From Gallionella sp. (GTDB lineage: Bacteria; Pseudomonadota; Gammaproteobacteria; Burkholderiales; Gallionellaceae), in NCBI GenBank assembly GCA_017880865.1, contig JADGRL010000005.1, forward strand, positions 5,740 through 69,739: a stretch of DNA of 64,000 bases, read 5' to 3'. Position numbers and translations under genes: made by a program. The notes under the pieces were generated by a model that did no database searches, had not been told where the DNA came from, and worked only from the letters and a program-made list of their open reading frames with translations. The stretch's first letter is position 1. Every line of letters starts with the position of its first letter. This document shows positions 1 to 64,000 of this stretch, piece after piece.

Positions 1-743
1 CCCTTGGGTTCGATTACCATACGCACGTTATCGCCCTGCACAAAGGTATCCACGCCCTGCACCGGCGTGGCAAAGTCGGCCACATCCAGTTTGCGCTGCA
101 AATTGCTCGGCAAGCTGGTTTTAATAAAATCAACGATCAGCGTGGTGCCTTGTTGCCGGATGTCAATGCCAATACCAGGATCGGAAAGGTCGACCTGGAT
201 GCGCCCTTCGCCATTTTTACCGCGTCGAAAATCGATGTCGCGCAACCCATGCTTTTGCGTGCCTAGCTTTGCCTCGGCAAAACGCTCTACGGTACTGGTG
301 GCCGTTGCATCTATGGGCTTGCTATGCAGGGTGATCTGAAGGTTATTGCCATCAAGTTTGGTTTGATAAGTCAACATTTGATTAAGGTTGACCACCATGC
401 GGGTGCGGTTGCCAGCCTGAACAATATTGGCGCTGCGCAAATCCCCTTCGGTGAAATCCTGAACCGATTTACCCAAGCCGTTTGCTGTATTTGGAAAATC
501 GAACACGATGCGCGGCGGGGTATTGGTGGCAAATCCGGCTGGCAGATTCGCCAGCGGCTGCGCCAATTCAACCTTGATGACGGTCACCCCGTTACCGGTG
601 CTTACATTCAACGCGGTAATGCTGTTCTGCGTGCCGGCACCCGGTACGTCGGCGGCCTGTGCCTGCATACCAGACATACCCAAGGCGAGGATCAGACACA
701 GCAATCGAACCTTGCTCCTGATCACGTTATTTTGATGTTTCAT
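1..743 (-). CDS. pilQ: Type IV pilus secretin PilQ, N-terminal part (runs off window start)
   Basis: Manual minus-strand translation from ATG at 743 (MKHQNNVIRSKVRLLCLILALG...PPRIVFDFP...LRDIDFRRGKNGEGRIQVDL...RKLDVADFATPV); signal peptide, AMIN-like domains, follows pilP. Confidence 0.93.
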   Translation of the reverse strand, partial: MKHQNNVIRSKVRLLCLILALGMSGMQAQAADVPGAGTQNSITALNVSTGNGVTVIKVELAQPLANLPAGFATNTPPRIVFDFPNTANGLGKSVQDFTEGDLRSANIVQAGNRTRMVVNLNQMLTYQTKLDGNNLQITLHSKPIDATATSTVERFAEAKLGTQKHGLRDIDFRRGKNGEGRIQVDLSDPGIGIDIRQQGTTLIVDFIKTSLPSNLQRKLDVADFATPVQGVDTFVQGDNVRMVIEPK

Positions 744-758
744 TATTTTGCTCCTCAA

Positions 759-1265
759 TCATTCAATTAACTGCAGGCTGCTCATGCGCTCAGTCCAGTC
801 GCCTGCGCTGTCTTGAACCATCTCCTTGACTTTAACTTCGGTATCGGTCACTTCCTTGATTAAACCAAAATTCAAACCCATATGGTTACCGGCTTTAACC
901 CGATACAGCTTTGAATCGGAGGCGCGTATCACCGCATAGCCTACATTAGCCCGGTAAAGGTAACCGACCATTCTGAGACTTTCGAGTGGAAACTCTTCCA
1001 ATGCCTCTTTGGGGCGATCCAACTCTTTCTGGTCTATCCCGGCATTGGCAGCATGAGCCTCTTGCTTGCGCGGCTTGAACGGATCAGGCAGATTCTTTTC
1101 ATTGTTGTACGCGAAATATTCATAGGGCCTCACCTCCGGCGGAGGCTCTATTTTTCCGCGCATATCCGCACCGGAATTTTTAACGAAATCGCGCAAATCC
1201 TGAAATTCCTCGCCACCACACCCTGTCAGCAGGATCGAAGCCAGCACTAAATGGATCAGCTTCAT
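759..1265 (-). CDS. pilP: Type IV pilus assembly lipoprotein PilP
   Basis: LTGC lipobox, PDPF and 'KEALEEFPLESLRMVG' motifs; position in pilMNOPQ. Confidence 0.95.
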   Translation of the reverse strand: MKLIHLVLASILLTGCGGEEFQDLRDFVKNSGADMRGKIEPPPEVRPYEYFAYNNEKNLPDPFKPRKQEAHAANAGIDQKELDRPKEALEEFPLESLRMVGYLYRANVGYAVIRASDSKLYRVKAGNHMGLNFGLIKEVTDTEVKVKEMVQDSAGDWTERMSSLQLIE

Positions 1266-1894
1266 TTTTTCGCTCCCGCCTGCTTCTGCGCGGCCACTTC
1301 CGATTCATCCAGATAGCGGAAGGTCCTGGCTGTAGCGTCCATAGTCAAAACGGTTCCTGCAGGGGTTATCGATATGTCATTCAGCGTGACGATACGCGGC
1401 AACATCGCGATGTCACTGGAGAATTTTCCGATGTCATCATAATTTCCCGTCACCTTGATGCTGATCGGCTGCTCGGCAAATGATCCGCTCAACTTTTCGA
1501 CACCGGGGCGAAACAGGTCGAATAGCAAACCACGTCCCAAACCGGCTTGATTAATATCGGTCAATAACGCGTCCATTTCCGATTTACTGGGCAGCTGTTT
1601 GAGCAACGCGCCAAATGACTCCTGGGTTTCGGTAAGCTGCTTCTTGATCAAGTCGAGGTTGATCGCCTGCCGCTTCTTATTCAGAAAAGTTTCTTTCAAT
1701 TGCCCTTCTTCTAGCTTGACTTTGCTCAAATTATCCCATTCATCCTGCCAAAGCAGCAGCGCGCCCGCCACAACGACAGCTGAAAACATCAACACGCAAG
1801 CGAGCAACTTGGCCGGCCAGGGCCACGCGCCGGGAGTTTTCGGGTTCAGGTTCTTCAGATCGGCTAAATTCTTTTTCAGGTCATCCAAGTTCAT
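1262..1894 (-). CDS. pilO: Type IV pilus assembly protein PilO
   Basis: TM helix + coiled coil, 'LLKQLPSKSEMDALLTDINQAGLGRGL', 'LPRIVTL'. Confidence 0.95.
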   Translation of the reverse strand: MNLDDLKKNLADLKNLNPKTPGAWPWPAKLLACVLMFSAVVVAGALLLWQDEWDNLSKVKLEEGQLKETFLNKKRQAINLDLIKKQLTETQESFGALLKQLPSKSEMDALLTDINQAGLGRGLLFDLFRPGVEKLSGSFAEQPISIKVTGNYDDIGKFSSDIAMLPRIVTLNDISITPAGTVLTMDATARTFRYLDESEVAAQKQAGAKK

Positions 1895-1903
1895 CGTGAC
1901 ACC

Positions 1904-2494
1904 TTAATTCTTTCCAGCAACAGGTTTGGCGGGGGGCGCGGCAACCGCTGCCTCCGGCTTGGTCAAATTAAAATTCATCGTAAACTCGCTGATACGACCC
2001 GTGCCCGAACCGGAAGCATGTATTTCCACTAACGTGGGGGAATCCAGCCAAGGTGAATCCTCAACCGCCCGCATCAAGGTGGAAATGCGCGCGTTCGCCT
2101 GAGCATAACCCACCAGATTGATTCTATTGCCCGACTGCTTAAGCGTCTTGATATACACCCCATCCGGCAAGATTCGCAACATCTGATCCAGCAGATGCAC
2201 CACATCTGAACGCGTACTTTGCAAACCTTCCACGACATTCTTGCGTGCCAGCAAAGCCTGTGTTTGCTCACGGAGCTTATTGATTTCCTCAATTTGCTTG
2301 TCAAGAATCAGAGTTTGTTGTTTCAGGTAGGCATTGCGTCTTTCCTGATAGGATATTTGAGTGCCGATCGCGACCTGCACGAACCCCACCAACAGGGCGG
2401 CCAGCACCACGGCAATGACGCTGAACGCAATAAATTGAATTTGGCGAGCGCGTCGCTTTTCAGCACGATGCGGTAGTAGGTTTATGCGTATCAC
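1904..2494 (-). CDS. pilN: Type IV pilus assembly protein PilN
   Basis: 'INLLPHR' N-terminal motif; GTG start at 2494 overlaps pilM stop. Confidence 0.93.
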   Translation of the reverse strand: MIRINLLPHRAEKRRARQIQFIAFSVIAVVLAALLVGFVQVAIGTQISYQERRNAYLKQQTLILDKQIEEINKLREQTQALLARKNVVEGLQSTRSDVVHLLDQMLRILPDGVYIKTLKQSGNRINLVGYAQANARISTLMRAVEDSPWLDSPTLVEIHASGSGTGRISEFTMNFNLTKPEAAVAAPPAKPVAGKN

Positions 2495-3591
2495 GATGGG
2501 TCGAACCTCCGCATAGCCAGACCACAAGCGATAATCAATGAGGGCGCATCGGCTTGCAATTGCCGCGCCTTGATTCGACTCGATAGCGTCATCAAGGCAA
2601 ACGGGTTCGCCACCATGGTACTCACCTGAGTTCGGGTTGCCACCGCATCATCCAATCCGGGCAATGACGCACAACCTCCCGCAAGCACGATGTAATCCAC
2701 CTCGTGATATTGCGTCGTAGTAAAGAAAAACTGCATGGCACGAGCAATTTCCGTCACCAGGTTCTCACGAAAAGGCGACAAAACATCGCTCTCATAGTTA
2801 TCCGGCAATCCGCCATTGCGCTTAGCCGACTCAGCCTCCTCGGCAGACAGACCAAACACACTTTGAATCTGTTGCGTCAATTGCTCCCCCCCCACCTGCT
2901 GATCCCTTGAATATACTGATTGCCCATTACGCAACACATTGAAATTCATCACGTTCGCGCCAATATCGATAAGTGCCACACACTTATCTACCGCACCATC
3001 GGGGAGCTGATCGCGAATTTGCTCGAAGGCCAACTCGGCCGCATAGGGCTCAACATCCATCACAACCACTTTTAATCCGGAAATCTCGGCAGCAGCAACG
3101 CGATCCTCGACGTTCGCCTTGCGAGAAGCTGCCAACAATACTTCCAGCTCCTCGGGATTTTCAGGGGCGGGGCCCATCACCTGAAAATCGAGATTAACTT
3201 CTTCGAGTGCAAACGGAATGTACTGGTTAGCTTCAGATTCGACCTGAAATTCCAAATCCTCTTCGCGTAGACCAGCAGGCAAATATATCGTCTTGGTAAT
3301 CACCGCTGCCGCAGGTAGTGCCAAGCCTATATTTCTGATACGTGTTCCCATTCGCTTCCAAGCGCGTTGCATGCATTCCGAAACAGCTTCAAGATTATTA
3401 ATATTGCCGTCAGTGAGGGCATCTTTAGGCAACAACTCAATCACATACCGCTCAATAATGTATCCACCCTTTCTGGACGATTCACTCAACTCGACCATCT
3501 TGATTGATGACGCACTGATATCCACGCCAATCAGAGGCGGTGTTTTAGCCCACAAAAAGTCCAGAGGAATATCAAAATTTACTTTAAGCAT
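2491..3591 (-). CDS. pilM: Type IV pilus assembly protein PilM
   Basis: 'IGVDISASSIKMVEL', 'ANQYIPF', actin-like fold; divergent from PBP1A. Confidence 0.96.
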   Translation of the reverse strand: MLKVNFDIPLDFLWAKTPPLIGVDISASSIKMVELSESSRKGGYIIERYVIELLPKDALTDGNINNLEAVSECMQRAWKRMGTRIRNIGLALPAAAVITKTIYLPAGLREEDLEFQVESEANQYIPFALEEVNLDFQVMGPAPENPEELEVLLAASRKANVEDRVAAAEISGLKVVVMDVEPYAAELAFEQIRDQLPDGAVDKCVALIDIGANVMNFNVLRNGQSVYSRDQQVGGEQLTQQIQSVFGLSAEEAESAKRNGGLPDNYESDVLSPFRENLVTEIARAMQFFFTTTQYHEVDYIVLAGGCASLPGLDDAVATRTQVSTMVANPFALMTLSSRIKARQLQADAPSLIIACGLAMRRFDPS

Positions 3592-3741
3592 TGGCTGGTT
3601 AGCGCTCTATTTGTACAAATTGGTTTAAATCCTAGCAATAACTATAAATCGTGTAAAGCTATTTTTGGGGGTTATTTATATTCACAGAGCCGATATAATT
3701 CGGGACGCATCAACATTGTTACTTATTTCGGACTTCTGCAC

Positions 3742-6053
3742 ATGCCTTCCCGTCGCTGGCTTCTCCCTGTTCTTGTCACTCTAGCCCTTTTTTTGCTTCC
3801 CGCGATATTGCTGGGTTTGGCGGCCCTATTGGCTTATCCATCGCTGCCTTCGCTGGAAGCGCTCACTGATTATCGCCCCAAAATTCCTTTGCGCGTTTAC
3901 AGCGCGGAGGGGGTGCTGCTCAGTGAATTCGGTGAAGAGCGCCGTGCGCTGGTAAAAATCTCAGAAGTTCCCGAAGTTATGAAACAGGCCATCCTTGCCG
4001 CCGAGGACGACCGATTCTATGAACACGGCGGCGTGGATTACTCGGGTGTGCTGCGTGCCGCAATCTCCAACTTGACCTCTGGCGGAGCCAAACAGGGTGC
4101 CAGCACGATTACGATGCAGGTGGCCCGCAATTTTTTTCTCACCAAAGAAAAAACCCTAACGCGCAAATTTAATGAAGTGTTGCTCACCTTCAAAATCGAA
4201 CACAGCCTGAGCAAAGACGATATTTTGCAGCTTTATATCAACCAGATATATCTGGGCCAGCGTGCCTACGGCTTTGCCGCAGCCTCTCAGGTTTACTTTG
4301 GCAAACCTCTTGCCCAGGTCACGATTGCGGAAGCCGCGATGCTCGCCGGTTTGCCTAAAGCCCCCTCCTCCTTTAATCCGGTCGTCAATCCGAAGCGCGC
4401 CAAGCTGCGCCAGCTTTACGTTTTGCGCCGTATGCATGAGTTAAGCTATATTAATGATGAACAGTTGCTGCTTGCGCAACAACAACCCATTGTGACCATC
4501 CGTGCCAATCAGGAGTTCGGTGTCAAGTCAGATTACCTTGCAGAAATGGTCAGGCAGGCAGTTTATGAAAAATTCAAGGATGACACCTACACGCAAGGTT
4601 TCAAGGTTTACACCACGATTCGACAACAAGACCAGGTCGCCGCTTATCAAGCCGTCCGCACCGGCGTGCTGGATTATGACCGTCGCCAAGGCTACCGTGG
4701 TCCGGAAGGGTTTGTCGATTTGCACGGTGACAGCAGCAACATCGAGCTACTAGACGAAGCCCTGCAGGAAGCTGACGATGGTGATGATTTAATCCCCGCC
4801 GTGGTTCTGGCCGCCACACCCAAGCTGGTTAAAGCTTATTGCAAGGGTGGTGAAATGGTTGAGGTCAGCGGCGATGCATTGCTTTTCGCCCAGCCGGCTT
4901 TGAACAAGAAAGTCGCCTTGAACCAGCGCATTAATGCAGGCTCCATAATTCGATTGCGCAAGGATGATAAGGGCATCTGGCAAATAAGCCAGCTCCCGCA
5001 AGTCGAGGCCGCCTTTGTTTCCGGCGACCCGCGCAGTGGCGCTATTTACTCGCTGATCGGCGGCTTCGATTTTAATCACAACCAGTTCAACCATATCACT
5101 CAGGCATGGCGGCAACCGGGGTCGAGCTTTAAACCTTTTGTTTATTCCGCCGCACTGGAAAAAGGCTTCACCCCCGCCACGGTGATCAATGATGCGCCGC
5201 TGATTTTTGATGCGGAGCAAACCGGCAACGAGCCTTGGGAGCCGAAAAATTACGACGGGAAATTTGAAGGGCCGATGCGTATGCGGCAGGCTTTGATCAA
5301 ATCAAAAAATATGGTTTCGATCCGCATATTGCAATCCATCTCACCGCAATATGCAAAGGACTACATCACCAAGTTTGGCTTCGATGCCACCAAGTATCCG
5401 GCCTATCTGACCATGGCTCTGGGAGCCGGATCGGTGACACCGATGGAAATGTTGACCGGTTACTCGGTATTCGCTAACGGCGGTTTTTTGGTTAGTCCAT
5501 ATTTTATTCAGCGCGTCGAAGATGCACACGGCACCGTGATCAGTCAAACTACGCCTGAAGTGGCTGGAAATACTGCAAAACAGGTTATCGATGTGCGCAA
5601 TGCCTATACGATGGTCAGTATGATGCAGGACGTGGTCAAACACGGCACGGCCATTCGCGCAATGCAACTCGGGCGACATGATCTGGCCGGAAAAACCGGA
5701 ACCACCAATGACATGTTTGATGCCTGGTTTTGTGGCTTCCATCCGACCGTAGTCGGCATCTCCTGGATGGGCTACGACCAACCGCGCAGCCTGGGCGACA
5801 AGGAAACCGGCGGCGGTGCTGCCTTGCCGATCTGGATCGGCTACATGGAAAAAATACTCAAAGATGTGCCTGAGGCTGTCTATACGATGCCCGACAATAT
5901 GGTTGCGCTGCACATCAACGAAGCAGGGTACCGTGATGAAAACAGTTCCCGGATCGAATACTTTTATCAGGAAAATGTGCCGCCCGAACATGCCATGCCT
6001 GCACCCAACGAAACTATAAAACCGGCAGACACGGTTAAGGATCAGCTGCTCTG

Positions 6054-6054
<1 letters not shown>
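3742..6054 (+). CDS. mrcA: Penicillin-binding protein 1A
   Basis: Transglycosylase motifs (EDDRFYEH, GASTITMQVARN) and transpeptidase SSFK, SKN, KTGT. Confidence 0.97.
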
Positions 6055-7676
<1,622 letters not shown>

Positions 7677-7724
7677 CTATTCGTTACTCTTCATGGAACT
7701 ATTTTAGAAACGTCTTATCTGATG

Positions 7725-7831
7725 CTTTGTGCGATGAAAGTCGTTCCACGTTTCTCCTCCCTGAGCGTGTGCCTTAACCTTGTTAAGGCTTTGTCCCCGG
7801 CCTTCCTCCCCTTGGCCGGGGACATTTTTTT
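7725..7831 (+). ncRNA. Candidate small RNA with anti-SD motifs and intrinsic terminator
   Basis: CTCCTCCC (7754-7761), hairpin GCCTTAAC/GTTAAGGC, 11-bp terminator stem with TTCCTCCCCTT loop and T7; opposite strand to both flanking genes; 5' end is a guess. Confidence 0.5.
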
Positions 7832-7833
7832 GG

Positions 7834-8463
7834 CTATTCTGATTCCAGTTGGTTCACATCAGCTAAATCATCCGCATCGAACCAACCTGCAATCACCGCC
7901 TCAGCCTCTTCGAGGCCGATCTTCTTCAGGCTGGAAAACAGCTGCACGGTGCACTGCGGAAAATGCTCGGTTAGATGAGCTTTGACGCTAAACAGCGTCT
8001 TCGTCGCCTCTTGGCGGCTGAGCTTGTCAGACTTGGTTAGCAGGATATGCACCGGTTTGCCGGTCGGTGCGAACCAGTCCAGCATACCCTCGTCCCGTTC
8101 AGTCAGCGGATGTCGCGAATCCATGATCACCACCAGACCGCATAACTCCTCGCGGGTTTTCAGGTACTGGCTCAGCAGTTGTTCCCAGTGCCTCTGCACA
8201 TCGGGCGGCACTTTGGCATAGCCGTAGCCGGGCAAATCCACCAGAAATTTATTTTTACCCAGCGAAAAATAATTCAGATGCTGGGTGCGCCCCGGTGTCT
8301 TGCTGGTATAGGCCAGTCGCACATGGTTCGCCAGCGTATTGATCGCGCTCGACTTGCCCGCGTTGGAGCGCCCGACGAACGCGACTTCACGGCCGCCATG
8401 CAGCGGCAAATCCTTTATATGGTTTACGGTGGTAAAGAACGCCGCTTGTGAAAAAAGTCCCAT
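7834..8463 (-). CDS. engB: Ribosome biogenesis GTPase YihA/EngB
   Basis: GRSNAGKSS, 'SKTPGRT', DLPGYG, TKSDKL; ATG at 8463 overlaps hemL stop. Confidence 0.96.
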
Positions 8464-9746
8464 TACTTCCAGACCGCAAAAATCTTGTCTGCGGCCGACA
8501 CTGTCGCGGCAATGTCTGCCTCGGTGTGGGCGGAGGAAACGAAACCCGCCTCGAAGGCCGACGGCGCGAGATACACGCCCGCTTCCAGCATCGCGTGGAA
8601 GAAACGATTGAACGCTTCCTTGTCGCAGCTCATCACCTCGGCATAACTGGTGGGCAAAGCCTTGCTGAAATACAAACCGAACATGCCGCCGACCGATTGC
8701 GCGCAAAACGGAACGCCGTGTTTTTTAGCGCTGGCCGACAAGCCTTCGGTCAGCTGTTTGGCCAGTTTGGACAGGTTTTCGTAAAAGCCCTTAGCCTGCA
8801 CGAGCTTGAGCGTAGCCATTCCAGCCGCCACCGCCACCGGATTGCCGGACAGTGTGCCAGCCTGATAGACCGCGCCGAGCGGAGCCAGGCATTGCATGAT
8901 GTCGCGCCGCCCGCCAAAAGCCGCCGCAGGCAGACCGCCGCCCATCACTTTGCCCAGCGTCACCAGATCCGGCTTGATGCCGTAATAACCTTGCGCACCT
9001 TGCAGGCTGACGCGAAAACCCGTCATCACCTCGTCCAATATCAGCACCGCGCCATGCTTGGTGCACAGGCTGCGCATCGCATCCAGGAACTCGCGCTTGG
9101 GGGCGATCAGATTCATGTTGCCAGCTACCGGCTCGACGATCACGGCGGCAATTTCGTTGCCCATCTCGGCGAATGCTTTTTCCAGTCCGTCCGCATCGTT
9201 GTAATCGAGCACCGTGGTCAGCGCGGCGATCTCGGTGGGCACACCGGACGAACTCGGCTGGCCGAACGTCAGCGCACCAGAACCGGCCTTGACCAGCAGG
9301 CCGTCGGAATGGCCGTGGTAGCAGCCTTCAAATTTGATAATGCGCGAACGCCCGGTAAAGCCGCGTGCCAGGCGTATCGCGGTCATCGTGGCTTCGGTGC
9401 CGGAACTCACCAGACGCACCATTTCTAGACTCGGCAGTAGCTTGCACAGCAACTCCGCCATATCCAGCTCAGCCGCCGTCGGCGCGCCGAATCCCAAACC
9501 TTGCGCTGCCGCATCCTGCACCGCCTTGACCACGTCGGGATGGCAATGCCCTACGATCATCGGCCCCCATGAACCGACGTAATCGGTATAGCGTTTGCCA
9601 TCGGCATCCCAAACATAAGCACCTTGGCCGCGCTGTAAAAACAGCGGTGTGCCGCCCACTGAACGAAACGCGCGCACCGGCGAATTCACCCCGCCCGGAA
9701 TGACTTTTTGGGATTGATCGAATAGTTTTTGATTAAGCGAAGTCAT
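8463..9746 (-). CDS. hemL: Glutamate-1-semialdehyde 2,1-aminomutase
   Basis: '[12 protein letters not shown]', 'DEVMTGFR', '[11 protein letters not shown]', 'QAGTLSGNP'. Confidence 0.98.
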
Positions 9747-9771
9747 GTTGCGTCTTTCTACCAAAATAATT

Positions 9772-10422
9772 TTATTGAAACTTCAAATTTGAAAACTGCC
9801 GCGCCGCATCCTGAATATCCGGCACGCTGAACACCGCCGAAATCACCGCCAGCGCATCCGCACCCGCTTCCAGCAACTGCGCTCCGTTGTGTGCCGTGAT
9901 GCCGCCTATCGCAACCTTGGGCACCGCAATCTCGCGCTGCGCCTGCCGCAATAAATCAAGCGAGGCTGCCACGGCCTCCGGCTTCACCGTCGAGGCAAAG
10001 AAGCTGCCAAACGCCACGTAATCCGCGCCCAGCCGGACTGCCTCATGCGCCAGTGCAATACGATTATAACAAGATACGCCGATGAGCTTGGCGCTGCCCA
10101 ATACCGCGCGCGCCGCGGCCACGCTGCCATCTTCACCGCCCAGATGCACGCCATCGGCATCGGCTAGCTTAGCCAGCAGCACATTGTCATTGATGATCAA
10201 CGGCACTGAGAATTCATTTGTCAATTTACGCAACGCAATCGCCTGTTCCTGACGCAGGCCTGCATCAGCGGTCTTGTTGCGATACTGCAAAACCCGCGCA
10301 CCACCCTGTAAAACCAGACGCACTTTACGCAACAACTGTGCCGTATCCGGCTCGTCCGGCGTTATTGCATACAAGCCGCCAATCACCCGTTGAGCAACGC
10401 GCCCCGATTCGACTCTTCCCAC
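9772..10422 (-). CDS. thiE: Thiamine-phosphate synthase
   Basis: 'LYAITPD', 'QYRNK', 'IINDN', 'DGVHLG', 'VAIGGI'. Confidence 0.94.
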
Positions 10423-10448
10423 CGTTCAGCCTCTGCTCAAACCTGCCG

Positions 10449-11297
10449 TCAATTCAGACGTTCAGGCTGGGGTTCATCTTCATCATCCTCTTCACCACGC
10501 GCCCAAAACAGTCGGTCCGGAATATGCTGGCCCATGCCGGGACGGAAACCCGCATTCAAGGTTTGCCAAGTGTATTCCTGCGCCTCCTTGACTGCCTCCG
10601 GCACATCCACGCCCTGCGCCAGCAACGCGGCAATCGCGGCGGACAAGGTGCAACCCGATCCGTGATAAATCCCCGGCAGACGCGCCCAGCTGTCGCTGCT
10701 GACGACCCCGTGCTCGTTGTACAAGGTATTGATGACCTTGGGCGTTTGTTCATGCGTGCCGGTGATCAGCACATACTCGCAACCCATGCGCAAAATGCGT
10801 TTGGCGCATTCCTCAAGCGAGGGATCATCCTCTTCATTGTCTTCATCCAGCGCGAGGCGGCGCGCCTCCATGCTGTTCGGCGTAAGGATCGTGGCCTGCG
10901 GAATCAGCAATTCGCGCATCGCGTCCAGCATGTCGTCATTCGCCAATTCGTCGCCGCGCCCCGATGCCAGCACCGGGTCCAGCACCAGCGGAATATCGGG
11001 GTAATCCGACAACACCTCGGCAATCGCCGCGATGTTTTCCACACTGCCCAGCAACCCGATCTTGAATGCCGCCACCGGCACATCTTCGAGCATCGCGCGC
11101 GCCTGATCCTCCACCCATTCCGGGTCGATCGGCAACACATCGTCCACCCCGCTGGTGTCCTGCACGGTAATCGCCGTGACCACCGACAACGGATGACAAC
11201 CCATGCTGGAAATGGTCAACAGATCGGCCTGCAAGCCCGCACCCCCGCTAGGGTCGGTTGCGGCGAAACTCATTACTAAAGGAAATGTTTCGGACAT
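10449..11297 (-). CDS. thiD: Hydroxymethylpyrimidine/phosphomethylpyrimidine kinase
   Basis: 'DPSGGAGLQADL', 'LDPVLASG', 'YHGSGCTLSAAIAA'. Confidence 0.92.
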   Translation of the reverse strand: MSETFPLVMSFAATDPSGGAGLQADLLTISSMGCHPLSVVTAITVQDTSGVDDVLPIDPEWVEDQARAMLEDVPVAAFKIGLLGSVENIAAIAEVLSDYPDIPLVLDPVLASGRGDELANDDMLDAMRELLIPQATILTPNSMEARRLALDEDNEEDDPSLEECAKRILRMGCEYVLITGTHEQTPKVINTLYNEHGVVSSDSWARLPGIYHGSGCTLSAAIAALLAQGVDVPEAVKEAQEYTWQTLNAGFRPGMGQHIPDRLFWARGEEDDEDEPQPERLN

Positions 11298-11396
11298 GAT
11301 ATTTGGCAAGTGTTGATAGGCGCGACGAATCGGCATTTTACCCTATATGATAGCGACTTCCGAACACAAAAATAATTTCAACCTGAAGGGATTCTG

Positions 11397-11777
11397 ATGC
11401 GCATTCTCCACACCATGCTGCGCGTAGTCGATCTTGAAAAATCGCTCGCTTTTTATATCGGCGTGCTCGGCATGAAATTGCTGCGCCGCACCGACTACCC
11501 GGACGGAAAATTTACGCTGGCTTTTGTCGGCTTCACCGACGAGGATCACGGCGCGGTGATCGAACTCACCCACAACTGGGGCGTTGAAAAATATGAGATT
11601 GGCAATGCCTACGGCCACATCGCGATCGAAGTGGAAGACGCTTATGCTGCCTGTGAAAAGATCAAACAGCGCGGCGGCAAAGTGGCGCGCGAAGCGGGGC
11701 CGATGAAACACGGCAGCACGGTGATTGCGTTTGTCGAAGACCCGGATGGATACAGAGTTGAATTGATTCAGAAGTAG
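11397..11777 (+). CDS. gloA: Lactoylglutathione lyase (glyoxalase I)
   Basis: '[10 protein letters not shown]', 'IELTHNWG', 'YGHIAI', '[10 protein letters not shown]'. Confidence 0.97.
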
Positions 11778-11794
11778 CTAGGGCCGTTCGCCCT

Positions 11795-11997
11795 GATAAC
11801 CAGCGTTGGCTATCGTCGTTTGATAGCCTAGTCGAATGGCTAGTTGTTTCATCAGCCTGTCGAAGGGTTGCCGTCATTCCCGCGAAGGCGGGAATCCAGA
11901 CATTAAAGACAACTTCGCCGGTGGTAGACCGGCAGCTAGTCACTTTTTCTTGCTTCGCCAAAGAAAAAGTAACCAAAAAGAAGGCTAGCCGTTCCGC
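11795..11997. repeat. Composite of several short dispersed palindromic repeats
   Basis: 11795-11849 matches 20200-20255 (reverse strand); CGTCATTCCCGCGAAGGCGGGAATCCAG at ~11872-11899; ACAACTTCGCCGGTGGTAG matches ~25105-25123; CTTTTTCTTGCTTCGCCAAAGAAAAAG hairpin; partial CTAGCCGTTCC at ~11985. Confidence 0.8.
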
Positions 11998-12120
11998 AAA
12001 GGTGTGTAAAAACTACGGGATTTTATCTGGGTATCTGAAATGATTACCATACTAAGATTCCGTGCGAAAAAACATTACTCAGAAATTGGCGTACCAACAT
12101 TGAAAGTTGTGGGGTGTAGA

Positions 12121-12358
12121 ATGATTGCGCCTTATCAACTCTGGAGTTTGCAGGATATGCTTAACCTTCCGATTGGGAGACTATTTTCAAGAGTTATACG
12201 CTCGTTTGGATGCCATCAAGGATGCGTGGAGGAATATCACTATGCATGTAGATAGTACTTATACAGAGCAAGAGTCAAAAGTCTTATTTGAGAATACGTG
12301 CGCACTTATGAAGAAGATTGCTTTACGGATGGACGACCAAGGTCTTCCACTTGCTTAG
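12121..12358 (+). pseudogene. Remnant of a hypothetical protein gene, N- and C-terminal pieces in different frames
   Basis: 'MIAPYQLWSLQDML' in one frame; 'DAIKDAWRNITMHVDSTYTEQESKVLFENT' (HEPN-like RNxxxH) in another. Confidence 0.4.
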
Positions 12359-12472
12359 GTTTCTGAATTATTCCAACGACACGTTCAGAAATAAATAATA
12401 TCTTTCAGGCTAAACCCCCGGCATCATAGATGCGCGGGGGGTATTGTTTAACGAAGCCGATAAGAACCAGAC

Positions 12473-12757
12473 TTAAACACTTGCATGCAGTTTTACGCCT
12501 AATGCCTTCGTAACTTTCAGAATAGTGTCGAAGCTTGGGACTCTCTCACCAGAAAGTGATTTATACAAACTCTCGCGAGAGAGTCCTGTTTTCTCGGCAA
12601 CTTGAGCCATGCCTTGAGCGCGAGCAATATCCCCGAGAGCCTTGGCAATGAAAGCTGCGTCACCATTAGATTCCTCGAAGCAAGCATCCAGATACATCGC
12701 CATTTCTTCCGGCGTACGAAGATGTTCTGCCACGTCATAGCGTGTAGTTGTGATCAT
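12473..12757 (-). CDS. Addiction-module antidote protein (HI1420-like HTH antitoxin)
   Basis: 'YDVAEHLRTPEEMAMYL...ALGDIARAQGMAQVAEKTGLSRESLYKSLSG...PSFDTILKV'. Confidence 0.9.
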   Translation of the reverse strand: MITTTRYDVAEHLRTPEEMAMYLDACFEESNGDAAFIAKALGDIARAQGMAQVAEKTGLSRESLYKSLSGERVPSFDTILKVTKALGVKLHASV

Positions 12758-13059
12758 ATTTCGATCTCCTTTAACTTTGAAGCCAAGTCCAACGCTGTTT
12801 TAATATCTGCTGCTTGTGATCGCTTGTCGCCACCTGCAAGAAGAATAATTAATACATCGCCGCGCTTGGCAAAATAGACTCGGTAACCGGGCCCATAGTC
12901 GATACGCATTTCGGATACGCCAGCACCAATGGGTTTTACATCCCCTGCATTGCCAGCCCTGAGTCTTTCGACTCTAGCCAAAATTCGCATCCGTGCTTGC
13001 ATGTCGCGAAGCCCGTCAATCCAGTTGGCATATTTCTCTGTTTTGCGAATTTCGACCAT
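12754..13059 (-). CDS. RelE/ParE-superfamily toxin (HI1419/HigB-like)
   Basis: 'GNAGDVKPIGAGVSEMRIDYGPGYRVYF...LLAGGDKRSQAADI'; coupled to antidote. Confidence 0.9.
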   Translation of the reverse strand: MVEIRKTEKYANWIDGLRDMQARMRILARVERLRAGNAGDVKPIGAGVSEMRIDYGPGYRVYFAKRGDVLIILLAGGDKRSQAADIKTALDLASKLKEIEI

Positions 13060-13099
13060 AGACGATTGTAGCCTGCTGGCTACGCCTGTCAAGTTCTTC

Positions 13100-13270
13100 A
13101 TATATTTCCTGTTTTGATATGCGGAATACCCGTGCATGCAAGGCTGCTGCGTGAGCGTAAAAGCCGCGTAGGAATTCAGCCCCCAGCCCTGCAGCTTTAG
13201 CTTCGTACCAGTCGTAGGCCGACATTACGTCTTCCTCCACTTCTGGGAGAAAACGCAGCGTATAACTCAC
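13100..13270 (-). pseudogene. RelE/ParE-family toxin, truncated or internally deleted
   Basis: 'MSYTLRFLPEVEEDVMSAYDWYEAKAAGLGAEFL' then similarity is lost; a 'CMHG' C-terminal-like motif appears in another frame. Confidence 0.65.
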
Positions 13271-13488
13271 GTGAGGCTGGCGATTTTTTGTTGGAGTTCT
13301 TGCAGGGATAGCAGCGACCCCGGACTGGATGCGTGCCGTGCAAAACGCTTGTCCAGTTCCCGAATATGGCTTTCTGGAACGGGAACAGCTTGATCATTGG
13401 CGGCAATACTGTCCCAGTGGTCTTCAAGAAAAACGATTTTTTCCGGGATGCTCATCGCGGCAATTTGCGGGATTTCGGTTACGTTCAT
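13267..13488 (-). CDS. Addiction-module component (TIGR02574-like antitoxin)
   Basis: 'MSIPEKIVFLEDHWDSIA...VPVPESHIRELDKR'; overlaps toxin start. Confidence 0.8.
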   Translation of the reverse strand: MNVTEIPQIAAMSIPEKIVFLEDHWDSIAANDQAVPVPESHIRELDKRFARHASSPGSLLSLQELQQKIASLT

Positions 13489-13548
13489 TTTGATGGCGCT
13501 CCATCCAATTGATAAATTTCACTGGGTACAGGCATGTTATACCGTTTT

Positions 13549-14370
13549 TCAATCATCCCGCAAATTCGGCGACTCGCTTAGGGGTACCCTACCGCGCTCG
13601 TCCAAATAATTTGCCACCTTGGCAAACTCCGCCACACCCAAATTCTCCGCGCGCAGTTGCGCATCAATCCCCAGCTTTTCAAAAGCGGCTTCATCAAGAT
13701 AAGCGCGCAGCGTGTTGCGCAAGGTTTTGCGGCGTTGCCCGAAGGCTGTTCTGACAATGGCTGCAAAGAGTTTTTCGTTTTTCACTACAATTTCACTGGC
13801 GGGCAACGGAATCATGCGCACGATGGCGGAATCCACCTTGGGTGCGGGGCGGAAGGATTCGGGCGGCACGTCGAGCAGTTTTTCCATGTGAAAGCGGTAT
13901 TGCAGCATCACCGACAGCCGACCATAGGCGTGCGTGGAAGGCTCGGCGACCATGCGCTCGACCACTTCGTTTTGCAACATGAAATGCATGTCGGTGATGC
14001 GCTCGGCATAGGCGGCGAAGTGGAACAGCAGCGGCGAAGAGATGTTGTAAGGCAAGTTGCCGACGATGCGCAGCGGTGCGGGTAGCGTCGCGATATCAAA
14101 CTCCAGCGCGTCCCCGGCATGGATAGTCAGCTTCGATTTCGGCTTATCCTGAGGATAGTCGCTCTCCAATCGCGCGATGATGTCGCGGTCGATCTCTACC
14201 ACATGCAGATGATTCAATCTTTTCAGTAACGGGCGGGTCAGTGCACCCAAGCCCGGCCCGATCTCGACCATATTGTCTTCAGGCTTGGGACTGATTATGG
14301 AAATGATGTCGCCGATGATTTGCTCATCGACGAGAAAATTCTGGCCAAACTTTTTCTTGGCTTTATGCAC
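13549..14370 (-). CDS. rsmA: 16S rRNA adenine dimethyltransferase
   Basis: 'KKFGQNFL', '[11 protein letters not shown]', '[11 protein letters not shown]', 'QRRKTLRN'. Confidence 0.98.
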
Positions 14371-14453
14371 GATTTGTTCCCTGGGATTGGCGGTATAGGA
14401 ATAAACAAAAAATTTTCATTAGCCCATTTAATTTTTATATAAACGTTGAAACC

Positions 14454-14510
14454 TGTAGGAGCACAGCTTGCTGCGCGATGAGCAATCGCCCGAGAAGTCG
14501 TGCTCCTACA
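14454..14510. repeat. REP-like dyad, TGTAGGAGC family
   Basis: 11-bp inverted ends TGTAGGAGCAC/GTGCTCCTACA; overlaps pdxA stop. Confidence 0.8.
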
Positions 14511-15510
14511 TTGCATACCGTTCGTATTTCGACATCTGGGCGGCCAGCCTGATCGCCTCCTTCAGACTGCCGCTATCGGCTTTGCCGGTTCCCGCCAGAT
14601 CCAGTGCCGTGCCGTGATCCACCGAAGTACGGATGATCGGCAGGCCGAGCGTGACGTTCACGCCCTGTCCGAAGCTGGCATGTTTCAACACCGGCAGACC
14701 CTGATCGTGATACATGGAAAGCACGCAATCGCACTGCGCCAGTTTGTGCGGCGTAAACAAGGTATCGGCGGGCAGCGGCACACTGACGTTGAAACCCTCG
14801 GCGCGCAACTTGTCGAGCACCGGAATCATCACCTCGATTTCCTCGCGCCCCAGATAACCGCCCTCGCCCGCATGCGGGTTCAAACCCGCCACCAAAATGC
14901 GCGGCGCGGCGATGCCGAAACGACGTTGCAAGTCGCGCTGAATGATTTGCAACACGTCTTCCAGCAGTGTTGCGGTGATCGCGTCCGGCACATCCCTCAA
15001 GGCAAGGTGAGTGGTCGCCAATGCCACGCGCATCCCGCCGCCGACCAGCATCATCACCACAAGTTTGGTGTTGGTTTGTTCGGCCAAGAATTCGGTGTGT
15101 CCTGTGAACGAGATGCCCGAATCGTTGATGATGCCCTTGTGCACCGGTGCGGTGACCATGCCGGAGAATTCTCGCGTTTGGCAGCCTTGCACCGCATGGC
15201 GCAGCGTCGCCAGCACATAGCCGCTGTTGGCCGCATTGAGCACACCGGGCTGACATTGGGCAACCAGCGGCACATGCATCACCGTCAGCGTATTGGGCTG
15301 ATTGATCATGGCTTGCCCGGCCACAAAGTCACGCAGTTGCAGCGCGATGCCCAGTTGCGCGGCGCGCTGTTGCAGCAGATTTTTATCTGCAATGACCACG
15401 AGCGGTATTTTTGGCGGCGCGGCGACCAGCTGCACACACAGATCGGGACCGATGCCCGATGGTTCGCCAGCGGTAATAACTAACGGCGCGATAAGCGCAT
15501 CGGCATTCAC
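14506..15510 (-). CDS. pdxA: 4-hydroxythreonine-4-phosphate dehydrogenase
   Basis: 'TAGEPSGIGPD', 'GHTEFLA', 'NPHAGE', 'MYHDQG', 'RTSVDHGTA'. Confidence 0.98.
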   Translation of the reverse strand: MNADALIAPLVITAGEPSGIGPDLCVQLVAAPPKIPLVVIADKNLLQQRAAQLGIALQLRDFVAGQAMINQPNTLTVMHVPLVAQCQPGVLNAANSGYVLATLRHAVQGCQTREFSGMVTAPVHKGIINDSGISFTGHTEFLAEQTNTKLVVMMLVGGGMRVALATTHLALRDVPDAITATLLEDVLQIIQRDLQRRFGIAAPRILVAGLNPHAGEGGYLGREEIEVMIPVLDKLRAEGFNVSVPLPADTLFTPHKLAQCDCVLSMYHDQGLPVLKHASFGQGVNVTLGLPIIRTSVDHGTALDLAGTGKADSGSLKEAIRLAAQMSKYERYAM

Positions 15511-15513
15511 TGG

Positions 15514-16872
15514 CTACTTGTTCTCATCAATGCGATATTCGATAAACGCCCGGTCGCGCAACTGGCGCAGCCAGTCCTGGAACAACTCGTCCGACTTGAA
15601 CGTGCCGATTGCAACGCGCGCCTGCTGGCGCTTTTGTTGCACACTGACATCGGTATTGCGCCGCTCCAGAACCTGGATCAGATGCCAGCCGAATTGTGAT
15701 TGCACCACTCCTATTTGCTGGGGTTGCAGCTTGTTCATCGCCCCTTCAAATTCCGGCACGGTCTGCCCCGGGGAGAGCCAGTCCAGATCACCGCCCTGTT
15801 GCGCGCTGCCATCCTGTGAATATCGTTTGGCCTGCTCAGTGAAATCCGCACCAGCTTCGATGCGCTGCTTGATTTCCATGATGCGTTTTTTAGCTTCCGC
15901 TTCCGGCACGATCTCGCTGGTCTTGATCAGAATATGGCGCGCATGGGTTTGCGAAATCACCACCGGCGCATTAGCGCTGCGCTTTTCCAGCAGCCTGATA
16001 ATGTGGAATCCGCTCGGGCTGCGCAACACCGCAGACGTCTGACCGGGTTGCATATTTTGCAACTCGTTCATAAACAGCGGAGGAATACTGTCGCCGGAAC
16101 GCCAACCCAAATCGCCACCCTTCAGTGCGTCCTTGGCATCTGAAGTGCCGGCCGCCACTTGCGCAAAATCTGCACCGCCTTTCAACTTGCTCAATGCCTG
16201 TTCGACTCGTTCGCGCGCAGCCTGAATTTTATCGGCGCTGGCCTGTTCCGGCACCACCACCAGAATATGCGCGAGACGGAATTCAGCTCCCGCACTACCG
16301 ATCCGGGCCTTATTGGCGAGATAGTTGTCCACCTCGCCTTCGCTGATCAGCAGCTTGCTTTCAACTTCACGCTCGCGCAGCCGCGTAGAAATGATTTCGC
16401 CGCGAATTTCTTCTCTAAATTTCTTGTAATCCACACCATCCGCTTCCAGCTTGGCGCTGAATTTATCCAATGACGGGAAGCCGTTCTGCTGCGCGATGCG
16501 CGTAATCGCCAAATTCAACTGGGTATCGTCCACGCGCACGCCATTCTCCCTGGCGTACTGCTGTTGCAGCAAATCGGTGATCATGCGTTCAAGGATTTGC
16601 CTTTCCAGCACATCCGCTGCGGGCAATGGCGTGTCCTGTTTCTTCAATTGGCGCACCACCTCTCGCACACGAGCATCCAGCTCATAACGGGTAATCACAT
16701 CGTCGTTGACCACCGCAACCACCGCATCAATCTTTCCGACTTGCGGATCAGAGTTTCCGGATTGTGCGGGGACTGACTTTGTTGCGGCCTTCGCAGGCAG
16801 CGTATTGGCAGCATAGGCAGCTTGCACTGTCAGCAACGCACACCACATCATCAGGATAGTTATTCGCATCAT
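15514..16872 (-). CDS. surA: Periplasmic chaperone/PPIase SurA
   Basis: Signal peptide, 'VAVVNDDVIT', two parvulin domains (GGDLGW, GGDLDW); lptD-surA-pdxA order. Confidence 0.95.
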   Translation of the reverse strand: MMRITILMMWCALLTVQAAYAANTLPAKAATKSVPAQSGNSDPQVGKIDAVVAVVNDDVITRYELDARVREVVRQLKKQDTPLPAADVLERQILERMITDLLQQQYARENGVRVDDTQLNLAITRIAQQNGFPSLDKFSAKLEADGVDYKKFREEIRGEIISTRLREREVESKLLISEGEVDNYLANKARIGSAGAEFRLAHILVVVPEQASADKIQAARERVEQALSKLKGGADFAQVAAGTSDAKDALKGGDLGWRSGDSIPPLFMNELQNMQPGQTSAVLRSPSGFHIIRLLEKRSANAPVVISQTHARHILIKTSEIVPEAEAKKRIMEIKQRIEAGADFTEQAKRYSQDGSAQQGGDLDWLSPGQTVPEFEGAMNKLQPQQIGVVQSQFGWHLIQVLERRNTDVSVQQKRQQARVAIGTFKSDELFQDWLRQLRDRAFIEYRIDENK

Positions 16873-16885
16873 TTTCTTTCGGTTA

Positions 16886-19105
16886 TCACTGCAGTACTTG
16901 CGGGGGTTGATTAGCGGTCTTGTCGGTCAATTTGGTATATCCGGGCACGCTTTGCTTGAGCAGGATCAAAGGATCAGAGCCGCTCACGTTAATGAAGTCA
17001 TTGAGCTCGAGCTGCACGAAGAAAATATTATTAGATTCGTTTAGAGCGGTCGTAAAGTGTTGCGCCACCAAACGAAGTGTCCAGCAGCTTTGATTATACT
17101 CAAGCCCGGCGATCGAATCCAAAATCCGTCGGTCCGGGAAAGAATAATTCCAGCGTCCCACCGCATGCCAACGATTCAACAACGGCCATTGCGTGGAGAA
17201 ATCAACTGAACGCAGTGTGTTGCGCTGAAAACGATAATTCAAATTGAGTACCTTGCCAGGCTCCGGCCGATAATGCGCCGCCATGTTATAAAGCTGCGTG
17301 TGAGACTGATTGGGATCGAACTGAACCAGGCTATCCAATGACAATGGATTTGTCACTCTCCCTGAAGCTCCCAATAAAATATCCGACTTGCCGGTGCTGT
17401 TAGTGGGTGCAACCAGATTGACCTGTGGCGTTATGGAGCTGAAACGCTCAGCCAATATTACTTTTAACCGTTCTGCTCCCGTATTCTGCTCCTGCAAACG
17501 CGAAGTGGCCGCCAAGGTGACCTGGTTCGCATCGCCGATTCGATCGCTGCCAAAAAAACGATTTTCGATGAAAATATTGGTGAAGTTAAAATCGGCTTGT
17601 GCAGTATCAAAAACCGGCAGCAAGCTTTGATCTTTATAGGGCACATAAACATAAAACGCGCGCGGCTCAAATGTCTGCACATAATCGCCGCCGCTCAAAT
17701 TCAATTCACGGTCGAAAGCAACCCCGCTATCCACGCTGATGATAGGCAAGGTGCGCGAGGTATTCTGCAATGATCCAACGTTATTCGCACCCATCGCATA
17801 ATAAGTGCTGTGCAACGCCACCTTGGGAGTCACATAATATGCAGGTTTGCTCACCAGCGGATAACTGACACTGGGATTGATTACCAATCTTGAACCGTTC
17901 ACCAAGGTGGGATGACTGAAATCCACATACTCGCTGGCAAAACCGACGTTTGCACCGGCATAATCTTGGCGTGCATTGAGCGTCAATTGCGGCAGTCGCG
18001 CATAAGGGGCGACAATCGGCGCGGCCGGGTCTTGCAGGGTTTGGTAACGTTGCACGCGCGCCATCGCTGTCCATGCGCCCGTGTTGTAATTCAGCCCGCT
18101 CTCTTGCAATAAGTTGGCCTGAGAGGTGACATTCACCGCATTGCCCAGGTCGCGAAAATAAGCGTCGTCCAGAACTCGATTGTAATTGACATAGCCATTC
18201 AAGCTGTTCGCCAGAGATTGACTATGGAGTAACGAGTAATGTTCACGATTACTTTTTGCTAGGGAGTCATTAGGCAGCACATCCACGTGCAGTTCACCAC
18301 GATAACTGGGCTCCAGATAACGAAACTCGTTGTTGAGCATCAAGCCTCGCTTGGTTATCTCGCGCGGAGCAAGCGTCGCATCAAAATTGGGGGCGATGTT
18401 CCAGTAATAGGGCAGCGTCAGTTCGATACCGCCCTTGGTTGTGCTGCCAAAAGTCGGCGCCATAAACCCCGACATTCTCTGCTGATTTAGCGGGAAGTCC
18501 ATCCAGGGCGTATACAGAATTGGAACTCCCTTAAAATCTACCGATGCGCTGTGGGCTACACCGATTTGCCGATCGCGATCGATTTCCAGCTCGCTCATAT
18601 TCATCTGCCAATCCTGATTCCCTGCCGGACAAGTGGTGTAGGTCGCGTTATCCAGGCTGAAATGCTGGCTATCTTGAATATGAAGCACGTCCGCCGTGCC
18701 GCGTGCAGCATTTTCCTTTAAAAAATATTGCGGTTGCTCCATCGTACCCGCGTGGCTATCCAGATTGAACAACAAGTGTGGCCCACTCATCGTATTACCG
18801 TCTTGCTCCAACACCACCGCGCCTTGCGCATCGACTTCGTGCGAGTTCTGCTGATACAGCAGGTGGTCTGCGCGAATCGACTGGGCGCCTTGGCGCAGCG
18901 TCGCCTTTCCGGTCGCCTCGATTTGATCACGCCCTTTTCCAACCAGGCTATCTGCTTCAATAATGGCGGGGCTTTCCTGGCTGGACTTCGTCAATACGGA
19001 AGGAGTTTTGTCCGCGTTCAAAACGGGCAGGTCTTCACCTGCGTATGCATGATGCGCAAGACAAAATAGCAAGATAATGAAAAGGTGTTTGAATCGAAAC
19101 CGCAT
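16886..19105 (-). CDS. lptD: LPS-assembly protein LptD
   Basis: 'ATYTTCP', 'PYYWNIAPNFDAT', 'ENRFFGSDRIGDANQ', 'YNQSCW'. Confidence 0.96.
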   Translation of the reverse strand: MRFRFKHLFIILLFCLAHHAYAGEDLPVLNADKTPSVLTKSSQESPAIIEADSLVGKGRDQIEATGKATLRQGAQSIRADHLLYQQNSHEVDAQGAVVLEQDGNTMSGPHLLFNLDSHAGTMEQPQYFLKENAARGTADVLHIQDSQHFSLDNATYTTCPAGNQDWQMNMSELEIDRDRQIGVAHSASVDFKGVPILYTPWMDFPLNQQRMSGFMAPTFGSTTKGGIELTLPYYWNIAPNFDATLAPREITKRGLMLNNEFRYLEPSYRGELHVDVLPNDSLAKSNREHYSLLHSQSLANSLNGYVNYNRVLDDAYFRDLGNAVNVTSQANLLQESGLNYNTGAWTAMARVQRYQTLQDPAAPIVAPYARLPQLTLNARQDYAGANVGFASEYVDFSHPTLVNGSRLVINPSVSYPLVSKPAYYVTPKVALHSTYYAMGANNVGSLQNTSRTLPIISVDSGVAFDRELNLSGGDYVQTFEPRAFYVYVPYKDQSLLPVFDTAQADFNFTNIFIENRFFGSDRIGDANQVTLAATSRLQEQNTGAERLKVILAERFSSITPQVNLVAPTNSTGKSDILLGASGRVTNPLSLDSLVQFDPNQSHTQLYNMAAHYRPEPGKVLNLNYRFQRNTLRSVDFSTQWPLLNRWHAVGRWNYSFPDRRILDSIAGLEYNQSCWTLRLVAQHFTTALNESNNIFFVQLELNDFINVSGSDPLILLKQSVPGYTKLTDKTANQPPQVLQ

Positions 19106-19173
19106 AACGCGCAGAAAATAATAAAATGATAAACTCCTAGCAGTTTAACATTAAGTACATTCGAGAACCCAAT

Positions 19174-20175
19174 ATGCAACGCCTGCAGCAGCTTACCCAG
19201 TGGTTACACAGCCAAGTCCCCAACGAGTCGTTCACTCTCGCACCGGCATCAAGCGATGCCAGTTTTCGCCGTTACTTCCGCGCCACTTTCGAGAATCGCA
19301 CCTTGATCGTGATGGATGCCCCGCCGCAACACGAGGACTGCCACCCGTTCCTGCACATCGCAAAATTGTTCGAGGATGCTGGTACTTATGTGCCGCATGT
19401 GTACGCACAGGATTTGACGCAAGGTTTTCTGCTGCTGTCCGATCTGGGCAACACCACCTATCTTCAGGCGTTAAATGAAGGCAATACCGGAACCGCGCGC
19501 GAACTCTATGGCGCGGCCACCGATGCGCTGATCAAAATCCAGTTAAGCTCGCGCGACGACGAATTGCCGCCTTACGACGAAGCCCTGCTGCTGCGCGAAA
19601 TGCGCCTGTTCCCGGAGTGGTACATCGCAAAACATCTCAATGTCACGCTCAGCCCGGCGCAAAACGCCAAACTTGAAACCGTGTTCGCGCGCATACTCGC
19701 CAACAACCTCGCCCAACCCAAAGTTTACGTGCATCGCGACTACCACTCGCGCAACCTGATGGTGACCGATCCGAATCCCGGCATCATCGATTTTCAGGAT
19801 GCCGTCTACGGCCCGATCACTTACGATCTCGCCTCGTTGTTCAAGGATGCCTACATACGCTGGGAAGAAGCGGAAGTGATCGACTGGCTGATACGCTACT
19901 GGGAAAACGCACGCCGGGCCGGGCTGCCGGTACATGAAGACTTCTCCGAGTTCTACCGCGATTACGAGTGGATGGGCGTGCAGCGCCATCTCAAGGTGCT
20001 GGGTATTTTTGCGCGCCTGTGTCACCGCGACGGCAAGGACGGCTACCTGAAAGACCTGCCGCTGGTGATGACGTATTTGCGCGCCGCTTGCGCACGCTAT
20101 ATCGACCTCAAGCCGTTGTTGAATCTGCTCGACGTATTGGAGCCCCGCGTCACTCAAGAAGGTTTTAGCTTTTGA
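19174..20175 (+). CDS. amgK: Anomeric MurNAc/GlcNAc kinase (APH family)
   Basis: 'ASSDASFRRYFR', 'VHRDYHSRNLM', 'DFQDA', 'QRHLKVLGIFARL'; precedes murU. Confidence 0.88.
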   Translation: MQRLQQLTQWLHSQVPNESFTLAPASSDASFRRYFRATFENRTLIVMDAPPQHEDCHPFLHIAKLFEDAGTYVPHVYAQDLTQGFLLLSDLGNTTYLQALNEGNTGTARELYGAATDALIKIQLSSRDDELPPYDEALLLREMRLFPEWYIAKHLNVTLSPAQNAKLETVFARILANNLAQPKVYVHRDYHSRNLMVTDPNPGIIDFQDAVYGPITYDLASLFKDAYIRWEEAEVIDWLIRYWENARRAGLPVHEDFSEFYRDYEWMGVQRHLKVLGIFARLCHRDGKDGYLKDLPLVMTYLRAACARYIDLKPLLNLLDVLEPRVTQEGFSF

Positions 20176-20199
20176 TGATGCTGCGCATCTTCCCGATGG

Positions 20200-20292
20200 A
20201 ACAACTAGCCGTTCCACTAGGTTGTCAAAGAACGACAACCAAGTTGCTGGTTATCTCCCCAGCCCTCTCCCGCATGTGCATGCGGGAGAGGG
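20200..20292. repeat. Two adjacent palindromic repeats between amgK and murU
   Basis: AACAACTAGCC...GCTGGTTATC (20200-20255) then a 14-bp stem CCCTCTCCCGCATG/CATGCGGGAGAGGG (20263-20292). Confidence 0.8.
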
Positions 20293-20317
20293 GGAAAACG
20301 TTGAAAGGCATAAACCC

Positions 20318-21007
20318 ATGATGGCGATGCTGCTGGCGGCCGGTCGCGGCGAACGCATGCGCCCGCTCACCGACCACACACCCAAGCCGTTACTCGAAGT
20401 CGCCGGCAAACCGCTGATCGTGTGGCACATCGAAAATCTGGTGCGCGCGGGTATACGTGAGATCGTCATCAATCATGCGCATCTGGGCATGCTGATTGAA
20501 AAAGCGTTAAGCGATGGCAGCCAGTTCGGTGCGCATATTCAATATTCACCCGAGGCCAGCGCGCTGGAAACCGCAGGCGGCATTGCCTGCGCCCTTCCGC
20601 TGCTGGGCGATGAATTATTCGCCGTGATCAACAGCGACATTTTTTGCGATTACGATTTTGCGCATCTGCCCGAACGTGCGGCGGAGATGCAAACCAGCGG
20701 CGATACCACGCATCTGGTGCTGGTGAGCAATCCCGCACAGCATCCCGATGGTGACTTCGGCTTGCAGCAACAACGCGTCACTGACAGCACACCCAAGCTG
20801 ACTTTCAGCGGCATCGGCATCTACCAGCCCTCGTTGTTCCAACCTATTTCACGAGGCAGTGTGGCGCCGCTCGCTCCTCTGCTGCGCGCGCAAATCGCCT
20901 TGGGCCGGGTCGGCGGCGAACACCATTCAGGCCTATGGGTGGATGTCGGCACACCTCAACGCCTGTACGACCTCGATCAACTTATCAGCGCATCTGGCAA
21001 AGGGTAA
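20318..21007 (+). CDS. murU: N-acetylmuramate alpha-1-phosphate uridylyltransferase
   Basis: 'LAAGRGERMRPLTDHTPKPLL', 'ALETAGGI', 'WVDVGTPQRL'. Confidence 0.9.
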   Translation: MMAMLLAAGRGERMRPLTDHTPKPLLEVAGKPLIVWHIENLVRAGIREIVINHAHLGMLIEKALSDGSQFGAHIQYSPEASALETAGGIACALPLLGDELFAVINSDIFCDYDFAHLPERAAEMQTSGDTTHLVLVSNPAQHPDGDFGLQQQRVTDSTPKLTFSGIGIYQPSLFQPISRGSVAPLAPLLRAQIALGRVGGEHHSGLWVDVGTPQRLYDLDQLISASGKG

Positions 21008-21097
21008 TTGCCGCGACTAGTGGTAGGATGTGTCAGGTGAAACTTTTGTAGCTGATCAAGCCTGGACAACCTGGTTGACTTGTATGCGGAGGGATAA

Positions 21098-22399
21098 ATG
21101 TTAAACGACGATATTTCCTGGCTCTCCGAAGCACAGACTCAGGACATGTTCATGCATTTCCCGCTGCCGCTTGCCATTGTGGGGAGCAACGGCGACGCCA
21201 AGCTCATCAATAAACGCTTTACCGCCGCTTACGATACGTCCTGCCTCAAGTCAGACCAGTTGCGGCAGGTTTTGTCAGACCCGGACAATGTGCCGAGAAC
21301 CCTGACCCTGCTGCAATGCAACGACTGCCAGACTGAAGTTCGCGCCCACACCGTCAAACTTGGCGAAGACGTGATCCTGATACTCGATGAATCCGCCGAA
21401 ACCGCCTACAGCGAAGAGCTGACCGAGTTGCGCCAACGCCTCACCGAACTGGAAAAACTCAGCTCAACCGACCGTTTGACGGGTGCCTGGAACCGGGTAC
21501 ACTTCGACAAGACCATCGCTATCGAATTAAGCCGCAGTATCCGCTATCGTCAGCCCGTCGCGCTGATTTATTTGGACATCGATCATTTCAAACGGGTCAA
21601 CGATACTTACGGTCATGCGGTCGGGGATGAAGTGCTGCGCGAGTTGGTAAAAATTATCCAGAAAAACATTCGCACCTCGGATTTGTTGTTCCGCTGGGGT
21701 GGAGAAGAATTCGCTATCCTGGTTCCATCTACCAGTTACCGTTCTGCAGCAACTCTTTCCGAAACGCTGCGCACCAAAATCGAACAACATAAAATCGATA
21801 CTGTCGGCCGCATCTCCATCAGCCTGGGTGTCGCGGAACACATTCCCGGCGAAAACGAAGGTGCATGGTTTCAGCGTGCGGATATGGCACTGTATGCCGC
21901 CAAGAACGGCGGGCGCAATCGCGTCGTGGTCGATCCAAATGGCAGCAGTGATGTATGGGCGGCGGATCAAAGCGCCACAATTTTGCGCATGAGCTGGCAT
22001 GAATCCTATGATTGCGGCGAACCCACCATCGATCAGGAGCATCGCAAATTATTCGATCTGGCCAATGTGCTGATCAATGCTGCGTTTAAGAGGGAATCCA
22101 ATCCGCCCGGATTCGATGAAGCCTTAAAAAAACTGCTCGCGCATGTAATACAGCATTTCGCCGACGAAGAAGCCATACTTGCCCATCACCACTACGCCGG
22201 ACTTGAAGTCCATGCGCAAGCCCACAAAGTGTTAATAGAACACGCGCTACAACTTCGCGACTCGGCAGCAGCGGGCGGTGTCACGATAGGCGAATTGGTC
22301 GATTTTATCGCGAACGAGGTGGTCGCACGGCACATGCTCAAAGTGGATCGCGAATTTTACCCGCTGTTCAATCAATCCCTTTCTTCCCATAGCCGATGA
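21098..22399 (+). CDS. Diguanylate cyclase with N-terminal PAS-like and C-terminal bacteriohemerythrin domain
   Basis: 'DIDHFKRVNDTYGHAVGD', RTSD I-site, GGEEF; hemerythrin ligands H, HFADE, HAQAH, HMLKVD. Confidence 0.9.
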   Translation: MLNDDISWLSEAQTQDMFMHFPLPLAIVGSNGDAKLINKRFTAAYDTSCLKSDQLRQVLSDPDNVPRTLTLLQCNDCQTEVRAHTVKLGEDVILILDESAETAYSEELTELRQRLTELEKLSSTDRLTGAWNRVHFDKTIAIELSRSIRYRQPVALIYLDIDHFKRVNDTYGHAVGDEVLRELVKIIQKNIRTSDLLFRWGGEEFAILVPSTSYRSAATLSETLRTKIEQHKIDTVGRISISLGVAEHIPGENEGAWFQRADMALYAAKNGGRNRVVVDPNGSSDVWAADQSATILRMSWHESYDCGEPTIDQEHRKLFDLANVLINAAFKRESNPPGFDEALKKLLAHVIQHFADEEAILAHHHYAGLEVHAQAHKVLIEHALQLRDSAAAGGVTIGELVDFIANEVVARHMLKVDREFYPLFNQSLSSHSR

Positions 22400-22480
22400 T
22401 TTAACCGGGCCCGTTAATCCAGACTGAAAATCGCTGTTGCCCCAGATACCATCTCGACAAGAAACCGCGCGCAGCTCACA

Positions 22481-23806
22481 ATGCCACACATGCTCAATCC
22501 AACCATTTACGCCCAACGCCGCGCCCGTCTGCTTCAAACAATGCAGCGCGGCGTCGCCATCATCCCCACCGCGCCGGAAGTGGCGCGCAATGCCGACACG
22601 CATTACGCTTACCGCCACGACAGCAATTTTTATTATCTGACTGGCTTTACCGAACCGGAGGCGGTGCTGGTGCTGGTTGCCAGCCCACGTGAAGGCGGTC
22701 GAACCAAGTCGATTCTGTTTTGCCGCGAGAAAAATCTGGAGCGCGAAATTTGGGACGGTCACCGCGTCGGCCCCGACGCCGCCAAAGACCAATTTGGTTT
22801 TGATGAAACTTATTCGATCGCGCAACTGGATGAAAAACTGGCCGAGCTGATCGGTAACCAGAGCACGTTGTTTTACCCGCTAGGTGATGATGCAGGATGG
22901 GATCAGCGCATCCTCAAGTTGCGCAGTGCAGTACAGGAAAAAATCCGCAGCGGCATCCGCGCCCCGGATGAAATCCGCGACGTGCGCGCGCAGCTGAACG
23001 AAATGCGTTTATTCAAGGATGTGCACGAACTGAACATCATGCGTCGCGCCGCCGAAATTTCCACTACCGCACATCGGCGCGCGATGCGCTTCACCCGTCC
23101 TGACCAATTCGAGTATCAGGTGGAAGCGGAACTGCTGCATGAATTCTGCAGCCATGGCGCGCGCCATCCCGCCTACACCTCCATCGTCGCGGGTGGAGCA
23201 AACGCCTGCGTGCTGCACTATGTGGGGAACAACGCAAAGCTGCGCGACGGCGATCTGCTCCTGATCGACGCGGGCTGCGAACTGGACGGCTACGCCTCGG
23301 ACATCACGCGCACTTTCCCAGTCAATGGAAAATTCAGCGCCGCGCAAAAAGATGTATATGAGATCGTGCTGGCCGCGCAGGCTGCCGCGATCGCCGCCGC
23401 ACTGCCTAACCAGAACTGGGATGCGCCGCACGATGCCGCGTTGCGCGTATTGGCGCAAGGCTTCATTGACCTCAAGTTGTGCCAGGGCAGCGTTGATGCC
23501 GTGCTGGAGAACGAGAGCTACAAAAAATTCTACATGCACCGCACCGGACACTGGTTAGGGATGGACGTGCACGATGTCGGCGATTACAAGGTGGACGATA
23601 AATGGCGCGCGCTGCAACCCGGCATGGTGCTGACCGTCGAGCCCGGCTGCTACATCCGCCCCGCCGATGATGTTCCTATAGCGCTGTGGAACATCGGCAT
23701 CCGCATCGAGGACGATGTGGCGATCACCGAGCTAGGCAATGAAGTGTTGACCATTGCCGCGCCGAAAACGGTCGCGGATATTGAAGAGCTGATGAGGCCA
23801 TCATGA
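22481..23806 (+). CDS. pepP: Xaa-Pro aminopeptidase
   Basis: 'LHY', 'DAGCE...YASDITRT', '[13 protein letters not shown]', 'TVEPGCY', 'IRIEDD'. Confidence 0.96.
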
Positions 23807-25020
23807 GCATCCAATATGACATCGCGATCATCGGCGGCGGACCGGTCGGCGCCGCGCTCGCACTTGCCTTGCGCGACAGCGGGCTCAAGGTCTGCGTGCT
23901 GGAAGCGCGTTCGGCGAATTCTGGCAGCAAAGATGCGCGCGCCCTCGCCTTGTCCTACGGCAGCCGCCTGTTGCTGGATCGCCTCGGCATCTGGGACGCA
24001 CTGCACGACGTATCGCCAATACGCACGATCCACATTTCTCAACGACTGAGTTTTGGACGCGCCGTGTTGCGCGCCGCCGAGCTGGGCGTGCCGGAATTAG
24101 GTTATGTGCTGCCCTATCCCGCGCTGCAGGACGCATTGACCGATGCGCTGCAACACAGCGATGTTGCACCCATTTACGGCGCGAGCGTCACCGAACTACA
24201 CGACGAAGCGGATCATGCCGTGATCAGCTATCAGCAAAACAAAGTTGAGCACACCCTGCGCGCACGTCTCGCGGTGGTCGCCGACGGCGGCAAACTATTG
24301 GCGCAACAGTTTCCGCCTCGCGTGCGCGACTACGGGCAGAGCGCGCTGATCACCCACATCACTTGCTCTGCACCGCAATCCCCGCAAGGGGGACGCCGTG
24401 GTGTGCCCGGAACCTCCGGTTCCACCCTCACGCAGGCAACTACAGCGTTTGAACGCTTCACCCCGCAAGGCCCGCTGGCGCTGCTGCCGTTCCAGAACGG
24501 TTTTGAGCTGGTATGGACTGCGCCGCACCAGGTCGCACAGGACATGCTGGCTTGGGACGACGAAAAGTTCCTGCGCGAACTTCAACTGCACTTCGGCGAC
24601 CGCGTCGGAGAATTTCTGACCGTCGGCAAGCGCACCTGCTTCCCTCTCGGCTTAAGACGCGCCCCGCATCTGACTCCGATGCCGCACACCGTGCTGCTCG
24701 GCAACGCCGCGCAAACCATGCATCCGGTGGCCGGACAGGGTTTCAACATGGGGCTGCGCGATGCATGGGAACTGGCTCAGGAAATTCTGGATGCATCACC
24801 GGAAACGTTGGGCACCGAGGCGATGCTCAGCGCCTATTGCAGCCATCGCCGCACCGACCGAGAAACGGGGATAAAATTCACCGATGGCTTGGTGCGGCTG
24901 TTCTCCAACGACCTGCCGCTGGTGAGCGCCGCGCGCGCCGCCGCACTCAGCGCGCTGGACTGCTTGCCGTTTGTGAAGAAGTTTGTCGCGAAGCGGATGA
25001 TGTTCGGGGCGAATGGCTAG
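23803..25020 (+). CDS. ubiH: UbiH/VisC-family FAD-dependent hydroxylase carrying an in-frame repeat insertion
   Basis: GGGPVG FAD motif, 'AFERFT..GPLALLP', 'GNAAQTMHPVAGQGFNMGLRD'; follows pepP. Confidence 0.85.
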   Translation: MSIQYDIAIIGGGPVGAALALALRDSGLKVCVLEARSANSGSKDARALALSYGSRLLLDRLGIWDALHDVSPIRTIHISQRLSFGRAVLRAAELGVPELGYVLPYPALQDALTDALQHSDVAPIYGASVTELHDEADHAVISYQQNKVEHTLRARLAVVADGGKLLAQQFPPRVRDYGQSALITHITCSAPQSPQGGRRGVPGTSGSTLTQATTAFERFTPQGPLALLPFQNGFELVWTAPHQVAQDMLAWDDEKFLRELQLHFGDRVGEFLTVGKRTCFPLGLRRAPHLTPMPHTVLLGNAAQTMHPVAGQGFNMGLRDAWELAQEILDASPETLGTEAMLSAYCSHRRTDRETGIKFTDGLVRLFSNDLPLVSAARAAALSALDCLPFVKKFVAKRMMFGANG

Positions 25021-25026
25021 CAGTTA

Positions 25027-25161
25027 GTAGGATGGGTTGAGCGTAGCGATACCCATCAGATACCCATCCAACAAAGTTGGCTTCGCCGGTACTCTTTACG
25101 GGTGCTACCACCGGCGAAGTTGTTTTGATTGTTGGGTATCGCTGCGCTCAACCAAACCTAC
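25027..25161. repeat. REP-like dyad (GTAGGATGGGT family) with nested fragment of another repeat
   Basis: GTAGGATGGGTTGAGCGTAGCGATACCCATC ... GGGTATCGCTGCGCTCAACCAAACCTAC. Confidence 0.85.
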
Positions 25162-25186
25162 GTGCTGCTCACGAGCTTGGCCCCAC

Positions 25187-25951
25187 CTAAAACAACTCCA
25201 CTACCACTGGCGCATGATCCGAAGGCCGCTCCAATTTCCTCGGCACCTTGTCGATCACGCAGCTTTTGCATTGCGCCACCAGCGGTTCGCTGATCAAAAT
25301 ATGGTCGATGCGCACGCCGTGGTTACGGCGGAACGCCATCATCCGGTAGTCCCACCAGGTGAAGGATTTTTCAGCCTGCTCGAACAGGCGAAAGCTGTCG
25401 TGCAAACCGAGCTTGATCAGATTCTGGAGCTGGATACGCTCGGCTTCGCTGACCAGCACGCTGCCTTGCCATGCGACCGGATCATGCACGTCGCGGTCTT
25501 CCGGCGCGATGTTGTAGTCGCCCAGCACCACCAGTTTCGGATAACGCACCAGCTCTTCTCTCAGCCATTCGCGCAACGCGCTGAGCCAGCCCAGTTTGTA
25601 ATAGTACTTGTCGGAATCGACTGTCTGCCCGTTGGGCACATACACGCACACGACCCTCACATCATTCACGGTTGCAGCGATGACGCGCTTCTGCTCGTCG
25701 GCATAATCCGGAATACCATATTGCACATCGCTGAGCGGCACTCGGCTCAGGATCGCCACGCCGTTATAGGTTTTCTGTCCGCTGAATACGCTGTGATAAC
25801 CCGCCGCCTGCAACTCGGCCTGCGGAAAGTCCTCGTCCTGCTGTTTGGTTTCCTGCAGACACAGCACGTCGACAGGATTCGCGGCGAGCCATTCGAGCAC
25901 ATGCGGCAGACGCACTTTCAACGAGTTGACGTTCCATGTCGCCAGTTTCAT
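25187..25951 (-). CDS. xth: Exodeoxyribonuclease III
   Basis: 'ATWNVNS', 'LQETK', 'YNGVAI', 'YVPNG', 'GDYNIAP', 'SDHAPV'. Confidence 0.97.
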   Translation of the reverse strand: MKLATWNVNSLKVRLPHVLEWLAANPVDVLCLQETKQQDEDFPQAELQAAGYHSVFSGQKTYNGVAILSRVPLSDVQYGIPDYADEQKRVIAATVNDVRVVCVYVPNGQTVDSDKYYYKLGWLSALREWLREELVRYPKLVVLGDYNIAPEDRDVHDPVAWQGSVLVSEAERIQLQNLIKLGLHDSFRLFEQAEKSFTWWDYRMMAFRRNHGVRIDHILISEPLVAQCKSCVIDKVPRKLERPSDHAPVVVELF

Positions 25952-26502
25952 TGCGCGGCGGGCACAGCCGGAACTGTTTGGCCTTCACTGACTGGAGGTG
26001 TTGCGGGAGATTTGGGCGGCGCGCTGCGTTGACGGTAGCTTGCAGTCTTTGGGTAGCCCGCCACATCGAGTTCGCTGTTCCATGCGGATTCTGAAAATCC
26101 GCCGAGGTAAGCCTTGCCTACCTGCAAAGCAGGTGAATTCATGCTGCCCGATAATTTCTGGAATGCTTCGATCTCGCTTTTGGTCTTCAGCAGCTTTTCG
26201 CTGAACGGCACACCGCGTTTGTTCAACAAACTGCGCGCCTGATCACACGGCTGTCCACAAACTTCACCAACATACAAGGTGACCGGAAAATTCTGCTGCG
26301 CGCGCTGCGTTTCATAAGGCAAATCCGCATTCTGCGACACATCACTCGAAAGTTTCATGCGCTCGACATCGGTAATATCCGTAGGTGGGACATCACTATA
26401 ATGCACCATGCCCGCCTTATCTACCCAGCGAAATAACTCGCCCGCTTGCGCACCCGATTGCATGATCACCAGACAAGCCAACAACTGTACGAGGTGTTTC
26501 AT
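25948..26502 (-). CDS. Exported DUF4124 + glutaredoxin-like protein
   Basis: Signal peptide, 'LFRWVDKAGMVHYSDVPP', 'VTLYVGEVCGQPCDQAR' CxxxC. Confidence 0.8.
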   Translation of the reverse strand: MKHLVQLLACLVIMQSGAQAGELFRWVDKAGMVHYSDVPPTDITDVERMKLSSDVSQNADLPYETQRAQQNFPVTLYVGEVCGQPCDQARSLLNKRGVPFSEKLLKTKSEIEAFQKLSGSMNSPALQVGKAYLGGFSESAWNSELDVAGYPKTASYRQRSAPPKSPATPPVSEGQTVPAVPAAQ

Positions 26503-26520
26503 TTTTCCTCCTTAAGAAGT

Positions 26521-28593
26521 TTAAAGTAATCCATTATGCCGCAACAACGCGTCCATGTCGGGCTCGCGACCGCGGAATGCTTCAAACGATTGCATCGCTC
26601 CGCGACTGCCGCCCACCGCCAGTATCTCGCTGCGAAAGCGCGCGCCGACATCGGGATTGAGCACGCCGTTCTCTTCGAACAGGCTGTAGGCATCGGCCGA
26701 CAGCACCTCCGCCCACTTGTAGCTGTAATAGCCCGCCGCATACCCACCGGAGAAGATGTGCGAGAAGCTGTGCGGAAAGCGATGGAACGCGGGCGGGATC
26801 AGCACAGCGACTTCTGCGCGCACTTCATCGAGCAATTGCAAAATGCTCTTGCCGCCGCCCGCCTCGAAAGCACTGTGCATCAGCATGTCGAACAGCGAAA
26901 ATTCGATCTGGCGCAAGGTCTGCAAACCGCTCTGGAAATTCTTCGCGGCGAGCATTTTGTCGAACAGCGCGCGCGGCAGCGCTTCACCCGTTTCAACATG
27001 GCGCGTCATACCGTGCACCACGTCCCATTCCCAGCAAAAGTTTTCCATGAACTGACTGGGCAACTCGACCGCATCCCATTCCACGCCGTTGATGCCGGAT
27101 ACGCCGAGGTCTTCCACTTCGGTGAGCAGGTGGTGTAGGCCGTGACCGAATTCGTGAAACAAGGTGATGACTTCATCATGTGTAAAGACGGCTGGTTTTC
27201 CGCCGACCGGGGCAGAAAAGTTGCAGTTCAAGTAAGCGACCGGGGTTTGAATTCCGGTACCAAGTCGGCGGCGCGTGATCACGTCGTCCATCCAGGCCCC
27301 GCCGCGCTTGCTGTTGCGCGCATACATATCGAGATAGAACTGGCCGACCAGTTGCTCGCGGTCGTCGCGAATATCGAAGAAGCGCACATCGTCATGCCAC
27401 ACCGGAGCATTAGCCGCCTTTATTTTCAGACCATACAGCGTCTCGACCAGCTTGAACATGCCGGGCAGCACCGCATCTTCGGGGAAGTACTGTTTCACCT
27501 CCTGCTCGGAAAAAGCATAGCGTTGCTCGCGCAATTTTTCGCTGGCATAGCCCACGTCCCAGGATTGCAGACCTGTCCTGAGCCCTTCGACTACGCTCAG
27601 GACAGGCTCAGCCGAATGGTCCGAAATTCCCAGTTCGGTGCGCGCGAATTCGCGCAACTCGGACAAATCTTTTTCAGCGAAGGGCCGCGCGCGCTGCGCC
27701 AGCTCGCGCATGAACTCGACCACCTGTTGCGGCGAGTTCGCCATCTTGCTCGCCAGCGACAATTCGCCAAAGTTGGCAAAGCCCAATAACCGTGCCTCTT
27801 CGCCGCGCAGCTGGACGATTTCATCCATCAGCTTGGTGTTATCCCATTCGGGTTTACCGAACTCGCTGGCGCGCGTGCCGCTCGCCCGATACAATTTTTC
27901 GCGCAAGTCGCGGTTGTCGGCGTATTGCATCACCGGGCCGTACGAGGGCGCTTTCAGCGTGAACATCCAGCCGCTCTTACCCGCTGCTTGTGCGGCTTCC
28001 TGCGCCGCCTGCAGCACATCTTCCGGCAAGCCGGAAAGCTCTTTCTCGTTCTCGATCACCAGCGTGTAGTCGTTGGTGGCATCGAGCAGGTTGTCGGAAA
28101 AGCGAGACGACAATTCGGCCAGACGCTCCTGAATTTCCAGGTAGCGTGCCTTCTGCGCGTCCGGCAACTCTGCACCGCCGAGTCTGAAATCCCTTAACTC
28201 GTTCTCGATGATCTTCTTGCGCGCCGCGCTCAGCCCCGCGAATTCAGGGCTGTTGCGCAACGCCTTGAATTTATCGAACAGCGCGAGGTTTTGGCCCAGC
28301 TCGGCATAATATTGAGTGATCACCGGCAACGTGGCGTTATACGCCTCGCGCAATTCGGGACTGTTCATCACCGCATTCAAATGCCCGACCGGCCCCCAGG
28401 CGCGCGACACCCGCTCGTTGGCATCTTCCATCGACATGACGAAATTCTGCCAGGTGGGTTGCGCGCTATCGCTCAACAGCCGCGCAACCAGCGCGCGGTT
28501 TTCCGCAAGCAGTTGTTCGATCGCGGGAGCGATGTGTTCGGGTTTGATCTGCGCAAAGCGTGGCAGGCCGGTAAAATCTAATAATGGATTCAT
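26521..28593 (-). CDS. prlC: Oligopeptidase A (M3) carrying an in-frame repeat insertion
   Basis: 'MNPLLDF', HEFGH zinc motif, 'WDAVELPSQ', 'GYYSYKWAEVL'. Confidence 0.96.
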   Translation of the reverse strand: MNPLLDFTGLPRFAQIKPEHIAPAIEQLLAENRALVARLLSDSAQPTWQNFVMSMEDANERVSRAWGPVGHLNAVMNSPELREAYNATLPVITQYYAELGQNLALFDKFKALRNSPEFAGLSAARKKIIENELRDFRLGGAELPDAQKARYLEIQERLAELSSRFSDNLLDATNDYTLVIENEKELSGLPEDVLQAAQEAAQAAGKSGWMFTLKAPSYGPVMQYADNRDLREKLYRASGTRASEFGKPEWDNTKLMDEIVQLRGEEARLLGFANFGELSLASKMANSPQQVVEFMRELAQRARPFAEKDLSELREFARTELGISDHSAEPVLSVVEGLRTGLQSWDVGYASEKLREQRYAFSEQEVKQYFPEDAVLPGMFKLVETLYGLKIKAANAPVWHDDVRFFDIRDDREQLVGQFYLDMYARNSKRGGAWMDDVITRRRLGTGIQTPVAYLNCNFSAPVGGKPAVFTHDEVITLFHEFGHGLHHLLTEVEDLGVSGINGVEWDAVELPSQFMENFCWEWDVVHGMTRHVETGEALPRALFDKMLAAKNFQSGLQTLRQIEFSLFDMLMHSAFEAGGGKSILQLLDEVRAEVAVLIPPAFHRFPHSFSHIFSGGYAAGYYSYKWAEVLSADAYSLFEENGVLNPDVGARFRSEILAVGGSRGAMQSFEAFRGREPDMDALLRHNGLL

Positions 28594-28677
28594 AGTTTGC
28601 TCTGAGAAATATCCGGAGTCCCTATACATGAGATGTAATAGGACTCCAGAAAAGGTTACGTGAGTTTTGACGCGAAC

Positions 28678-29952
28678 TTAATTTTGATAAACCAGCTGAC
28701 CGTCCACCAGCGTGTAGCGCACTTTGCCCTGTACTTCGAGGCCATTGAACGGCGTGTTCTTGCCTTGGCTCTTCAGCGCACCGGGTTCAACTTTCCAATA
28801 CGTGTCCGGATCGAACACGCACACATCGGCAGCCGCACCGACGCTCAAATGGCCTGCATCCAGACCCAATATGCACGCGGGTTGCAGCGTGGCTTTGGCG
28901 AGCGCAGCAGAGAGCGAAATTTTGTCTTGCTGCGCCCACTTCAACACCAGCGGCAGCAGCAGTTCCAGCCCGGTCGCACCCGCTTCCGCTTCGGCGAACG
29001 GCAGCTGCTTGGCATCCTCGTCGACCGGCGCGTGGTTGGAGCAGATCGCGTCTATCGTGCCGTCGAGCAATCCGGCGCGCAGTGCGGTGCGGTCGCGCAG
29101 ACTGCGCAGCGGCGGAACCAGATGGCAATTCGGATCGAAAAAACCGATGTCCATTTCGGACAGGTGCACATGATTCATCGAGACATCAGAGGTCACCGCC
29201 AGCCCTTGCTTTTTAGCGGCGCGGATCATCTCGACGCCCGCCGCGCTGGAGACACGGCAGATGTGCAGCTTCACGCCGGTCTCGCGAGCCAGCGTCAGCA
29301 TCGTGGAAAGCGCGATGGTTTCGGCGCACACCGGGATGGCTGGCAAACCGCAACGTGTCGCCACCTCGCCGTCATGCGCCACGCCGTTTTTGGCGAGAAA
29401 ACTGTCCTGCGGGCGCAGCCAGACACTGAAGCCGAAGGTCGCGGCATATTGCATCGCGCGCATCAGCACGCGTGTGTCGGTGAGCGGCGCATCGGCCTGA
29501 CTGAACGCGACGCAACCGGCATCCGCCAGTTCGGCCATTTCGGTCAGCTCCTGTCCCTTCAGTCCCGTTGTCAGCGCGGCGACCGGATAAACGCGCGCCT
29601 GATTCAGGTTGCGCGCGCGGTGCTTGAGCATCTCCACCAGACCCGGTTCGTCCAGCGGCGGATCGGTGTCGGGCGGACACGCGAGGCTGGTGATGCCGCC
29701 CGCGACCGCCGCTTCCATTTCCGATTCCAGCGTCGCCATGTATTCATAGCCTGGTTCGCGCAAGCGGGCCGCCAGATCGATCAGGCCAGGTGCGACAATC
29801 AGCCCGCTCGCATCGATCACCTTGTCCGCTGAAAAACCTGCCAGCACCTTACCGACGGACGCAATCTTTCCCGCCACGATGAACACGTCATGTTGTGCGT
29901 CGATGTTGTTTTTCGGGTCGATCAGGCGCCCGTTTTTGATATGGATATTCAT
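28678..29952 (-). CDS. pyrC: Dihydroorotase-like protein, probably the inactive PyrC' subunit of ATCase
   Basis: Amidohydrolase fold, but '[10 protein letters not shown]' lacks the HxH metal ligands; follows pyrB. Confidence 0.85.
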
Positions 29953-30905
29953 GCTGTTGTCCCCGCCAGAATACTCATCACAGCCATGCGCACCGCGATG
30001 CCGAATGTCACCTGAGACAGGATCACCGAATGCGCGCCGTCGGCCACGCTCGAATCGATCTCCACGCCGCGATTCATCGGGCCCGGATGCATCACGATCG
30101 CATCCGGTTTCGCATACGCCAGCTTCTCCTGGGTCAGTCCATAATATTTGAAATATTCCTGCGCTGAAGGCAATGCCGCACCCTGCATGCGTTCATGCTG
30201 CAGGCGCAGCATCAGCACCACATCCACATCACGCAAGCCCTGCGCCATGTCGTGATAGACCCGCACGCCCAGATTCTCTACCATCGTCGGCAGCAGCGTC
30301 TTCGGCGCGATGACGCGCACTTCCGGCACGCCCAGCGTGGTCAGCGCGTGGATCTGCGAGCGCGCGACGCGCGAATGCAGCACGTCGCCGACGATCGCGA
30401 CGCGCAGATTGTGGAATTCTTTTTTGTAGTGGCGGATCGTGAACATGTCCAGCAGCGCCTGGGTGGGATGGGCATGGCGACCGTCACCGGCATTGATGAC
30501 ATGGATCTCGGGTGCAACATGGCGCGCGATGAAATGCGCCGCACCGCTTTGCGCATGGCGCACCACGAACATGTCGGCATGCATCGCGCACAGGTTGTCC
30601 ACGGTATCGAGCAGCGTCTCGCCCTTGCTGGTCGAAGATGAACCGATGTTCAGATTGACCACATCCGCAGACAGGCGTTTGGCGGCGATCTCGAACGTGG
30701 TGCGCGTGCGGGTGCTGTTTTCGAAAAACACGTTGAACACCGATTTGCCATGCAGCAGCGGCACCTTCTTGATCTCGTGGCCTTCGGCGACATCTAAAAA
30801 AGTCGCGGCTTTGTCGAGAATGTTGCGCACGATGCCCGCCGGCAGACCCTCGGTCGTCAGCAGGTGCTGGAGTTCACCGTGTTTATTGAGTTGAGGATTG
30901 TTCAT
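29949..30905 (-). CDS. pyrB: Aspartate carbamoyltransferase catalytic subunit
   Basis: 'FENSTRTR', '[16 protein letters not shown]', 'LRLQHER', 'HPGPMNRG'. Confidence 0.98.
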
Positions 30906-31354
30906 ACGATTATTCCCGCTGCGGGTTCATCAAAGTAGGCCTGCAAGATTTGTTGTGCCGCATATTGGTCGATCAAGGTTTTTTGCTGCCGGCCGCGTAT
31001 GCCCTCTTCGTTCAGCTGCGCGCTCGCGGCGAGCGAAGTATAACGCTCATCAACCAGAATCGTAGTCAAATTAAACCGCCCTTTGAGACGGTTGGCGAAA
31101 CGGCGGCACAGCGCGGTCAACTCATGCGGCGTGCCGTCGTCGTTGCTCGGCAGACCCACCACCAGCGCGCTGGGCTGCCACTCTTTTAACAATGCCTCGA
31201 TCTTGGCAAATCGCGTATCGGTCTTTTCATCGTTGATAGTAGTCAGCGGATTGGCGCGGCGCAACAAGTTATTACCGACCGCGATGCCGATGCGTTTGGT
31301 GCCAAAATCGAATGCGAGGAGCGTACCTTCAGGGATAAAAGCTGAAGTTAACAT
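30902..31354 (-). CDS. ruvX: Holliday junction resolvase-like / pre-16S rRNA nuclease YqgF
   Basis: '[15 protein letters not shown]', 'VVGLP', 'DERYTS', 'D..AAQQIL'. Confidence 0.95.
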
Positions 31355-31366
31355 CACCACTTCTTC

Positions 31367-31491
31367 ATTCCAATTCCATTTCGAAGGTCAAACAAGGCGG
31401 CGACAAGCGAACGACGCAGACAGTGCTACTGGCACGGCCAGGAGTGAGCGAGGAAGCCAACGCAGTTTCACCGATAAAATGGAATTGGAAT
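31367..31491. mobile_element. MITE-like 125-bp element
   Basis: Perfect 15-bp terminal inverted repeats ATTCCAATTCCATTT / AAATGGAATTGGAAT between yqgE and yqgF. Confidence 0.6.
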
Positions 31492-32051
31492 CAGGCATGT
31501 CCGGCATCCTCCATCAGCGTGGCATAACTCACTCCCAGCAAATCCATCGCCGCCGCAAGCCGCTCTTCGGGCGGCAAGTCGAACAAAATGTGTTCGGAAG
31601 CCGGCACGGTCAGCCAGATATTCTCGGCGACTTCGTGTTCCAGCTGCCCCTGATCCCAACCCGCGTAGCCCAGCGTGACAATCACGTTACGCGGTCCCTG
31701 TCCCATCCCCATCGCCTCTAGAATGTCCTTGGACGTAGTCAGTGCCAGCTTGTCGTTGATGCGCAATGTGGACTGCCAGTTACCCAGCGTGTCGTGCAAC
31801 ACGAAGCCGCGTTCGGTTTGCACCGGCCCACCAAAATACACCGGCATTTTCACGAGTTTCGGCTGGTGTAATGGAATACTGATCTGGTCGAACATCTCGC
31901 CCATCGTAAGACTGATCGGGCGATTCACCACGATGCCCAACGCGCCGTTCTCGTTGTGCTCGCAAATATAAGTCAGCGTGCCGGCAAAAAGCCCTTCCTG
32001 CATGGCAGGCATGGCAATCAGAAAATGATGGGTCAAATTGAATTCAGGCAT
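31491..32051 (-). CDS. yqgE: YqgE/AlgH family protein
   Basis: 'HFLIAMP', '[12 protein letters not shown]', '[13 protein letters not shown]', 'LGYAGW..GQLE.E'. Confidence 0.93.
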
Positions 32052-32104
32052 GCTGGTATTGTAACTGTCCGCGTCCCGCCGCACAATTTGAATCAAAGGA
32101 ACCT

Positions 32105-33178
32105 CTAGCTATGGTGCAATGACAGGTATTCCATAGTCCGGCGCGCAATATGCTGCAACGGCAAAATTTCGGACACGGCGCCTGCCGCAATCGCCTCTTT
32201 GGGCATACCAAAAACCACACAGCTCGCCTCGTCCTGCGCAATGGTGTGTGAACCCGCCTGTTTCATTTCCAGCAAACCGTGCACGCCGTCTTTTCCCATG
32301 CCGGTCAGAATAATGCCCAGCGCGTTGGCTCCGGCCACATTGGCCGCCGAACGAAACAGCACATCGACCGACGGGCGATGACGATTCACCAACGGCCCCT
32401 GACTCAAATCGACGATATAGCGTGCTCCACTGCGCTTGAGCAGCAGATGCGAATGTCCCGGTGCAATGTATGCATAGCCCGGCAGAATCCGCTCGTTATG
32501 CTCGGCTTCCTTGACCGAAATCTTGCACAAGGTATTTAACCGGTCTGCAAACGACTTGGTGAAATGTTCCGGCATATGTTGAGTCACCAGCACACCCGGC
32601 GCATCCGCAGGCAATTTGGTCAATATCTCTTTAATCGCCTCGGTACCGCCGGTTGATGCGCCGATGACGATCAATTTTTCAGTGGAAGAAAAACGCCCCG
32701 CAAAGCTGGGCAAAATCGCATCCGCAGAAAGACTTTCCTGAACTACCGGCGACATTAATCTTTTGCGCACCCGGGCCTGTGAAACCGCGCGGATTTTATC
32801 GGCAATCTCGATGGCATAGTCTTCCATGCCCCGGACAATATCCAGTTTTGGTTTGGAAACGAAATCCACCGCGCCCAATTCCAGCGCGCGAAAGGTGATA
32901 TCAGAGCCTCTTTCCGTCAGCGTGGAAACCATCAGCACCGGCATCGGGCGCAAACGCATCAGGCGCTCGAGAAAATCCAGCCCATCCATCTTGGGCATTT
33001 CCACATCCAGCGTCAGCACGTCCGGATTAAGCGCCTTGATCATCTCGCGCGCGACCAGCGGATCGGGTGCCGCGCCCACGCACTCCATATCATGTTCGCG
33101 ATTGATGATCTCCTTCATCACGCCGCGAATCAGCGCGGAGTCATCGATCACCAGCACTTTAATTTTATGGTTTTTCAT
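32105..33178 (-). CDS. cheB: Chemotaxis methylesterase CheB
   Basis: Receiver domain (LTLDVEMP) plus 'GASTGG', 'QHMP', 'HRPSVD', 'LTGMGKDG'. Confidence 0.97.
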
Positions 33179-33218
33179 ATTCACTCTTATTCAGACCATC
33201 GGCTTGTACAGACTTTTA

Positions 33219-33833
33219 TCAACCAAACAACTCCACATCGCCTTCCAGCTTGGAATAATGCAAACGTGTCTTGTACTCGGTTTCGCGCTCGATAATCGTA
33301 TCGTTATGCACCTGTCTCAACTTCTTCACCCTTACCAGACCGGTACTGGGGAAGTAGTACACTTTGCGCGGAAAAATATCGAGCAAATCCTGCGCAGCGA
33401 CTGGTATTTTTTCCGTCTTGAGAAACTCCAACACGAACTCCGCATTCCGTTCGCCGACATTGGCAATAGTGAACCCGCGCAGCACCGAGCCGCCACCAAA
33501 TACTTTCGCTTCAAGATTACTGCGCTTCGCACCCATCTTGAGCAATTGGTTGATCAAGATTTCCATCGCGTAAACGCCATAACGTGCCGACTCGCCCAGC
33601 GGATTGCTACGATCCTGGCCGCTATCGGGCAACATGAAGTGATTCATCCCGCCGATGCCGCTGACCTTGTCGCGTATGCAGGCACAAACACAGGAACCCA
33701 GCACGGTAACCAAAACCATATCGCGCCCGGTTGCGTAATACTCGCCCGGCAATATCTTGGCCGCCTCCGCATTATGCTCGCGATCAAAATACAAATGCGG
33801 CGAGAGAACTTCTTCGAAGCCATGCTCAGCCAT
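33219..33833 (-). CDS. cheD: Chemoreceptor glutamine deamidase CheD
   Basis: 'VTVLGSCVCAC', 'GGMNHFMLP', 'AKVFGGG', 'IGERN'-like motif. Confidence 0.96.
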   Translation of the reverse strand: MAEHGFEEVLSPHLYFDREHNAEAAKILPGEYYATGRDMVLVTVLGSCVCACIRDKVSGIGGMNHFMLPDSGQDRSNPLGESARYGVYAMEILINQLLKMGAKRSNLEAKVFGGGSVLRGFTIANVGERNAEFVLEFLKTEKIPVAAQDLLDIFPRKVYYFPSTGLVRVKKLRQVHNDTIIERETEYKTRLHYSKLEGDVELFG

Positions 33834-33874
33834 AGAGAACTACCCTTCTCCGATGCAATATCAATACAGCCGAG

Positions 33875-34750
33875 TTATTTGACATGATTATGTCCATGAG
33901 ATTTAGGTTTGGCCAGTTCATAGACTGTTTTGCCACGCAACTGAAACAAGTGTGCGGCATTATGGAAATTTTCCGAATGACCGGCGAATAGCAGTCCATC
34001 CGGTTGCAATAAGGGCGCGAATCTTTCCAATATTTTAAGCTGCGTTTCCTTATCGAAATAGATCATCACGTTTCGACAAAAAATCGCATCCAGCGGACCG
34101 CGTATCGGCCAGCTCTTGCTGAGCAGATTCACCGGTCTGAAAGTGATCATCGCGCGCAATTCCGGCCTCACCCGCACAAAACCCGATTGCGCTCCCGTGC
34201 CCTTGAGAAAGAATCGCTTCACCATTTCGGTGTCCAGCTTTTCAACACGCTCGATAGGATAAACACCCGCCTCCGCCTTGGCGAGCACATGGGTATCCAA
34301 ATCGCTGGCGACAATGGAAACATTTGGCGTGAAGCTGCCCAGCGCATCCACGATCGTCATCGCCATCGAGTAAGGCTCTTCTCCCGTTGAAGCCGCCGAG
34401 CACCACAGTGAAATCGGGTGCTTTCCCTTATTTTTTACTACATGCTCAGCCAGTATTGGAAAATGATGCGGCTCACGAAAGAACGAAGTCAGATTGGTCG
34501 TGAGCGAATTGACGAACGCTTCCCATTCCGTTTCATTATTGCTTTCCAGCAGCGCCAGATAATCCCGGAAATTATCGATTCCGTTCGCGCGCAAACGACG
34601 CCCCAGACGGCTGTAAACCATATCCTGTTTGGAGGACTTGAGCGAAATCCCGGCGTGCTCATAAATCAACCGGCACACTCGCTCGAAATCTTCCTTCGTG
34701 AATGCGAATTCACGATCGCGACCTCCGCCAAATTGAATATCTGCGCTCAT
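33875..34750 (-). CDS. cheR: Chemotaxis methyltransferase CheR
   Basis: 'LTTNLTSFFRE', 'WCSAASTGEEPYS', 'IFCRNVMIYFD', 'GHSE'. Confidence 0.97.
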   Translation of the reverse strand: MSADIQFGGGRDREFAFTKEDFERVCRLIYEHAGISLKSSKQDMVYSRLGRRLRANGIDNFRDYLALLESNNETEWEAFVNSLTTNLTSFFREPHHFPILAEHVVKNKGKHPISLWCSAASTGEEPYSMAMTIVDALGSFTPNVSIVASDLDTHVLAKAEAGVYPIERVEKLDTEMVKRFFLKGTGAQSGFVRVRPELRAMITFRPVNLLSKSWPIRGPLDAIFCRNVMIYFDKETQLKILERFAPLLQPDGLLFAGHSENFHNAAHLFQLRGKTVYELAKPKSHGHNHVK

Positions 34751-34807
34751 AAAAAGTCCTATTAATTCCCTGTTAGGTCTACTGTCAACTACACTCGTCT
34801 TAGTTTA

Positions 34808-34852
34808 CACGGGCTAAAACATTTTAGTGCGACTAAACTAATTTTCAGTCCC
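34808..34852. repeat. 45-bp direct repeat, copy 1
   Basis: CACGGGCTAAAACATTTTAGTGCGACTAAACTAATTTTCAGTCCC; one mismatch to 35723-35767. Confidence 0.9.
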
Positions 34853-34941
34853 TGTTCCTTCCCACATTTTGAAACAGGCTCAACCCTATCCCCGAATAAT
34901 TATGGACAATCCCAGGCAACTGAATAGGAAGAGGCTTTGGC

Positions 34942-34970
34942 TTGACGTGGCGTACGCATATACGTACCAT
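34942..34970 (+). promoter_or_regulatory. Sigma70-type promoter of yefM-yoeB with overlapping GTAC-containing operator
   Basis: TTGACG-17 bp-TACCAT; GTACG..CGTAC dyad in the spacer/-10. Confidence 0.6.
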
Positions 34971-34995
34971 TCAACCTTCTTTGAAGGAGCAAGAA

Positions 34996-35238
34996 ATGCA
35001 CACACTTACCGCCAGCGAAGCCCGCGCAAATTTGTACCGGCTCATTGATGAAACAGCAGAGTCTCATGAACCCATCATCATTTCAGGGAAGCGCAGCAAT
35101 GCTGTGCTGCTCTGTGCAGAAGATTGGGACGCAATTCAAGAAACTTTGTATCTACTTGCCGTGCCCGGCATGCGCGAATCCATAAAAGCAGGGATGGCTG
35201 AACCCCTCGCAAGAAGTGCGAAGGAGCTTAAGTGGTGA
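34996..35238 (+). CDS. yefM: Phd/YefM antitoxin
   Basis: 'TLTASEARANLYRLIDE...PIIISGKRSNAVLL..EDWDAIQETLYL'. Confidence 0.92.
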   Translation: MHTLTASEARANLYRLIDETAESHEPIIISGKRSNAVLLCAEDWDAIQETLYLLAVPGMRESIKAGMAEPLARSAKELKW

Positions 35239-35498
35239 GTTGGGAGGTTGTGTATGCCAAGCAAGCACTCAAAGATGCAAAGAAGCTTGCTGCAAGCGGT
35301 CTCAAACCCAAGGCGCAAGAACTACTCGCTGTGCTTGCTAACAATCCATTTCAAAATTCGCCGCCCTTCGAGAAGCTGGTCGGAGATCTTGCCGGCGCTT
35401 ACTCGCGCCGCATCAATATTCAGCACCGTATCGTGTACGAAGTCTTTACCAAAGAGAAAATCGTTCGTGTCCTGCGGATGTGGACGCACTATGAATGA
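35235..35498 (+). CDS. yoeB: Txe/YoeB toxin
   Basis: 'PPFEKLVGDLAGAYSRRINIQHRIVYEV...LRMWTHYE'. Confidence 0.92.
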   Translation: MSWEVVYAKQALKDAKKLAASGLKPKAQELLAVLANNPFQNSPPFEKLVGDLAGAYSRRINIQHRIVYEVFTKEKIVRVLRMWTHYE

Positions 35499-35722
35499 GA
35501 GGTATCACCCTACCATAAGGACTTCCCTGCCAACTTCATTTTTCAACAACACCTAATTTTCTCCTCAGTTGTAAATCATTCGCTCCGATTTAATCTGGAG
35601 CGGTGTCAATTCCGCCCAGCCGCAGGCTGGATGCGGATTGCCAACCTTTGGTGCATCAACCACATCACTGCAATTCGCGCTGCGCCGTCGCAAGAACAGA
35701 CTGCATTTCCATAATCGGCCTT

Positions 35723-35767
35723 CACGGGCTAAAACATTTTAGCGCGACTAAACTAATTTTCAGTCCC
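35723..35767. repeat. 45-bp direct repeat, copy 2
   Basis: Matches 34808-34852. Confidence 0.9.
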
Positions 35768-36184
35768 CGCTCGTTTCCAAATTTTGAAACCGGTTTTGAA
35801 ACCGGCCGACCTTATTCTTATTACCCACAAATTTCCTGTGACTTTAGGGTAAACTTCATAACGGTGGGGAGAATTGTCAGGGGAGAATCATAAATGTGTG
35901 CGAGTGCGGGTGCTACTTTGCTAGACCTGGCCCCAATTTTCTTATTCGTTTGACAGACGGGAAGCCCGTTCCGTTTGTGGCGACCATTCCAGATATTGCC
36001 TGGAAAAAATAACAATTTTGGAAAAGAAGACTTCATGAAAAATTGCTGGCTGGAATATTTGGTTTCGGATTGATTGTGGGATTGATTATTGCTGGGTTTA
36101 TGTGGGTGTTTTTCAGGTAGGGTATTTTTTTCGCTTGTGCGAAAAAGTATGGGTTCTTGTTATTAATCAATAAAGGGAAATGTT

Positions 36185-36550
36185 ATGTTTAATAGATTTT
36201 TGGTTCTTGCTGTTGTGTTATCGAATCTTTTGCTTGGTGGTTGCGTAGTGCTCTTATCAAAGAATGCGCCACAAGGCACTAAAGTGACTGATGAGCAAAT
36301 GTCTAGTTTTGTGGACAATAAAACTACAGAAAACGAAGTGTCCGCCATACTTGGCCAGCCGAATGAAAAGACCGGGCTTGCTACAAAAGAGGTTTGGACA
36401 TACAAGTGGGAACAATCTACCGAATATTTGGATGCTACGACCATTCGTAAAACCAAAACCACGCATGAAGTGGTTGAGTTTGAGTTTAGCTCAAACGAAA
36501 TTCTTTTGCATCACAGAAAAACAGCTTTTTTGACAGATATTAGAAGTTAG
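36185..36550 (+). CDS. Hypothetical lipoprotein, SmpA/OmlA(BamE)-like fold possible
   Basis: LGGC lipobox; 'TTENEVSAILGQP...EVWTY' pattern; AT-rich. Confidence 0.6.
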   Translation: MFNRFLVLAVVLSNLLLGGCVVLLSKNAPQGTKVTDEQMSSFVDNKTTENEVSAILGQPNEKTGLATKEVWTYKWEQSTEYLDATTIRKTKTTHEVVEFEFSSNEILLHHRKTAFLTDIRS

Positions 36551-36628
36551 TAGAGCAATAAGGAATAGCATTGGGTATGTCCAGGGTCTTTCGTTAGACT
36601 TTTTACACTCACTTATCAGAGGAAATGT

Positions 36629-37114
36629 ATGAATCAAGATAACAGCGCAAGCGTAGCTTCGGAAACCACAAGTCTTGGCGGAAAATCATGGACGGCACAT
36701 GTCCGTGTTGTTCTTGTCGGCCTCGTCTTATTCTTTGTCGTAACACCATTGGCTTGGTCTGCATCGCCTATTGCTGGAATTATGGTATTGGCTGCATCTC
36801 TTACGTTTGTGGTCTATCAATTACTACATTTGAAGAGTTTTCACCTTTACTTCGATGATGTCGGAGTCTGGGTCTATTCAGGCATTCTGCCTTGGAACAA
36901 AGGCATTTCTGGCGTGAAATGGCGCGACCTCGATGAAGCTGTATATTTTCAAACAATGGGAAGCTGGCTTTTCAAATCATACTCAATTCGCATTGGGCAT
37001 CGTTTTACAAAATCGAACGAGATACTTCTTAGCCACTGGGCTCACGGCCACGATGTAGTAATGAAAATTAATGGTCAGCACCAAGAGCTTGTGAAAGCAA
37101 ATGCATTAAGTTGA
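36629..37114 (+). CDS. Hypothetical membrane protein (two N-terminal TM helices)
   Basis: 161-aa ORF with RBS; hydrophobic N-terminal half; AT-rich. Confidence 0.65.
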   Translation: MNQDNSASVASETTSLGGKSWTAHVRVVLVGLVLFFVVTPLAWSASPIAGIMVLAASLTFVVYQLLHLKSFHLYFDDVGVWVYSGILPWNKGISGVKWRDLDEAVYFQTMGSWLFKSYSIRIGHRFTKSNEILLSHWAHGHDVVMKINGQHQELVKANALS

Positions 37115-37133
37115 TGGGAAGCTCGGTAGCGCG

Positions 37134-37214
37134 GTAGGATGGGTGGAGCGCAGCGATACCCATCGCTAAGACAGCCATCAGTTGATAGGTATCGCTGCGC
37201 TCCACCCATCCTAC
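37134..37214. repeat. REP-like dyad (GTAGGATGGGT family)
   Basis: GTAGGATGGGTGGAGCGCAGCGATACCCATC ... GATAGGTATCGCTGCGCTCCACCCATCCTAC. Confidence 0.88.
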
Positions 37215-37292
37215 AACCTGCATTACCGGCCTAACAGGCTGACATGGTAGAATCCCCGCCTTTCCAGTTTTCACAATTCAGGAATCTTCGCC

Positions 37293-38540
37293 ATGTTCTC
37301 CAGCAAAAACACCATCGCCCGTACCGACCCCGAATTGTGGGCGGCCATACAAAATGAAAACCAGCGCCAAGAAGATCACATCGAGCTGATCGCCTCGGAA
37401 AACTACACCAGCCCGGCCGTGATGGAGGCGCAGGGCAGCAAGCTGACCAACAAGTACGCCGAAGGCTATCCGGGCAAACGCTATTACGGCGGCTGCGAGT
37501 TTGTGGACGTGGCGGAACAGCTCGCCATAGACCGCGCCAAGTCGCTGTTCGGCGCGGAATACGCCAACGTGCAGCCGCATTCCGGTTCGCAGGCGAATCA
37601 GGCGGTTTACGTTTCGGTGCTCAAACCGGGCGACACGATTCTGGGCATGAGCCTAGCACACGGCGGCCATCTGACCCACGGCGCGTCGGTGAACATCAGC
37701 GGCAAACTGTATAACGCCGTCCAGTACGGACTGAACGACAAAGAAGAAATCGACTACGACCAGGTGCAAGCCTTGGCGACGCAGCACAAGCCGAAGATGA
37801 TCGTCGCCGGAGCCTCCGCTTACTCGCTGGTGATCGACTGGAAGCGCTTCCGCGCGATCGCCGACAGCGTGGGCGCATATCTGTTTGTGGACATGGCGCA
37901 CTACGCGGGTCTGATCGCGGCGGGCGTGTATCCGAGCCCGGTCGGCATCGCGGATTTCGTCACCACCACTACTCACAAGACGTTGCGCGGTCCGCGCGGC
38001 GGACTGATCCTTGCGAAGGCCGAGCACGAAAAAGCGCTGAACTCGGCGATCTTCCCCGCGCTGCAGGGCGGTCCGCTGATGCACGTGATCGCGGCCAAGG
38101 CTGTCGCCTTCAAGGAAGCGGCAAGCCGCGAATTCAAGGAATATCAAATGCAGGTGGTGGACAATGCGCGCGTGATGGCCCGCGTGTTGCAGGAACGGGG
38201 CTTACGCATTGTATCCGGACGCACCGACAGCCATGTGTTCCTGGTTGATCTGCAACCCAAGCACATCACCGGCAAAGATGCCGAAGCGGCGCTGGGACGC
38301 GCGCATATCACCGTGAACAAGAACGCGATCCCCAACGATCCGCAGAAACCTTTCGTCACGTCGGGCATCCGCATCGGCAGCCCGGCGATGACCACGCGCG
38401 GCTTCAAGGAACTGGAAGCCGAAAAACTCGCGCACCTGATCGCCGATGTGCTGGATGCGCCGAACGACGATGCGGCGATCGCGCGCGTGATCGTTGAAGT
38501 CAAGAAGCTGACGACGCAGTTTCCGGTTTATGGCGACTAA
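37293..38540 (+). CDS. glyA: Serine hydroxymethyltransferase
   Basis: 'LIASENY', '[13 protein letters not shown]', '[14 protein letters not shown]'. Confidence 0.99.
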
Positions 38541-38542
38541 AA

Positions 38543-38625
38543 CAGGACTGAGGACTAAGCTGCGAGGACTGAGGCTAGTGGTGCTCCGCCATTGCTCAGT
38601 CCTCAGCACTCGTTTCTCAGTCCTG
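38543..38625. repeat. Nested inverted repeat of AGGACTGAG units
   Basis: CAGGACTGAG..GAGGACTGAG .. CTCAGTCCTC..CTCAGTCCTG. Confidence 0.75.
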
Positions 38626-38633
38626 ACTTCAGG

Positions 38634-39131
38634 ATGAGATGCCCCTTCTGCAAAGGTGAAAAAACCCAGGTGGTTGACACCCGCGAAAGCGAGGATGGCG
38701 GCAGTATTCGCCGCCGTCGCCGTTGCCTGTCCTGCGATAAACGTTTCACCACTTACGAGATGGTGGAGCTGCGTATGCCGCAGGTAGTCAAGCAGAACGG
38801 GATGCGCAGTGAGTTCGATGAGGAAAAGTTGCGCACCAGTTTCAAGCGCGCACTACACAAACGTCCGGTTTCGGCCGAGCTGGTCGACGCGGCGATAGAT
38901 CACGTTACGCAGAAGCTTCATGCGTTGGGCGAGCGCGAAATCGGCTCGCGGCAAGTCGGCGAGCTGGTGATGAAAGAATTGCTCAAGCTCGACAAGGTTG
39001 CCTACATCCGTTTCGCGTCGGTGTATAAAAGTTTTCAGGATGTCGGCGATTTCGCCGATGCGGTCGAGGCGGTACGCAAAGCACCGGCGCGCAGGGCCGC
39101 AGATCACAACGGCAAACCACGGGAGCCCTAG
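38634..39131 (+). CDS. nrdR: Transcriptional repressor NrdR
   Basis: 'MRCPFC', '[16 protein letters not shown]', ATP-cone, 'YIRFASVY'. Confidence 0.97.
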
Positions 39132-39132
39132 C

Positions 39133-40224
39133 ATGTTTTCCGCGCAAGACAGCGTGTATATGGCGCAAGCGCTACGTCTGGCGGAACGCGGCCTTTATAC
39201 CACCAGCCCGAATCCGCGCGTCGGTTGCGTGCTGGTAGCAGATGAAAAAATTGTCGGTAGCGGCTGGCACGAACGCGCCGGTGAACCGCACGCCGAGGTT
39301 CTCGCGCTGCGTGAATCCGGTATGGCGGCGGGCGGTGCGACGGCTTTTGTGACGCTGGAACCTTGCAGCCATCATGGCCGCACCCCGCCGTGCGCCGATG
39401 CGCTGATTGCGGCGGGTGTGGTGCGAGTGGTAGTGGCGGTGCAAGACCCCAATCCTCAGGTGGCGGGGCAAGGCATCGCAAAGTTGTGTGCAGCAGGTAT
39501 CCAGGTCGAATGCGGTTTGATGGAAGCGGCGGCGCGCGAATTGAACATCGGCTTTTTCGCGCGCATGGAGCGCGGCACACCGTGGCTGCGCAGCAAGATT
39601 GCGGCCAGTTTAGATGGTCGTACCGCATTGGCGAACGGGGTCAGTCAGTGGATCACCGGCGATGCGGCAAGATTGGATGTGCAATACTGGCGTGCGCGAT
39701 CTTGCGCGGTGCTGACCGGCATCGATACGGTGCTGGCGGACGACGCGCGTTTGAATGTGCGCGAGATCGAAACAGCGCGCCAGCCGTTGCGCGTGGTTCT
39801 GGATAGCCAGCTGCGCATGCCGCTGACCGCGCGGATGCTGAGCGAGAAGAACGTGTTGATTTATGCCGCTGTGCGCGATCCCGAAAAGATTGCGGCACTG
39901 GAAAAAACGGGCGCATCGGTTAGCGTGTTGCCGGATGGAAACGGGAAAGTTGATTTGCCTGCTGTGCTGCGCGATCTCGCACAGCGCGGCTGCAACGAAG
40001 TGTTGGTGGAATCGGGCAGCACCTTGAACGGCGCATTACTGCGCGCAGGACTGGTCGATGAATTGTTGCTGTACCTCGCGCCGCAGTTTCTTGGCGATGC
40101 AGCGCGTGGCATGGCGCAGTTGGGCGAGCTGACTAAATTGGATCAGCGCATTGTTCTCAAGTGGCAAGATGTGCGCCAGATCGGGAATGATTTGCGCATC
40201 ATGGTGAAGGTGGAACATGTTTAG
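39133..40224 (+). CDS. ribD: Riboflavin biosynthesis deaminase/reductase
   Basis: 'PNPRVGCV', 'HAE', 'TLEPCSHHGRTPPC', 'SLDGRTA'. Confidence 0.97.
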   Translation: MFSAQDSVYMAQALRLAERGLYTTSPNPRVGCVLVADEKIVGSGWHERAGEPHAEVLALRESGMAAGGATAFVTLEPCSHHGRTPPCADALIAAGVVRVVVAVQDPNPQVAGQGIAKLCAAGIQVECGLMEAAARELNIGFFARMERGTPWLRSKIAASLDGRTALANGVSQWITGDAARLDVQYWRARSCAVLTGIDTVLADDARLNVREIETARQPLRVVLDSQLRMPLTARMLSEKNVLIYAAVRDPEKIAALEKTGASVSVLPDGNGKVDLPAVLRDLAQRGCNEVLVESGSTLNGALLRAGLVDELLLYLAPQFLGDAARGMAQLGELTKLDQRIVLKWQDVRQIGNDLRIMVKVEHV

Positions 40225-40837
40225 TGGGATCATCGCCGACATCGGCAGCATCAAACAGGCGACCGACCGCGATGGCGGGTTGCGGCTGGTGATCGAAACA
40301 CGTGCGCTGGATTTGAGCGATGTGCAACTCGGCGACAGCATCGCCGTGAACGGAATATGCCTGACCGTCATCGAACATAGCGTCGACAGCTTCACGGTCG
40401 ATGTTTCGCGTGAGACATTGAGTTGCACCGTGGGTCTGGATGCGACAAACGCGCCGGTGAATCTGGAGAAGGCATTGCGCTTGGCGGACAGGCTGGGCGG
40501 GCACTTGGTCAGCGGCCATGTCGATGGTGTGGGCGAGGTCGTCGCATTCACCGATCTGGGTGAAAGCTGGAGGCTGGTGGTACGCACACCAAAGGCATTG
40601 GCGAAATACATCGCGATCAAAGGCTCGATCACGATCAACGGTGTCAGTCTGACCATCAATCAGGTGGCCGACCATCAAGTAAAAGGCTGCGAGTTCAGCC
40701 TCAATTTGATCCCGCACACACTGCTGATGACCAATCTGAAAAATTTGCGCGCGGGCAGCCTCGTCAATCTCGAAGTGGATTTGATCGCGCGCTATGTGGA
40801 ACGCATGATGCATGCAGAGAAAGAATATAACAAATGA
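40217..40837 (+). CDS. ribE: Riboflavin synthase
   Basis: 'MFSGII', '[12 protein letters not shown]', '[11 protein letters not shown]', '[12 protein letters not shown]'. Confidence 0.96.
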
Positions 40838-41925
40838 CCGGAATATCACCGTTACAGGAAATCATCGAAGAGATTCGCGCCGGGCGCATGGTCATTTTGA
40901 TCGATGAGGAAGACCGCGAAAACGAGGGCGATCTGGTGTTCGCCGCCGAATTCGTCACGCCGGAAAAAATCAACTTCATGGCCCGTCATGGTCGTGGTCT
41001 GATTTGCCTGACGCTGACCGAGGCGCATTGCAAGCAGATCGATTTGCCGCTGATGGTGCGCGAGAACGGCTTGCCGTTGGCGACCAATTTTACGCTTTCA
41101 ATTGAAGCCGCGAGCGGCGTGACCACCGGCATCTCGGCAGCCGATCGTGCGCGCACCGTGCAAGTCGCCGCCGCTAGAAATGCCAAGCCTGCCGACATCG
41201 TGCAGCCCGGACATATCTTTCCGCTGCGCGCGCAGAATGGCGGTGTGCTGGTGCGCGCGGGGCATACCGAGGCGGGCTGCGATCTGGCACAACTGGCAGG
41301 ACTGACCCCGGCCTCAGTGATTTGCGAAATTCTCAAGGACGACGGCGAAATGGCACGCCTGCCGGATTTGATTGTGTATGCAAAACAGCACGGACTCAAA
41401 ATCGGCACGATTGCCGATTTGATCGAACATCGCAGCCAACATGAGAAACTGGTCGAGCGTGTAGCGCGGCGCAAAGTGCAGACCGCTTACGGCGAATTTG
41501 AACTGGTGACCTACGTGGACAAGACCACTGAACGCACGCATCTGGCTCTGGTGAAAGGCGAGATTCGCCATGATGCCGAAACGCTGGTGCGCGTACACGA
41601 ACCGCTTTCGGTGATGGATTTTCTGGAACAAACCGATCATGCGCATTCGATCAGCGTGAATCAAGCCATGAAAAAAATCGGGCAGTCCAAAGCGGGTGTA
41701 CTGGTGTTGCTGCATCGCGGCGAGACCGCGCAGAATCTGCGCGCGCGCGCCGCCCTGGATGACGGGAGCCTGCAAACCGCACAATGGGATCCTCGCAGCT
41801 ATGGCATCGGCGCGCAGATATTGCGGGATCTGAATGTCGGCAAGATGCGTTTGCTGGCGACCCCGCACAAGATGCCGAGCATGACGGGATTCGGGCTGGA
41901 AGTAGTCGGTTATGCTTCGAATTAA
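40834..41925 (+). CDS. ribB: DHBP synthase fused to a degenerate GTP cyclohydrolase II-like domain (RibBX type)
   Basis: '[10 protein letters not shown]', 'RAGHTEA'; C-terminal 'VRVHEPLS' lacks the Zn cysteines. Confidence 0.9.
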
Positions 41926-41999
41926 TAATGCCCTTTGCACAAGCTAAACAACAAATACTTTCTTCACATTGAAGAAAGCTTAAAGGTAGAAAGATTGAT

Positions 42000-42452
42000 A
42001 TGAAAGAACTTGAAAAAAATCTTAACGGCAATGGTCTGCGCATCGGCATCGTGCAAAGCCGTTTCAATCCTGAAGTTTGCGAATCCCTGCTGGGTGCCTG
42101 TCGTGCGCAATTGGTGCAACGAGGCGTGCAGGACGATGACATCACGCTGGCCACCGTTCCCGGCGCACTGGAAATTCCGCTGGTGCTCCTGCACATGGCG
42201 GAGAGTGAAAAGTTTGACGCGCTGATTGCGCTCGGTGCGGTAATTCGCGGCGATACATACCATTTTGAAGTAGTGGCCAATGAATCGGCGCGCTGCGTAA
42301 ATGAAGTTCAGTTGGCCTGCGGTGTGCCGATTGCCAATGCGATTCTGACCACCGATTCCGACGAACAGGCGATCGCGCGCATGCACATCAAGGGCAGTGA
42401 AGCCGCGCTGGTGGCAATCGAGATGGCCAACTTGCTGCGAGGTTTGTCATGA
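42000..42452 (+). CDS. ribH: Lumazine synthase
   Basis: 'SRFN', 'VPGALEIP', '[14 protein letters not shown]'. Confidence 0.97.
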
Positions 42453-42925
42453 GCATGAACAAGACCGATGCTGCGAGCGATGCTAATAAAGCGCCACACA
42501 AAAGTCCGCGCCATCGCGCCCGCGAACTTGCGCTGCAAGGAATTTATCAATGGCGTGTCGCTGCGGGCGAGTATGCACAAATTGAAAAGCAGATACATGC
42601 GGAAAAAAATCTCGGTCGCTACGACAGGGAATTATTTTCCAAACTATTGCGAGGCGCTTTGAGCCAGCACGCCGACATCGAGGCACTGCTCACCCCCTAC
42701 ATCGACAGATCCCTCGACGAATTGAGTCCGGTAGAATTTGCGGTGCTGCTGTTGGGTGCATTCGAGTTATCACAGAACCTCGAAGTGCCTTACAAAGTCG
42801 TCATCAACGAGGCGGTTGAACTCGCCAAAACATTTGGCGGAACCGACGGGCACAAATACGTCAACGGTGTACTCGACAAGCTTGCACCGAAAGTACGCGC
42901 AACGGAGTTTGCCGGGCGAAAATAA
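42449..42925 (+). CDS. nusB: Transcription antitermination factor NusB
   Basis: '[15 protein letters not shown]', '[25 protein letters not shown]'. Confidence 0.97.
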
Positions 42926-42951
42926 ACAGGGGCGTCGCTGAGCGCAAAATC

Positions 42952-43032
42952 TGTAGGAGCCCGATTTATCGGGCGGTTTTTTCATTGGATAATTCTGGGG
43001 GCAATTATCGCGCAATACATTGCGCTCCTACA
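42952..43032. repeat. REP-like dyad, TGTAGGAGC family
   Basis: TGTAGGAGC ... GCTCCTACA with internal palindromes. Confidence 0.8.
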
Positions 43033-43093
43033 TGGCATCTCGGCCTTAATTGATTGTCTGGATTTAATGCACTTGCAATAGGGATGATCCTGC

Positions 43094-44047
43094 ATGTCCG
43101 AATTTGACCTGATCCGCCGCTATTTCACCCGCGCCACACCAAGCGCGCTGCTTGGCGTGGGCGATGATGCCGCGCTGTTGCAAGTGAGCGACGGCTATGT
43201 GCTAGCGGTATCCAGCGACATGCTGGTAAGCGGCACGCATTTCTTTGCCGATGCCGACCCGTTTATGTTGGGACATAAGACGCTGGCGGTGAATCTGTCC
43301 GACATGGCCGCGATGGGTGCGAACCCGCGCTGGGCGACGCTGGCAATTGCACTGCCCGACGCGAATGAGGCATGGCTGGAAAAATTCAGTGCGGGCTTCT
43401 TCGCGTTGGCCGATCGGCATCGCGTTGAACTGGTCGGCGGCGATACCACGCGCGGCCCGCTCAATCTGTGCGTGACGATATTCGGCGAAGTGCCTGCGCA
43501 GCAGGCGTTGCGGCGCAGCGGCGCTAAAATTGGCGATGAGGTTTGGGTGTCCGGGACATTGGGCGATGCCGCTCTGGCACTCGCGCATCTGCAAGGACGC
43601 ATCCAGTTGAATGCTGTCGAATACGCCGCTTGCGCACCCGCTTTGCATCAGCCTCAGCCGCGCGTCGCGCTGGGGCTGGCATTGCGCGGTGTCGCCAATT
43701 GCGCGATCGACATTTCCGACGGGCTGCTCGCCGATCTCGGTCATATGCTCTCCGCCTCGTGCGTGGGTGCGCGGTTAGACTTTTCGGCGCTGCCGATCTC
43801 ACCGGTCTTGCGTGCTCATTTGCAGCAACCGCCAGGCATGCAATGCGCGTTGTCCGGCGGCGATGATTACGAACTGTGCTTCACCGCGCCTGCCGCGCGC
43901 CATGCCGAATTGCTGGACATTGCCGCGCGACTCAACTTGCCGCTGACCTTCATCGGCGAAATTGTTGCAGGCTCAGGCTGTATCGTGCACGATGCGGCGG
44001 GTGATCCACTCAACATAGAAATTTTAGGTTATGACCACTTCCGATGA
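43094..44047 (+). CDS. thiL: Thiamine-monophosphate kinase
   Basis: 'EFDLI', 'GDDAA', 'NLSDMAAMGA', 'GGDT', 'DISDGL', 'GGDDYEL'. Confidence 0.97.
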   Translation: MSEFDLIRRYFTRATPSALLGVGDDAALLQVSDGYVLAVSSDMLVSGTHFFADADPFMLGHKTLAVNLSDMAAMGANPRWATLAIALPDANEAWLEKFSAGFFALADRHRVELVGGDTTRGPLNLCVTIFGEVPAQQALRRSGAKIGDEVWVSGTLGDAALALAHLQGRIQLNAVEYAACAPALHQPQPRVALGLALRGVANCAIDISDGLLADLGHMLSASCVGARLDFSALPISPVLRAHLQQPPGMQCALSGGDDYELCFTAPAARHAELLDIAARLNLPLTFIGEIVAGSGCIVHDAAGDPLNIEILGYDHFR

Positions 44048-44534
44048 ATTAATTGTAAAACCAAGCTGGCGATTCCTGTTCAGCCACCCGGCACATCTGC
44101 TGGCGTTCGGCTTCGGCAGCGGTCTGGCGCGCAGGGCTCCCGGCACGTTCGGCACGCTGGTCGCCTTTCCGCTGTACTGGCTGCTCGCGCCGCTTTTGAG
44201 TGAGGAGTTATTCATACTCATGCTGGTTCTGGCATTTGCGCTCGGCGTGTGGATATGCGGCTTCACCGGCCGTGCATTGGGCGTTGCCGATTACGGCGGC
44301 ATCGTGTGGGATGAGATCGTCGCGATGCTGCTGGTGCTATTCTTCACGCCGCCCGGTTTGGCTTGGTCGCTGCTGGCCTTTATACTGTTCCGTTTTTTCG
44401 ACATTCTCAAACCCCCGCCGATACGTTATTTCGACAGCAACTGGCACGGTGGCCTAGGCGTGATGTTCGATGATCTGCTTGCGGCCGGATACGCCTTGAT
44501 GTGTCTGGCTTTGGTCAAGAGCCTATTGCTGTGA
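44031..44534 (+). CDS. pgpA: Phosphatidylglycerophosphatase A
   Basis: 'APGTFGT', 'IVWDEIV', 'FRFFDILKP', 'GVMFDDLLA'. Confidence 0.96.
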   Translation: MTTSDELIVKPSWRFLFSHPAHLLAFGFGSGLARRAPGTFGTLVAFPLYWLLAPLLSEELFILMLVLAFALGVWICGFTGRALGVADYGGIVWDEIVAMLLVLFFTPPGLAWSLLAFILFRFFDILKPPPIRYFDSNWHGGLGVMFDDLLAAGYALMCLALVKSLLL

Positions 44535-45283
44535 ACCGCCTTGCCGCCAGACTGATTTGTGCGGCGCTGCTTTGCTTTAGCGTTTTAGCCTATGGTCAGG
44601 AGTTCACCGCAAAAATTATTGCTGTGATTGACGGCGACACCGTGCTGATTCGGCTAGATGGCAGGCTGGTGAAAATTCGTCTGGCCGAAATCGATGCTCC
44701 AGAAAAAGCGCAATCCTTCGGCGAAACTTCCAAGCGCTCGTTGTCCGGCATGGTGCTGGGCAAACAGGTGACGGTGGTCAGCCAAACCGTCGATAAATAC
44801 GGGCGTCTGGTCGCGCACCTTTATATAACTGCGCCAAGACCGACCGAAGGTCGAGCGTCTGGCGGCGCACCCCTTGCGGGTGACAGACTGGATGTAAATG
44901 CCGAACAAATCCGCCGTGGCATGGCTTGGGAATATTCATATTTCCATACCAACAAGGCTCTGATCGCGTTACAGGACGAAGCCCAAAAAGCGCCGGGCGG
45001 CTTATGGGCACAGAGCAATCCGACCCCGCCGTGGATATGGCGCAAACAGCATCCGAACACTTTTTCTGCACCACCCAATGCCGCAGTTTCATCTGCCGCT
45101 GCTCAGGCCAATCCCGCCGCGCATGACCCCGGCTGCGGCAACAAGAAGCATTGTTCGGAAATGTCCTCGTGCGAGGAAGCCAGATATTACCTGACACTTT
45201 GCGGCGTCAAATCGCTGGACGGGGATGGCGACGGCACACCGTGCGAAAAGTTATGTACGCCGGATAAGACTGGCCAGAAATAA
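44531..45283 (+). CDS. Secreted thermonuclease (SNase) with C-terminal excalibur Ca-binding domain
   Basis: 'VIDGDT', 'IRLAEIDAPE', 'DKYGR', 'GLW'; 'CSEMSSCEEA...LDGDGDGTPCE'. Confidence 0.88.
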   Translation: MNRLAARLICAALLCFSVLAYGQEFTAKIIAVIDGDTVLIRLDGRLVKIRLAEIDAPEKAQSFGETSKRSLSGMVLGKQVTVVSQTVDKYGRLVAHLYITAPRPTEGRASGGAPLAGDRLDVNAEQIRRGMAWEYSYFHTNKALIALQDEAQKAPGGLWAQSNPTPPWIWRKQHPNTFSAPPNAAVSSAAAQANPAAHDPGCGNKKHCSEMSSCEEARYYLTLCGVKSLDGDGDGTPCEKLCTPDKTGQK

Positions 45284-45546
45284 AGCCCATTTGCAATAAA
45301 TTTGCAATAAATCGGGGGGGCACTAAGCCGTTTCAGCGCCCCGTTGATACGCCCATTTCCCGTTCTTTCAGTTTTCATACCCCGCTTAGATGATGCAGAC
45401 CTTAATTACAAGTAGTATCATTTTGCTTCGCGTTGGATAAATTTTAGATGTATGGGTGATGCATGGACGCGCTCAATAATTTATGCGGGGCGACTTACCT
45501 GAAGCACATGCGTTTTAATTTTATGTTTTTATAGGAGTTATTTGCC

Positions 45547-46944
45547 ATGAAAAATAATTTGAATTGTCTTATTACAGGTGGAAAGTTACTGGTTATCGGC
45601 TCATTAGTCGGCGCGTTGATTACCGGATGCGGCGGCGGAGGCGGCGGCTCTGTAGCCACTCCTGTTTCTACACCTACGGCAACAGCCGGAAGCTCGGCGT
45701 CGAGTTCCGGTTCCACCGGGGTATATACCAAAAATGGGGCCTCTTATGCGTTGACTCCCGCTCCTGCAGCAGCTGGAACGGCCAAGTTATTGACTCTGCC
45801 TAATACTGGCGGCGCGGTGGGGGTACTTACCGTTACCAGTGTTTCTGCAACACCGATTGCGACTTCTTTGACCGCCATCAATGGGACGTCAGTAGACCCG
45901 GCACACAATGTCGGGATGGCCTTTAGTTATTTGAATAGCAAAATTTCGATTTTCGGGTTGCCGTCGCACCCGACCAGCCCCGATAAAGAAATTTCGACTT
46001 ACGACACACTGACTACTAACACCCTTTCGTTTAGTGGCGGCTCTGCAATGATACCCGGGGCTGTCATGAATACGGCGAATCAGACCCTGGTCATCGCAAC
46101 AGGGAATGGTTTTGACGTGGTCGACTATACAAACCCGGCTGCGCTGAAAAGACTGCGCGAGATTCCTTCTTTACAGTCGGATCCAGTAGCGGGTGTGGAG
46201 GTGATGGAAAACTTCGCGTTTGACGCCAAGCTACCTGTAGCTGGTGCAAACTATGCGATGATTATTACCGGGGGTAGATCTAGCTACAATGTTGCCAACC
46301 CGGTTATGACACTGGTCGACGCCAATACCGGTACGGTTTACAAGCCAGACACCGCGACCGCAGCACTATTTACCATAAACCAATATATCGATGCTGCTGC
46401 TGTGGATACGACCTACCATGTGGCGGTGCTGGCAGATGAAGGAACCGGTACCACCTTCGTGGATTTAACCAAGCTGACCCTCAATGCAACAGCGAAGACT
46501 TATACCTTGCCTGCTGCGGCAGTCAGCCTTATTCCAACCTATTACAAGTATGACAACCTCGCGATCGAAAGCACCAAACATCTGGTGATGATGGGGGCAG
46601 GTATGGGAGGGACTTCGATGGTTGTAGGTCTGTTAAAAGATCCTGCGGTCGGATTGGGTTTCAGTAAAGAGGTCATAGTGACCATGCCGGCCGGTACCGA
46701 TGATACGGGTGCCGCAGTCACTTGGTCTGGCAGCGGCGACCCTCATGGGGCGGGGGCTTATATTACCGATCCTTTACACCCCACCTACACCACACCAACC
46801 GCTCTTGGCTTATGGGTGAATTATGCCGGTGACCATATCGCGATTATCAACCTGCAACATGTACTGGATGGGACGCTGGCTGGGGGAACGTACAATCCAA
46901 CGACCACGACCCCGAAGGATATTGCCTATTTCAAGATTCCTTAA
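45547..46944 (+). CDS. Lipoprotein A (465 aa), Thr/Ala-rich, beta-propeller-like
   Basis: LITG-C-GGGGGG lipobox/tether; repeated beta-blade-like segments; RBS GGAG. Confidence 0.8.
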   Translation: MKNNLNCLITGGKLLVIGSLVGALITGCGGGGGGSVATPVSTPTATAGSSASSSGSTGVYTKNGASYALTPAPAAAGTAKLLTLPNTGGAVGVLTVTSVSATPIATSLTAINGTSVDPAHNVGMAFSYLNSKISIFGLPSHPTSPDKEISTYDTLTTNTLSFSGGSAMIPGAVMNTANQTLVIATGNGFDVVDYTNPAALKRLREIPSLQSDPVAGVEVMENFAFDAKLPVAGANYAMIITGGRSSYNVANPVMTLVDANTGTVYKPDTATAALFTINQYIDAAAVDTTYHVAVLADEGTGTTFVDLTKLTLNATAKTYTLPAAAVSLIPTYYKYDNLAIESTKHLVMMGAGMGGTSMVVGLLKDPAVGLGFSKEVIVTMPAGTDDTGAAVTWSGSGDPHGAGAYITDPLHPTYTTPTALGLWVNYAGDHIAIINLQHVLDGTLAGGTYNPTTTTPKDIAYFKIP

Positions 46945-47041
46945 CCGGCAATATCTGCAACGGCAATTGACATGAAATTGAGTGCATGGGCGACACTGGC
47001 CGCCCATTCACTCACATGAGTTCAAACTTTGCATGTCGCAT

Positions 47042-47071
47042 CAGGGGCTGATTTTCCGCCCCTGTTTTTTT
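47042..47071 (+). terminator. Intrinsic terminator after lipoprotein A
   Basis: CAGGGGC/GCCCCTG stem + T7. Confidence 0.75.
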
Positions 47072-47199
47072 GCCAGACTAAAAATTCGTCATTCCCGCGC
47101 TGCTACTTGGTAATTCGCGTTGGCGCCCCCTCAATAAAGCATTTGTGCTGCAGGCGCTCAGCCACCCTCGCTTCAATGCGCAGCAATCTCGTTCGGTTT

Positions 47200-48390
47200 T
47201 CAAGACCGATGGCTGGCAAACCCCATCATCAGCTTAACGAAGCGGGCGCGGGTATTCACCCCGAGCTTGGTATAAATACGCTTGATCTGAGTGTTCACCG
47301 TGTGCGGACTGGTACCCAGCTTGTCGGCCACTTCCTGCGCGGAACTGCATTCCAGCAAGGCCATCGCCACTCGCGCCTCGGCGGTCGTCAGCCCGTAGGC
47401 GCTTTGCAGCGATGCCTGATCAATCTGCACTTGCTGCGCACCATCGGCAATGAAAACGATAGCGGCGTATGCACCACTCTGTGCACCGAATTCTGTGTGA
47501 TCTCCCAGCGCCGAAAACTGCAAGGTATAACTGGCTACGCCGGAAGTTTGGGGCACCGTGACACATTGGGAGAAATGCGGGGTGGCATAAGGATCGCGGT
47601 TCACCGTCGCACTGATTGCATCATTGATCGAACTACAGGCCGCTGCATCCTCCGCAACCAGATCGCCGAGACCGGCAGTATGGGTCAGCTTGCGCAGCCG
47701 CAGACCCTCGCCATCTTTCAGCATGCGTCGTGCGGAACGATTGGCGAATGCCACCGCGCCCGAACCATCCAGCAGCAACACCCCGGAGGGCAACCGGTCG
47801 AGCGCGGCCAGGCTGGTTGCCACGGTCAGCTCTGCCGAGCGCAGGCGCTGCATCACGCCCAGCGAACGCGACAGATGCGGCAGCACCAGACGCAGCCGGG
47901 CGCGATTTTCTTCATCGAAATCCGGGTGGTGCGAGCCACGGAAAAAAGAACAAATCGCAGGCACGGAAGTGGTTGAGTCCAGCCCGAACACCATGCCTGT
48001 CAACAGTTGCACCATGTTCTGGTTGCGAGATAAGCATTCTTTATAGAAATTGGACGCAAGCAACTGCGCACGAGGAACCAGCTCATCTCCGAGTACCACA
48101 CTCCCTGTGGTGTACAGGTTTTTTTCAGCAAAAGCGATCTTCCAAACGTCTTCGTCATAGTACTTATGCACATATTGATCGACATGCTCTTGCGTAATGC
48201 CATGCAGGAAGAAGTACCCGGAATTTTGGGCGGTGTGTAACGGCGAGTAGAGGATACATGCTGGCGCCTGAATGTATTCCGCCACCGCAGGCAATATGTC
48301 GCGGGTCCAGCGAGATGGGTCGGTCGCCCCTTCGTAAATCAGCCCGATCAGATCGGACAGACGCGTCAATTCCTCGTTAGTACGATCCAT
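47200..48390 (-). CDS. LuxR-type HTH regulator with GAF-like and PAS-like sensor domains
   Basis: 'LDRLPSGVLLLDGSGAVAFANRSA' (PAS); 'YGLTTAEARVAMALL..SAQEVADKLGTSPHTVNTQIKRIYTKLGV' (LuxR HTH). Confidence 0.88.
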   Translation of the reverse strand: MDRTNEELTRLSDLIGLIYEGATDPSRWTRDILPAVAEYIQAPACILYSPLHTAQNSGYFFLHGITQEHVDQYVHKYYDEDVWKIAFAEKNLYTTGSVVLGDELVPRAQLLASNFYKECLSRNQNMVQLLTGMVFGLDSTTSVPAICSFFRGSHHPDFDEENRARLRLVLPHLSRSLGVMQRLRSAELTVATSLAALDRLPSGVLLLDGSGAVAFANRSARRMLKDGEGLRLRKLTHTAGLGDLVAEDAAACSSINDAISATVNRDPYATPHFSQCVTVPQTSGVASYTLQFSALGDHTEFGAQSGAYAAIVFIADGAQQVQIDQASLQSAYGLTTAEARVAMALLECSSAQEVADKLGTSPHTVNTQIKRIYTKLGVNTRARFVKLMMGFASHRS

Positions 48391-48417
48391 GTTCCCCCTC
48401 CCCCTTTATTTTGCTTT

Positions 48418-48468
48418 ATACCCAGTTCTAGTGATGCGCACTTCAGCATCGCACTGTACCATGCCGCC
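48418..48468. promoter_or_regulatory. Conserved block between divergent regulator and lipoprotein B
   Basis: 47/51 identical to 54640-54690. Confidence 0.65.
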
Positions 48469-48677
48469 GACCATATACGTCCAACAGGGAAATAACCGCC
48501 ATGAAACCCGCCTTCAGGAACTTGCTGTTCATCCGAGAGAGCAGGGAAAACAATCGCGAAGCGGTTTAGTCCTTTGTCGCATAGCAGCACAATTTTCAAA
48601 CCTACCCGCTGCAAATGTAGCCAGTTCTGTGCACCTGAATTATTTTTGCCGTTCAATCACTCTTGGAGAATCGTCTC

Positions 48678-50375
48678 ATGCAACTCAAACCCACCTTACG
48701 TAAAGCCACCGAACTCGGGCTCTGCCTCGTCGCCATTACCACCTTGATTCTTGCCGGATGCGGCGGAGGGGGTGGTGGAACTGCTGCTGGCACATCAGCT
48801 ACCGTAAAAGCTACCGGTGTTGTATACCCCATTGTGGTAGGACTCTCTTACCAGACAAACTCGGTCAGTGGTGTTATAGCTGCAGATGGCAAATACACAT
48901 ATCAGGGCAAGGAAAATGTTACTTTCAGCGCTGGCGGTATAGCACTTGCGACAGTCCCTGCTGCGGCACAAGTCACGCCTATCCCACTCGATAATAATGT
49001 TTCGTCGACAAACCTGTTGCGCTTATTCAAGGCGCTGGATACCGATGTAAATTTAAGCAATGGCATTACGCTTAAACCATTGGCAACATCGAGTCTGACA
49101 GGTATCGATTTGAGCAGTGAATCATCGGTATCGGCTGTGCTGTCGAGTTTATTGCCCACTGCCATCTTACCTGCTGTGAGCGATGTACAGGTAACTACGA
49201 CTTTGGCTGCCGCAAAAACGACGGCGTTGCAGAACATGGGCACTTTTGGCTCGACATACAAGGCTATCATCGTCCCCAAAGGCTGTAACACGCTTCCCCA
49301 GTATCCGAAGAATGCAGTGGTTAATTTGACATCGCAGCCCAACTGGGTCACCGGGGCCATATCAGGAACGGCCACCCTCACGCTTAACGATAACAGCACG
49401 GTGACGTTACCTATCAACGCTGCCAGCGGTACTTACACGGCTTCAGGCGGCACGGTTGCTTATTCTTTCGTACCGAGCTACGGGGGGAAGACACGTGTGT
49501 TGTTTATTGATTTCATCGCTTGCGGGAGGATGGTTGTGCGCGACAATTCACAACCCAATATACCTCCCGTGCCTTCAATCGGTCTCACTTACTCAGTCAC
49601 CCTTCCGCAAGGAACGCCACCTGCATCTGTATATACTTTCTCGAATATTCCGTCAGGCGCAGACACCATTGTTGCGATGGGATCGGTTGACCTTGATGGC
49701 ATGGTGGTATCGCAGAGTTGGGTGAGCAGCAAGGGAACGACGGGTACCGGCAACACTTTTTCAGAAAGCTTTAACTATAATGAAAAAGGCAGTATCACGC
49801 TGACTGCAACGGACGACGAAGGGGCGACCGCATCCAAGACTTGGCAGTTTAATTCTGGCGGTACGGCGGCTTCTACACTGACACTGGCTGGGTCAGTTAA
49901 CTCGTCGCTGGCAATGAACAACGATACTTTCTGGAATCAAGGTCCTGTGATAAATACTGGGACTATTTTTAATGCCATGTTGATTGATGGTACTTACCCG
50001 GTAATTCAATCTGAGACCTTATATGCAAGAGCTTGGACAACAGGAGTCGCTAATACCGGTCTCGCGCCTGCGGCGGGGGTTACACAATTTAATATAGCGG
50101 TCTATCAAGACACAGTAGCAAACCGGACATATCTTGACCTTGCTGGCGGTAAGGATACATCCGCATATTACCTTTCCGGTGGCAGTACTGCAGGTTTCCG
50201 ATGTGAGTTTATCGCATCAAATTTAAGCCCGTCATGTGCAAGTGCAGGTATAAATATGAACCGTACCGCAGGGAGCATATCTTTCACGAACACACCCATG
50301 GTGATCATGGTAAATGGAGCAGCACCATCAGGTTCCTTTACCTTAAACGGTACGTTGTCATTCACACCTTTTTAA
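48678..50375 (+). CDS. Lipoprotein B (~565 aa) with PKD-like domain
   Basis: LAG-C-GGGGGG; 'GSVDLDGMVVSQSW...ITLTATDDEGATAS' PKD pattern. Confidence 0.8.
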   Translation: MQLKPTLRKATELGLCLVAITTLILAGCGGGGGGTAAGTSATVKATGVVYPIVVGLSYQTNSVSGVIAADGKYTYQGKENVTFSAGGIALATVPAAAQVTPIPLDNNVSSTNLLRLFKALDTDVNLSNGITLKPLATSSLTGIDLSSESSVSAVLSSLLPTAILPAVSDVQVTTTLAAAKTTALQNMGTFGSTYKAIIVPKGCNTLPQYPKNAVVNLTSQPNWVTGAISGTATLTLNDNSTVTLPINAASGTYTASGGTVAYSFVPSYGGKTRVLFIDFIACGRMVVRDNSQPNIPPVPSIGLTYSVTLPQGTPPASVYTFSNIPSGADTIVAMGSVDLDGMVVSQSWVSSKGTTGTGNTFSESFNYNEKGSITLTATDDEGATASKTWQFNSGGTAASTLTLAGSVNSSLAMNNDTFWNQGPVINTGTIFNAMLIDGTYPVIQSETLYARAWTTGVANTGLAPAAGVTQFNIAVYQDTVANRTYLDLAGGKDTSAYYLSGGSTAGFRCEFIASNLSPSCASAGINMNRTAGSISFTNTPMVIMVNGAAPSGSFTLNGTLSFTPF

Positions 50376-50673
50376 AATCATTAGGTGAAAGGCACCGGCT
50401 TTTCTGGACAAGCGGGTACGGCTGTTTAGTTACTCCCGTTTTTCCGGTGAGCTCTGTTGGTAGCGTTACGCTGAATTAAAGGGAACCTCCGCGCGGCCTG
50501 CCGATTTTTACTCAGCATGATTTGAAAATGAGGCAGGTGCGGTGTTCGCAGTCATAACAATCAGGTGACTTCAAAGGAAGTCTCCGTTTTCAATCAATCG
50601 AGACTTCCCCAATTCTCCGTCTCATACACAGGTGTGTATTGAGAGGTTTTTCACCAACCATAAAGGGCATGTG

Positions 50674-51078
50674 ATGAATAGAATTAAATTGGCGATGACA
50701 GGGCGCAAATGGGCAGGCGTATTCGGCCTTCTGCTTCGACGCGGCGCGATAGCGGCGTGCGGGGTGTTCGTGATCGGCGTGCTTCCGGCGGCGGCGGAGA
50801 CGTCGCGGAGCGGCGAAGTTTGGCATGACGAACTCACTATCAAGGAGGTGGTCAGCGGCAAGGTAACGCCGTATGACCAACACGAAGCGAGTATTCCGGG
50901 TGACGTTATCGCCGACAAGATGAATTCCCGGGCCGATGCGCAGGCTCTCTGGGGTTCGCAAGGCGGCACCGTTAGCGAATACACGGGTTGCGGCTCATGC
51001 GGTGTCGGGTCAAAAATAACGGTTGTCGTAACCTTCAGCTCGGTTATCGATACTCACGTTTTCAAGCGCGATAAGTAA
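50674..51078 (+). CDS. Hypothetical exported protein
   Basis: 134-aa ORF, hydrophobic leader ending AAA, 'GCGSCG' motif; 3' end duplicated at 52313-52417. Confidence 0.55.
   Translation: MNRIKLAMTGRKWAGVFGLLLRRGAIAACGVFVIGVLPAAAETSRSGEVWHDELTIKEVVSGKVTPYDQHEASIPGDVIADKMNSRADAQALWGSQGGTVSEYTGCGSCGVGSKITVVVTFSSVIDTHVFKRDK
50974..51078. repeat. 105-bp direct repeat, copy 1
   Basis: Nearly identical to 52313-52417. Confidence 0.92.
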
Positions 51079-51121
51079 GCGTCTCGGGGATATTCAGTTG
51101 ATGATCGTGATGCCGCTACGG

Positions 51122-51469
51122 TTATCCCAAAATCTGCGCCAGCATTTGGCGCAACGAGTGCTGGTCGCGGGGTGAAAGGTTGCCCATGCTGCGAATGACG
51201 AGTGTTTGTTCAAGCGTGGTCAGGACAGGCTTGGCGAAGGATGGCTTGAGCAAACCAGCCGCTTGCCAGTCAATAATTGTGCAAGTGGCAAAGTCCAGTA
51301 TCGTGTGGGGTTGGCTGGTGATTGCCATGATGAGCAAGTCCGGGCGATGCGCGTGGTAGGCGGTGTTGGAGATTACGACGGCGGGACGTTTTTTGTTTCC
51401 CTCTTGATTGGTGAAGGGGAAGGGTACGAGGAGAACTTCGCCAAAGGTATACGCGGATTCGGAAGCCAC
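51122..51469 (-). CDS. PemK/MazF-family toxin
   Basis: 'GEVLLVPFPFTNQEGNKKRPAVVIS...MAITS...AGLLKPS'. Confidence 0.88.
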   Translation of the reverse strand: MASESAYTFGEVLLVPFPFTNQEGNKKRPAVVISNTAYHAHRPDLLIMAITSQPHTILDFATCTIIDWQAAGLLKPSFAKPVLTTLEQTLVIRSMGNLSPRDQHSLRQMLAQILG

Positions 51470-51477
51470 GGCGAGGG

Positions 51478-51678
51478 TTACAGTTTGTCGTACACTGAGT
51501 CGGCGTCGTTATCCCAGACGGCGGCGAAGCTTGTAGCAGCGGCTTGCGCGGCAGACCGTGTTAACGCGCGATCTTTTTCGCGGCTGCGCAGAAAGTCCAC
51601 GAAGTCGGTGACTTCTGCCAAGCGAGTGGGAGGCAGTTGCAGGATTTTTTCAATCAACTGATGTTCGGCGGCATTCAT
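51478..51678 (-). CDS. Putative antitoxin (DUF2281-like)
   Basis: 'LIEKILQLPPTRLAEVTDFVDFLR...WDNDADSVYDKL'; upstream of PemK. Confidence 0.75.
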   Translation of the reverse strand: MNAAEHQLIEKILQLPPTRLAEVTDFVDFLRSREKDRALTRSAAQAAATSFAAVWDNDADSVYDKL

Positions 51679-51745
51679 GGCAAGCTCCAGTCGGAGGATA
51701 TATGCGCCAGATTATACGTAAAATAGTGTAGGGAAGTGAAGTTCG

Positions 51746-51985
51746 ATGTTTCATTTCAACAGGATCGGTACCATGCACTTTCGCTTCTTGTTTCTTGCAC
51801 TGCTCTGTCTGCCCTTTACAGCACACGCTGCCACGTTTGGCCGTGTGCGTACAATATATACAGACCTTCCTCGGCAGTTTCGTATGGTGCAAGCGTGGAT
51901 AGCCATCCACGAGGATGAATTGATGGCGGATTGGGAGCTGGCGGTAAATGGCGAACCCGGGTTTCCGATTGATCCGTTGCGTTGA
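51746..51985 (+). pseudogene. Chimeric ORF: signal-peptide-like N-terminus fused to DUF4160 C-terminus
   Basis: 'MHFRFLFLALLCLPFTAHA' joined to 'RMVQAWIAIHEDELMADWELAVNGEPGFPIDPLR'. Confidence 0.6.
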
Positions 51986-51995
51986 GGGGCTGGCG

Positions 51996-52235
51996 ATGAT
52001 TGAGGTTAATTCCGTTGAGGCGGTTTCCGATTTTGGGTTGCTTCTTACCTTCAATAGTGGTGAGCAGCGGCGCTTTGATATGCGTCCCTATCTGCACTAC
52101 CCGGTGTTCCGTCGCCTGGAGAATCCGGGTTATTTTTCGATGGCGCGTGTAGATTACGGCACCGTTACGTGGCCAGGCGATATCGATATAGCACCTGAAA
52201 CGCTTTACGAGCGATCCATCCCCATAAAATCCTAG
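51996..52235 (+). CDS. DUF2442-family protein
   Basis: 'LLLTFNSGEQRRFDM...VDYGTVTWPGDIDIAPETLYE'. Confidence 0.85.
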   Translation: MIEVNSVEAVSDFGLLLTFNSGEQRRFDMRPYLHYPVFRRLENPGYFSMARVDYGTVTWPGDIDIAPETLYERSIPIKS

Positions 52236-52312
52236 TTAGCGGAGCGCGCGGAGCCAAGTGCAGACTCGCAGCAGCGCGCCGCTTTCCCCTGTGCGCCGTC
52301 GATACATAAAAC

Positions 52313-52417
52313 AGCGAATACACAGGTTGCGGCCCATGCGGTGTCGGGTCAAAAATAACGGTTGTCGTAACCTTCAGCTCGGTTATCGATACTCACGTTT
52401 TCAAGCGCGACAAGTGA
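52313..52417. repeat. 105-bp direct repeat, copy 2
   Basis: Duplicate of the 3' end of ORF 50674-51078. Confidence 0.92.
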
Positions 52418-52510
52418 CCCGCCCTATTCAATCCGGTGTATTCATCATAACTAAGGGTGTGCTTGCGCACCTTTTCTAACCAGCGCAGTCGGGTTAATTT
52501 GCATACTATT

Positions 52511-52534
52511 TTTTAGACATCGTTTGATGCTAAA
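52511..52534. promoter_or_regulatory. Probable vapBC operator palindrome
   Basis: TTTTAG-A-CATC GTTT GATG-CTAAA(A) dyad ~30 bp upstream of vapB. Confidence 0.45.
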
Positions 52535-52563
52535 ATGTGTGCCTTGAATGCGGAGATATAACT

Positions 52564-52761
52564 ATGCGTACCACCCTTGCTCTTGATGATGACTTGCTTG
52601 AAAAAGCTCAAATGTTTATCGGACCGATGGAAAAAACAGCCTTGGTTCGTGAAGCCCTCAATGCGTTGATCCAGCGCGAGAGCGCCAAACGACTCGCATT
52701 GCTCGGGGGCTCTGAACCATTGCTTGAATATGTTCCTCGCCGCCAGTCCGAACCGGCATGA
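52564..52761 (+). CDS. vapB: VapB-type antitoxin
   Basis: 'MRTTLALDDDLLEKA...KTALVREALNALIQRESAKRLALLGGSEP'. Confidence 0.88.
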   Translation: MRTTLALDDDLLEKAQMFIGPMEKTALVREALNALIQRESAKRLALLGGSEPLLEYVPRRQSEPA

Positions 52762-53129
52762 TTCTGGTTGATACTTCGGTTTGGATAGACCATTTTCGTC
52801 ATGGTGATGTGGAATTGGCGAGACTCCTGAACACGGGTCAAGTGCTAACTCACCGGTTTGTTATCGGCGAGCTTTCCTTGGGCAATTTGCAGAACCGCAA
52901 TATCGTTCTCAGTACCTTGCAAAACCTGCCACAGGTCACCGTCGCCTCAGATGATGAAGTATTGCATTTCATCGGGAACCAAGCGCTTTTTGGCTCTGGA
53001 ATTGGTTACATCGATGCACACTTGTTGGCCGCTGTGCGCCTTACACCGGGCGCGTTGTTATGGACGCGAGACAAGCGCTTGTTGGCAGAGAGTGTCCGGC
53101 TTGGACTATGCGTAAACTTGGTTCATTGA
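52758..53129 (+). CDS. vapC: VapC PIN-domain toxin
   Basis: 'MILVDTSVWIDHF', 'GELSLG', 'GIGYIDAHLLA', 'LWTRDKRL'. Confidence 0.92.
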   Translation: MILVDTSVWIDHFRHGDVELARLLNTGQVLTHRFVIGELSLGNLQNRNIVLSTLQNLPQVTVASDDEVLHFIGNQALFGSGIGYIDAHLLAAVRLTPGALLWTRDKRLLAESVRLGLCVNLVH

Positions 53130-53219
53130 CAGGTTGATTTGCATCGTGATGAATTGCTGGCAGATTGTGAGCTTGCCAAGGAGGGCGTCGAACCATTCCG
53201 GATCGACCCACTAAAGTGA
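53130..53219 (+). pseudogene. DUF4160 C-terminal remnant
   Basis: Reads QVDLHRDELLADCELAKEGVEPFRIDPLK*, paralogous to the end of 51746-51985; no start. Confidence 0.7.
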
Positions 53220-53231
53220 AGGATTCTCACG

Positions 53232-53477
53232 ATGTTGCTTGATGTAACCCATGTGACCGTGCAACCCGATTTCACCCTGCTTCTTGAATTTGAAAATGGG
53301 GAGCGGCGATGCTTTAGTATGTCCACCTACATTGATCACAAACCTTGGAGTCGGCTCAAATCCGGCCATCTATTTCAGGGAGCTTTTGTAGAAAACGGCA
53401 CTGTGGCGTGGCCGGGGAATATAGATATTGACCCCGAAACGCTTTACGAGCGTTCGGTGCCTTTCAACAAAGCGTAG
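53232..53477 (+). CDS. DUF2442-family protein
   Basis: 'LLLEFENGERRCFSM...VENGTVAWPGNIDIDPETLYE'. Confidence 0.85.
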   Translation: MLLDVTHVTVQPDFTLLLEFENGERRCFSMSTYIDHKPWSRLKSGHLFQGAFVENGTVAWPGNIDIDPETLYERSVPFNKA

Positions 53478-53683
53478 GCACGCGGTATGAGAGAGTGTTC
53501 GTGGCGTCTATTGTTGCACAGGCTGATCGCTGGCTCGAAGCATCAGCCCCTGGCAGGGGCAACGGTCTGCGAGACGGCAGCGTAACATCACCAAAATAGC
53601 TCAGCGATCTGAAACGCCATTTTATGGTTATTTATTGGGTACGATTCACACCGTCCACTACTCAAGACTCTTAAATAAAAAAT

Positions 53684-54397
53684 ATGAAACTTAATATCCT
53701 CGCATTAATTATATTCATACCCGCTGCTTCATTCGCTGACGACATGCCTGTATCTGTTAACTTGGGCAGCTTGGGTATTGTTATAGATACGACAAGACAT
53801 ATCTCCGAAAAATTCGATTTACGTATTGAGGCTAGTCAATCGGTTTTTGGGTGGAGCGATCTAGCCAGTGCGGCTGCTCGTGGAAGCTGTATTTATTGTG
53901 GTCCGTGGGGTAATCGATATGTAATCAAGCAACAGACATTGGGGCCTATCGTGGATTGGTATCCAGTGGAATGGCCCCCACTCGAAGGGCACTTCCGAAC
54001 CAGCGTTGGATTGTTATTGAACAATAATAAGACTGAAGTCGAGGGGCTCAGCAGATATGAAGCGGCTAATGTTCTGATAGTTTTTGACACCTACCGCATC
54101 AATGGGAACGAATACTCTACTTCTCAAATCGGTAGGCCACACGGAAAATTTTCATACAAACGTTATGCCCCGTACCTTGGCATCGGCTGAGGTAATACAC
54201 ATAATATCCAACCCAATAAATGGACCTTCACTGCCGATGCTGGCATTCTCTTTCAAGGCAAGCCCACTCTCACTTACACAGCGACCGGCAATGTGCCAGG
54301 ATTACAAGCTGATCTCGAAGCGGAGCGAATCAGCATATTGAATAAAGAGCCATCTTGGTGGCCTGTTATTTCGGGTGGCCTTGTTTATATTTGGTAG
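53684..54397 (+). pseudogene. Outer-membrane beta-barrel-like protein interrupted by a single TGA
   Basis: Signal peptide; 'PYLGIG*GN' with TGA at 54188-54190; frame stays open 68 more codons to '..GGLVYIW*'. Confidence 0.75.
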
Positions 54398-54399
54398 CC

Positions 54400-54642
54400 G
54401 TGGGAGCCAGACTTGAAGGGTGATAGCTCGTCGTGCTGCAAGGCGAAAAATGGTTGGGCGCGCCCAGCTTTGGACACACCATCACGCCAAGCTACGAAAC
54501 CCTGCTGATTTGTTATATGCCCAACACCACAGGCAGGACGTCTTTCGCCCTCGCTTGCCCTTCGTAGACCAGTCCGATCAAGACGGATAGAAGTGTCAAC
54601 TCCTCGTTGGTTTGATCTATTTCGATTTTTTCTGATTTCATA
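54400..54642 (-). pseudogene. Decayed paralogue of the 47200-48390 regulator (N-terminus only)
   Basis: 'IDQTNEELTLLSVLIGLVYEG..KDVLPVV' vs 'MDRTNEELTRLSDLIGLIYEG..RDILPAV'; stop follows. Confidence 0.75.
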
Positions 54643-54690
54643 CCCTGTTCTAGTGATGCGCACTTCATCGTCGCACTGTAACATGCCGCC
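54640..54690. promoter_or_regulatory. Second copy of conserved divergent-promoter block
   Basis: 47/51 identical to 48418-48468. Confidence 0.65.
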
Positions 54691-54793
54691 AACAAAAAAA
54701 TCTTGTGGCAGCGCTGATGCATATCAAATGTTCGGCTGACCTAATCAAGAGCTGAACGATTTATATGTAATTAATTTTTTAAGGAGGTTAGAC

Positions 54794-55900
54794 ATGGATA
54801 TGCATTGGAATTGCCTGAAGAAGGCTGGACAGTTACTGGTTGTCGGCTCGATAATCGGCGCATTGCTTGCCGGTTGTGGCGGTGGTAGTACTGGTACTGG
54901 TTCTGGTACTGGTTCTACTACTGCTACGCACCAGCTTTCCGGAGGGCTTGGAAAACAAGGTGGCGGCGCGTCGGTCAATCTTACTGGTACGGCAACGAGC
55001 AGCACAGTCGCAGATGCGAGCGGAAATTACACTTTCCCTGGCTTAGGGAATGGGAGCTACACCATCACGCCAGCTTTACCAGGATATGCATTTAATCCAG
55101 CAAGCACTTCAGTAACTTTGTCTTCGTCGGACCCTGCGAGCGTGACAAACCCAACTCCAACAACAACAAGCCCTTCGAACGGAACAGTAAGTGGAAACTG
55201 GACTTGTGTTGTTCCAGACAATAACGGCGCAATGGCCTTTACCAGCGCTGGCACGTGGAGCACAACCGCCGGAGCTTATTGTGCTGGCACGAGTGTAAGT
55301 GGTACGTATTCTATCTTTGGAAATCAATTAACTACAAAAACAACTGCTAGCACAAACACTTTGACGTTGATGGGAGCCGGGATGGATGTCGATTGCTCCG
55401 GAAGTATGGACATAAACTCCCCCGCAACAATTGTTTTCGGTGGCACTAGTACTTTTACCGCGACCGATACTTCATATCAATCGATGACATGTACACAGAC
55501 TAGCACTGGCACTGGTACTGGTACTGGTACATGCTCAAACGGCGCAACTGATTATCCGACCTGTACGCCACCCACAACAGGCACTTGCTCAAATGGCGCG
55601 ACTAATTATCCGACCTGTACGCCACCCACAACCACTACCACCACCGGTCAGCTCATGGTTTGGACTAACAGAACATCGACTCCGACCGGTAGCATTTCGG
55701 TGACTATTGACGGAGCTTCCGCAGGCAGCTTAACTCAAAACTATACTACGAGTACGCCAAGTTGCGGTGCCGCAGGTGCCATCACTCAGACACTGACGGC
55801 AGGTTCCCACTCTGTTTCAGCTGCCTCCGGAACTCTGACTTGGCCATTAACAAGTTATACAGTCACTGCGGGCGGCTGCATGTCGGTCCTCCTCCAGTAG
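54794..55900 (+). CDS. Lipoprotein C (368 aa) with carboxypeptidase-regulatory-like domain and Cys repeats
   Basis: LAG-C-GGG; 'ADASGNYTFPGLGNGSYTITP'; two 18-aa GTCSNGATxYPTCTPPTT repeats. Confidence 0.82.
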   Translation: MDMHWNCLKKAGQLLVVGSIIGALLAGCGGGSTGTGSGTGSTTATHQLSGGLGKQGGGASVNLTGTATSSTVADASGNYTFPGLGNGSYTITPALPGYAFNPASTSVTLSSSDPASVTNPTPTTTSPSNGTVSGNWTCVVPDNNGAMAFTSAGTWSTTAGAYCAGTSVSGTYSIFGNQLTTKTTASTNTLTLMGAGMDVDCSGSMDINSPATIVFGGTSTFTATDTSYQSMTCTQTSTGTGTGTGTCSNGATDYPTCTPPTTGTCSNGATNYPTCTPPTTTTTTGQLMVWTNRTSTPTGSISVTIDGASAGSLTQNYTTSTPSCGAAGAITQTLTAGSHSVSAASGTLTWPLTSYTVTAGGCMSVLLQ

Positions 55901-56021
55901 GTTTCTGCGGTTTAAGACAAAACTGTTTTGGATATGGATGGATGCACTCCCACGGCAAGGGCGGGACAACGAGTCCCGCATGCTGTTGTCTCAGTAGCAG
56001 GGTTTTTAGCCAGTTACAGAT

Positions 56022-56060
56022 AAAAACCGGTCAGGGCGAGATACCTTGGCCGGTTTTTTT
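56022..56060. terminator. Bidirectional intrinsic terminator
   Basis: AAAAACCGGTCAGGG..CCTTGGCCGGTTTTTTT between convergent genes. Confidence 0.75.
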
Positions 56061-56267
56061 ATGCGTAGCAGTACAAACCAACATGCGCCGTATTTTTTAA
56101 TTCACTAAATCACATCGATAAAGCACAGTATTTTTAGCTGTAGCGTCCCGCTCACCGTCAATTCATCTTCCACCAGTTCTAGTGAAATGCATCGCGATAA
56201 GTCGTACCCATCGGCTAAGTCCTTCCCTCGTCGTGCTGCAAAGCGAAAAAGGGTGGCTAAAAGGGAA

Positions 56268-57236
56268 TCAACCGGTTGTGAACAGGGAGGCCAGCTCCAC
56301 CTTGTTGCCGATGTCGAGCTTGGTGTAAATACGACCCAAAAAGTTGCGCACGGTGACTGGGGCAATATCCAGTAGCAGCCCGATTTCTTTATGTGACTTG
56401 CCGATGCCATAAAGTCTGGCTACTTCGAGTTCACGCGGGGTCAGCCTGTGCAGTGGCGATACCTTGCGGATATTCAGCAGCAACATATTTCCAAGGGTAG
56501 TTGCCGAGACAGCATGGTCTGCGAGCAAGGCTTCTCTTCCCGGATGGAGCTCCATCATCAGTTCTGCTGGTAGCCTCCCACTTTTCCATTCCGGCCATGC
56601 CTTGCGCACGAGCTCGGCGAATTTTCTGCCGCAATGGTATAGCGTGCCATCCATGCGGGCGAGCGCACGGGTTCCCGCCGTCCCGGAATCAGGCAAGGCC
56701 GAAAGTCCCAGTCCCAACAGCCTGTTGATTTCCAGCGCCTCGATGAGATGAGGCATGATCTGTTCCAGAATGTGACCGTCGGCTTGGTCCCAATGATCGT
56801 GTTTATCGTTGCGGTAAAGCGATAGCCACTGCCCGTGAGGGTGTCTGCTGCTGATTGAGTTGATCACCATATTATTCAGATGACCATAGCGCCGTGAATA
56901 ATCCAGCATGAGGCTATTTTCGGGGGTATTGAACCAGCTCGGTGCATGGAAAAATAAGGCGCGATTGGGATTGGAAATAACGGCGTCGATGACCGTGTCC
57001 TGATGGTTGATGGATGCCCAGTCATCCAGCACTTCAGGAGATTCGTTATGCGAGTATATGGCGTGCGCGACGAGTCCGGTCTTGGTCATTTCGCCGCTCC
57101 CCCAGGCTGCCGTGCGGAAAGGGATTTGCGCCTTGACCAGCGCCAGCGCCAATTCCTGGAACTCGTCAACCGGTGTTTCTCTTGCCGCACAGTAAACTTC
57201 CAGGATCAACTTGCTCAAGGCATCCAACTGGCTCAC
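56268..57236 (-). CDS. LuxR-type HTH regulator with GAF-like N-terminal domain
   Basis: 'LTPRELEVARLYGIGKSHKEIGLLLDIAPVTVRNFLGRIYTKLDIGNKVEL'. Confidence 0.88.
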   Translation of the reverse strand: MSQLDALSKLILEVYCAARETPVDEFQELALALVKAQIPFRTAAWGSGEMTKTGLVAHAIYSHNESPEVLDDWASINHQDTVIDAVISNPNRALFFHAPSWFNTPENSLMLDYSRRYGHLNNMVINSISSRHPHGQWLSLYRNDKHDHWDQADGHILEQIMPHLIEALEINRLLGLGLSALPDSGTAGTRALARMDGTLYHCGRKFAELVRKAWPEWKSGRLPAELMMELHPGREALLADHAVSATTLGNMLLLNIRKVSPLHRLTPRELEVARLYGIGKSHKEIGLLLDIAPVTVRNFLGRIYTKLDIGNKVELASLFTTG

Positions 57237-57275
57237 CTGTTATCTCGAATTATTTATTAGTGCTGTCTGCTGGAA

Positions 57276-58058
57276 TTATCTATCTTCGCACCAGGTCTCA
57301 GGTGGCAACTCAAAATGTACGGCATGCCCGGCGTCCACCATTTTAAATTCCGCCTGCGGAAATATCGATTTCCATTTTTTCTGGTCTACAACACTGTCCT
57401 GCAATGGGTCGTGTATACCCATCAGGATTTTCACCTCTCCGCCAAACTTCATGACCTGCGCCGGGAGCGGGGTATGGAGTAATTCCTGCATCACCAGGAA
57501 GAAGGTTGTCGCATCCATCGGGGGCGTCTGATTTGCGATAGCGAAATAACGTTCTCGCGCCTGCGTCGAATGGGGGGCGAAATAAATGCCGGGCATTGCG
57601 CCATTGGGGTAACAAGCCTGCACCAAGGCAAAGAAGCGGCTTTCATCGCAGTTTTGTTCTGCCGCCGCCAGCGCGTCGCGCAAGCCGGGATGCTCAAAAC
57701 CCGCTGCGAGCAGACGCTGTGCCAGAAGAAAGAACTGGCGGATGGGGTCGGGGGAGCATCCCAGCAAGGTGATGCGCCGGATCAGCGCCGGATATTCGCG
57801 GGCCAGACTCGCGGCGATCTGTCCGCCGAAGGAATTTGCGATGAGATCGACCGGTCCGCCATTCGATGCGGCCAACATCTCAAGCTGGCAACCAACAAAG
57901 TCAACCAACGTGCGGAAGGGCGCTGCGCCCCCAGCTAAAGCGGGCGCTACAGCGGGCTGATCCCACCACAGCACAGGCAGCGTATCGCCGAACCAGATGC
58001 GCTCAACCTTGGAATGTAATCCGGGGCCGCCGTGTATAAAGAGCTTGTTTATTTTCAT
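57276..58058 (-). CDS. Alpha/beta hydrolase
   Basis: 'FIHGGPG', nucleophile elbow 'IANSFGG', 'GIHDP', 'DAGHAVHFE'. Confidence 0.85.
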   Translation of the reverse strand: MKINKLFIHGGPGLHSKVERIWFGDTLPVLWWDQPAVAPALAGGAAPFRTLVDFVGCQLEMLAASNGGPVDLIANSFGGQIAASLAREYPALIRRITLLGCSPDPIRQFFLLAQRLLAAGFEHPGLRDALAAAEQNCDESRFFALVQACYPNGAMPGIYFAPHSTQARERYFAIANQTPPMDATTFFLVMQELLHTPLPAQVMKFGGEVKILMGIHDPLQDSVVDQKKWKSIFPQAEFKMVDAGHAVHFELPPETWCEDR

Positions 58059-58197
58059 GGGTGCGGGCTCGAACAATTTTTCAGTGGTAAATAATGAAAC
58101 TTGTGATGCATTTGCATCATATACAAGCTTAGTCGTTCAGTATACCTTGCCCAAGGTTCTTGGAACTTGTTCAAACAATCAATGAGGGGGAATTAAC

Positions 58198-60345
58198 ATG
58201 AAGCAAATAAAACAACTTTTAGCGATGCTATTTTGCGTCGCTGTTGCCGCGTGCGGCAGTGGTGGAAGCAGCACTCCGGCTGCCAGCGGTAACAATACAG
58301 GTGGCACGCCCACTCCTGCTGCTTCGAGCACCTTGGTCTCCGGTGTCGCCGCATCAGGCGCACCGATTGTGGGTCAAGTGGTCGCTATTGATGCAAATGG
58401 TAAAACGTTTGCTGCGACGACAAGCGCGGCTGGCGCTTATACGGTCAACGTGGCGGGCGGGACAGCACCATTTATTTTGACGGTGGTAGGAATGTCGGGC
58501 GGGAAAGCCGTTACGTTGAATTCCGTGGCAACTGCAGTCGGTCAGACGGTCAATATCACACCGCTTACCGACTTGATCGTTTCTACTGCGGCTGGTCAGC
58601 CCGGCGGCGCGGCATTGGCCACTCTTTGTGCTTCTACTGCCGCAGCAGATCAGGTGAAATGTAAGGCAGCGTTGACAGCGGCGACAACCGGGACGCATTT
58701 GAGCGCTGCGGTCACTGCGGTGACCAAGATGATTGCCCCCTTGAATACAGCCGGGACCGATCCGCTGAATGGCGCATTTACGGCCAATGGCACCGGTATG
58801 GACGGCGTGCTGGATGCCATTCTGGTAACACCTGCTACGGGTCAGGGCGCAATGGCAACGGTGACGCTGATTGCGGTTCCCACGCAACAATTAGGAACGG
58901 TGACCATGCCTGCTGCAGCGGGCGGTGTGGCAACTCCAGTCATTGTTGTGCCGCCGGCTTCAGCCATCACGGCAGCTACTACCGGCGCTACCGCGCTGTC
59001 GGAGATCAACGCATGTCTGGCATCCTTGAGTGCGCTGTATCCGGCAAACATGACTACACCGCCCACCGTGGCGCAAGTCACGCCCTTCATCGATCCGACG
59101 TTTATGTTGGGCGGAGCGGGCAGCACCCAAAATCAAGCGTGGTTCATCAATAATAAAATGACTGTACTGGCGTCTGCGGGTGGTGTAGCACAGCCTGGAT
59201 TGACTATAACTTCCAGCGGGCTGGCAGCTTTCGATTTTACCCCGCAGACGACCACCGCGTTAGCTCAAGGGATGACGGCCGTATCGCCGGTGAGCTCTAC
59301 TGCGGCATGGGTACGTTTGCAAGTGCTGGGGAACAACGCCATGAACTGGAAAATGGTCAAGGGTGCGGCCTATGCTGGTTGTGCGGGGGGCTGGCGTCTC
59401 GCCGGCGACTCTCATGTCGGCAACCACATGGACGCGCGCGTGTCGAAATGGGCTAATAGCCCCCTCGCAATCAGCTATACGCGTCAGTTGCCGCTCCATG
59501 TGGAGACCGCGAAAGCTATCGCAGAAGGTATCGGTTCGATCGTGGTCAGCGGCCCCGGCCTGGCTGTGTATAGCGGCAACACGGCGACACCGGTGGGTGC
59601 TGCAACGCCCATCACCTTGGTAGTACCTCCTGTACCCGCCGCGCCTGTGGGAACCACTCCGGTTCAACTCACAGCGTTGGGAATACAAGGCCAGATGTCC
59701 ACCAATGGCACCAATACCTCATATCCAGCAGGTTCGTTCTATTTCAACGCTGAAGCGATTCAGAGTTGTCAGGATCTGGGGTTAATCGTGACACCTCAGG
59801 CATTGCCCGTGGCTGGAACGCCTTGCTATGACGAAACCGCAGTTGCACCGGGCGCGGTATTCACCTGGACAGCGATGAACAGTGCCGCCACGGTGTTGTA
59901 TGCGTATTCCTACCAGGTCTATGCCGTTCCTCTGTCATTAGCTTTTGCTCAGGCAAACGACAAGGACCTGTTTGTGCAGAACATCACGCCTACCCCGGCC
60001 ACGGTGGCTGCGCTGAATACCGCGGCGGCAGCTATCGCGGTCGGTGCGAACATCGATAGCATCATCAAGTTCAATTACACAATGTCAGCAGTGTATGGTG
60101 GCACGGTTAGTAACTGCAATATTGGCTTGGTCGATTCGACCGCGACAACGGTATTGATGGCCGAGCAAAATGCCATGGGACAGCAAACCAGTTGTACCTT
60201 TGTCACCGCAGGGCTGAACTCTGGCAGTCTCGTCAAACCGGCCACTGCGTTCGTGGGCACAGCGACCAACGGGTGGACCAGCAACATGAGCGTGAGCGCC
60301 AATGTGCTGGGCAATCAAATAGCTTCGGGAATTCCTTATCTCTGA
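58198..60345 (+). CDS. Lipoprotein D (715 aa), Ala/Thr-rich
   Basis: VAA-C-GSGGSS; 'VSGVAASGAPI...TSAAGAYTV...VNITPLTDLIV' carboxypeptidase-regulatory-like N-domain. Confidence 0.82.
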   Translation: MKQIKQLLAMLFCVAVAACGSGGSSTPAASGNNTGGTPTPAASSTLVSGVAASGAPIVGQVVAIDANGKTFAATTSAAGAYTVNVAGGTAPFILTVVGMSGGKAVTLNSVATAVGQTVNITPLTDLIVSTAAGQPGGAALATLCASTAAADQVKCKAALTAATTGTHLSAAVTAVTKMIAPLNTAGTDPLNGAFTANGTGMDGVLDAILVTPATGQGAMATVTLIAVPTQQLGTVTMPAAAGGVATPVIVVPPASAITAATTGATALSEINACLASLSALYPANMTTPPTVAQVTPFIDPTFMLGGAGSTQNQAWFINNKMTVLASAGGVAQPGLTITSSGLAAFDFTPQTTTALAQGMTAVSPVSSTAAWVRLQVLGNNAMNWKMVKGAAYAGCAGGWRLAGDSHVGNHMDARVSKWANSPLAISYTRQLPLHVETAKAIAEGIGSIVVSGPGLAVYSGNTATPVGAATPITLVVPPVPAAPVGTTPVQLTALGIQGQMSTNGTNTSYPAGSFYFNAEAIQSCQDLGLIVTPQALPVAGTPCYDETAVAPGAVFTWTAMNSAATVLYAYSYQVYAVPLSLAFAQANDKDLFVQNITPTPATVAALNTAAAAIAVGANIDSIIKFNYTMSAVYGGTVSNCNIGLVDSTATTVLMAEQNAMGQQTSCTFVTAGLNSGSLVKPATAFVGTATNGWTSNMSVSANVLGNQIASGIPYL

Positions 60346-60368
60346 TAGGTGGCACTGCAGCAACATAA

Positions 60369-60408
60369 GCCAATAAAAAACCCCGCTTCGGCGGGGTTTT
60401 TTATTGGC
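60369..60408. terminator. Bidirectional intrinsic terminator
   Basis: GCCAATAAAAAACCCCGC-TTCG-GCGGGGTTTTTTATTGGC. Confidence 0.9.
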
Positions 60409-60647
60409 GGCAATTCACACAGTGACAACCCTCAAGGCTGCCATCGCTACTACGTCGTCTTGGCTCCAAATTCGCCTATGCGTGCCGCCGTCACAGCATT
60501 GGCGCCGGTGCCTGTGATCGTGCCTCCGCCGGGTGTTAATATCTGGAAGGTCAACGTTAAAGACGCCAATGGCAAAACCACGCAATCCGCCAACGCTACC
60601 TTCTCGCCTTGGCGCGCTACGCACTCCAGTAATTGGGGTTTAAAAAT

Positions 60648-60673
60648 AAAAGGGGCCTCGGGCCCCTTTTTTT
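60648..60673. terminator. Bidirectional intrinsic terminator
   Basis: AAAAGGGGCC-TCG-GGCCCCTTTTTTT. Confidence 0.8.
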
Positions 60674-60829
60674 GCGCGCTGCTCGATGCACCTGCCGACG
60701 GTAAAACCTGAACCCATCGAGGCATATGCTATGCAGCATTGCGGCATCAACCACGCGGTTATGTCATTGAGGGCGATTGTGGGCACACCCTCTCTTCGAA
60801 TTTCGGGGTGTGGACTACACACTAAAAAA

Positions 60830-61552
60830 CTAGAATCTGACCGAATGGCAGCCCTGTGCATCGCAACGCAATGCCGAGACTTGTCGATCCCAGTCGCCCA
60901 GCACCCAGCGTTCGCAGCGATGTCCATCCACGATATGTTCATGGCGATCGGGGCGGTGGGTGTGGCCGTGGATCAGGCGCGGATAATGATATTCGCGCAG
61001 CAGCGCTGCGACCGCATCGTCATTCACATCCATGATTGCGCTGTCTTTGTTTTGCTTTGCGACCATGCTGTGCTGGCGCAGTTGTTCTATGTAGGCCTTG
61101 CGGGCCGAGAGCGGCTGGGCGAGAAAGTTCTTCTGAAATTCGGGTTCATGTACCTGGGCACGAAAATTTTGATACTCGACATCGTCGGTACACAGCATGT
61201 CACCATGAGTAATCAGCGTAGTTGTGCCATACAGATGGAGCAGAGTCGGATCATTCAGAAGTTTGGCGTGACAGGCTCGTGCCAGTGCGTCGCCCATCAG
61301 CAGGTCGCGGTTGCCATGCAGCACATACAGCTTCGTGCCGTGCGCGGCGAGGCTGCACAATGCGGCGATCACCTGAGCATGAAATTCATCATCCAGATCA
61401 TCGTCGCCAGCCCAGTATTCGAACAAATCACCGAGGATGTACAGAGCCTCGGCTTGCGGCGCGAGTGTGGCGATGAAGCGCCGGAACGCCGCAAAGCTGT
61501 GCGCCTGGTCGGCACCCAGATGCAGGTCGGAGATAAACAGGGTGTGGGGCAT
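60830..61552 (-). CDS. lpxH: UDP-2,3-diacylglucosamine diphosphatase
   Basis: 'FISDLHL', 'LGDLFEYWAGDD', 'HGNRD', 'HGD', 'IHGHTHRP', 'LGDW'. Confidence 0.96.
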   Translation of the reverse strand: MPHTLFISDLHLGADQAHSFAAFRRFIATLAPQAEALYILGDLFEYWAGDDDLDDEFHAQVIAALCSLAAHGTKLYVLHGNRDLLMGDALARACHAKLLNDPTLLHLYGTTTLITHGDMLCTDDVEYQNFRAQVHEPEFQKNFLAQPLSARKAYIEQLRQHSMVAKQNKDSAIMDVNDDAVAALLREYHYPRLIHGHTHRPDRHEHIVDGHRCERWVLGDWDRQVSALRCDAQGCHSVRF

Positions 61553-61588
61553 GGAAAACAAAACGGCACCGAAGTGCCGCTTTTCTGG

Positions 61589-62152
61589 TTACTTAACTAC
61601 TTCAGCCTTGATGATGATGACATTTTCTGCTGGCACGTCCTGAGCACCGGTTTTAACCTTGCCGATGGCATCGACCACATCCTTGCCTTCCACTACTTTG
61701 CCGAACACGCAGTAGCCCCAGCTGTCCTGACCGGGATAATTAAGGAAGTCATTGTCTTTGACGTTGATGAAGAATTGAGCGGTAGCGGAATGAGGATCTC
61801 CAGTGCGCGCCATCGCGATGGTGTAGTGGTCATTCTTCAAGCCGTTAGCGGCTTCATTTTTTATCGGTGCATTCACTTTCTTTTGCTTCATGCCGGGCTC
61901 GAAGCCGCCGCCCTGAATCATAAAGTTGCCGATCACGCGGTGGAAGATGGTGCCGTTGTAAAAACCGCTGTTCACATATTCGAGGAAGTTCTTGACGGTG
62001 TTGGGCGCTTTTTCAGCGTCCAGTTGCAAAGTGATGTCGCCTTTGCTGGTGTGCAGTTTGATCATGGTTTTTTTACCTTGAGTTAAAGAATGGGAAGATT
62101 GCATTGTGCAGCACAGCATTAGTGCGAACAGCGCGGTATACAGACGTTTCAT
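61589..62152 (-). CDS. ppiB: Cyclophilin-type peptidyl-prolyl isomerase (start may be later, at MIKLHT)
   Basis: 'APNTVKNF', '[13 protein letters not shown]', '[16 protein letters not shown]', 'YCVFGKV'. Confidence 0.88.
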
Positions 62153-62153
62153 T

Positions 62154-63317
62154 TTATGCGGCTCCTTCGTAAATGATTTTCCATTGCTTGTCCTGCTTGA
62201 TCCAGTACTGACGTTTTTTCATCTTGTTGGACAGGTTGCTGCTGCTATAGTCCTGCTCGAAATTGACCACGACCATATCGGGCTGTTCCGGGTAAGTGAA
62301 CATGCTGACATTCGCCAGGCTGACCTTAACCCATGACTTCGCGCTGTTCACCAGTTGCTTTTGTTTAACCCATGCCGGGTAATCTGTGGTGTCGCTTGAG
62401 AAATTGCTTGCGTAATGCTTGAGGTATGCATCGGTGTCGAGGCTGGCCCAATCTTTGCGCCATAGCTCGACTTCCCTTTGCAGGTTTGCATGCTCGGTTT
62501 GATCCTGCTCGCTGTTCCAGTCAATCTGGTTGGCGATGATGACTGGTGTGATGCCGACTTGCAGATAGGGCGCCAGTTTATTCAGGTCGTCATTCGCCAG
62601 CACCACGCAGCCGTTACTCGCGCGCGGGGGACGGCTATAAGTACCGCTGGGTGTGCCATGCAGCCAGATCCCGCTTCCGGCACGCTTGTTTCTGCGATCC
62701 CACTCATTCGGATAGCTGAGCGGATAAGCACCGTTGCCATAGACATCGGCGAGCTGTTTTTTGGGCAATTCTGCCTGGATGAAATACACCCCTATCGGGG
62801 TGCGTTGGTCGCCCGAGAGAAATTTTTCGGTGCCGAGCTTGCCGATCGTGATGTAGAAGTCAGTAACGTAGCGCGGTTCGCCAGCCACGTTCTCATAAAC
62901 GAATAGTGTGGAGCGACTGGTGTCGACTACCAGCGCGTACTTCTGTAGCGCATCCAGCTGCCATAAAAAACGTGGCTTGAGCCTGGTGTCAGATTGAGAT
63001 AACACGCGTTGCAGTCGCACTCGCGCCTCAGCGCGCAGGTCTTCAATTTTGTCGTGAGGGGCATTTGCCGCGCTGCCGAAATTGTTGATCACGCCGGCAT
63101 GCGCCATCAGTAAATCGCCTTTGACCAATTGTGCCAGTTTGAAATTCGGGTTGTCGCGCAACAAGCTGTCCACCTCGTTGAGTGCGAGGTCGAGGTGATT
63201 GCTATTGATGGATTGCAGGCTTTTCACCAGCTGCGCTTCAGTACCATCAGGCTCTGCGTACACCGTGCCTGACAGCAGGCCGCACAGCAATGAAAAAAAG
63301 AGTGTCTGTTTATACAT
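62154..63317 (-). CDS. L,D-transpeptidase (YkuD) with C-terminal NTF2-like domain
   Basis: '[10 protein letters not shown]', 'GIWLHG...SNGCVVL'; 'W..DW.S.D...YL..Y' tail. Confidence 0.88.
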
Positions 63318-63319
63318 GG

Positions 63320-64000
63320 TTATCTGGAGCGCTCTTCCTGAATCAGCCACTTGCCGCCGGATTTCACCATCAGCAAGGTTTTGTTGCCGGAGGTTTTCAG
63401 GTGACTGGCGCGATAGGACTGGCGAAATTTCACAATAGCATGATTGCTATCGGTAGACTGCATGTTCATATTGTGGATATCAATATGGATATATTTTGGC
63501 TTGCTGATGTGCTCACGGCGGGCCGCTTCCCAGGCTGCGCGAGTTTCGCCGTCGGGCGTCTTGAAATCATCCGCATAGAACGACAAATATTTTTTCGTAT
63601 CCTTGGCCGACCACGCGGCAGACCAGGCCTTGACTGTTTCCAGAGCATCCTTGCCATTCACCGGCTTGACTGTGCGTTCAGGAGTTGCGGCGGTGGGTTC
63701 CATTTTAGTAGCAGCTGCGGCAAGCACAGACTGAACGGGCTGGCTCGCCACGGCAATGACGGGCGCTGCCGCTTCAATCCCTCGACAAGGCTCGGGACAT
63801 GCTTTACTCGGGACGGATACTTCAGCTTTGCTCAGGACAGGGTTGCTGCGTGCCGGAGCCTCTTTAATATGCGAGCCATCGGCAAACAGGTTTTGAATCA
63901 TTGCCAGCTTGGTTTGTGTCGCAGGATTACCGTGATCCAGTTGTAAGGCGCGGTCGTAGGCCTGGCTGGCCATCTTGGCATATATGTCGCCGAGGTTCTC
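63320..64000 (-). CDS. TPR + NTF2-like domain protein, C-terminal part (starts beyond window)
   Basis: 'ENLGDIYAKMASQAYDRALQLD' TPR; 'VKAWSAAWSAKD..KYL..YA..F' tail. Confidence 0.8.
   Translation of the reverse strand, partial: ENLGDIYAKMASQAYDRALQLDHGNPATQTKLAMIQNLFADGSHIKEAPARSNPVLSKAEVSVPSKACPEPCRGIEAAAPVIAVASQPVQSVLAAAATKMEPTAATPERTVKPVNGKDALETVKAWSAAWSAKDTKKYLSFYADDFKTPDGETRAAWEAARREHISKPKYIHIDIHNMNMQSTDSNHAIVKFRQSYRASHLKTSGNKTLLMVKSGGKWLIQEERSR

Follow-up and report, generated by a model that had tools for sequence, protein, structure and literature searches.

LuxR-family regulators divergent from Gly/Ser-tethered lipoproteins in a 15.5-kb island of Gallionella sp.: a candidate mobile cassette

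Gene content of the island

We analysed a window of 64,000 nt from Gallionella sp. (assembly GCA_017880865.1, contig JADGRL010000005.1, positions 5,740–69,739, forward strand), a permafrost betaproteobacterium with a genome of 2.85 Mb. The following features were annotated, with coordinates referring to the window:

45284–60829: island, a 15.5-kb insertion with the convergent 3' ends of nuc (plus) and lpxH (minus) on either side
45330–45405, minus: vestige 1, an R1-type 5' end with box (45377–45395) and about 16 degenerate codons, truncated by the island's left edge, upstream of LipA
45547–46944, plus: LipA, lipoprotein, 465 aa, ITGC-GGGGGGS
47200–48390, minus: R1, intact LuxR-family one-component regulator, 396 aa (sensor domain, PAS-like middle domain, GerE HTH)
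48415–48471, minus: R1 5' block, with box CATCACTAGAACTGGGTAT (48418–48436) and an extended -10-like TGGTACAGT ahead of the box
48663–50375, plus: LipB, mosaic lipoprotein, 570 aa from TTG, LAGC-GGGGGGT, PKD-like domain at 339–394
50632–53477: inserted filler (gene identities from Pfam), containing ORF148 and the next five entries
50974–51076 and 52313–52415: direct repeat D1, 103 nt, 97%
51122–51678, minus: MazF/PemK and DUF2281
51746–52235: DUF4160 remnant and DUF2442
52537–53129: VapB-VapC
53232–53477: DUF2442
53684–54397, plus: small outer-membrane-protein gene, frame broken at a single in-frame TGA, opposite a Trp codon (TGG) in the homologue
54520–54693, minus: R2 remnant and 5' block, with ATG at 54642, about 41 codons, stop near 54520, block 54637–54693 and box 54640–54658
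54794–55900, plus: LipC, Thr/Gly-rich lipoprotein, 368 aa, LAGC-GGGSTG, CarboxypepD_reg-like domain at 57–117, 54-nt tandem repeat 55523–55630
56100–56215, minus: vestige 4, an R1-type 5' end with CACTAGAACTGG (12/12), then ..EDELT.., adjoining the R3 3' end
56268–57236, minus: R3, LuxR-family regulator, 322 aa (ligand-binding fold 1–177, small beta domain 190–258, GerE HTH 261–321)
57276–58058, minus: Hyd, alpha/beta hydrolase (Pfam Abhydrolase_1), co-oriented with R3 and 39 nt upstream of it
58102–58125: candidate R3 operator, the lux-box-like palindrome TGTGATGCATTTGCATCATATACA in the Hyd–LipD intergenic region
58198–60345, plus: LipD, lipoprotein, 715 aa, VAAC-GSGGSS
60369–60408: terminator-like hairpin with an 18-bp stem, after LipD and close to the island's right edge

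The original prediction was right about where the four lipoproteins, the two regulators, the decayed regulator and the shared 5' block lie. Among 40 same-genus genomes, the nuc/pgpA-to-lpxH spacing is 50–1760 bp whenever one contig carries both. In a complete relative nuc abuts lpxH, and homology with the window ends at 45261 and restarts at 60843. With 52.4% GC, the island lies below the genome as a whole (54.6%). Judged from sequence, 45284–60829 is a genome-specific insertion. It encodes no Slam, T2SS or other export machinery. The small outer-membrane-protein gene matches the OMP that comes after the lipoprotein of a related cassette in another context, L083 (35% over 240 aa, E 1.5e-41, single-frame tblastn).

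The lipoprotein bodies had been described as unrelated, and an all-vs-all BLASTP agrees: once signal peptide and tether are removed, LipA–D show no mutual similarity. The signal-peptide/tether DNA of LipA and LipC is 73% identical over 98 nt, ahead of these unrelated bodies. LipA has neither a Pfam match nor a PDB sequence match. The TTG start of LipB lies at the same position as the starts of its homologues, and its signal peptide reappears on lipoproteins adjoining R1 homologues in two further contexts (L076 and L077). In LipD (AF2 model, pLDDT 87.8), residues 41–219 form a homologue of the N-terminal, non-haem domain of PgcA from Geobacter (9i0d: Foldseek E 3.5e-13, TM 0.80, 33% identity; phmmer E 1.6e-14). 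The remainder belongs to a conserved family of about 700 aa for which there is no Pfam model. At E <= 1e-10 LipD has 132 homologues; identity is 41–88% for the best 120 of them.

The regulators and their cis-elements

The GerE HTH domains of R1 (29.5 bits) and R3 (44.8 bits) both score above the Pfam cut-off. For the input domain, the original prediction of a generic GAF/PAS module gave way to a different fold. The AF2 model of R3 (pLDDT 91.8) yields about 50 Foldseek matches, to QscR, CviR, LasR, TraR, SdiA, RhlR and CepR2 (E 1e-8 to 1e-5), and its ligand-binding domain reaches a TM of up to 0.72 against AHL receptors. The model thus indicates that the N-terminal domain of R3 has the ligand-binding fold of AHL receptors, missed by Pfam: Autoind_bind (PF03472) matches neither R1 nor R3, nor anything else in the genome. 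R1 is homologous to the R3 family over its full length (hhalign 99.1%, E 4.7e-19). The two belong to one regulator family, with a sensor domain of modelled AHL-receptor-type fold. R1 has 263 homologues at E <= 1e-20, and the best 120 of these 263 are 61–82% identical.

The intergenic block 48415–48471, noticed earlier as near-identical to 54637–54693, is real (89%, or alternatively 92% over 51 nt). Each of the 11 R1-type genes compared has the box upstream; in the eight intact ones it ends 21–43 nt before the start codon. Because the distance to the regulator ATG is roughly fixed in the 11 genes, the block is no evidence for a common lipoprotein promoter; by alignment it is the R1-type gene's own conserved 5' box. 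In a genome-wide regex search the 19-nt box occurred only three times in 2.85 Mb, always at an R1-type 5' end of the island. Four such ends are recognizable, only one of them intact. The R2 remnant resembles the R1 N-terminus (36 aa at 56% identity, tblastn E 1.8e-4). Vestige 1 was recognized by alignment to the upstream regions of R1 and R2, and its box is also among the regex matches. Vestige 4, which has no lipoprotein partner, is tied to the R2 remnant by a 28-nt repeat, D10 (54427 and 56227, 93%). The vestige upstream of LipA and the one at about 56100–56215 had escaped the earlier description.

Hyd carries an HGGPG motif and a Ser-Asp-His triad, invariant in seven sequences, and matches neither lactonase nor prolyl aminopeptidase models. 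The Hyd-R3 gene order is kept in 6/6 metagenome contexts. The palindrome is found upstream of Hyd in 7/7 loci and is perfect in six of them; elsewhere in the genome there is a single copy, within a coding region. Over the seven loci its arms vary symmetrically (GATGCA..TGCATC vs AGTGCA..TGCACT), as would be expected of a dimer binding site, which makes it a candidate R3 operator. Both cis-elements hold their spacing to the regulator or hydrolase start and not to the lipoprotein start; at one locus (L034) about 260 nt separate the palindrome from the lipoprotein ATG. What they directly support is therefore autoregulation or control of the hydrolase.

Recurrence and exchange of the cassettes

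The host genome encodes 20 Gly/Ser-tethered lipoproteins (about 0.7% of genes). Seven of them have one of the 13 LuxR-HTH genes no more than 6 kb away, where about one would be expected, although these seven represent only three independent loci. All four intact-frame LuxR-HTH genes without a receiver domain adjoin such lipoproteins.

The original prediction had named as a test whether the pairing recurs elsewhere with swapped cargo, and among close homologues it does. For R1 homologues at 70–79% identity, five of six independent contexts have an adjacent Gly-tethered lipoprotein whose body differs (L076, L077, L080, L083 and L084). For Hyd-R3 this holds in 2/7 contexts outside the window (L034/L041 and L036). 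The flanking genes of these loci all differ, and it is solely on this basis that the metagenome contexts, which are from related organisms, count as independent. The intergenic gaps are short, 85–170 nt in L080, L083 and L084 and 139 nt between Hyd and LipD. One whole-cassette swap was also found: at the orthologous yfiH|MFS site, whose flanks are about 80% identical, an R1-type and a Hyd-R3 cassette replace one another, and an R1-type 3' remnant persists behind R3. These comparisons show, at the level of gene neighbourhoods, that in related uncultured bacteria the cassettes occupy other, unrelated chromosomal sites and carry differing lipoprotein bodies.

The pairing did not extend to the wider families. 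Same-genus R1 homologues at 40–62% identity and order-wide R3 homologues at 25–39% have no lipoprotein neighbours, and two LipD homologues in isolate-type genomes are not paired with a regulator. Opposite one of the close R1 homologues there is a type II secretion (T2SS) operon instead, and the genes opposite four Hyd-R3 loci encode a response regulator, a TpsA-like giant, or patatin and GDSL lipases. The modular build proposed earlier, with duplication, cargo swap and decay, is borne out by the four R1-type 5' ends and by the signal/tether DNA common to LipA and LipC.

Proposed function and its alternatives

We consider it probable that the island consists of four copies of a mobile two-part cassette, in which a LuxR-family sensor is divergent from a Gly/Ser-tethered lipoprotein, with predicted control and surface display. 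Three cassettes would be of the R1 type, with the intact 396-aa regulator, the 41-codon remnant and the short vestige, respectively; in the fourth, the hydrolase would be co-transcribed with the 322-aa R1 homologue. The regulator would sense a small molecule other than a self-made AHL, which Hyd might make, trim or destroy in the Hyd-R3 type. In the short gap between the divergent genes, a regulator dimer would then bind its box, and it would control the operon it belongs to and probably also the lipoprotein gene on the other side; we infer that the lipoproteins are under this control and inducible. After acylation they would move to the outer membrane and probably be displayed on the cell surface. 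Recombination on the 3' side of the conserved DNA for signal peptide and tether may bring in new cargo.

Co-location without control seems unlikely. The regulators would then act on their own operon or on Hyd alone, much as LuxR solos of plant-associated bacteria target the pip gene beside them, and the lipoproteins would be fellow accessory genes in variable hot spots. The spacing of the boxes fits this reading, as do the other divergent partners, the distant homologues that lack a lipoprotein partner and the TA modules, which mark the island as a dumping ground. However, an immediate Gly-tethered neighbour in 5/6 close R1 contexts with different flanks, against about 0.7% of host genes, the joint swap of lipoprotein and regulator at the yfiH|MFS site and the short intergenic gaps all speak against it. 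We regard it as very unlikely that R1 and R3 act as genuine AHL receptors (solos) listening to neighbours' AHLs, with Hyd as a quorum-quenching, AHL-degrading hydrolase. AHL lactonases of the alpha/beta fold do exist, the ligand-binding fold agrees with AHL receptors, and a search of the genome, run without a positive control, gave no LuxI match. On the other hand, PF03472 is not matched, both regulators have an extra middle domain that is absent from classical receptors, and Hyd resembles no lactonase model.

It is possible, though somewhat unlikely, that LipA–D are ordinary periplasm-facing outer-membrane lipoproteins and that the tether is a flexible spacer. Gly/Ser-rich linkers are common in periplasmic lipoproteins, the island encodes no exporter, and Pfam finds no TbpB-type C-terminal barrel in LipA–D. 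Surface exposure is nevertheless suggested, by analogy, by the Gly tether, by bodies of PKD, TIG, RCC1 and CarboxypepD_reg type (PKD/Ig/propeller-type, only 4–12% charged residues) that are typical of extracellular proteins, by the T2SS operon opposite one R1 homologue and by a Slam gene on host contig C36 that directly adjoins a 545-aa lipoprotein (LTAC-GGGG). LipD in addition shares its N-terminal domain with PgcA, a lipid-anchored protein that crosses the outer membrane and whose export requires the lipid motif (PMC11520253).

This extracellular lipoprotein cytochrome of Geobacter sulfurreducens (9i0d/9i0e; PMC11520253, PMC5732950) is built like LipD, with a lipobox and the homologous non-haem domain followed by cargo domains. 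LipD differs in having no haem (CxxCH) motifs and no (PT)x linkers, its cargo being an unrelated body of about 480 aa. PgcA is controlled by a GEMM riboswitch and is not known to be under a LuxR protein. The Slam (T11SS) surface lipoproteins of Neisseria and relatives (TbpB, fHbp, NilC; PMC9100927) likewise carry a poly-Gly tether straight after the lipidated Cys, and the host has a Slam homologue beside such a lipoprotein, whereas the island has no Slam and LipA–D no detected TbpB-type barrel. RhlR-PqsE of Pseudomonas aeruginosa also combines a LuxR-type receptor with a hydrolase-fold partner, and 8dq0 and 7r3j are among the R3 fold matches; PqsE, however, adopts a metallo-beta-lactamase fold and its gene lies outside the rhlR operon; the likeness is an analogy only.

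The plant-associated LuxR solos XccR, OryR, PsoR, PipR and NesR (class D / subgroup 0) have an adjacent proline iminopeptidase gene (PMC10134790). They share with R1 and R3 the AHL-receptor-type sensor fold, the missing cognate LuxI and a presumably non-AHL small-molecule ligand, and with the Hyd-R3 type a coupled alpha/beta-fold hydrolase with HGGPG and a palindromic box beside its gene. In contrast, R1 and R3 have the extra middle domain and no Autoind_bind match, Hyd falls outside the prolyl aminopeptidase models and lies upstream in the regulator's operon, and the island cassettes contain no peptide transporter. The recurrent partner here is a Gly-tethered lipoprotein, which has 0 occurrences in the review PMC10134790, and the cassette hosts are uncultured soil and permafrost Betaproteobacteria.

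A genome-specific insertion between nuc and lpxH

The four Gly/Ser-tethered lipoproteins LipA to LipD and their regulators lie on a stretch (45284-60829) that is specific to this genome. In same-genus genomes with pgpA and lpxH on one contig, the gap between these genes measures 50-1760 bp; here it is 16.3 kb. In a complete relative, the convergent genes nuc and lpxH abut, and homology to the window ends at 45261 and restarts at 60843. The break and the short gap in relatives thus define a genomic island in the sense of absence from the same site in relatives. It is located between two protein-gene 3' ends and not at a tRNA target. No integrase-like gene was found among the listed ORFs and no repeat pair brackets the island, which has a GC content of 52.4% (genome, 54.6%). 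All genes named in the original prediction were present at their predicted coordinates in the ORF listing.

Main features of the island (window positions)
45547-46944, plus strand: LipA, 465 aa, lipobox and tether ITGC-GGGGGGS (ORF listing)
47200-48390, minus strand: R1, LuxR-family regulator, 396 aa, GerE domain
48663-50375, plus strand: LipB, 570 aa from a TTG start, a start position shared by homologues
54794-55900, plus strand: LipC, 368 aa
56268-57236, minus strand: R3, LuxR-family regulator, 322 aa, GerE domain
57276-58058, minus strand: Hyd, alpha/beta hydrolase (Abhydrolase_1/6)
58102-58125, between Hyd and LipD: lux-box-like palindrome TGTGATGCATTTGCATCATATACA, candidate R3 operator
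58198-60345, plus strand: LipD, 715 aa

The source genome is a MAG, and one permafrost metagenome run carries nearly all of its sequence. The runs containing the sequence were metagenome DNA only, with no RNA-seq run among them.

Between LipB and the remnant of another regulator (R2) we found a MazF/DUF2281 pair, VapBC, two DUF2442 genes (one after a DUF4160 remnant) and a small OMP gene. A 103-nt direct repeat (97%; 50974-51076 and 52313-52415), which copies the 3' end of ORF148, flanks 1.3 kb with the MazF/DUF2281 pair and the DUF4160 remnant with its DUF2442 gene. This segment looks like a toxin-antitoxin cassette inserted with target duplication. The small OMP gene (53684-54397) contains a single in-frame TGA where a homologue has Trp (TGG), and contigs from the source sample show no alternative base at this site. 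A contig joint 48616->56048, seen in two runs, was considered as a haplotype without LipB through LipC and rejected: the 331-nt contig matches only 33 nt here and so comes from another locus.

Regulators with a predicted AHL-receptor-like fold

GerE is the only Pfam domain in R1 (29.5 bits) and R3 (44.8 bits; cut-off 23.5). The two families are homologous over 311 columns in a profile-profile comparison (99.1%, E 4.7e-19). An AlphaFold model of R3 built from 56 homologues (pLDDT 91.8) has an N-terminal alpha/beta domain (1-177), a small beta domain (190-258) and the HTH (261-321). Foldseek matched it to QscR, CviR, LasR, TraR, SdiA, RhlR and CepR2 (lowest E 8.6e-9); against the isolated ligand-binding domains of CepR2, CviR and LasR, TM was 0.6-0.72 and rmsd 4-5.6 A over about 172 columns. 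According to this model, the predicted N-terminal domain of R3 is an autoinducer-binding fold, and the same fold is expected for R1 because R1 is homologous to R3.

The corresponding sequence model, PF03472, matched neither R1 nor R3 nor anything else in the genome, while an E. coli control was matched. LuxI (PF00765) likewise gave no match in the genome, a MAG that is 95.5% complete, and none of the control genomes matched either. A PDB sequence search with R1, R3 and Hyd returned only HTH or generic esterase matches. An AHL-receptor-like fold that the sequence model misses suggests that R1 and R3 are LuxR-solo-like sensors, belonging to a clade overlooked by the standard definition although its fold is predicted confidently. 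LuxR solos are among the commonest orphan sensors of Proteobacteria; to our knowledge, neither the ligand nor the target genes are known for nearly all of them.

There are 263 R1 homologues at E <= 1e-20, and the best 120 of these 263 show 61-82% identity and are mostly metagenomic. R1 is rare in species-representative genomes (2/400 in the order; 6/37 in the genus at >=40% identity). R3 homologues with 25-39% identity are common across the order (~38/401 genomes) and have neither hydrolase nor lipoprotein partner. Searching the species-representative genomes with the single R3 sequence gave no loci, and the trimmed alignment gave three only.

In the window's own genome, all four intact-frame LuxR-HTH genes without a receiver domain adjoin Gly/Ser-tethered lipoproteins, and two of the four also adjoin small OmpA-like barrel genes. 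On contig C45 (11459-15779; L030), an R3 paralogue with 30% identity and no hydrolase faces, in divergent orientation, two genes for OmpA-like 8-strand barrels together with genes for a 292-aa lipoprotein (LAGC-GGSGNS) and a 175-aa secreted protein. On contig C17 (4290-16761), a third regulator-lipoprotein locus encodes a 1277-aa SARP/BTAD-like regulator, a small OMP and an 87-aa HTH-only LuxR protein, followed by lipoproteins of 1003 and 630 aa (LAAC-SGG..).

Two cassette types, their upstream elements and their exchange

The original prediction expected homologous regulators to be paired with such lipoproteins elsewhere. For R1 this holds among close homologues (70-79% identity), which have a Gly-tethered lipoprotein in five of six contexts, but not for same-genus homologues at 40-62% identity, none of which has a lipoprotein neighbour. 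The flanks of all six contexts differ.

Genes beside close R1 homologues, by locus
L080: 877 aa lipoprotein, LSGC-GGGGSA, TIG/DUF1573 body
L083: 511 aa lipoprotein, IAGC-GGGGSN, LipA/LipC-type signal peptide, then a homologue of the window's interrupted OMP
L084: 572 aa lipoprotein, LVAC-GGGGGG, RCC1 propeller body
L077: two tandem regulators with a LipD-like body opposite; also a >641-aa lipoprotein with LipB-type signal peptide and PgcA-type N-domain
L076: convergent 501-aa lipoprotein, LipB-type signal peptide
L074/L075: sixth context, gspG-N type II secretion operon opposite, no lipoprotein

In the sixth context (1-4787), the gene divergent from the R1 homologue (79%) is the first of a complete set, gspG-N, for pseudopilins and assembly proteins. 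Type II secretion is an export route for some surface lipoproteins.

A near-identical block had been noted in two intergenic regions of the island. The block exists (48415-48471 vs 54637-54693, 89-92%), but it proved to be a conserved 5' element of the regulator gene itself. The decayed regulator proposed at the second site is real and matches the R1 N-terminus over 36 aa (56% identity). Within this 5' element, the box RCATCACYNRAAYNRGGTATRAA stands before 11/11 aligned R1-type genes, preceded by a TGnTAnnnT extended -10-like motif, and in the eight intact genes 21-43 nt separate its end from the start codon. The genome has only three copies, which belong to R1, to the R2 remnant and to a vestige that precedes LipA, and no further ones that would indicate a wider regulon. 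Together with a vestige next to the 3' end of R3, which has decayed further, the island holds four R1-type 5' ends, one of them intact, the product of duplication and decay. The conserved 5' blocks matched no RNA family in Rfam, and sigma-70 and terminator scans stayed at or below shuffle expectation. The box was also considered as a sigma-54 promoter or a NarL 7-2-7 site; both were dropped, since spacing and half-sites do not fit.

Several short contigs from two metagenome runs (X1 and X4) carry the R1 5' block (48413-48468) and then continue differently, which points to more R1-type cassettes in the same communities. A 28-nt direct repeat (93%) occurs at 54427-54454, in the R2 remnant region, and at 56227-56254, directly after the R3 stop codon. 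Repeat and R1-type box follow each other in opposite order at the two sites, which looks like a trace of inter-cassette rearrangement.

In the other cassette type, Hyd stands immediately before the R3 homologue on the same strand in all six metagenome contexts read (R3 homologues of 55-76% identity); the locus in a species-representative MAG (L042) has an R3 homologue without hydrolase. The HGGPG motif and the Ser-Asp-His triad of Hyd are invariant in 7/7 sequences. Hyd matched no named hydrolase family, prolyl aminopeptidase included (TIGR01249/TIGR01250, none even at E <= 1), and proline iminopeptidase was dropped as an assignment for lack of HMM support. Two same-genus loci with distant R1 homologues (~24% identity) also have an alpha/beta hydrolase, here convergent (L026:10549-11403 and L028:10750-11655), so that a regulator-hydrolase link is present in the R1 branch too. 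These hydrolases weakly resemble enol-lactonase and prolyl aminopeptidase, reaching 46-52 bits to prolyl aminopeptidase models, far under cut-off. At L028, the next genes encode a response regulator and a TpsA-like protein of 2322 aa.

An inverted repeat lies ~40-80 nt upstream of Hyd at all seven loci. Its arms read GATGCA..TGCATC in three loci and AGTGCA..TGCACT in four (one imperfect); at L037 it extends to a 14-bp perfect palindrome. Such a symmetric arm change would be expected of an operator that serves a dimeric LuxR-type protein and co-evolves with its regulator, and we regard the palindrome as a candidate operator. It is essentially unique in the genome, the one other copy lying in a coding region, consistent with chance. 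Genes on its far side vary.

Divergent partners of Hyd-R3-type loci
Window: LipD, divergent from Hyd
L034/L041: 458-aa LAAC-GGGGG lipoprotein, LipD-like N-terminus
L036: 1072-aa VAAC-GGGGGG lipoprotein (LipD-like N-terminus plus TIG), then a 523-aa lipoprotein, LipA/LipC-type signal peptide
L037: TpsA-like protein, >2250 aa
L039, L040: small secreted proteins with patatin or GDSL lipases
L035, L042: response regulator

The two cassette types replace each other at one chromosomal site. L084 (R1-type) and L034 (Hyd-R3-type) both lie between bamD-rluD-yfiH and MFS-zip-CDF-miaB, with collinear flanks of ~80% nucleotide identity. The 3.1 kb with lipoprotein and R1-type gene in L084 is replaced by 3.7 kb with lipoprotein, Hyd and R3 in L034, where ~125 nt of an R1-type 3' end is left behind R3. 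This is a concrete case of surface repertoire turnover in uncultured soil and permafrost bacteria. Bodies appear to be exchanged as well: LipA and LipC are alike upstream and across the signal-peptide DNA (73% over 98 nt), beyond which nothing is shared, and lipobox/tether DNA is also similar among LipA, LipB and LipD. Shared tether DNA ahead of unlike bodies fits recombination at the tether or beyond it.

Lipoproteins and a possible sense-and-display role

As predicted, the bodies of LipA-D have nothing in common beyond signal peptide and tether. Each signal peptide has a Lys/Arg-containing n-region and a hydrophobic stretch before the lipobox (ITGC, LAGC, LAGC and VAAC at Cys 28, 33, 28 and 19 in LipA, B, C and D, all fitting [LVI][ASTVI][GAS]C), and charged residues are low in all four proteins (4-12%). 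LipA had no sequence match in the PDB. LipB is a mosaic with a PKD-like domain, and its N-terminal 140 residues head many proteins of varied length. LipC has a CarboxypepD_reg domain, sub-threshold in Pfam; after a (Thr-Gly)n tract, an in-frame 54-nt tandem duplication (89%; 55523-55630) encodes TGTCSNGAT(D/N)YPTCTPPT twice. LipD belongs to a conserved family of ~700 aa without a Pfam model (132 homologues at E <= 1e-10). Its residues 41-219 are homologous to the PgcA non-haem N-terminal domain (phmmer E 1.6e-14), and its model (pLDDT 87.8) matches 9i0d in Foldseek (E 3.5e-13, TM 0.80, rmsd 2.5 A, 33% identity). Among LipA-D only LipD carries this domain, as do two further proteins of the genome. 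PgcA of Geobacter, a cytochrome with a lipid anchor, passes through the outer membrane and requires its lipid attachment motif to do so (PMC11520253). LipA-D contain no CxxCH haem motifs and thus differ from PgcA-type multihaem cytochromes. The homology between LipD and PgcA suggests that the non-haem domain is not confined to one cytochrome but serves exported lipoproteins in general as an N-terminal head. It bears on the way in which lipoproteins get through the outer membrane where bacteria have no known route dedicated to this.

The closest described system is that of plant-associated LuxR solos, which regulate a neighbouring pip gene (PMC10134790). The likeness lies in a solo-like sensor, an alpha/beta-hydrolase partner with HGGPG and a box; however, the R1/R3 cassettes differ in every membership feature compared, including the adjacent S33 proline iminopeptidase, and the review of pip-linked solos makes no mention of lipoprotein partners. 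Our literature search for LuxR-lipoprotein cassettes returned nothing relevant, which is not proof that descriptions are absent. Both the R1 box and the palindrome keep register with the regulator or hydrolase gene and not with the lipoprotein gene. Strictly, by analogy with the pip-regulating solos, this would argue for autoregulation. We infer that R1/R3-type regulators may control the opposing lipoprotein genes, that they may sense an external small molecule other than an AHL, which Hyd would process in one branch, and that the lipoproteins are probably displayed at the surface.

A bolder reading, tentative and in our judgement rather improbable, is that these regulators and lipoproteins make up a sense-and-display system, so far unrecognised, which environmental Betaproteobacteria exchange horizontally. 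A large LuxR-solo clade, missed by the Pfam autoinducer model, would detect an external small molecule, which in one branch a dedicated hydrolase would process; through its cognate palindromic operator the regulator would turn on a surface lipoprotein. The latter would be exported and anchored by a head of signal peptide, Gly tether and, in some, PgcA-type N-domain, and its body exchanged by recombination at the tether. If so, each cassette would be a transferable, self-contained 'if signal X, display protein Y' unit. The clade offers a candidate operator with co-changing arms and a dedicated hydrolase for which the signal is the expected substrate, while the lipoproteins, as a recurrent partner class, are testable targets.

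Slam/T11SS cargo is recognised by an adjacent DUF560 gene and a C-terminal TbpB-type barrel. The island lipoproteins have neither: no Slam gene lies in the island, and Pfam detected no such barrel in LipA-D. The only Slam match in the genome, on contig C36 (50974-57727), directly adjoins, downstream, a 545-aa LTAC-GGGGKA lipoprotein and is followed by a second TPR/OMP-like gene and FecR-like genes. The arrangement, here in a free-living betaproteobacterium, resembles a canonical T11SS cargo pair.
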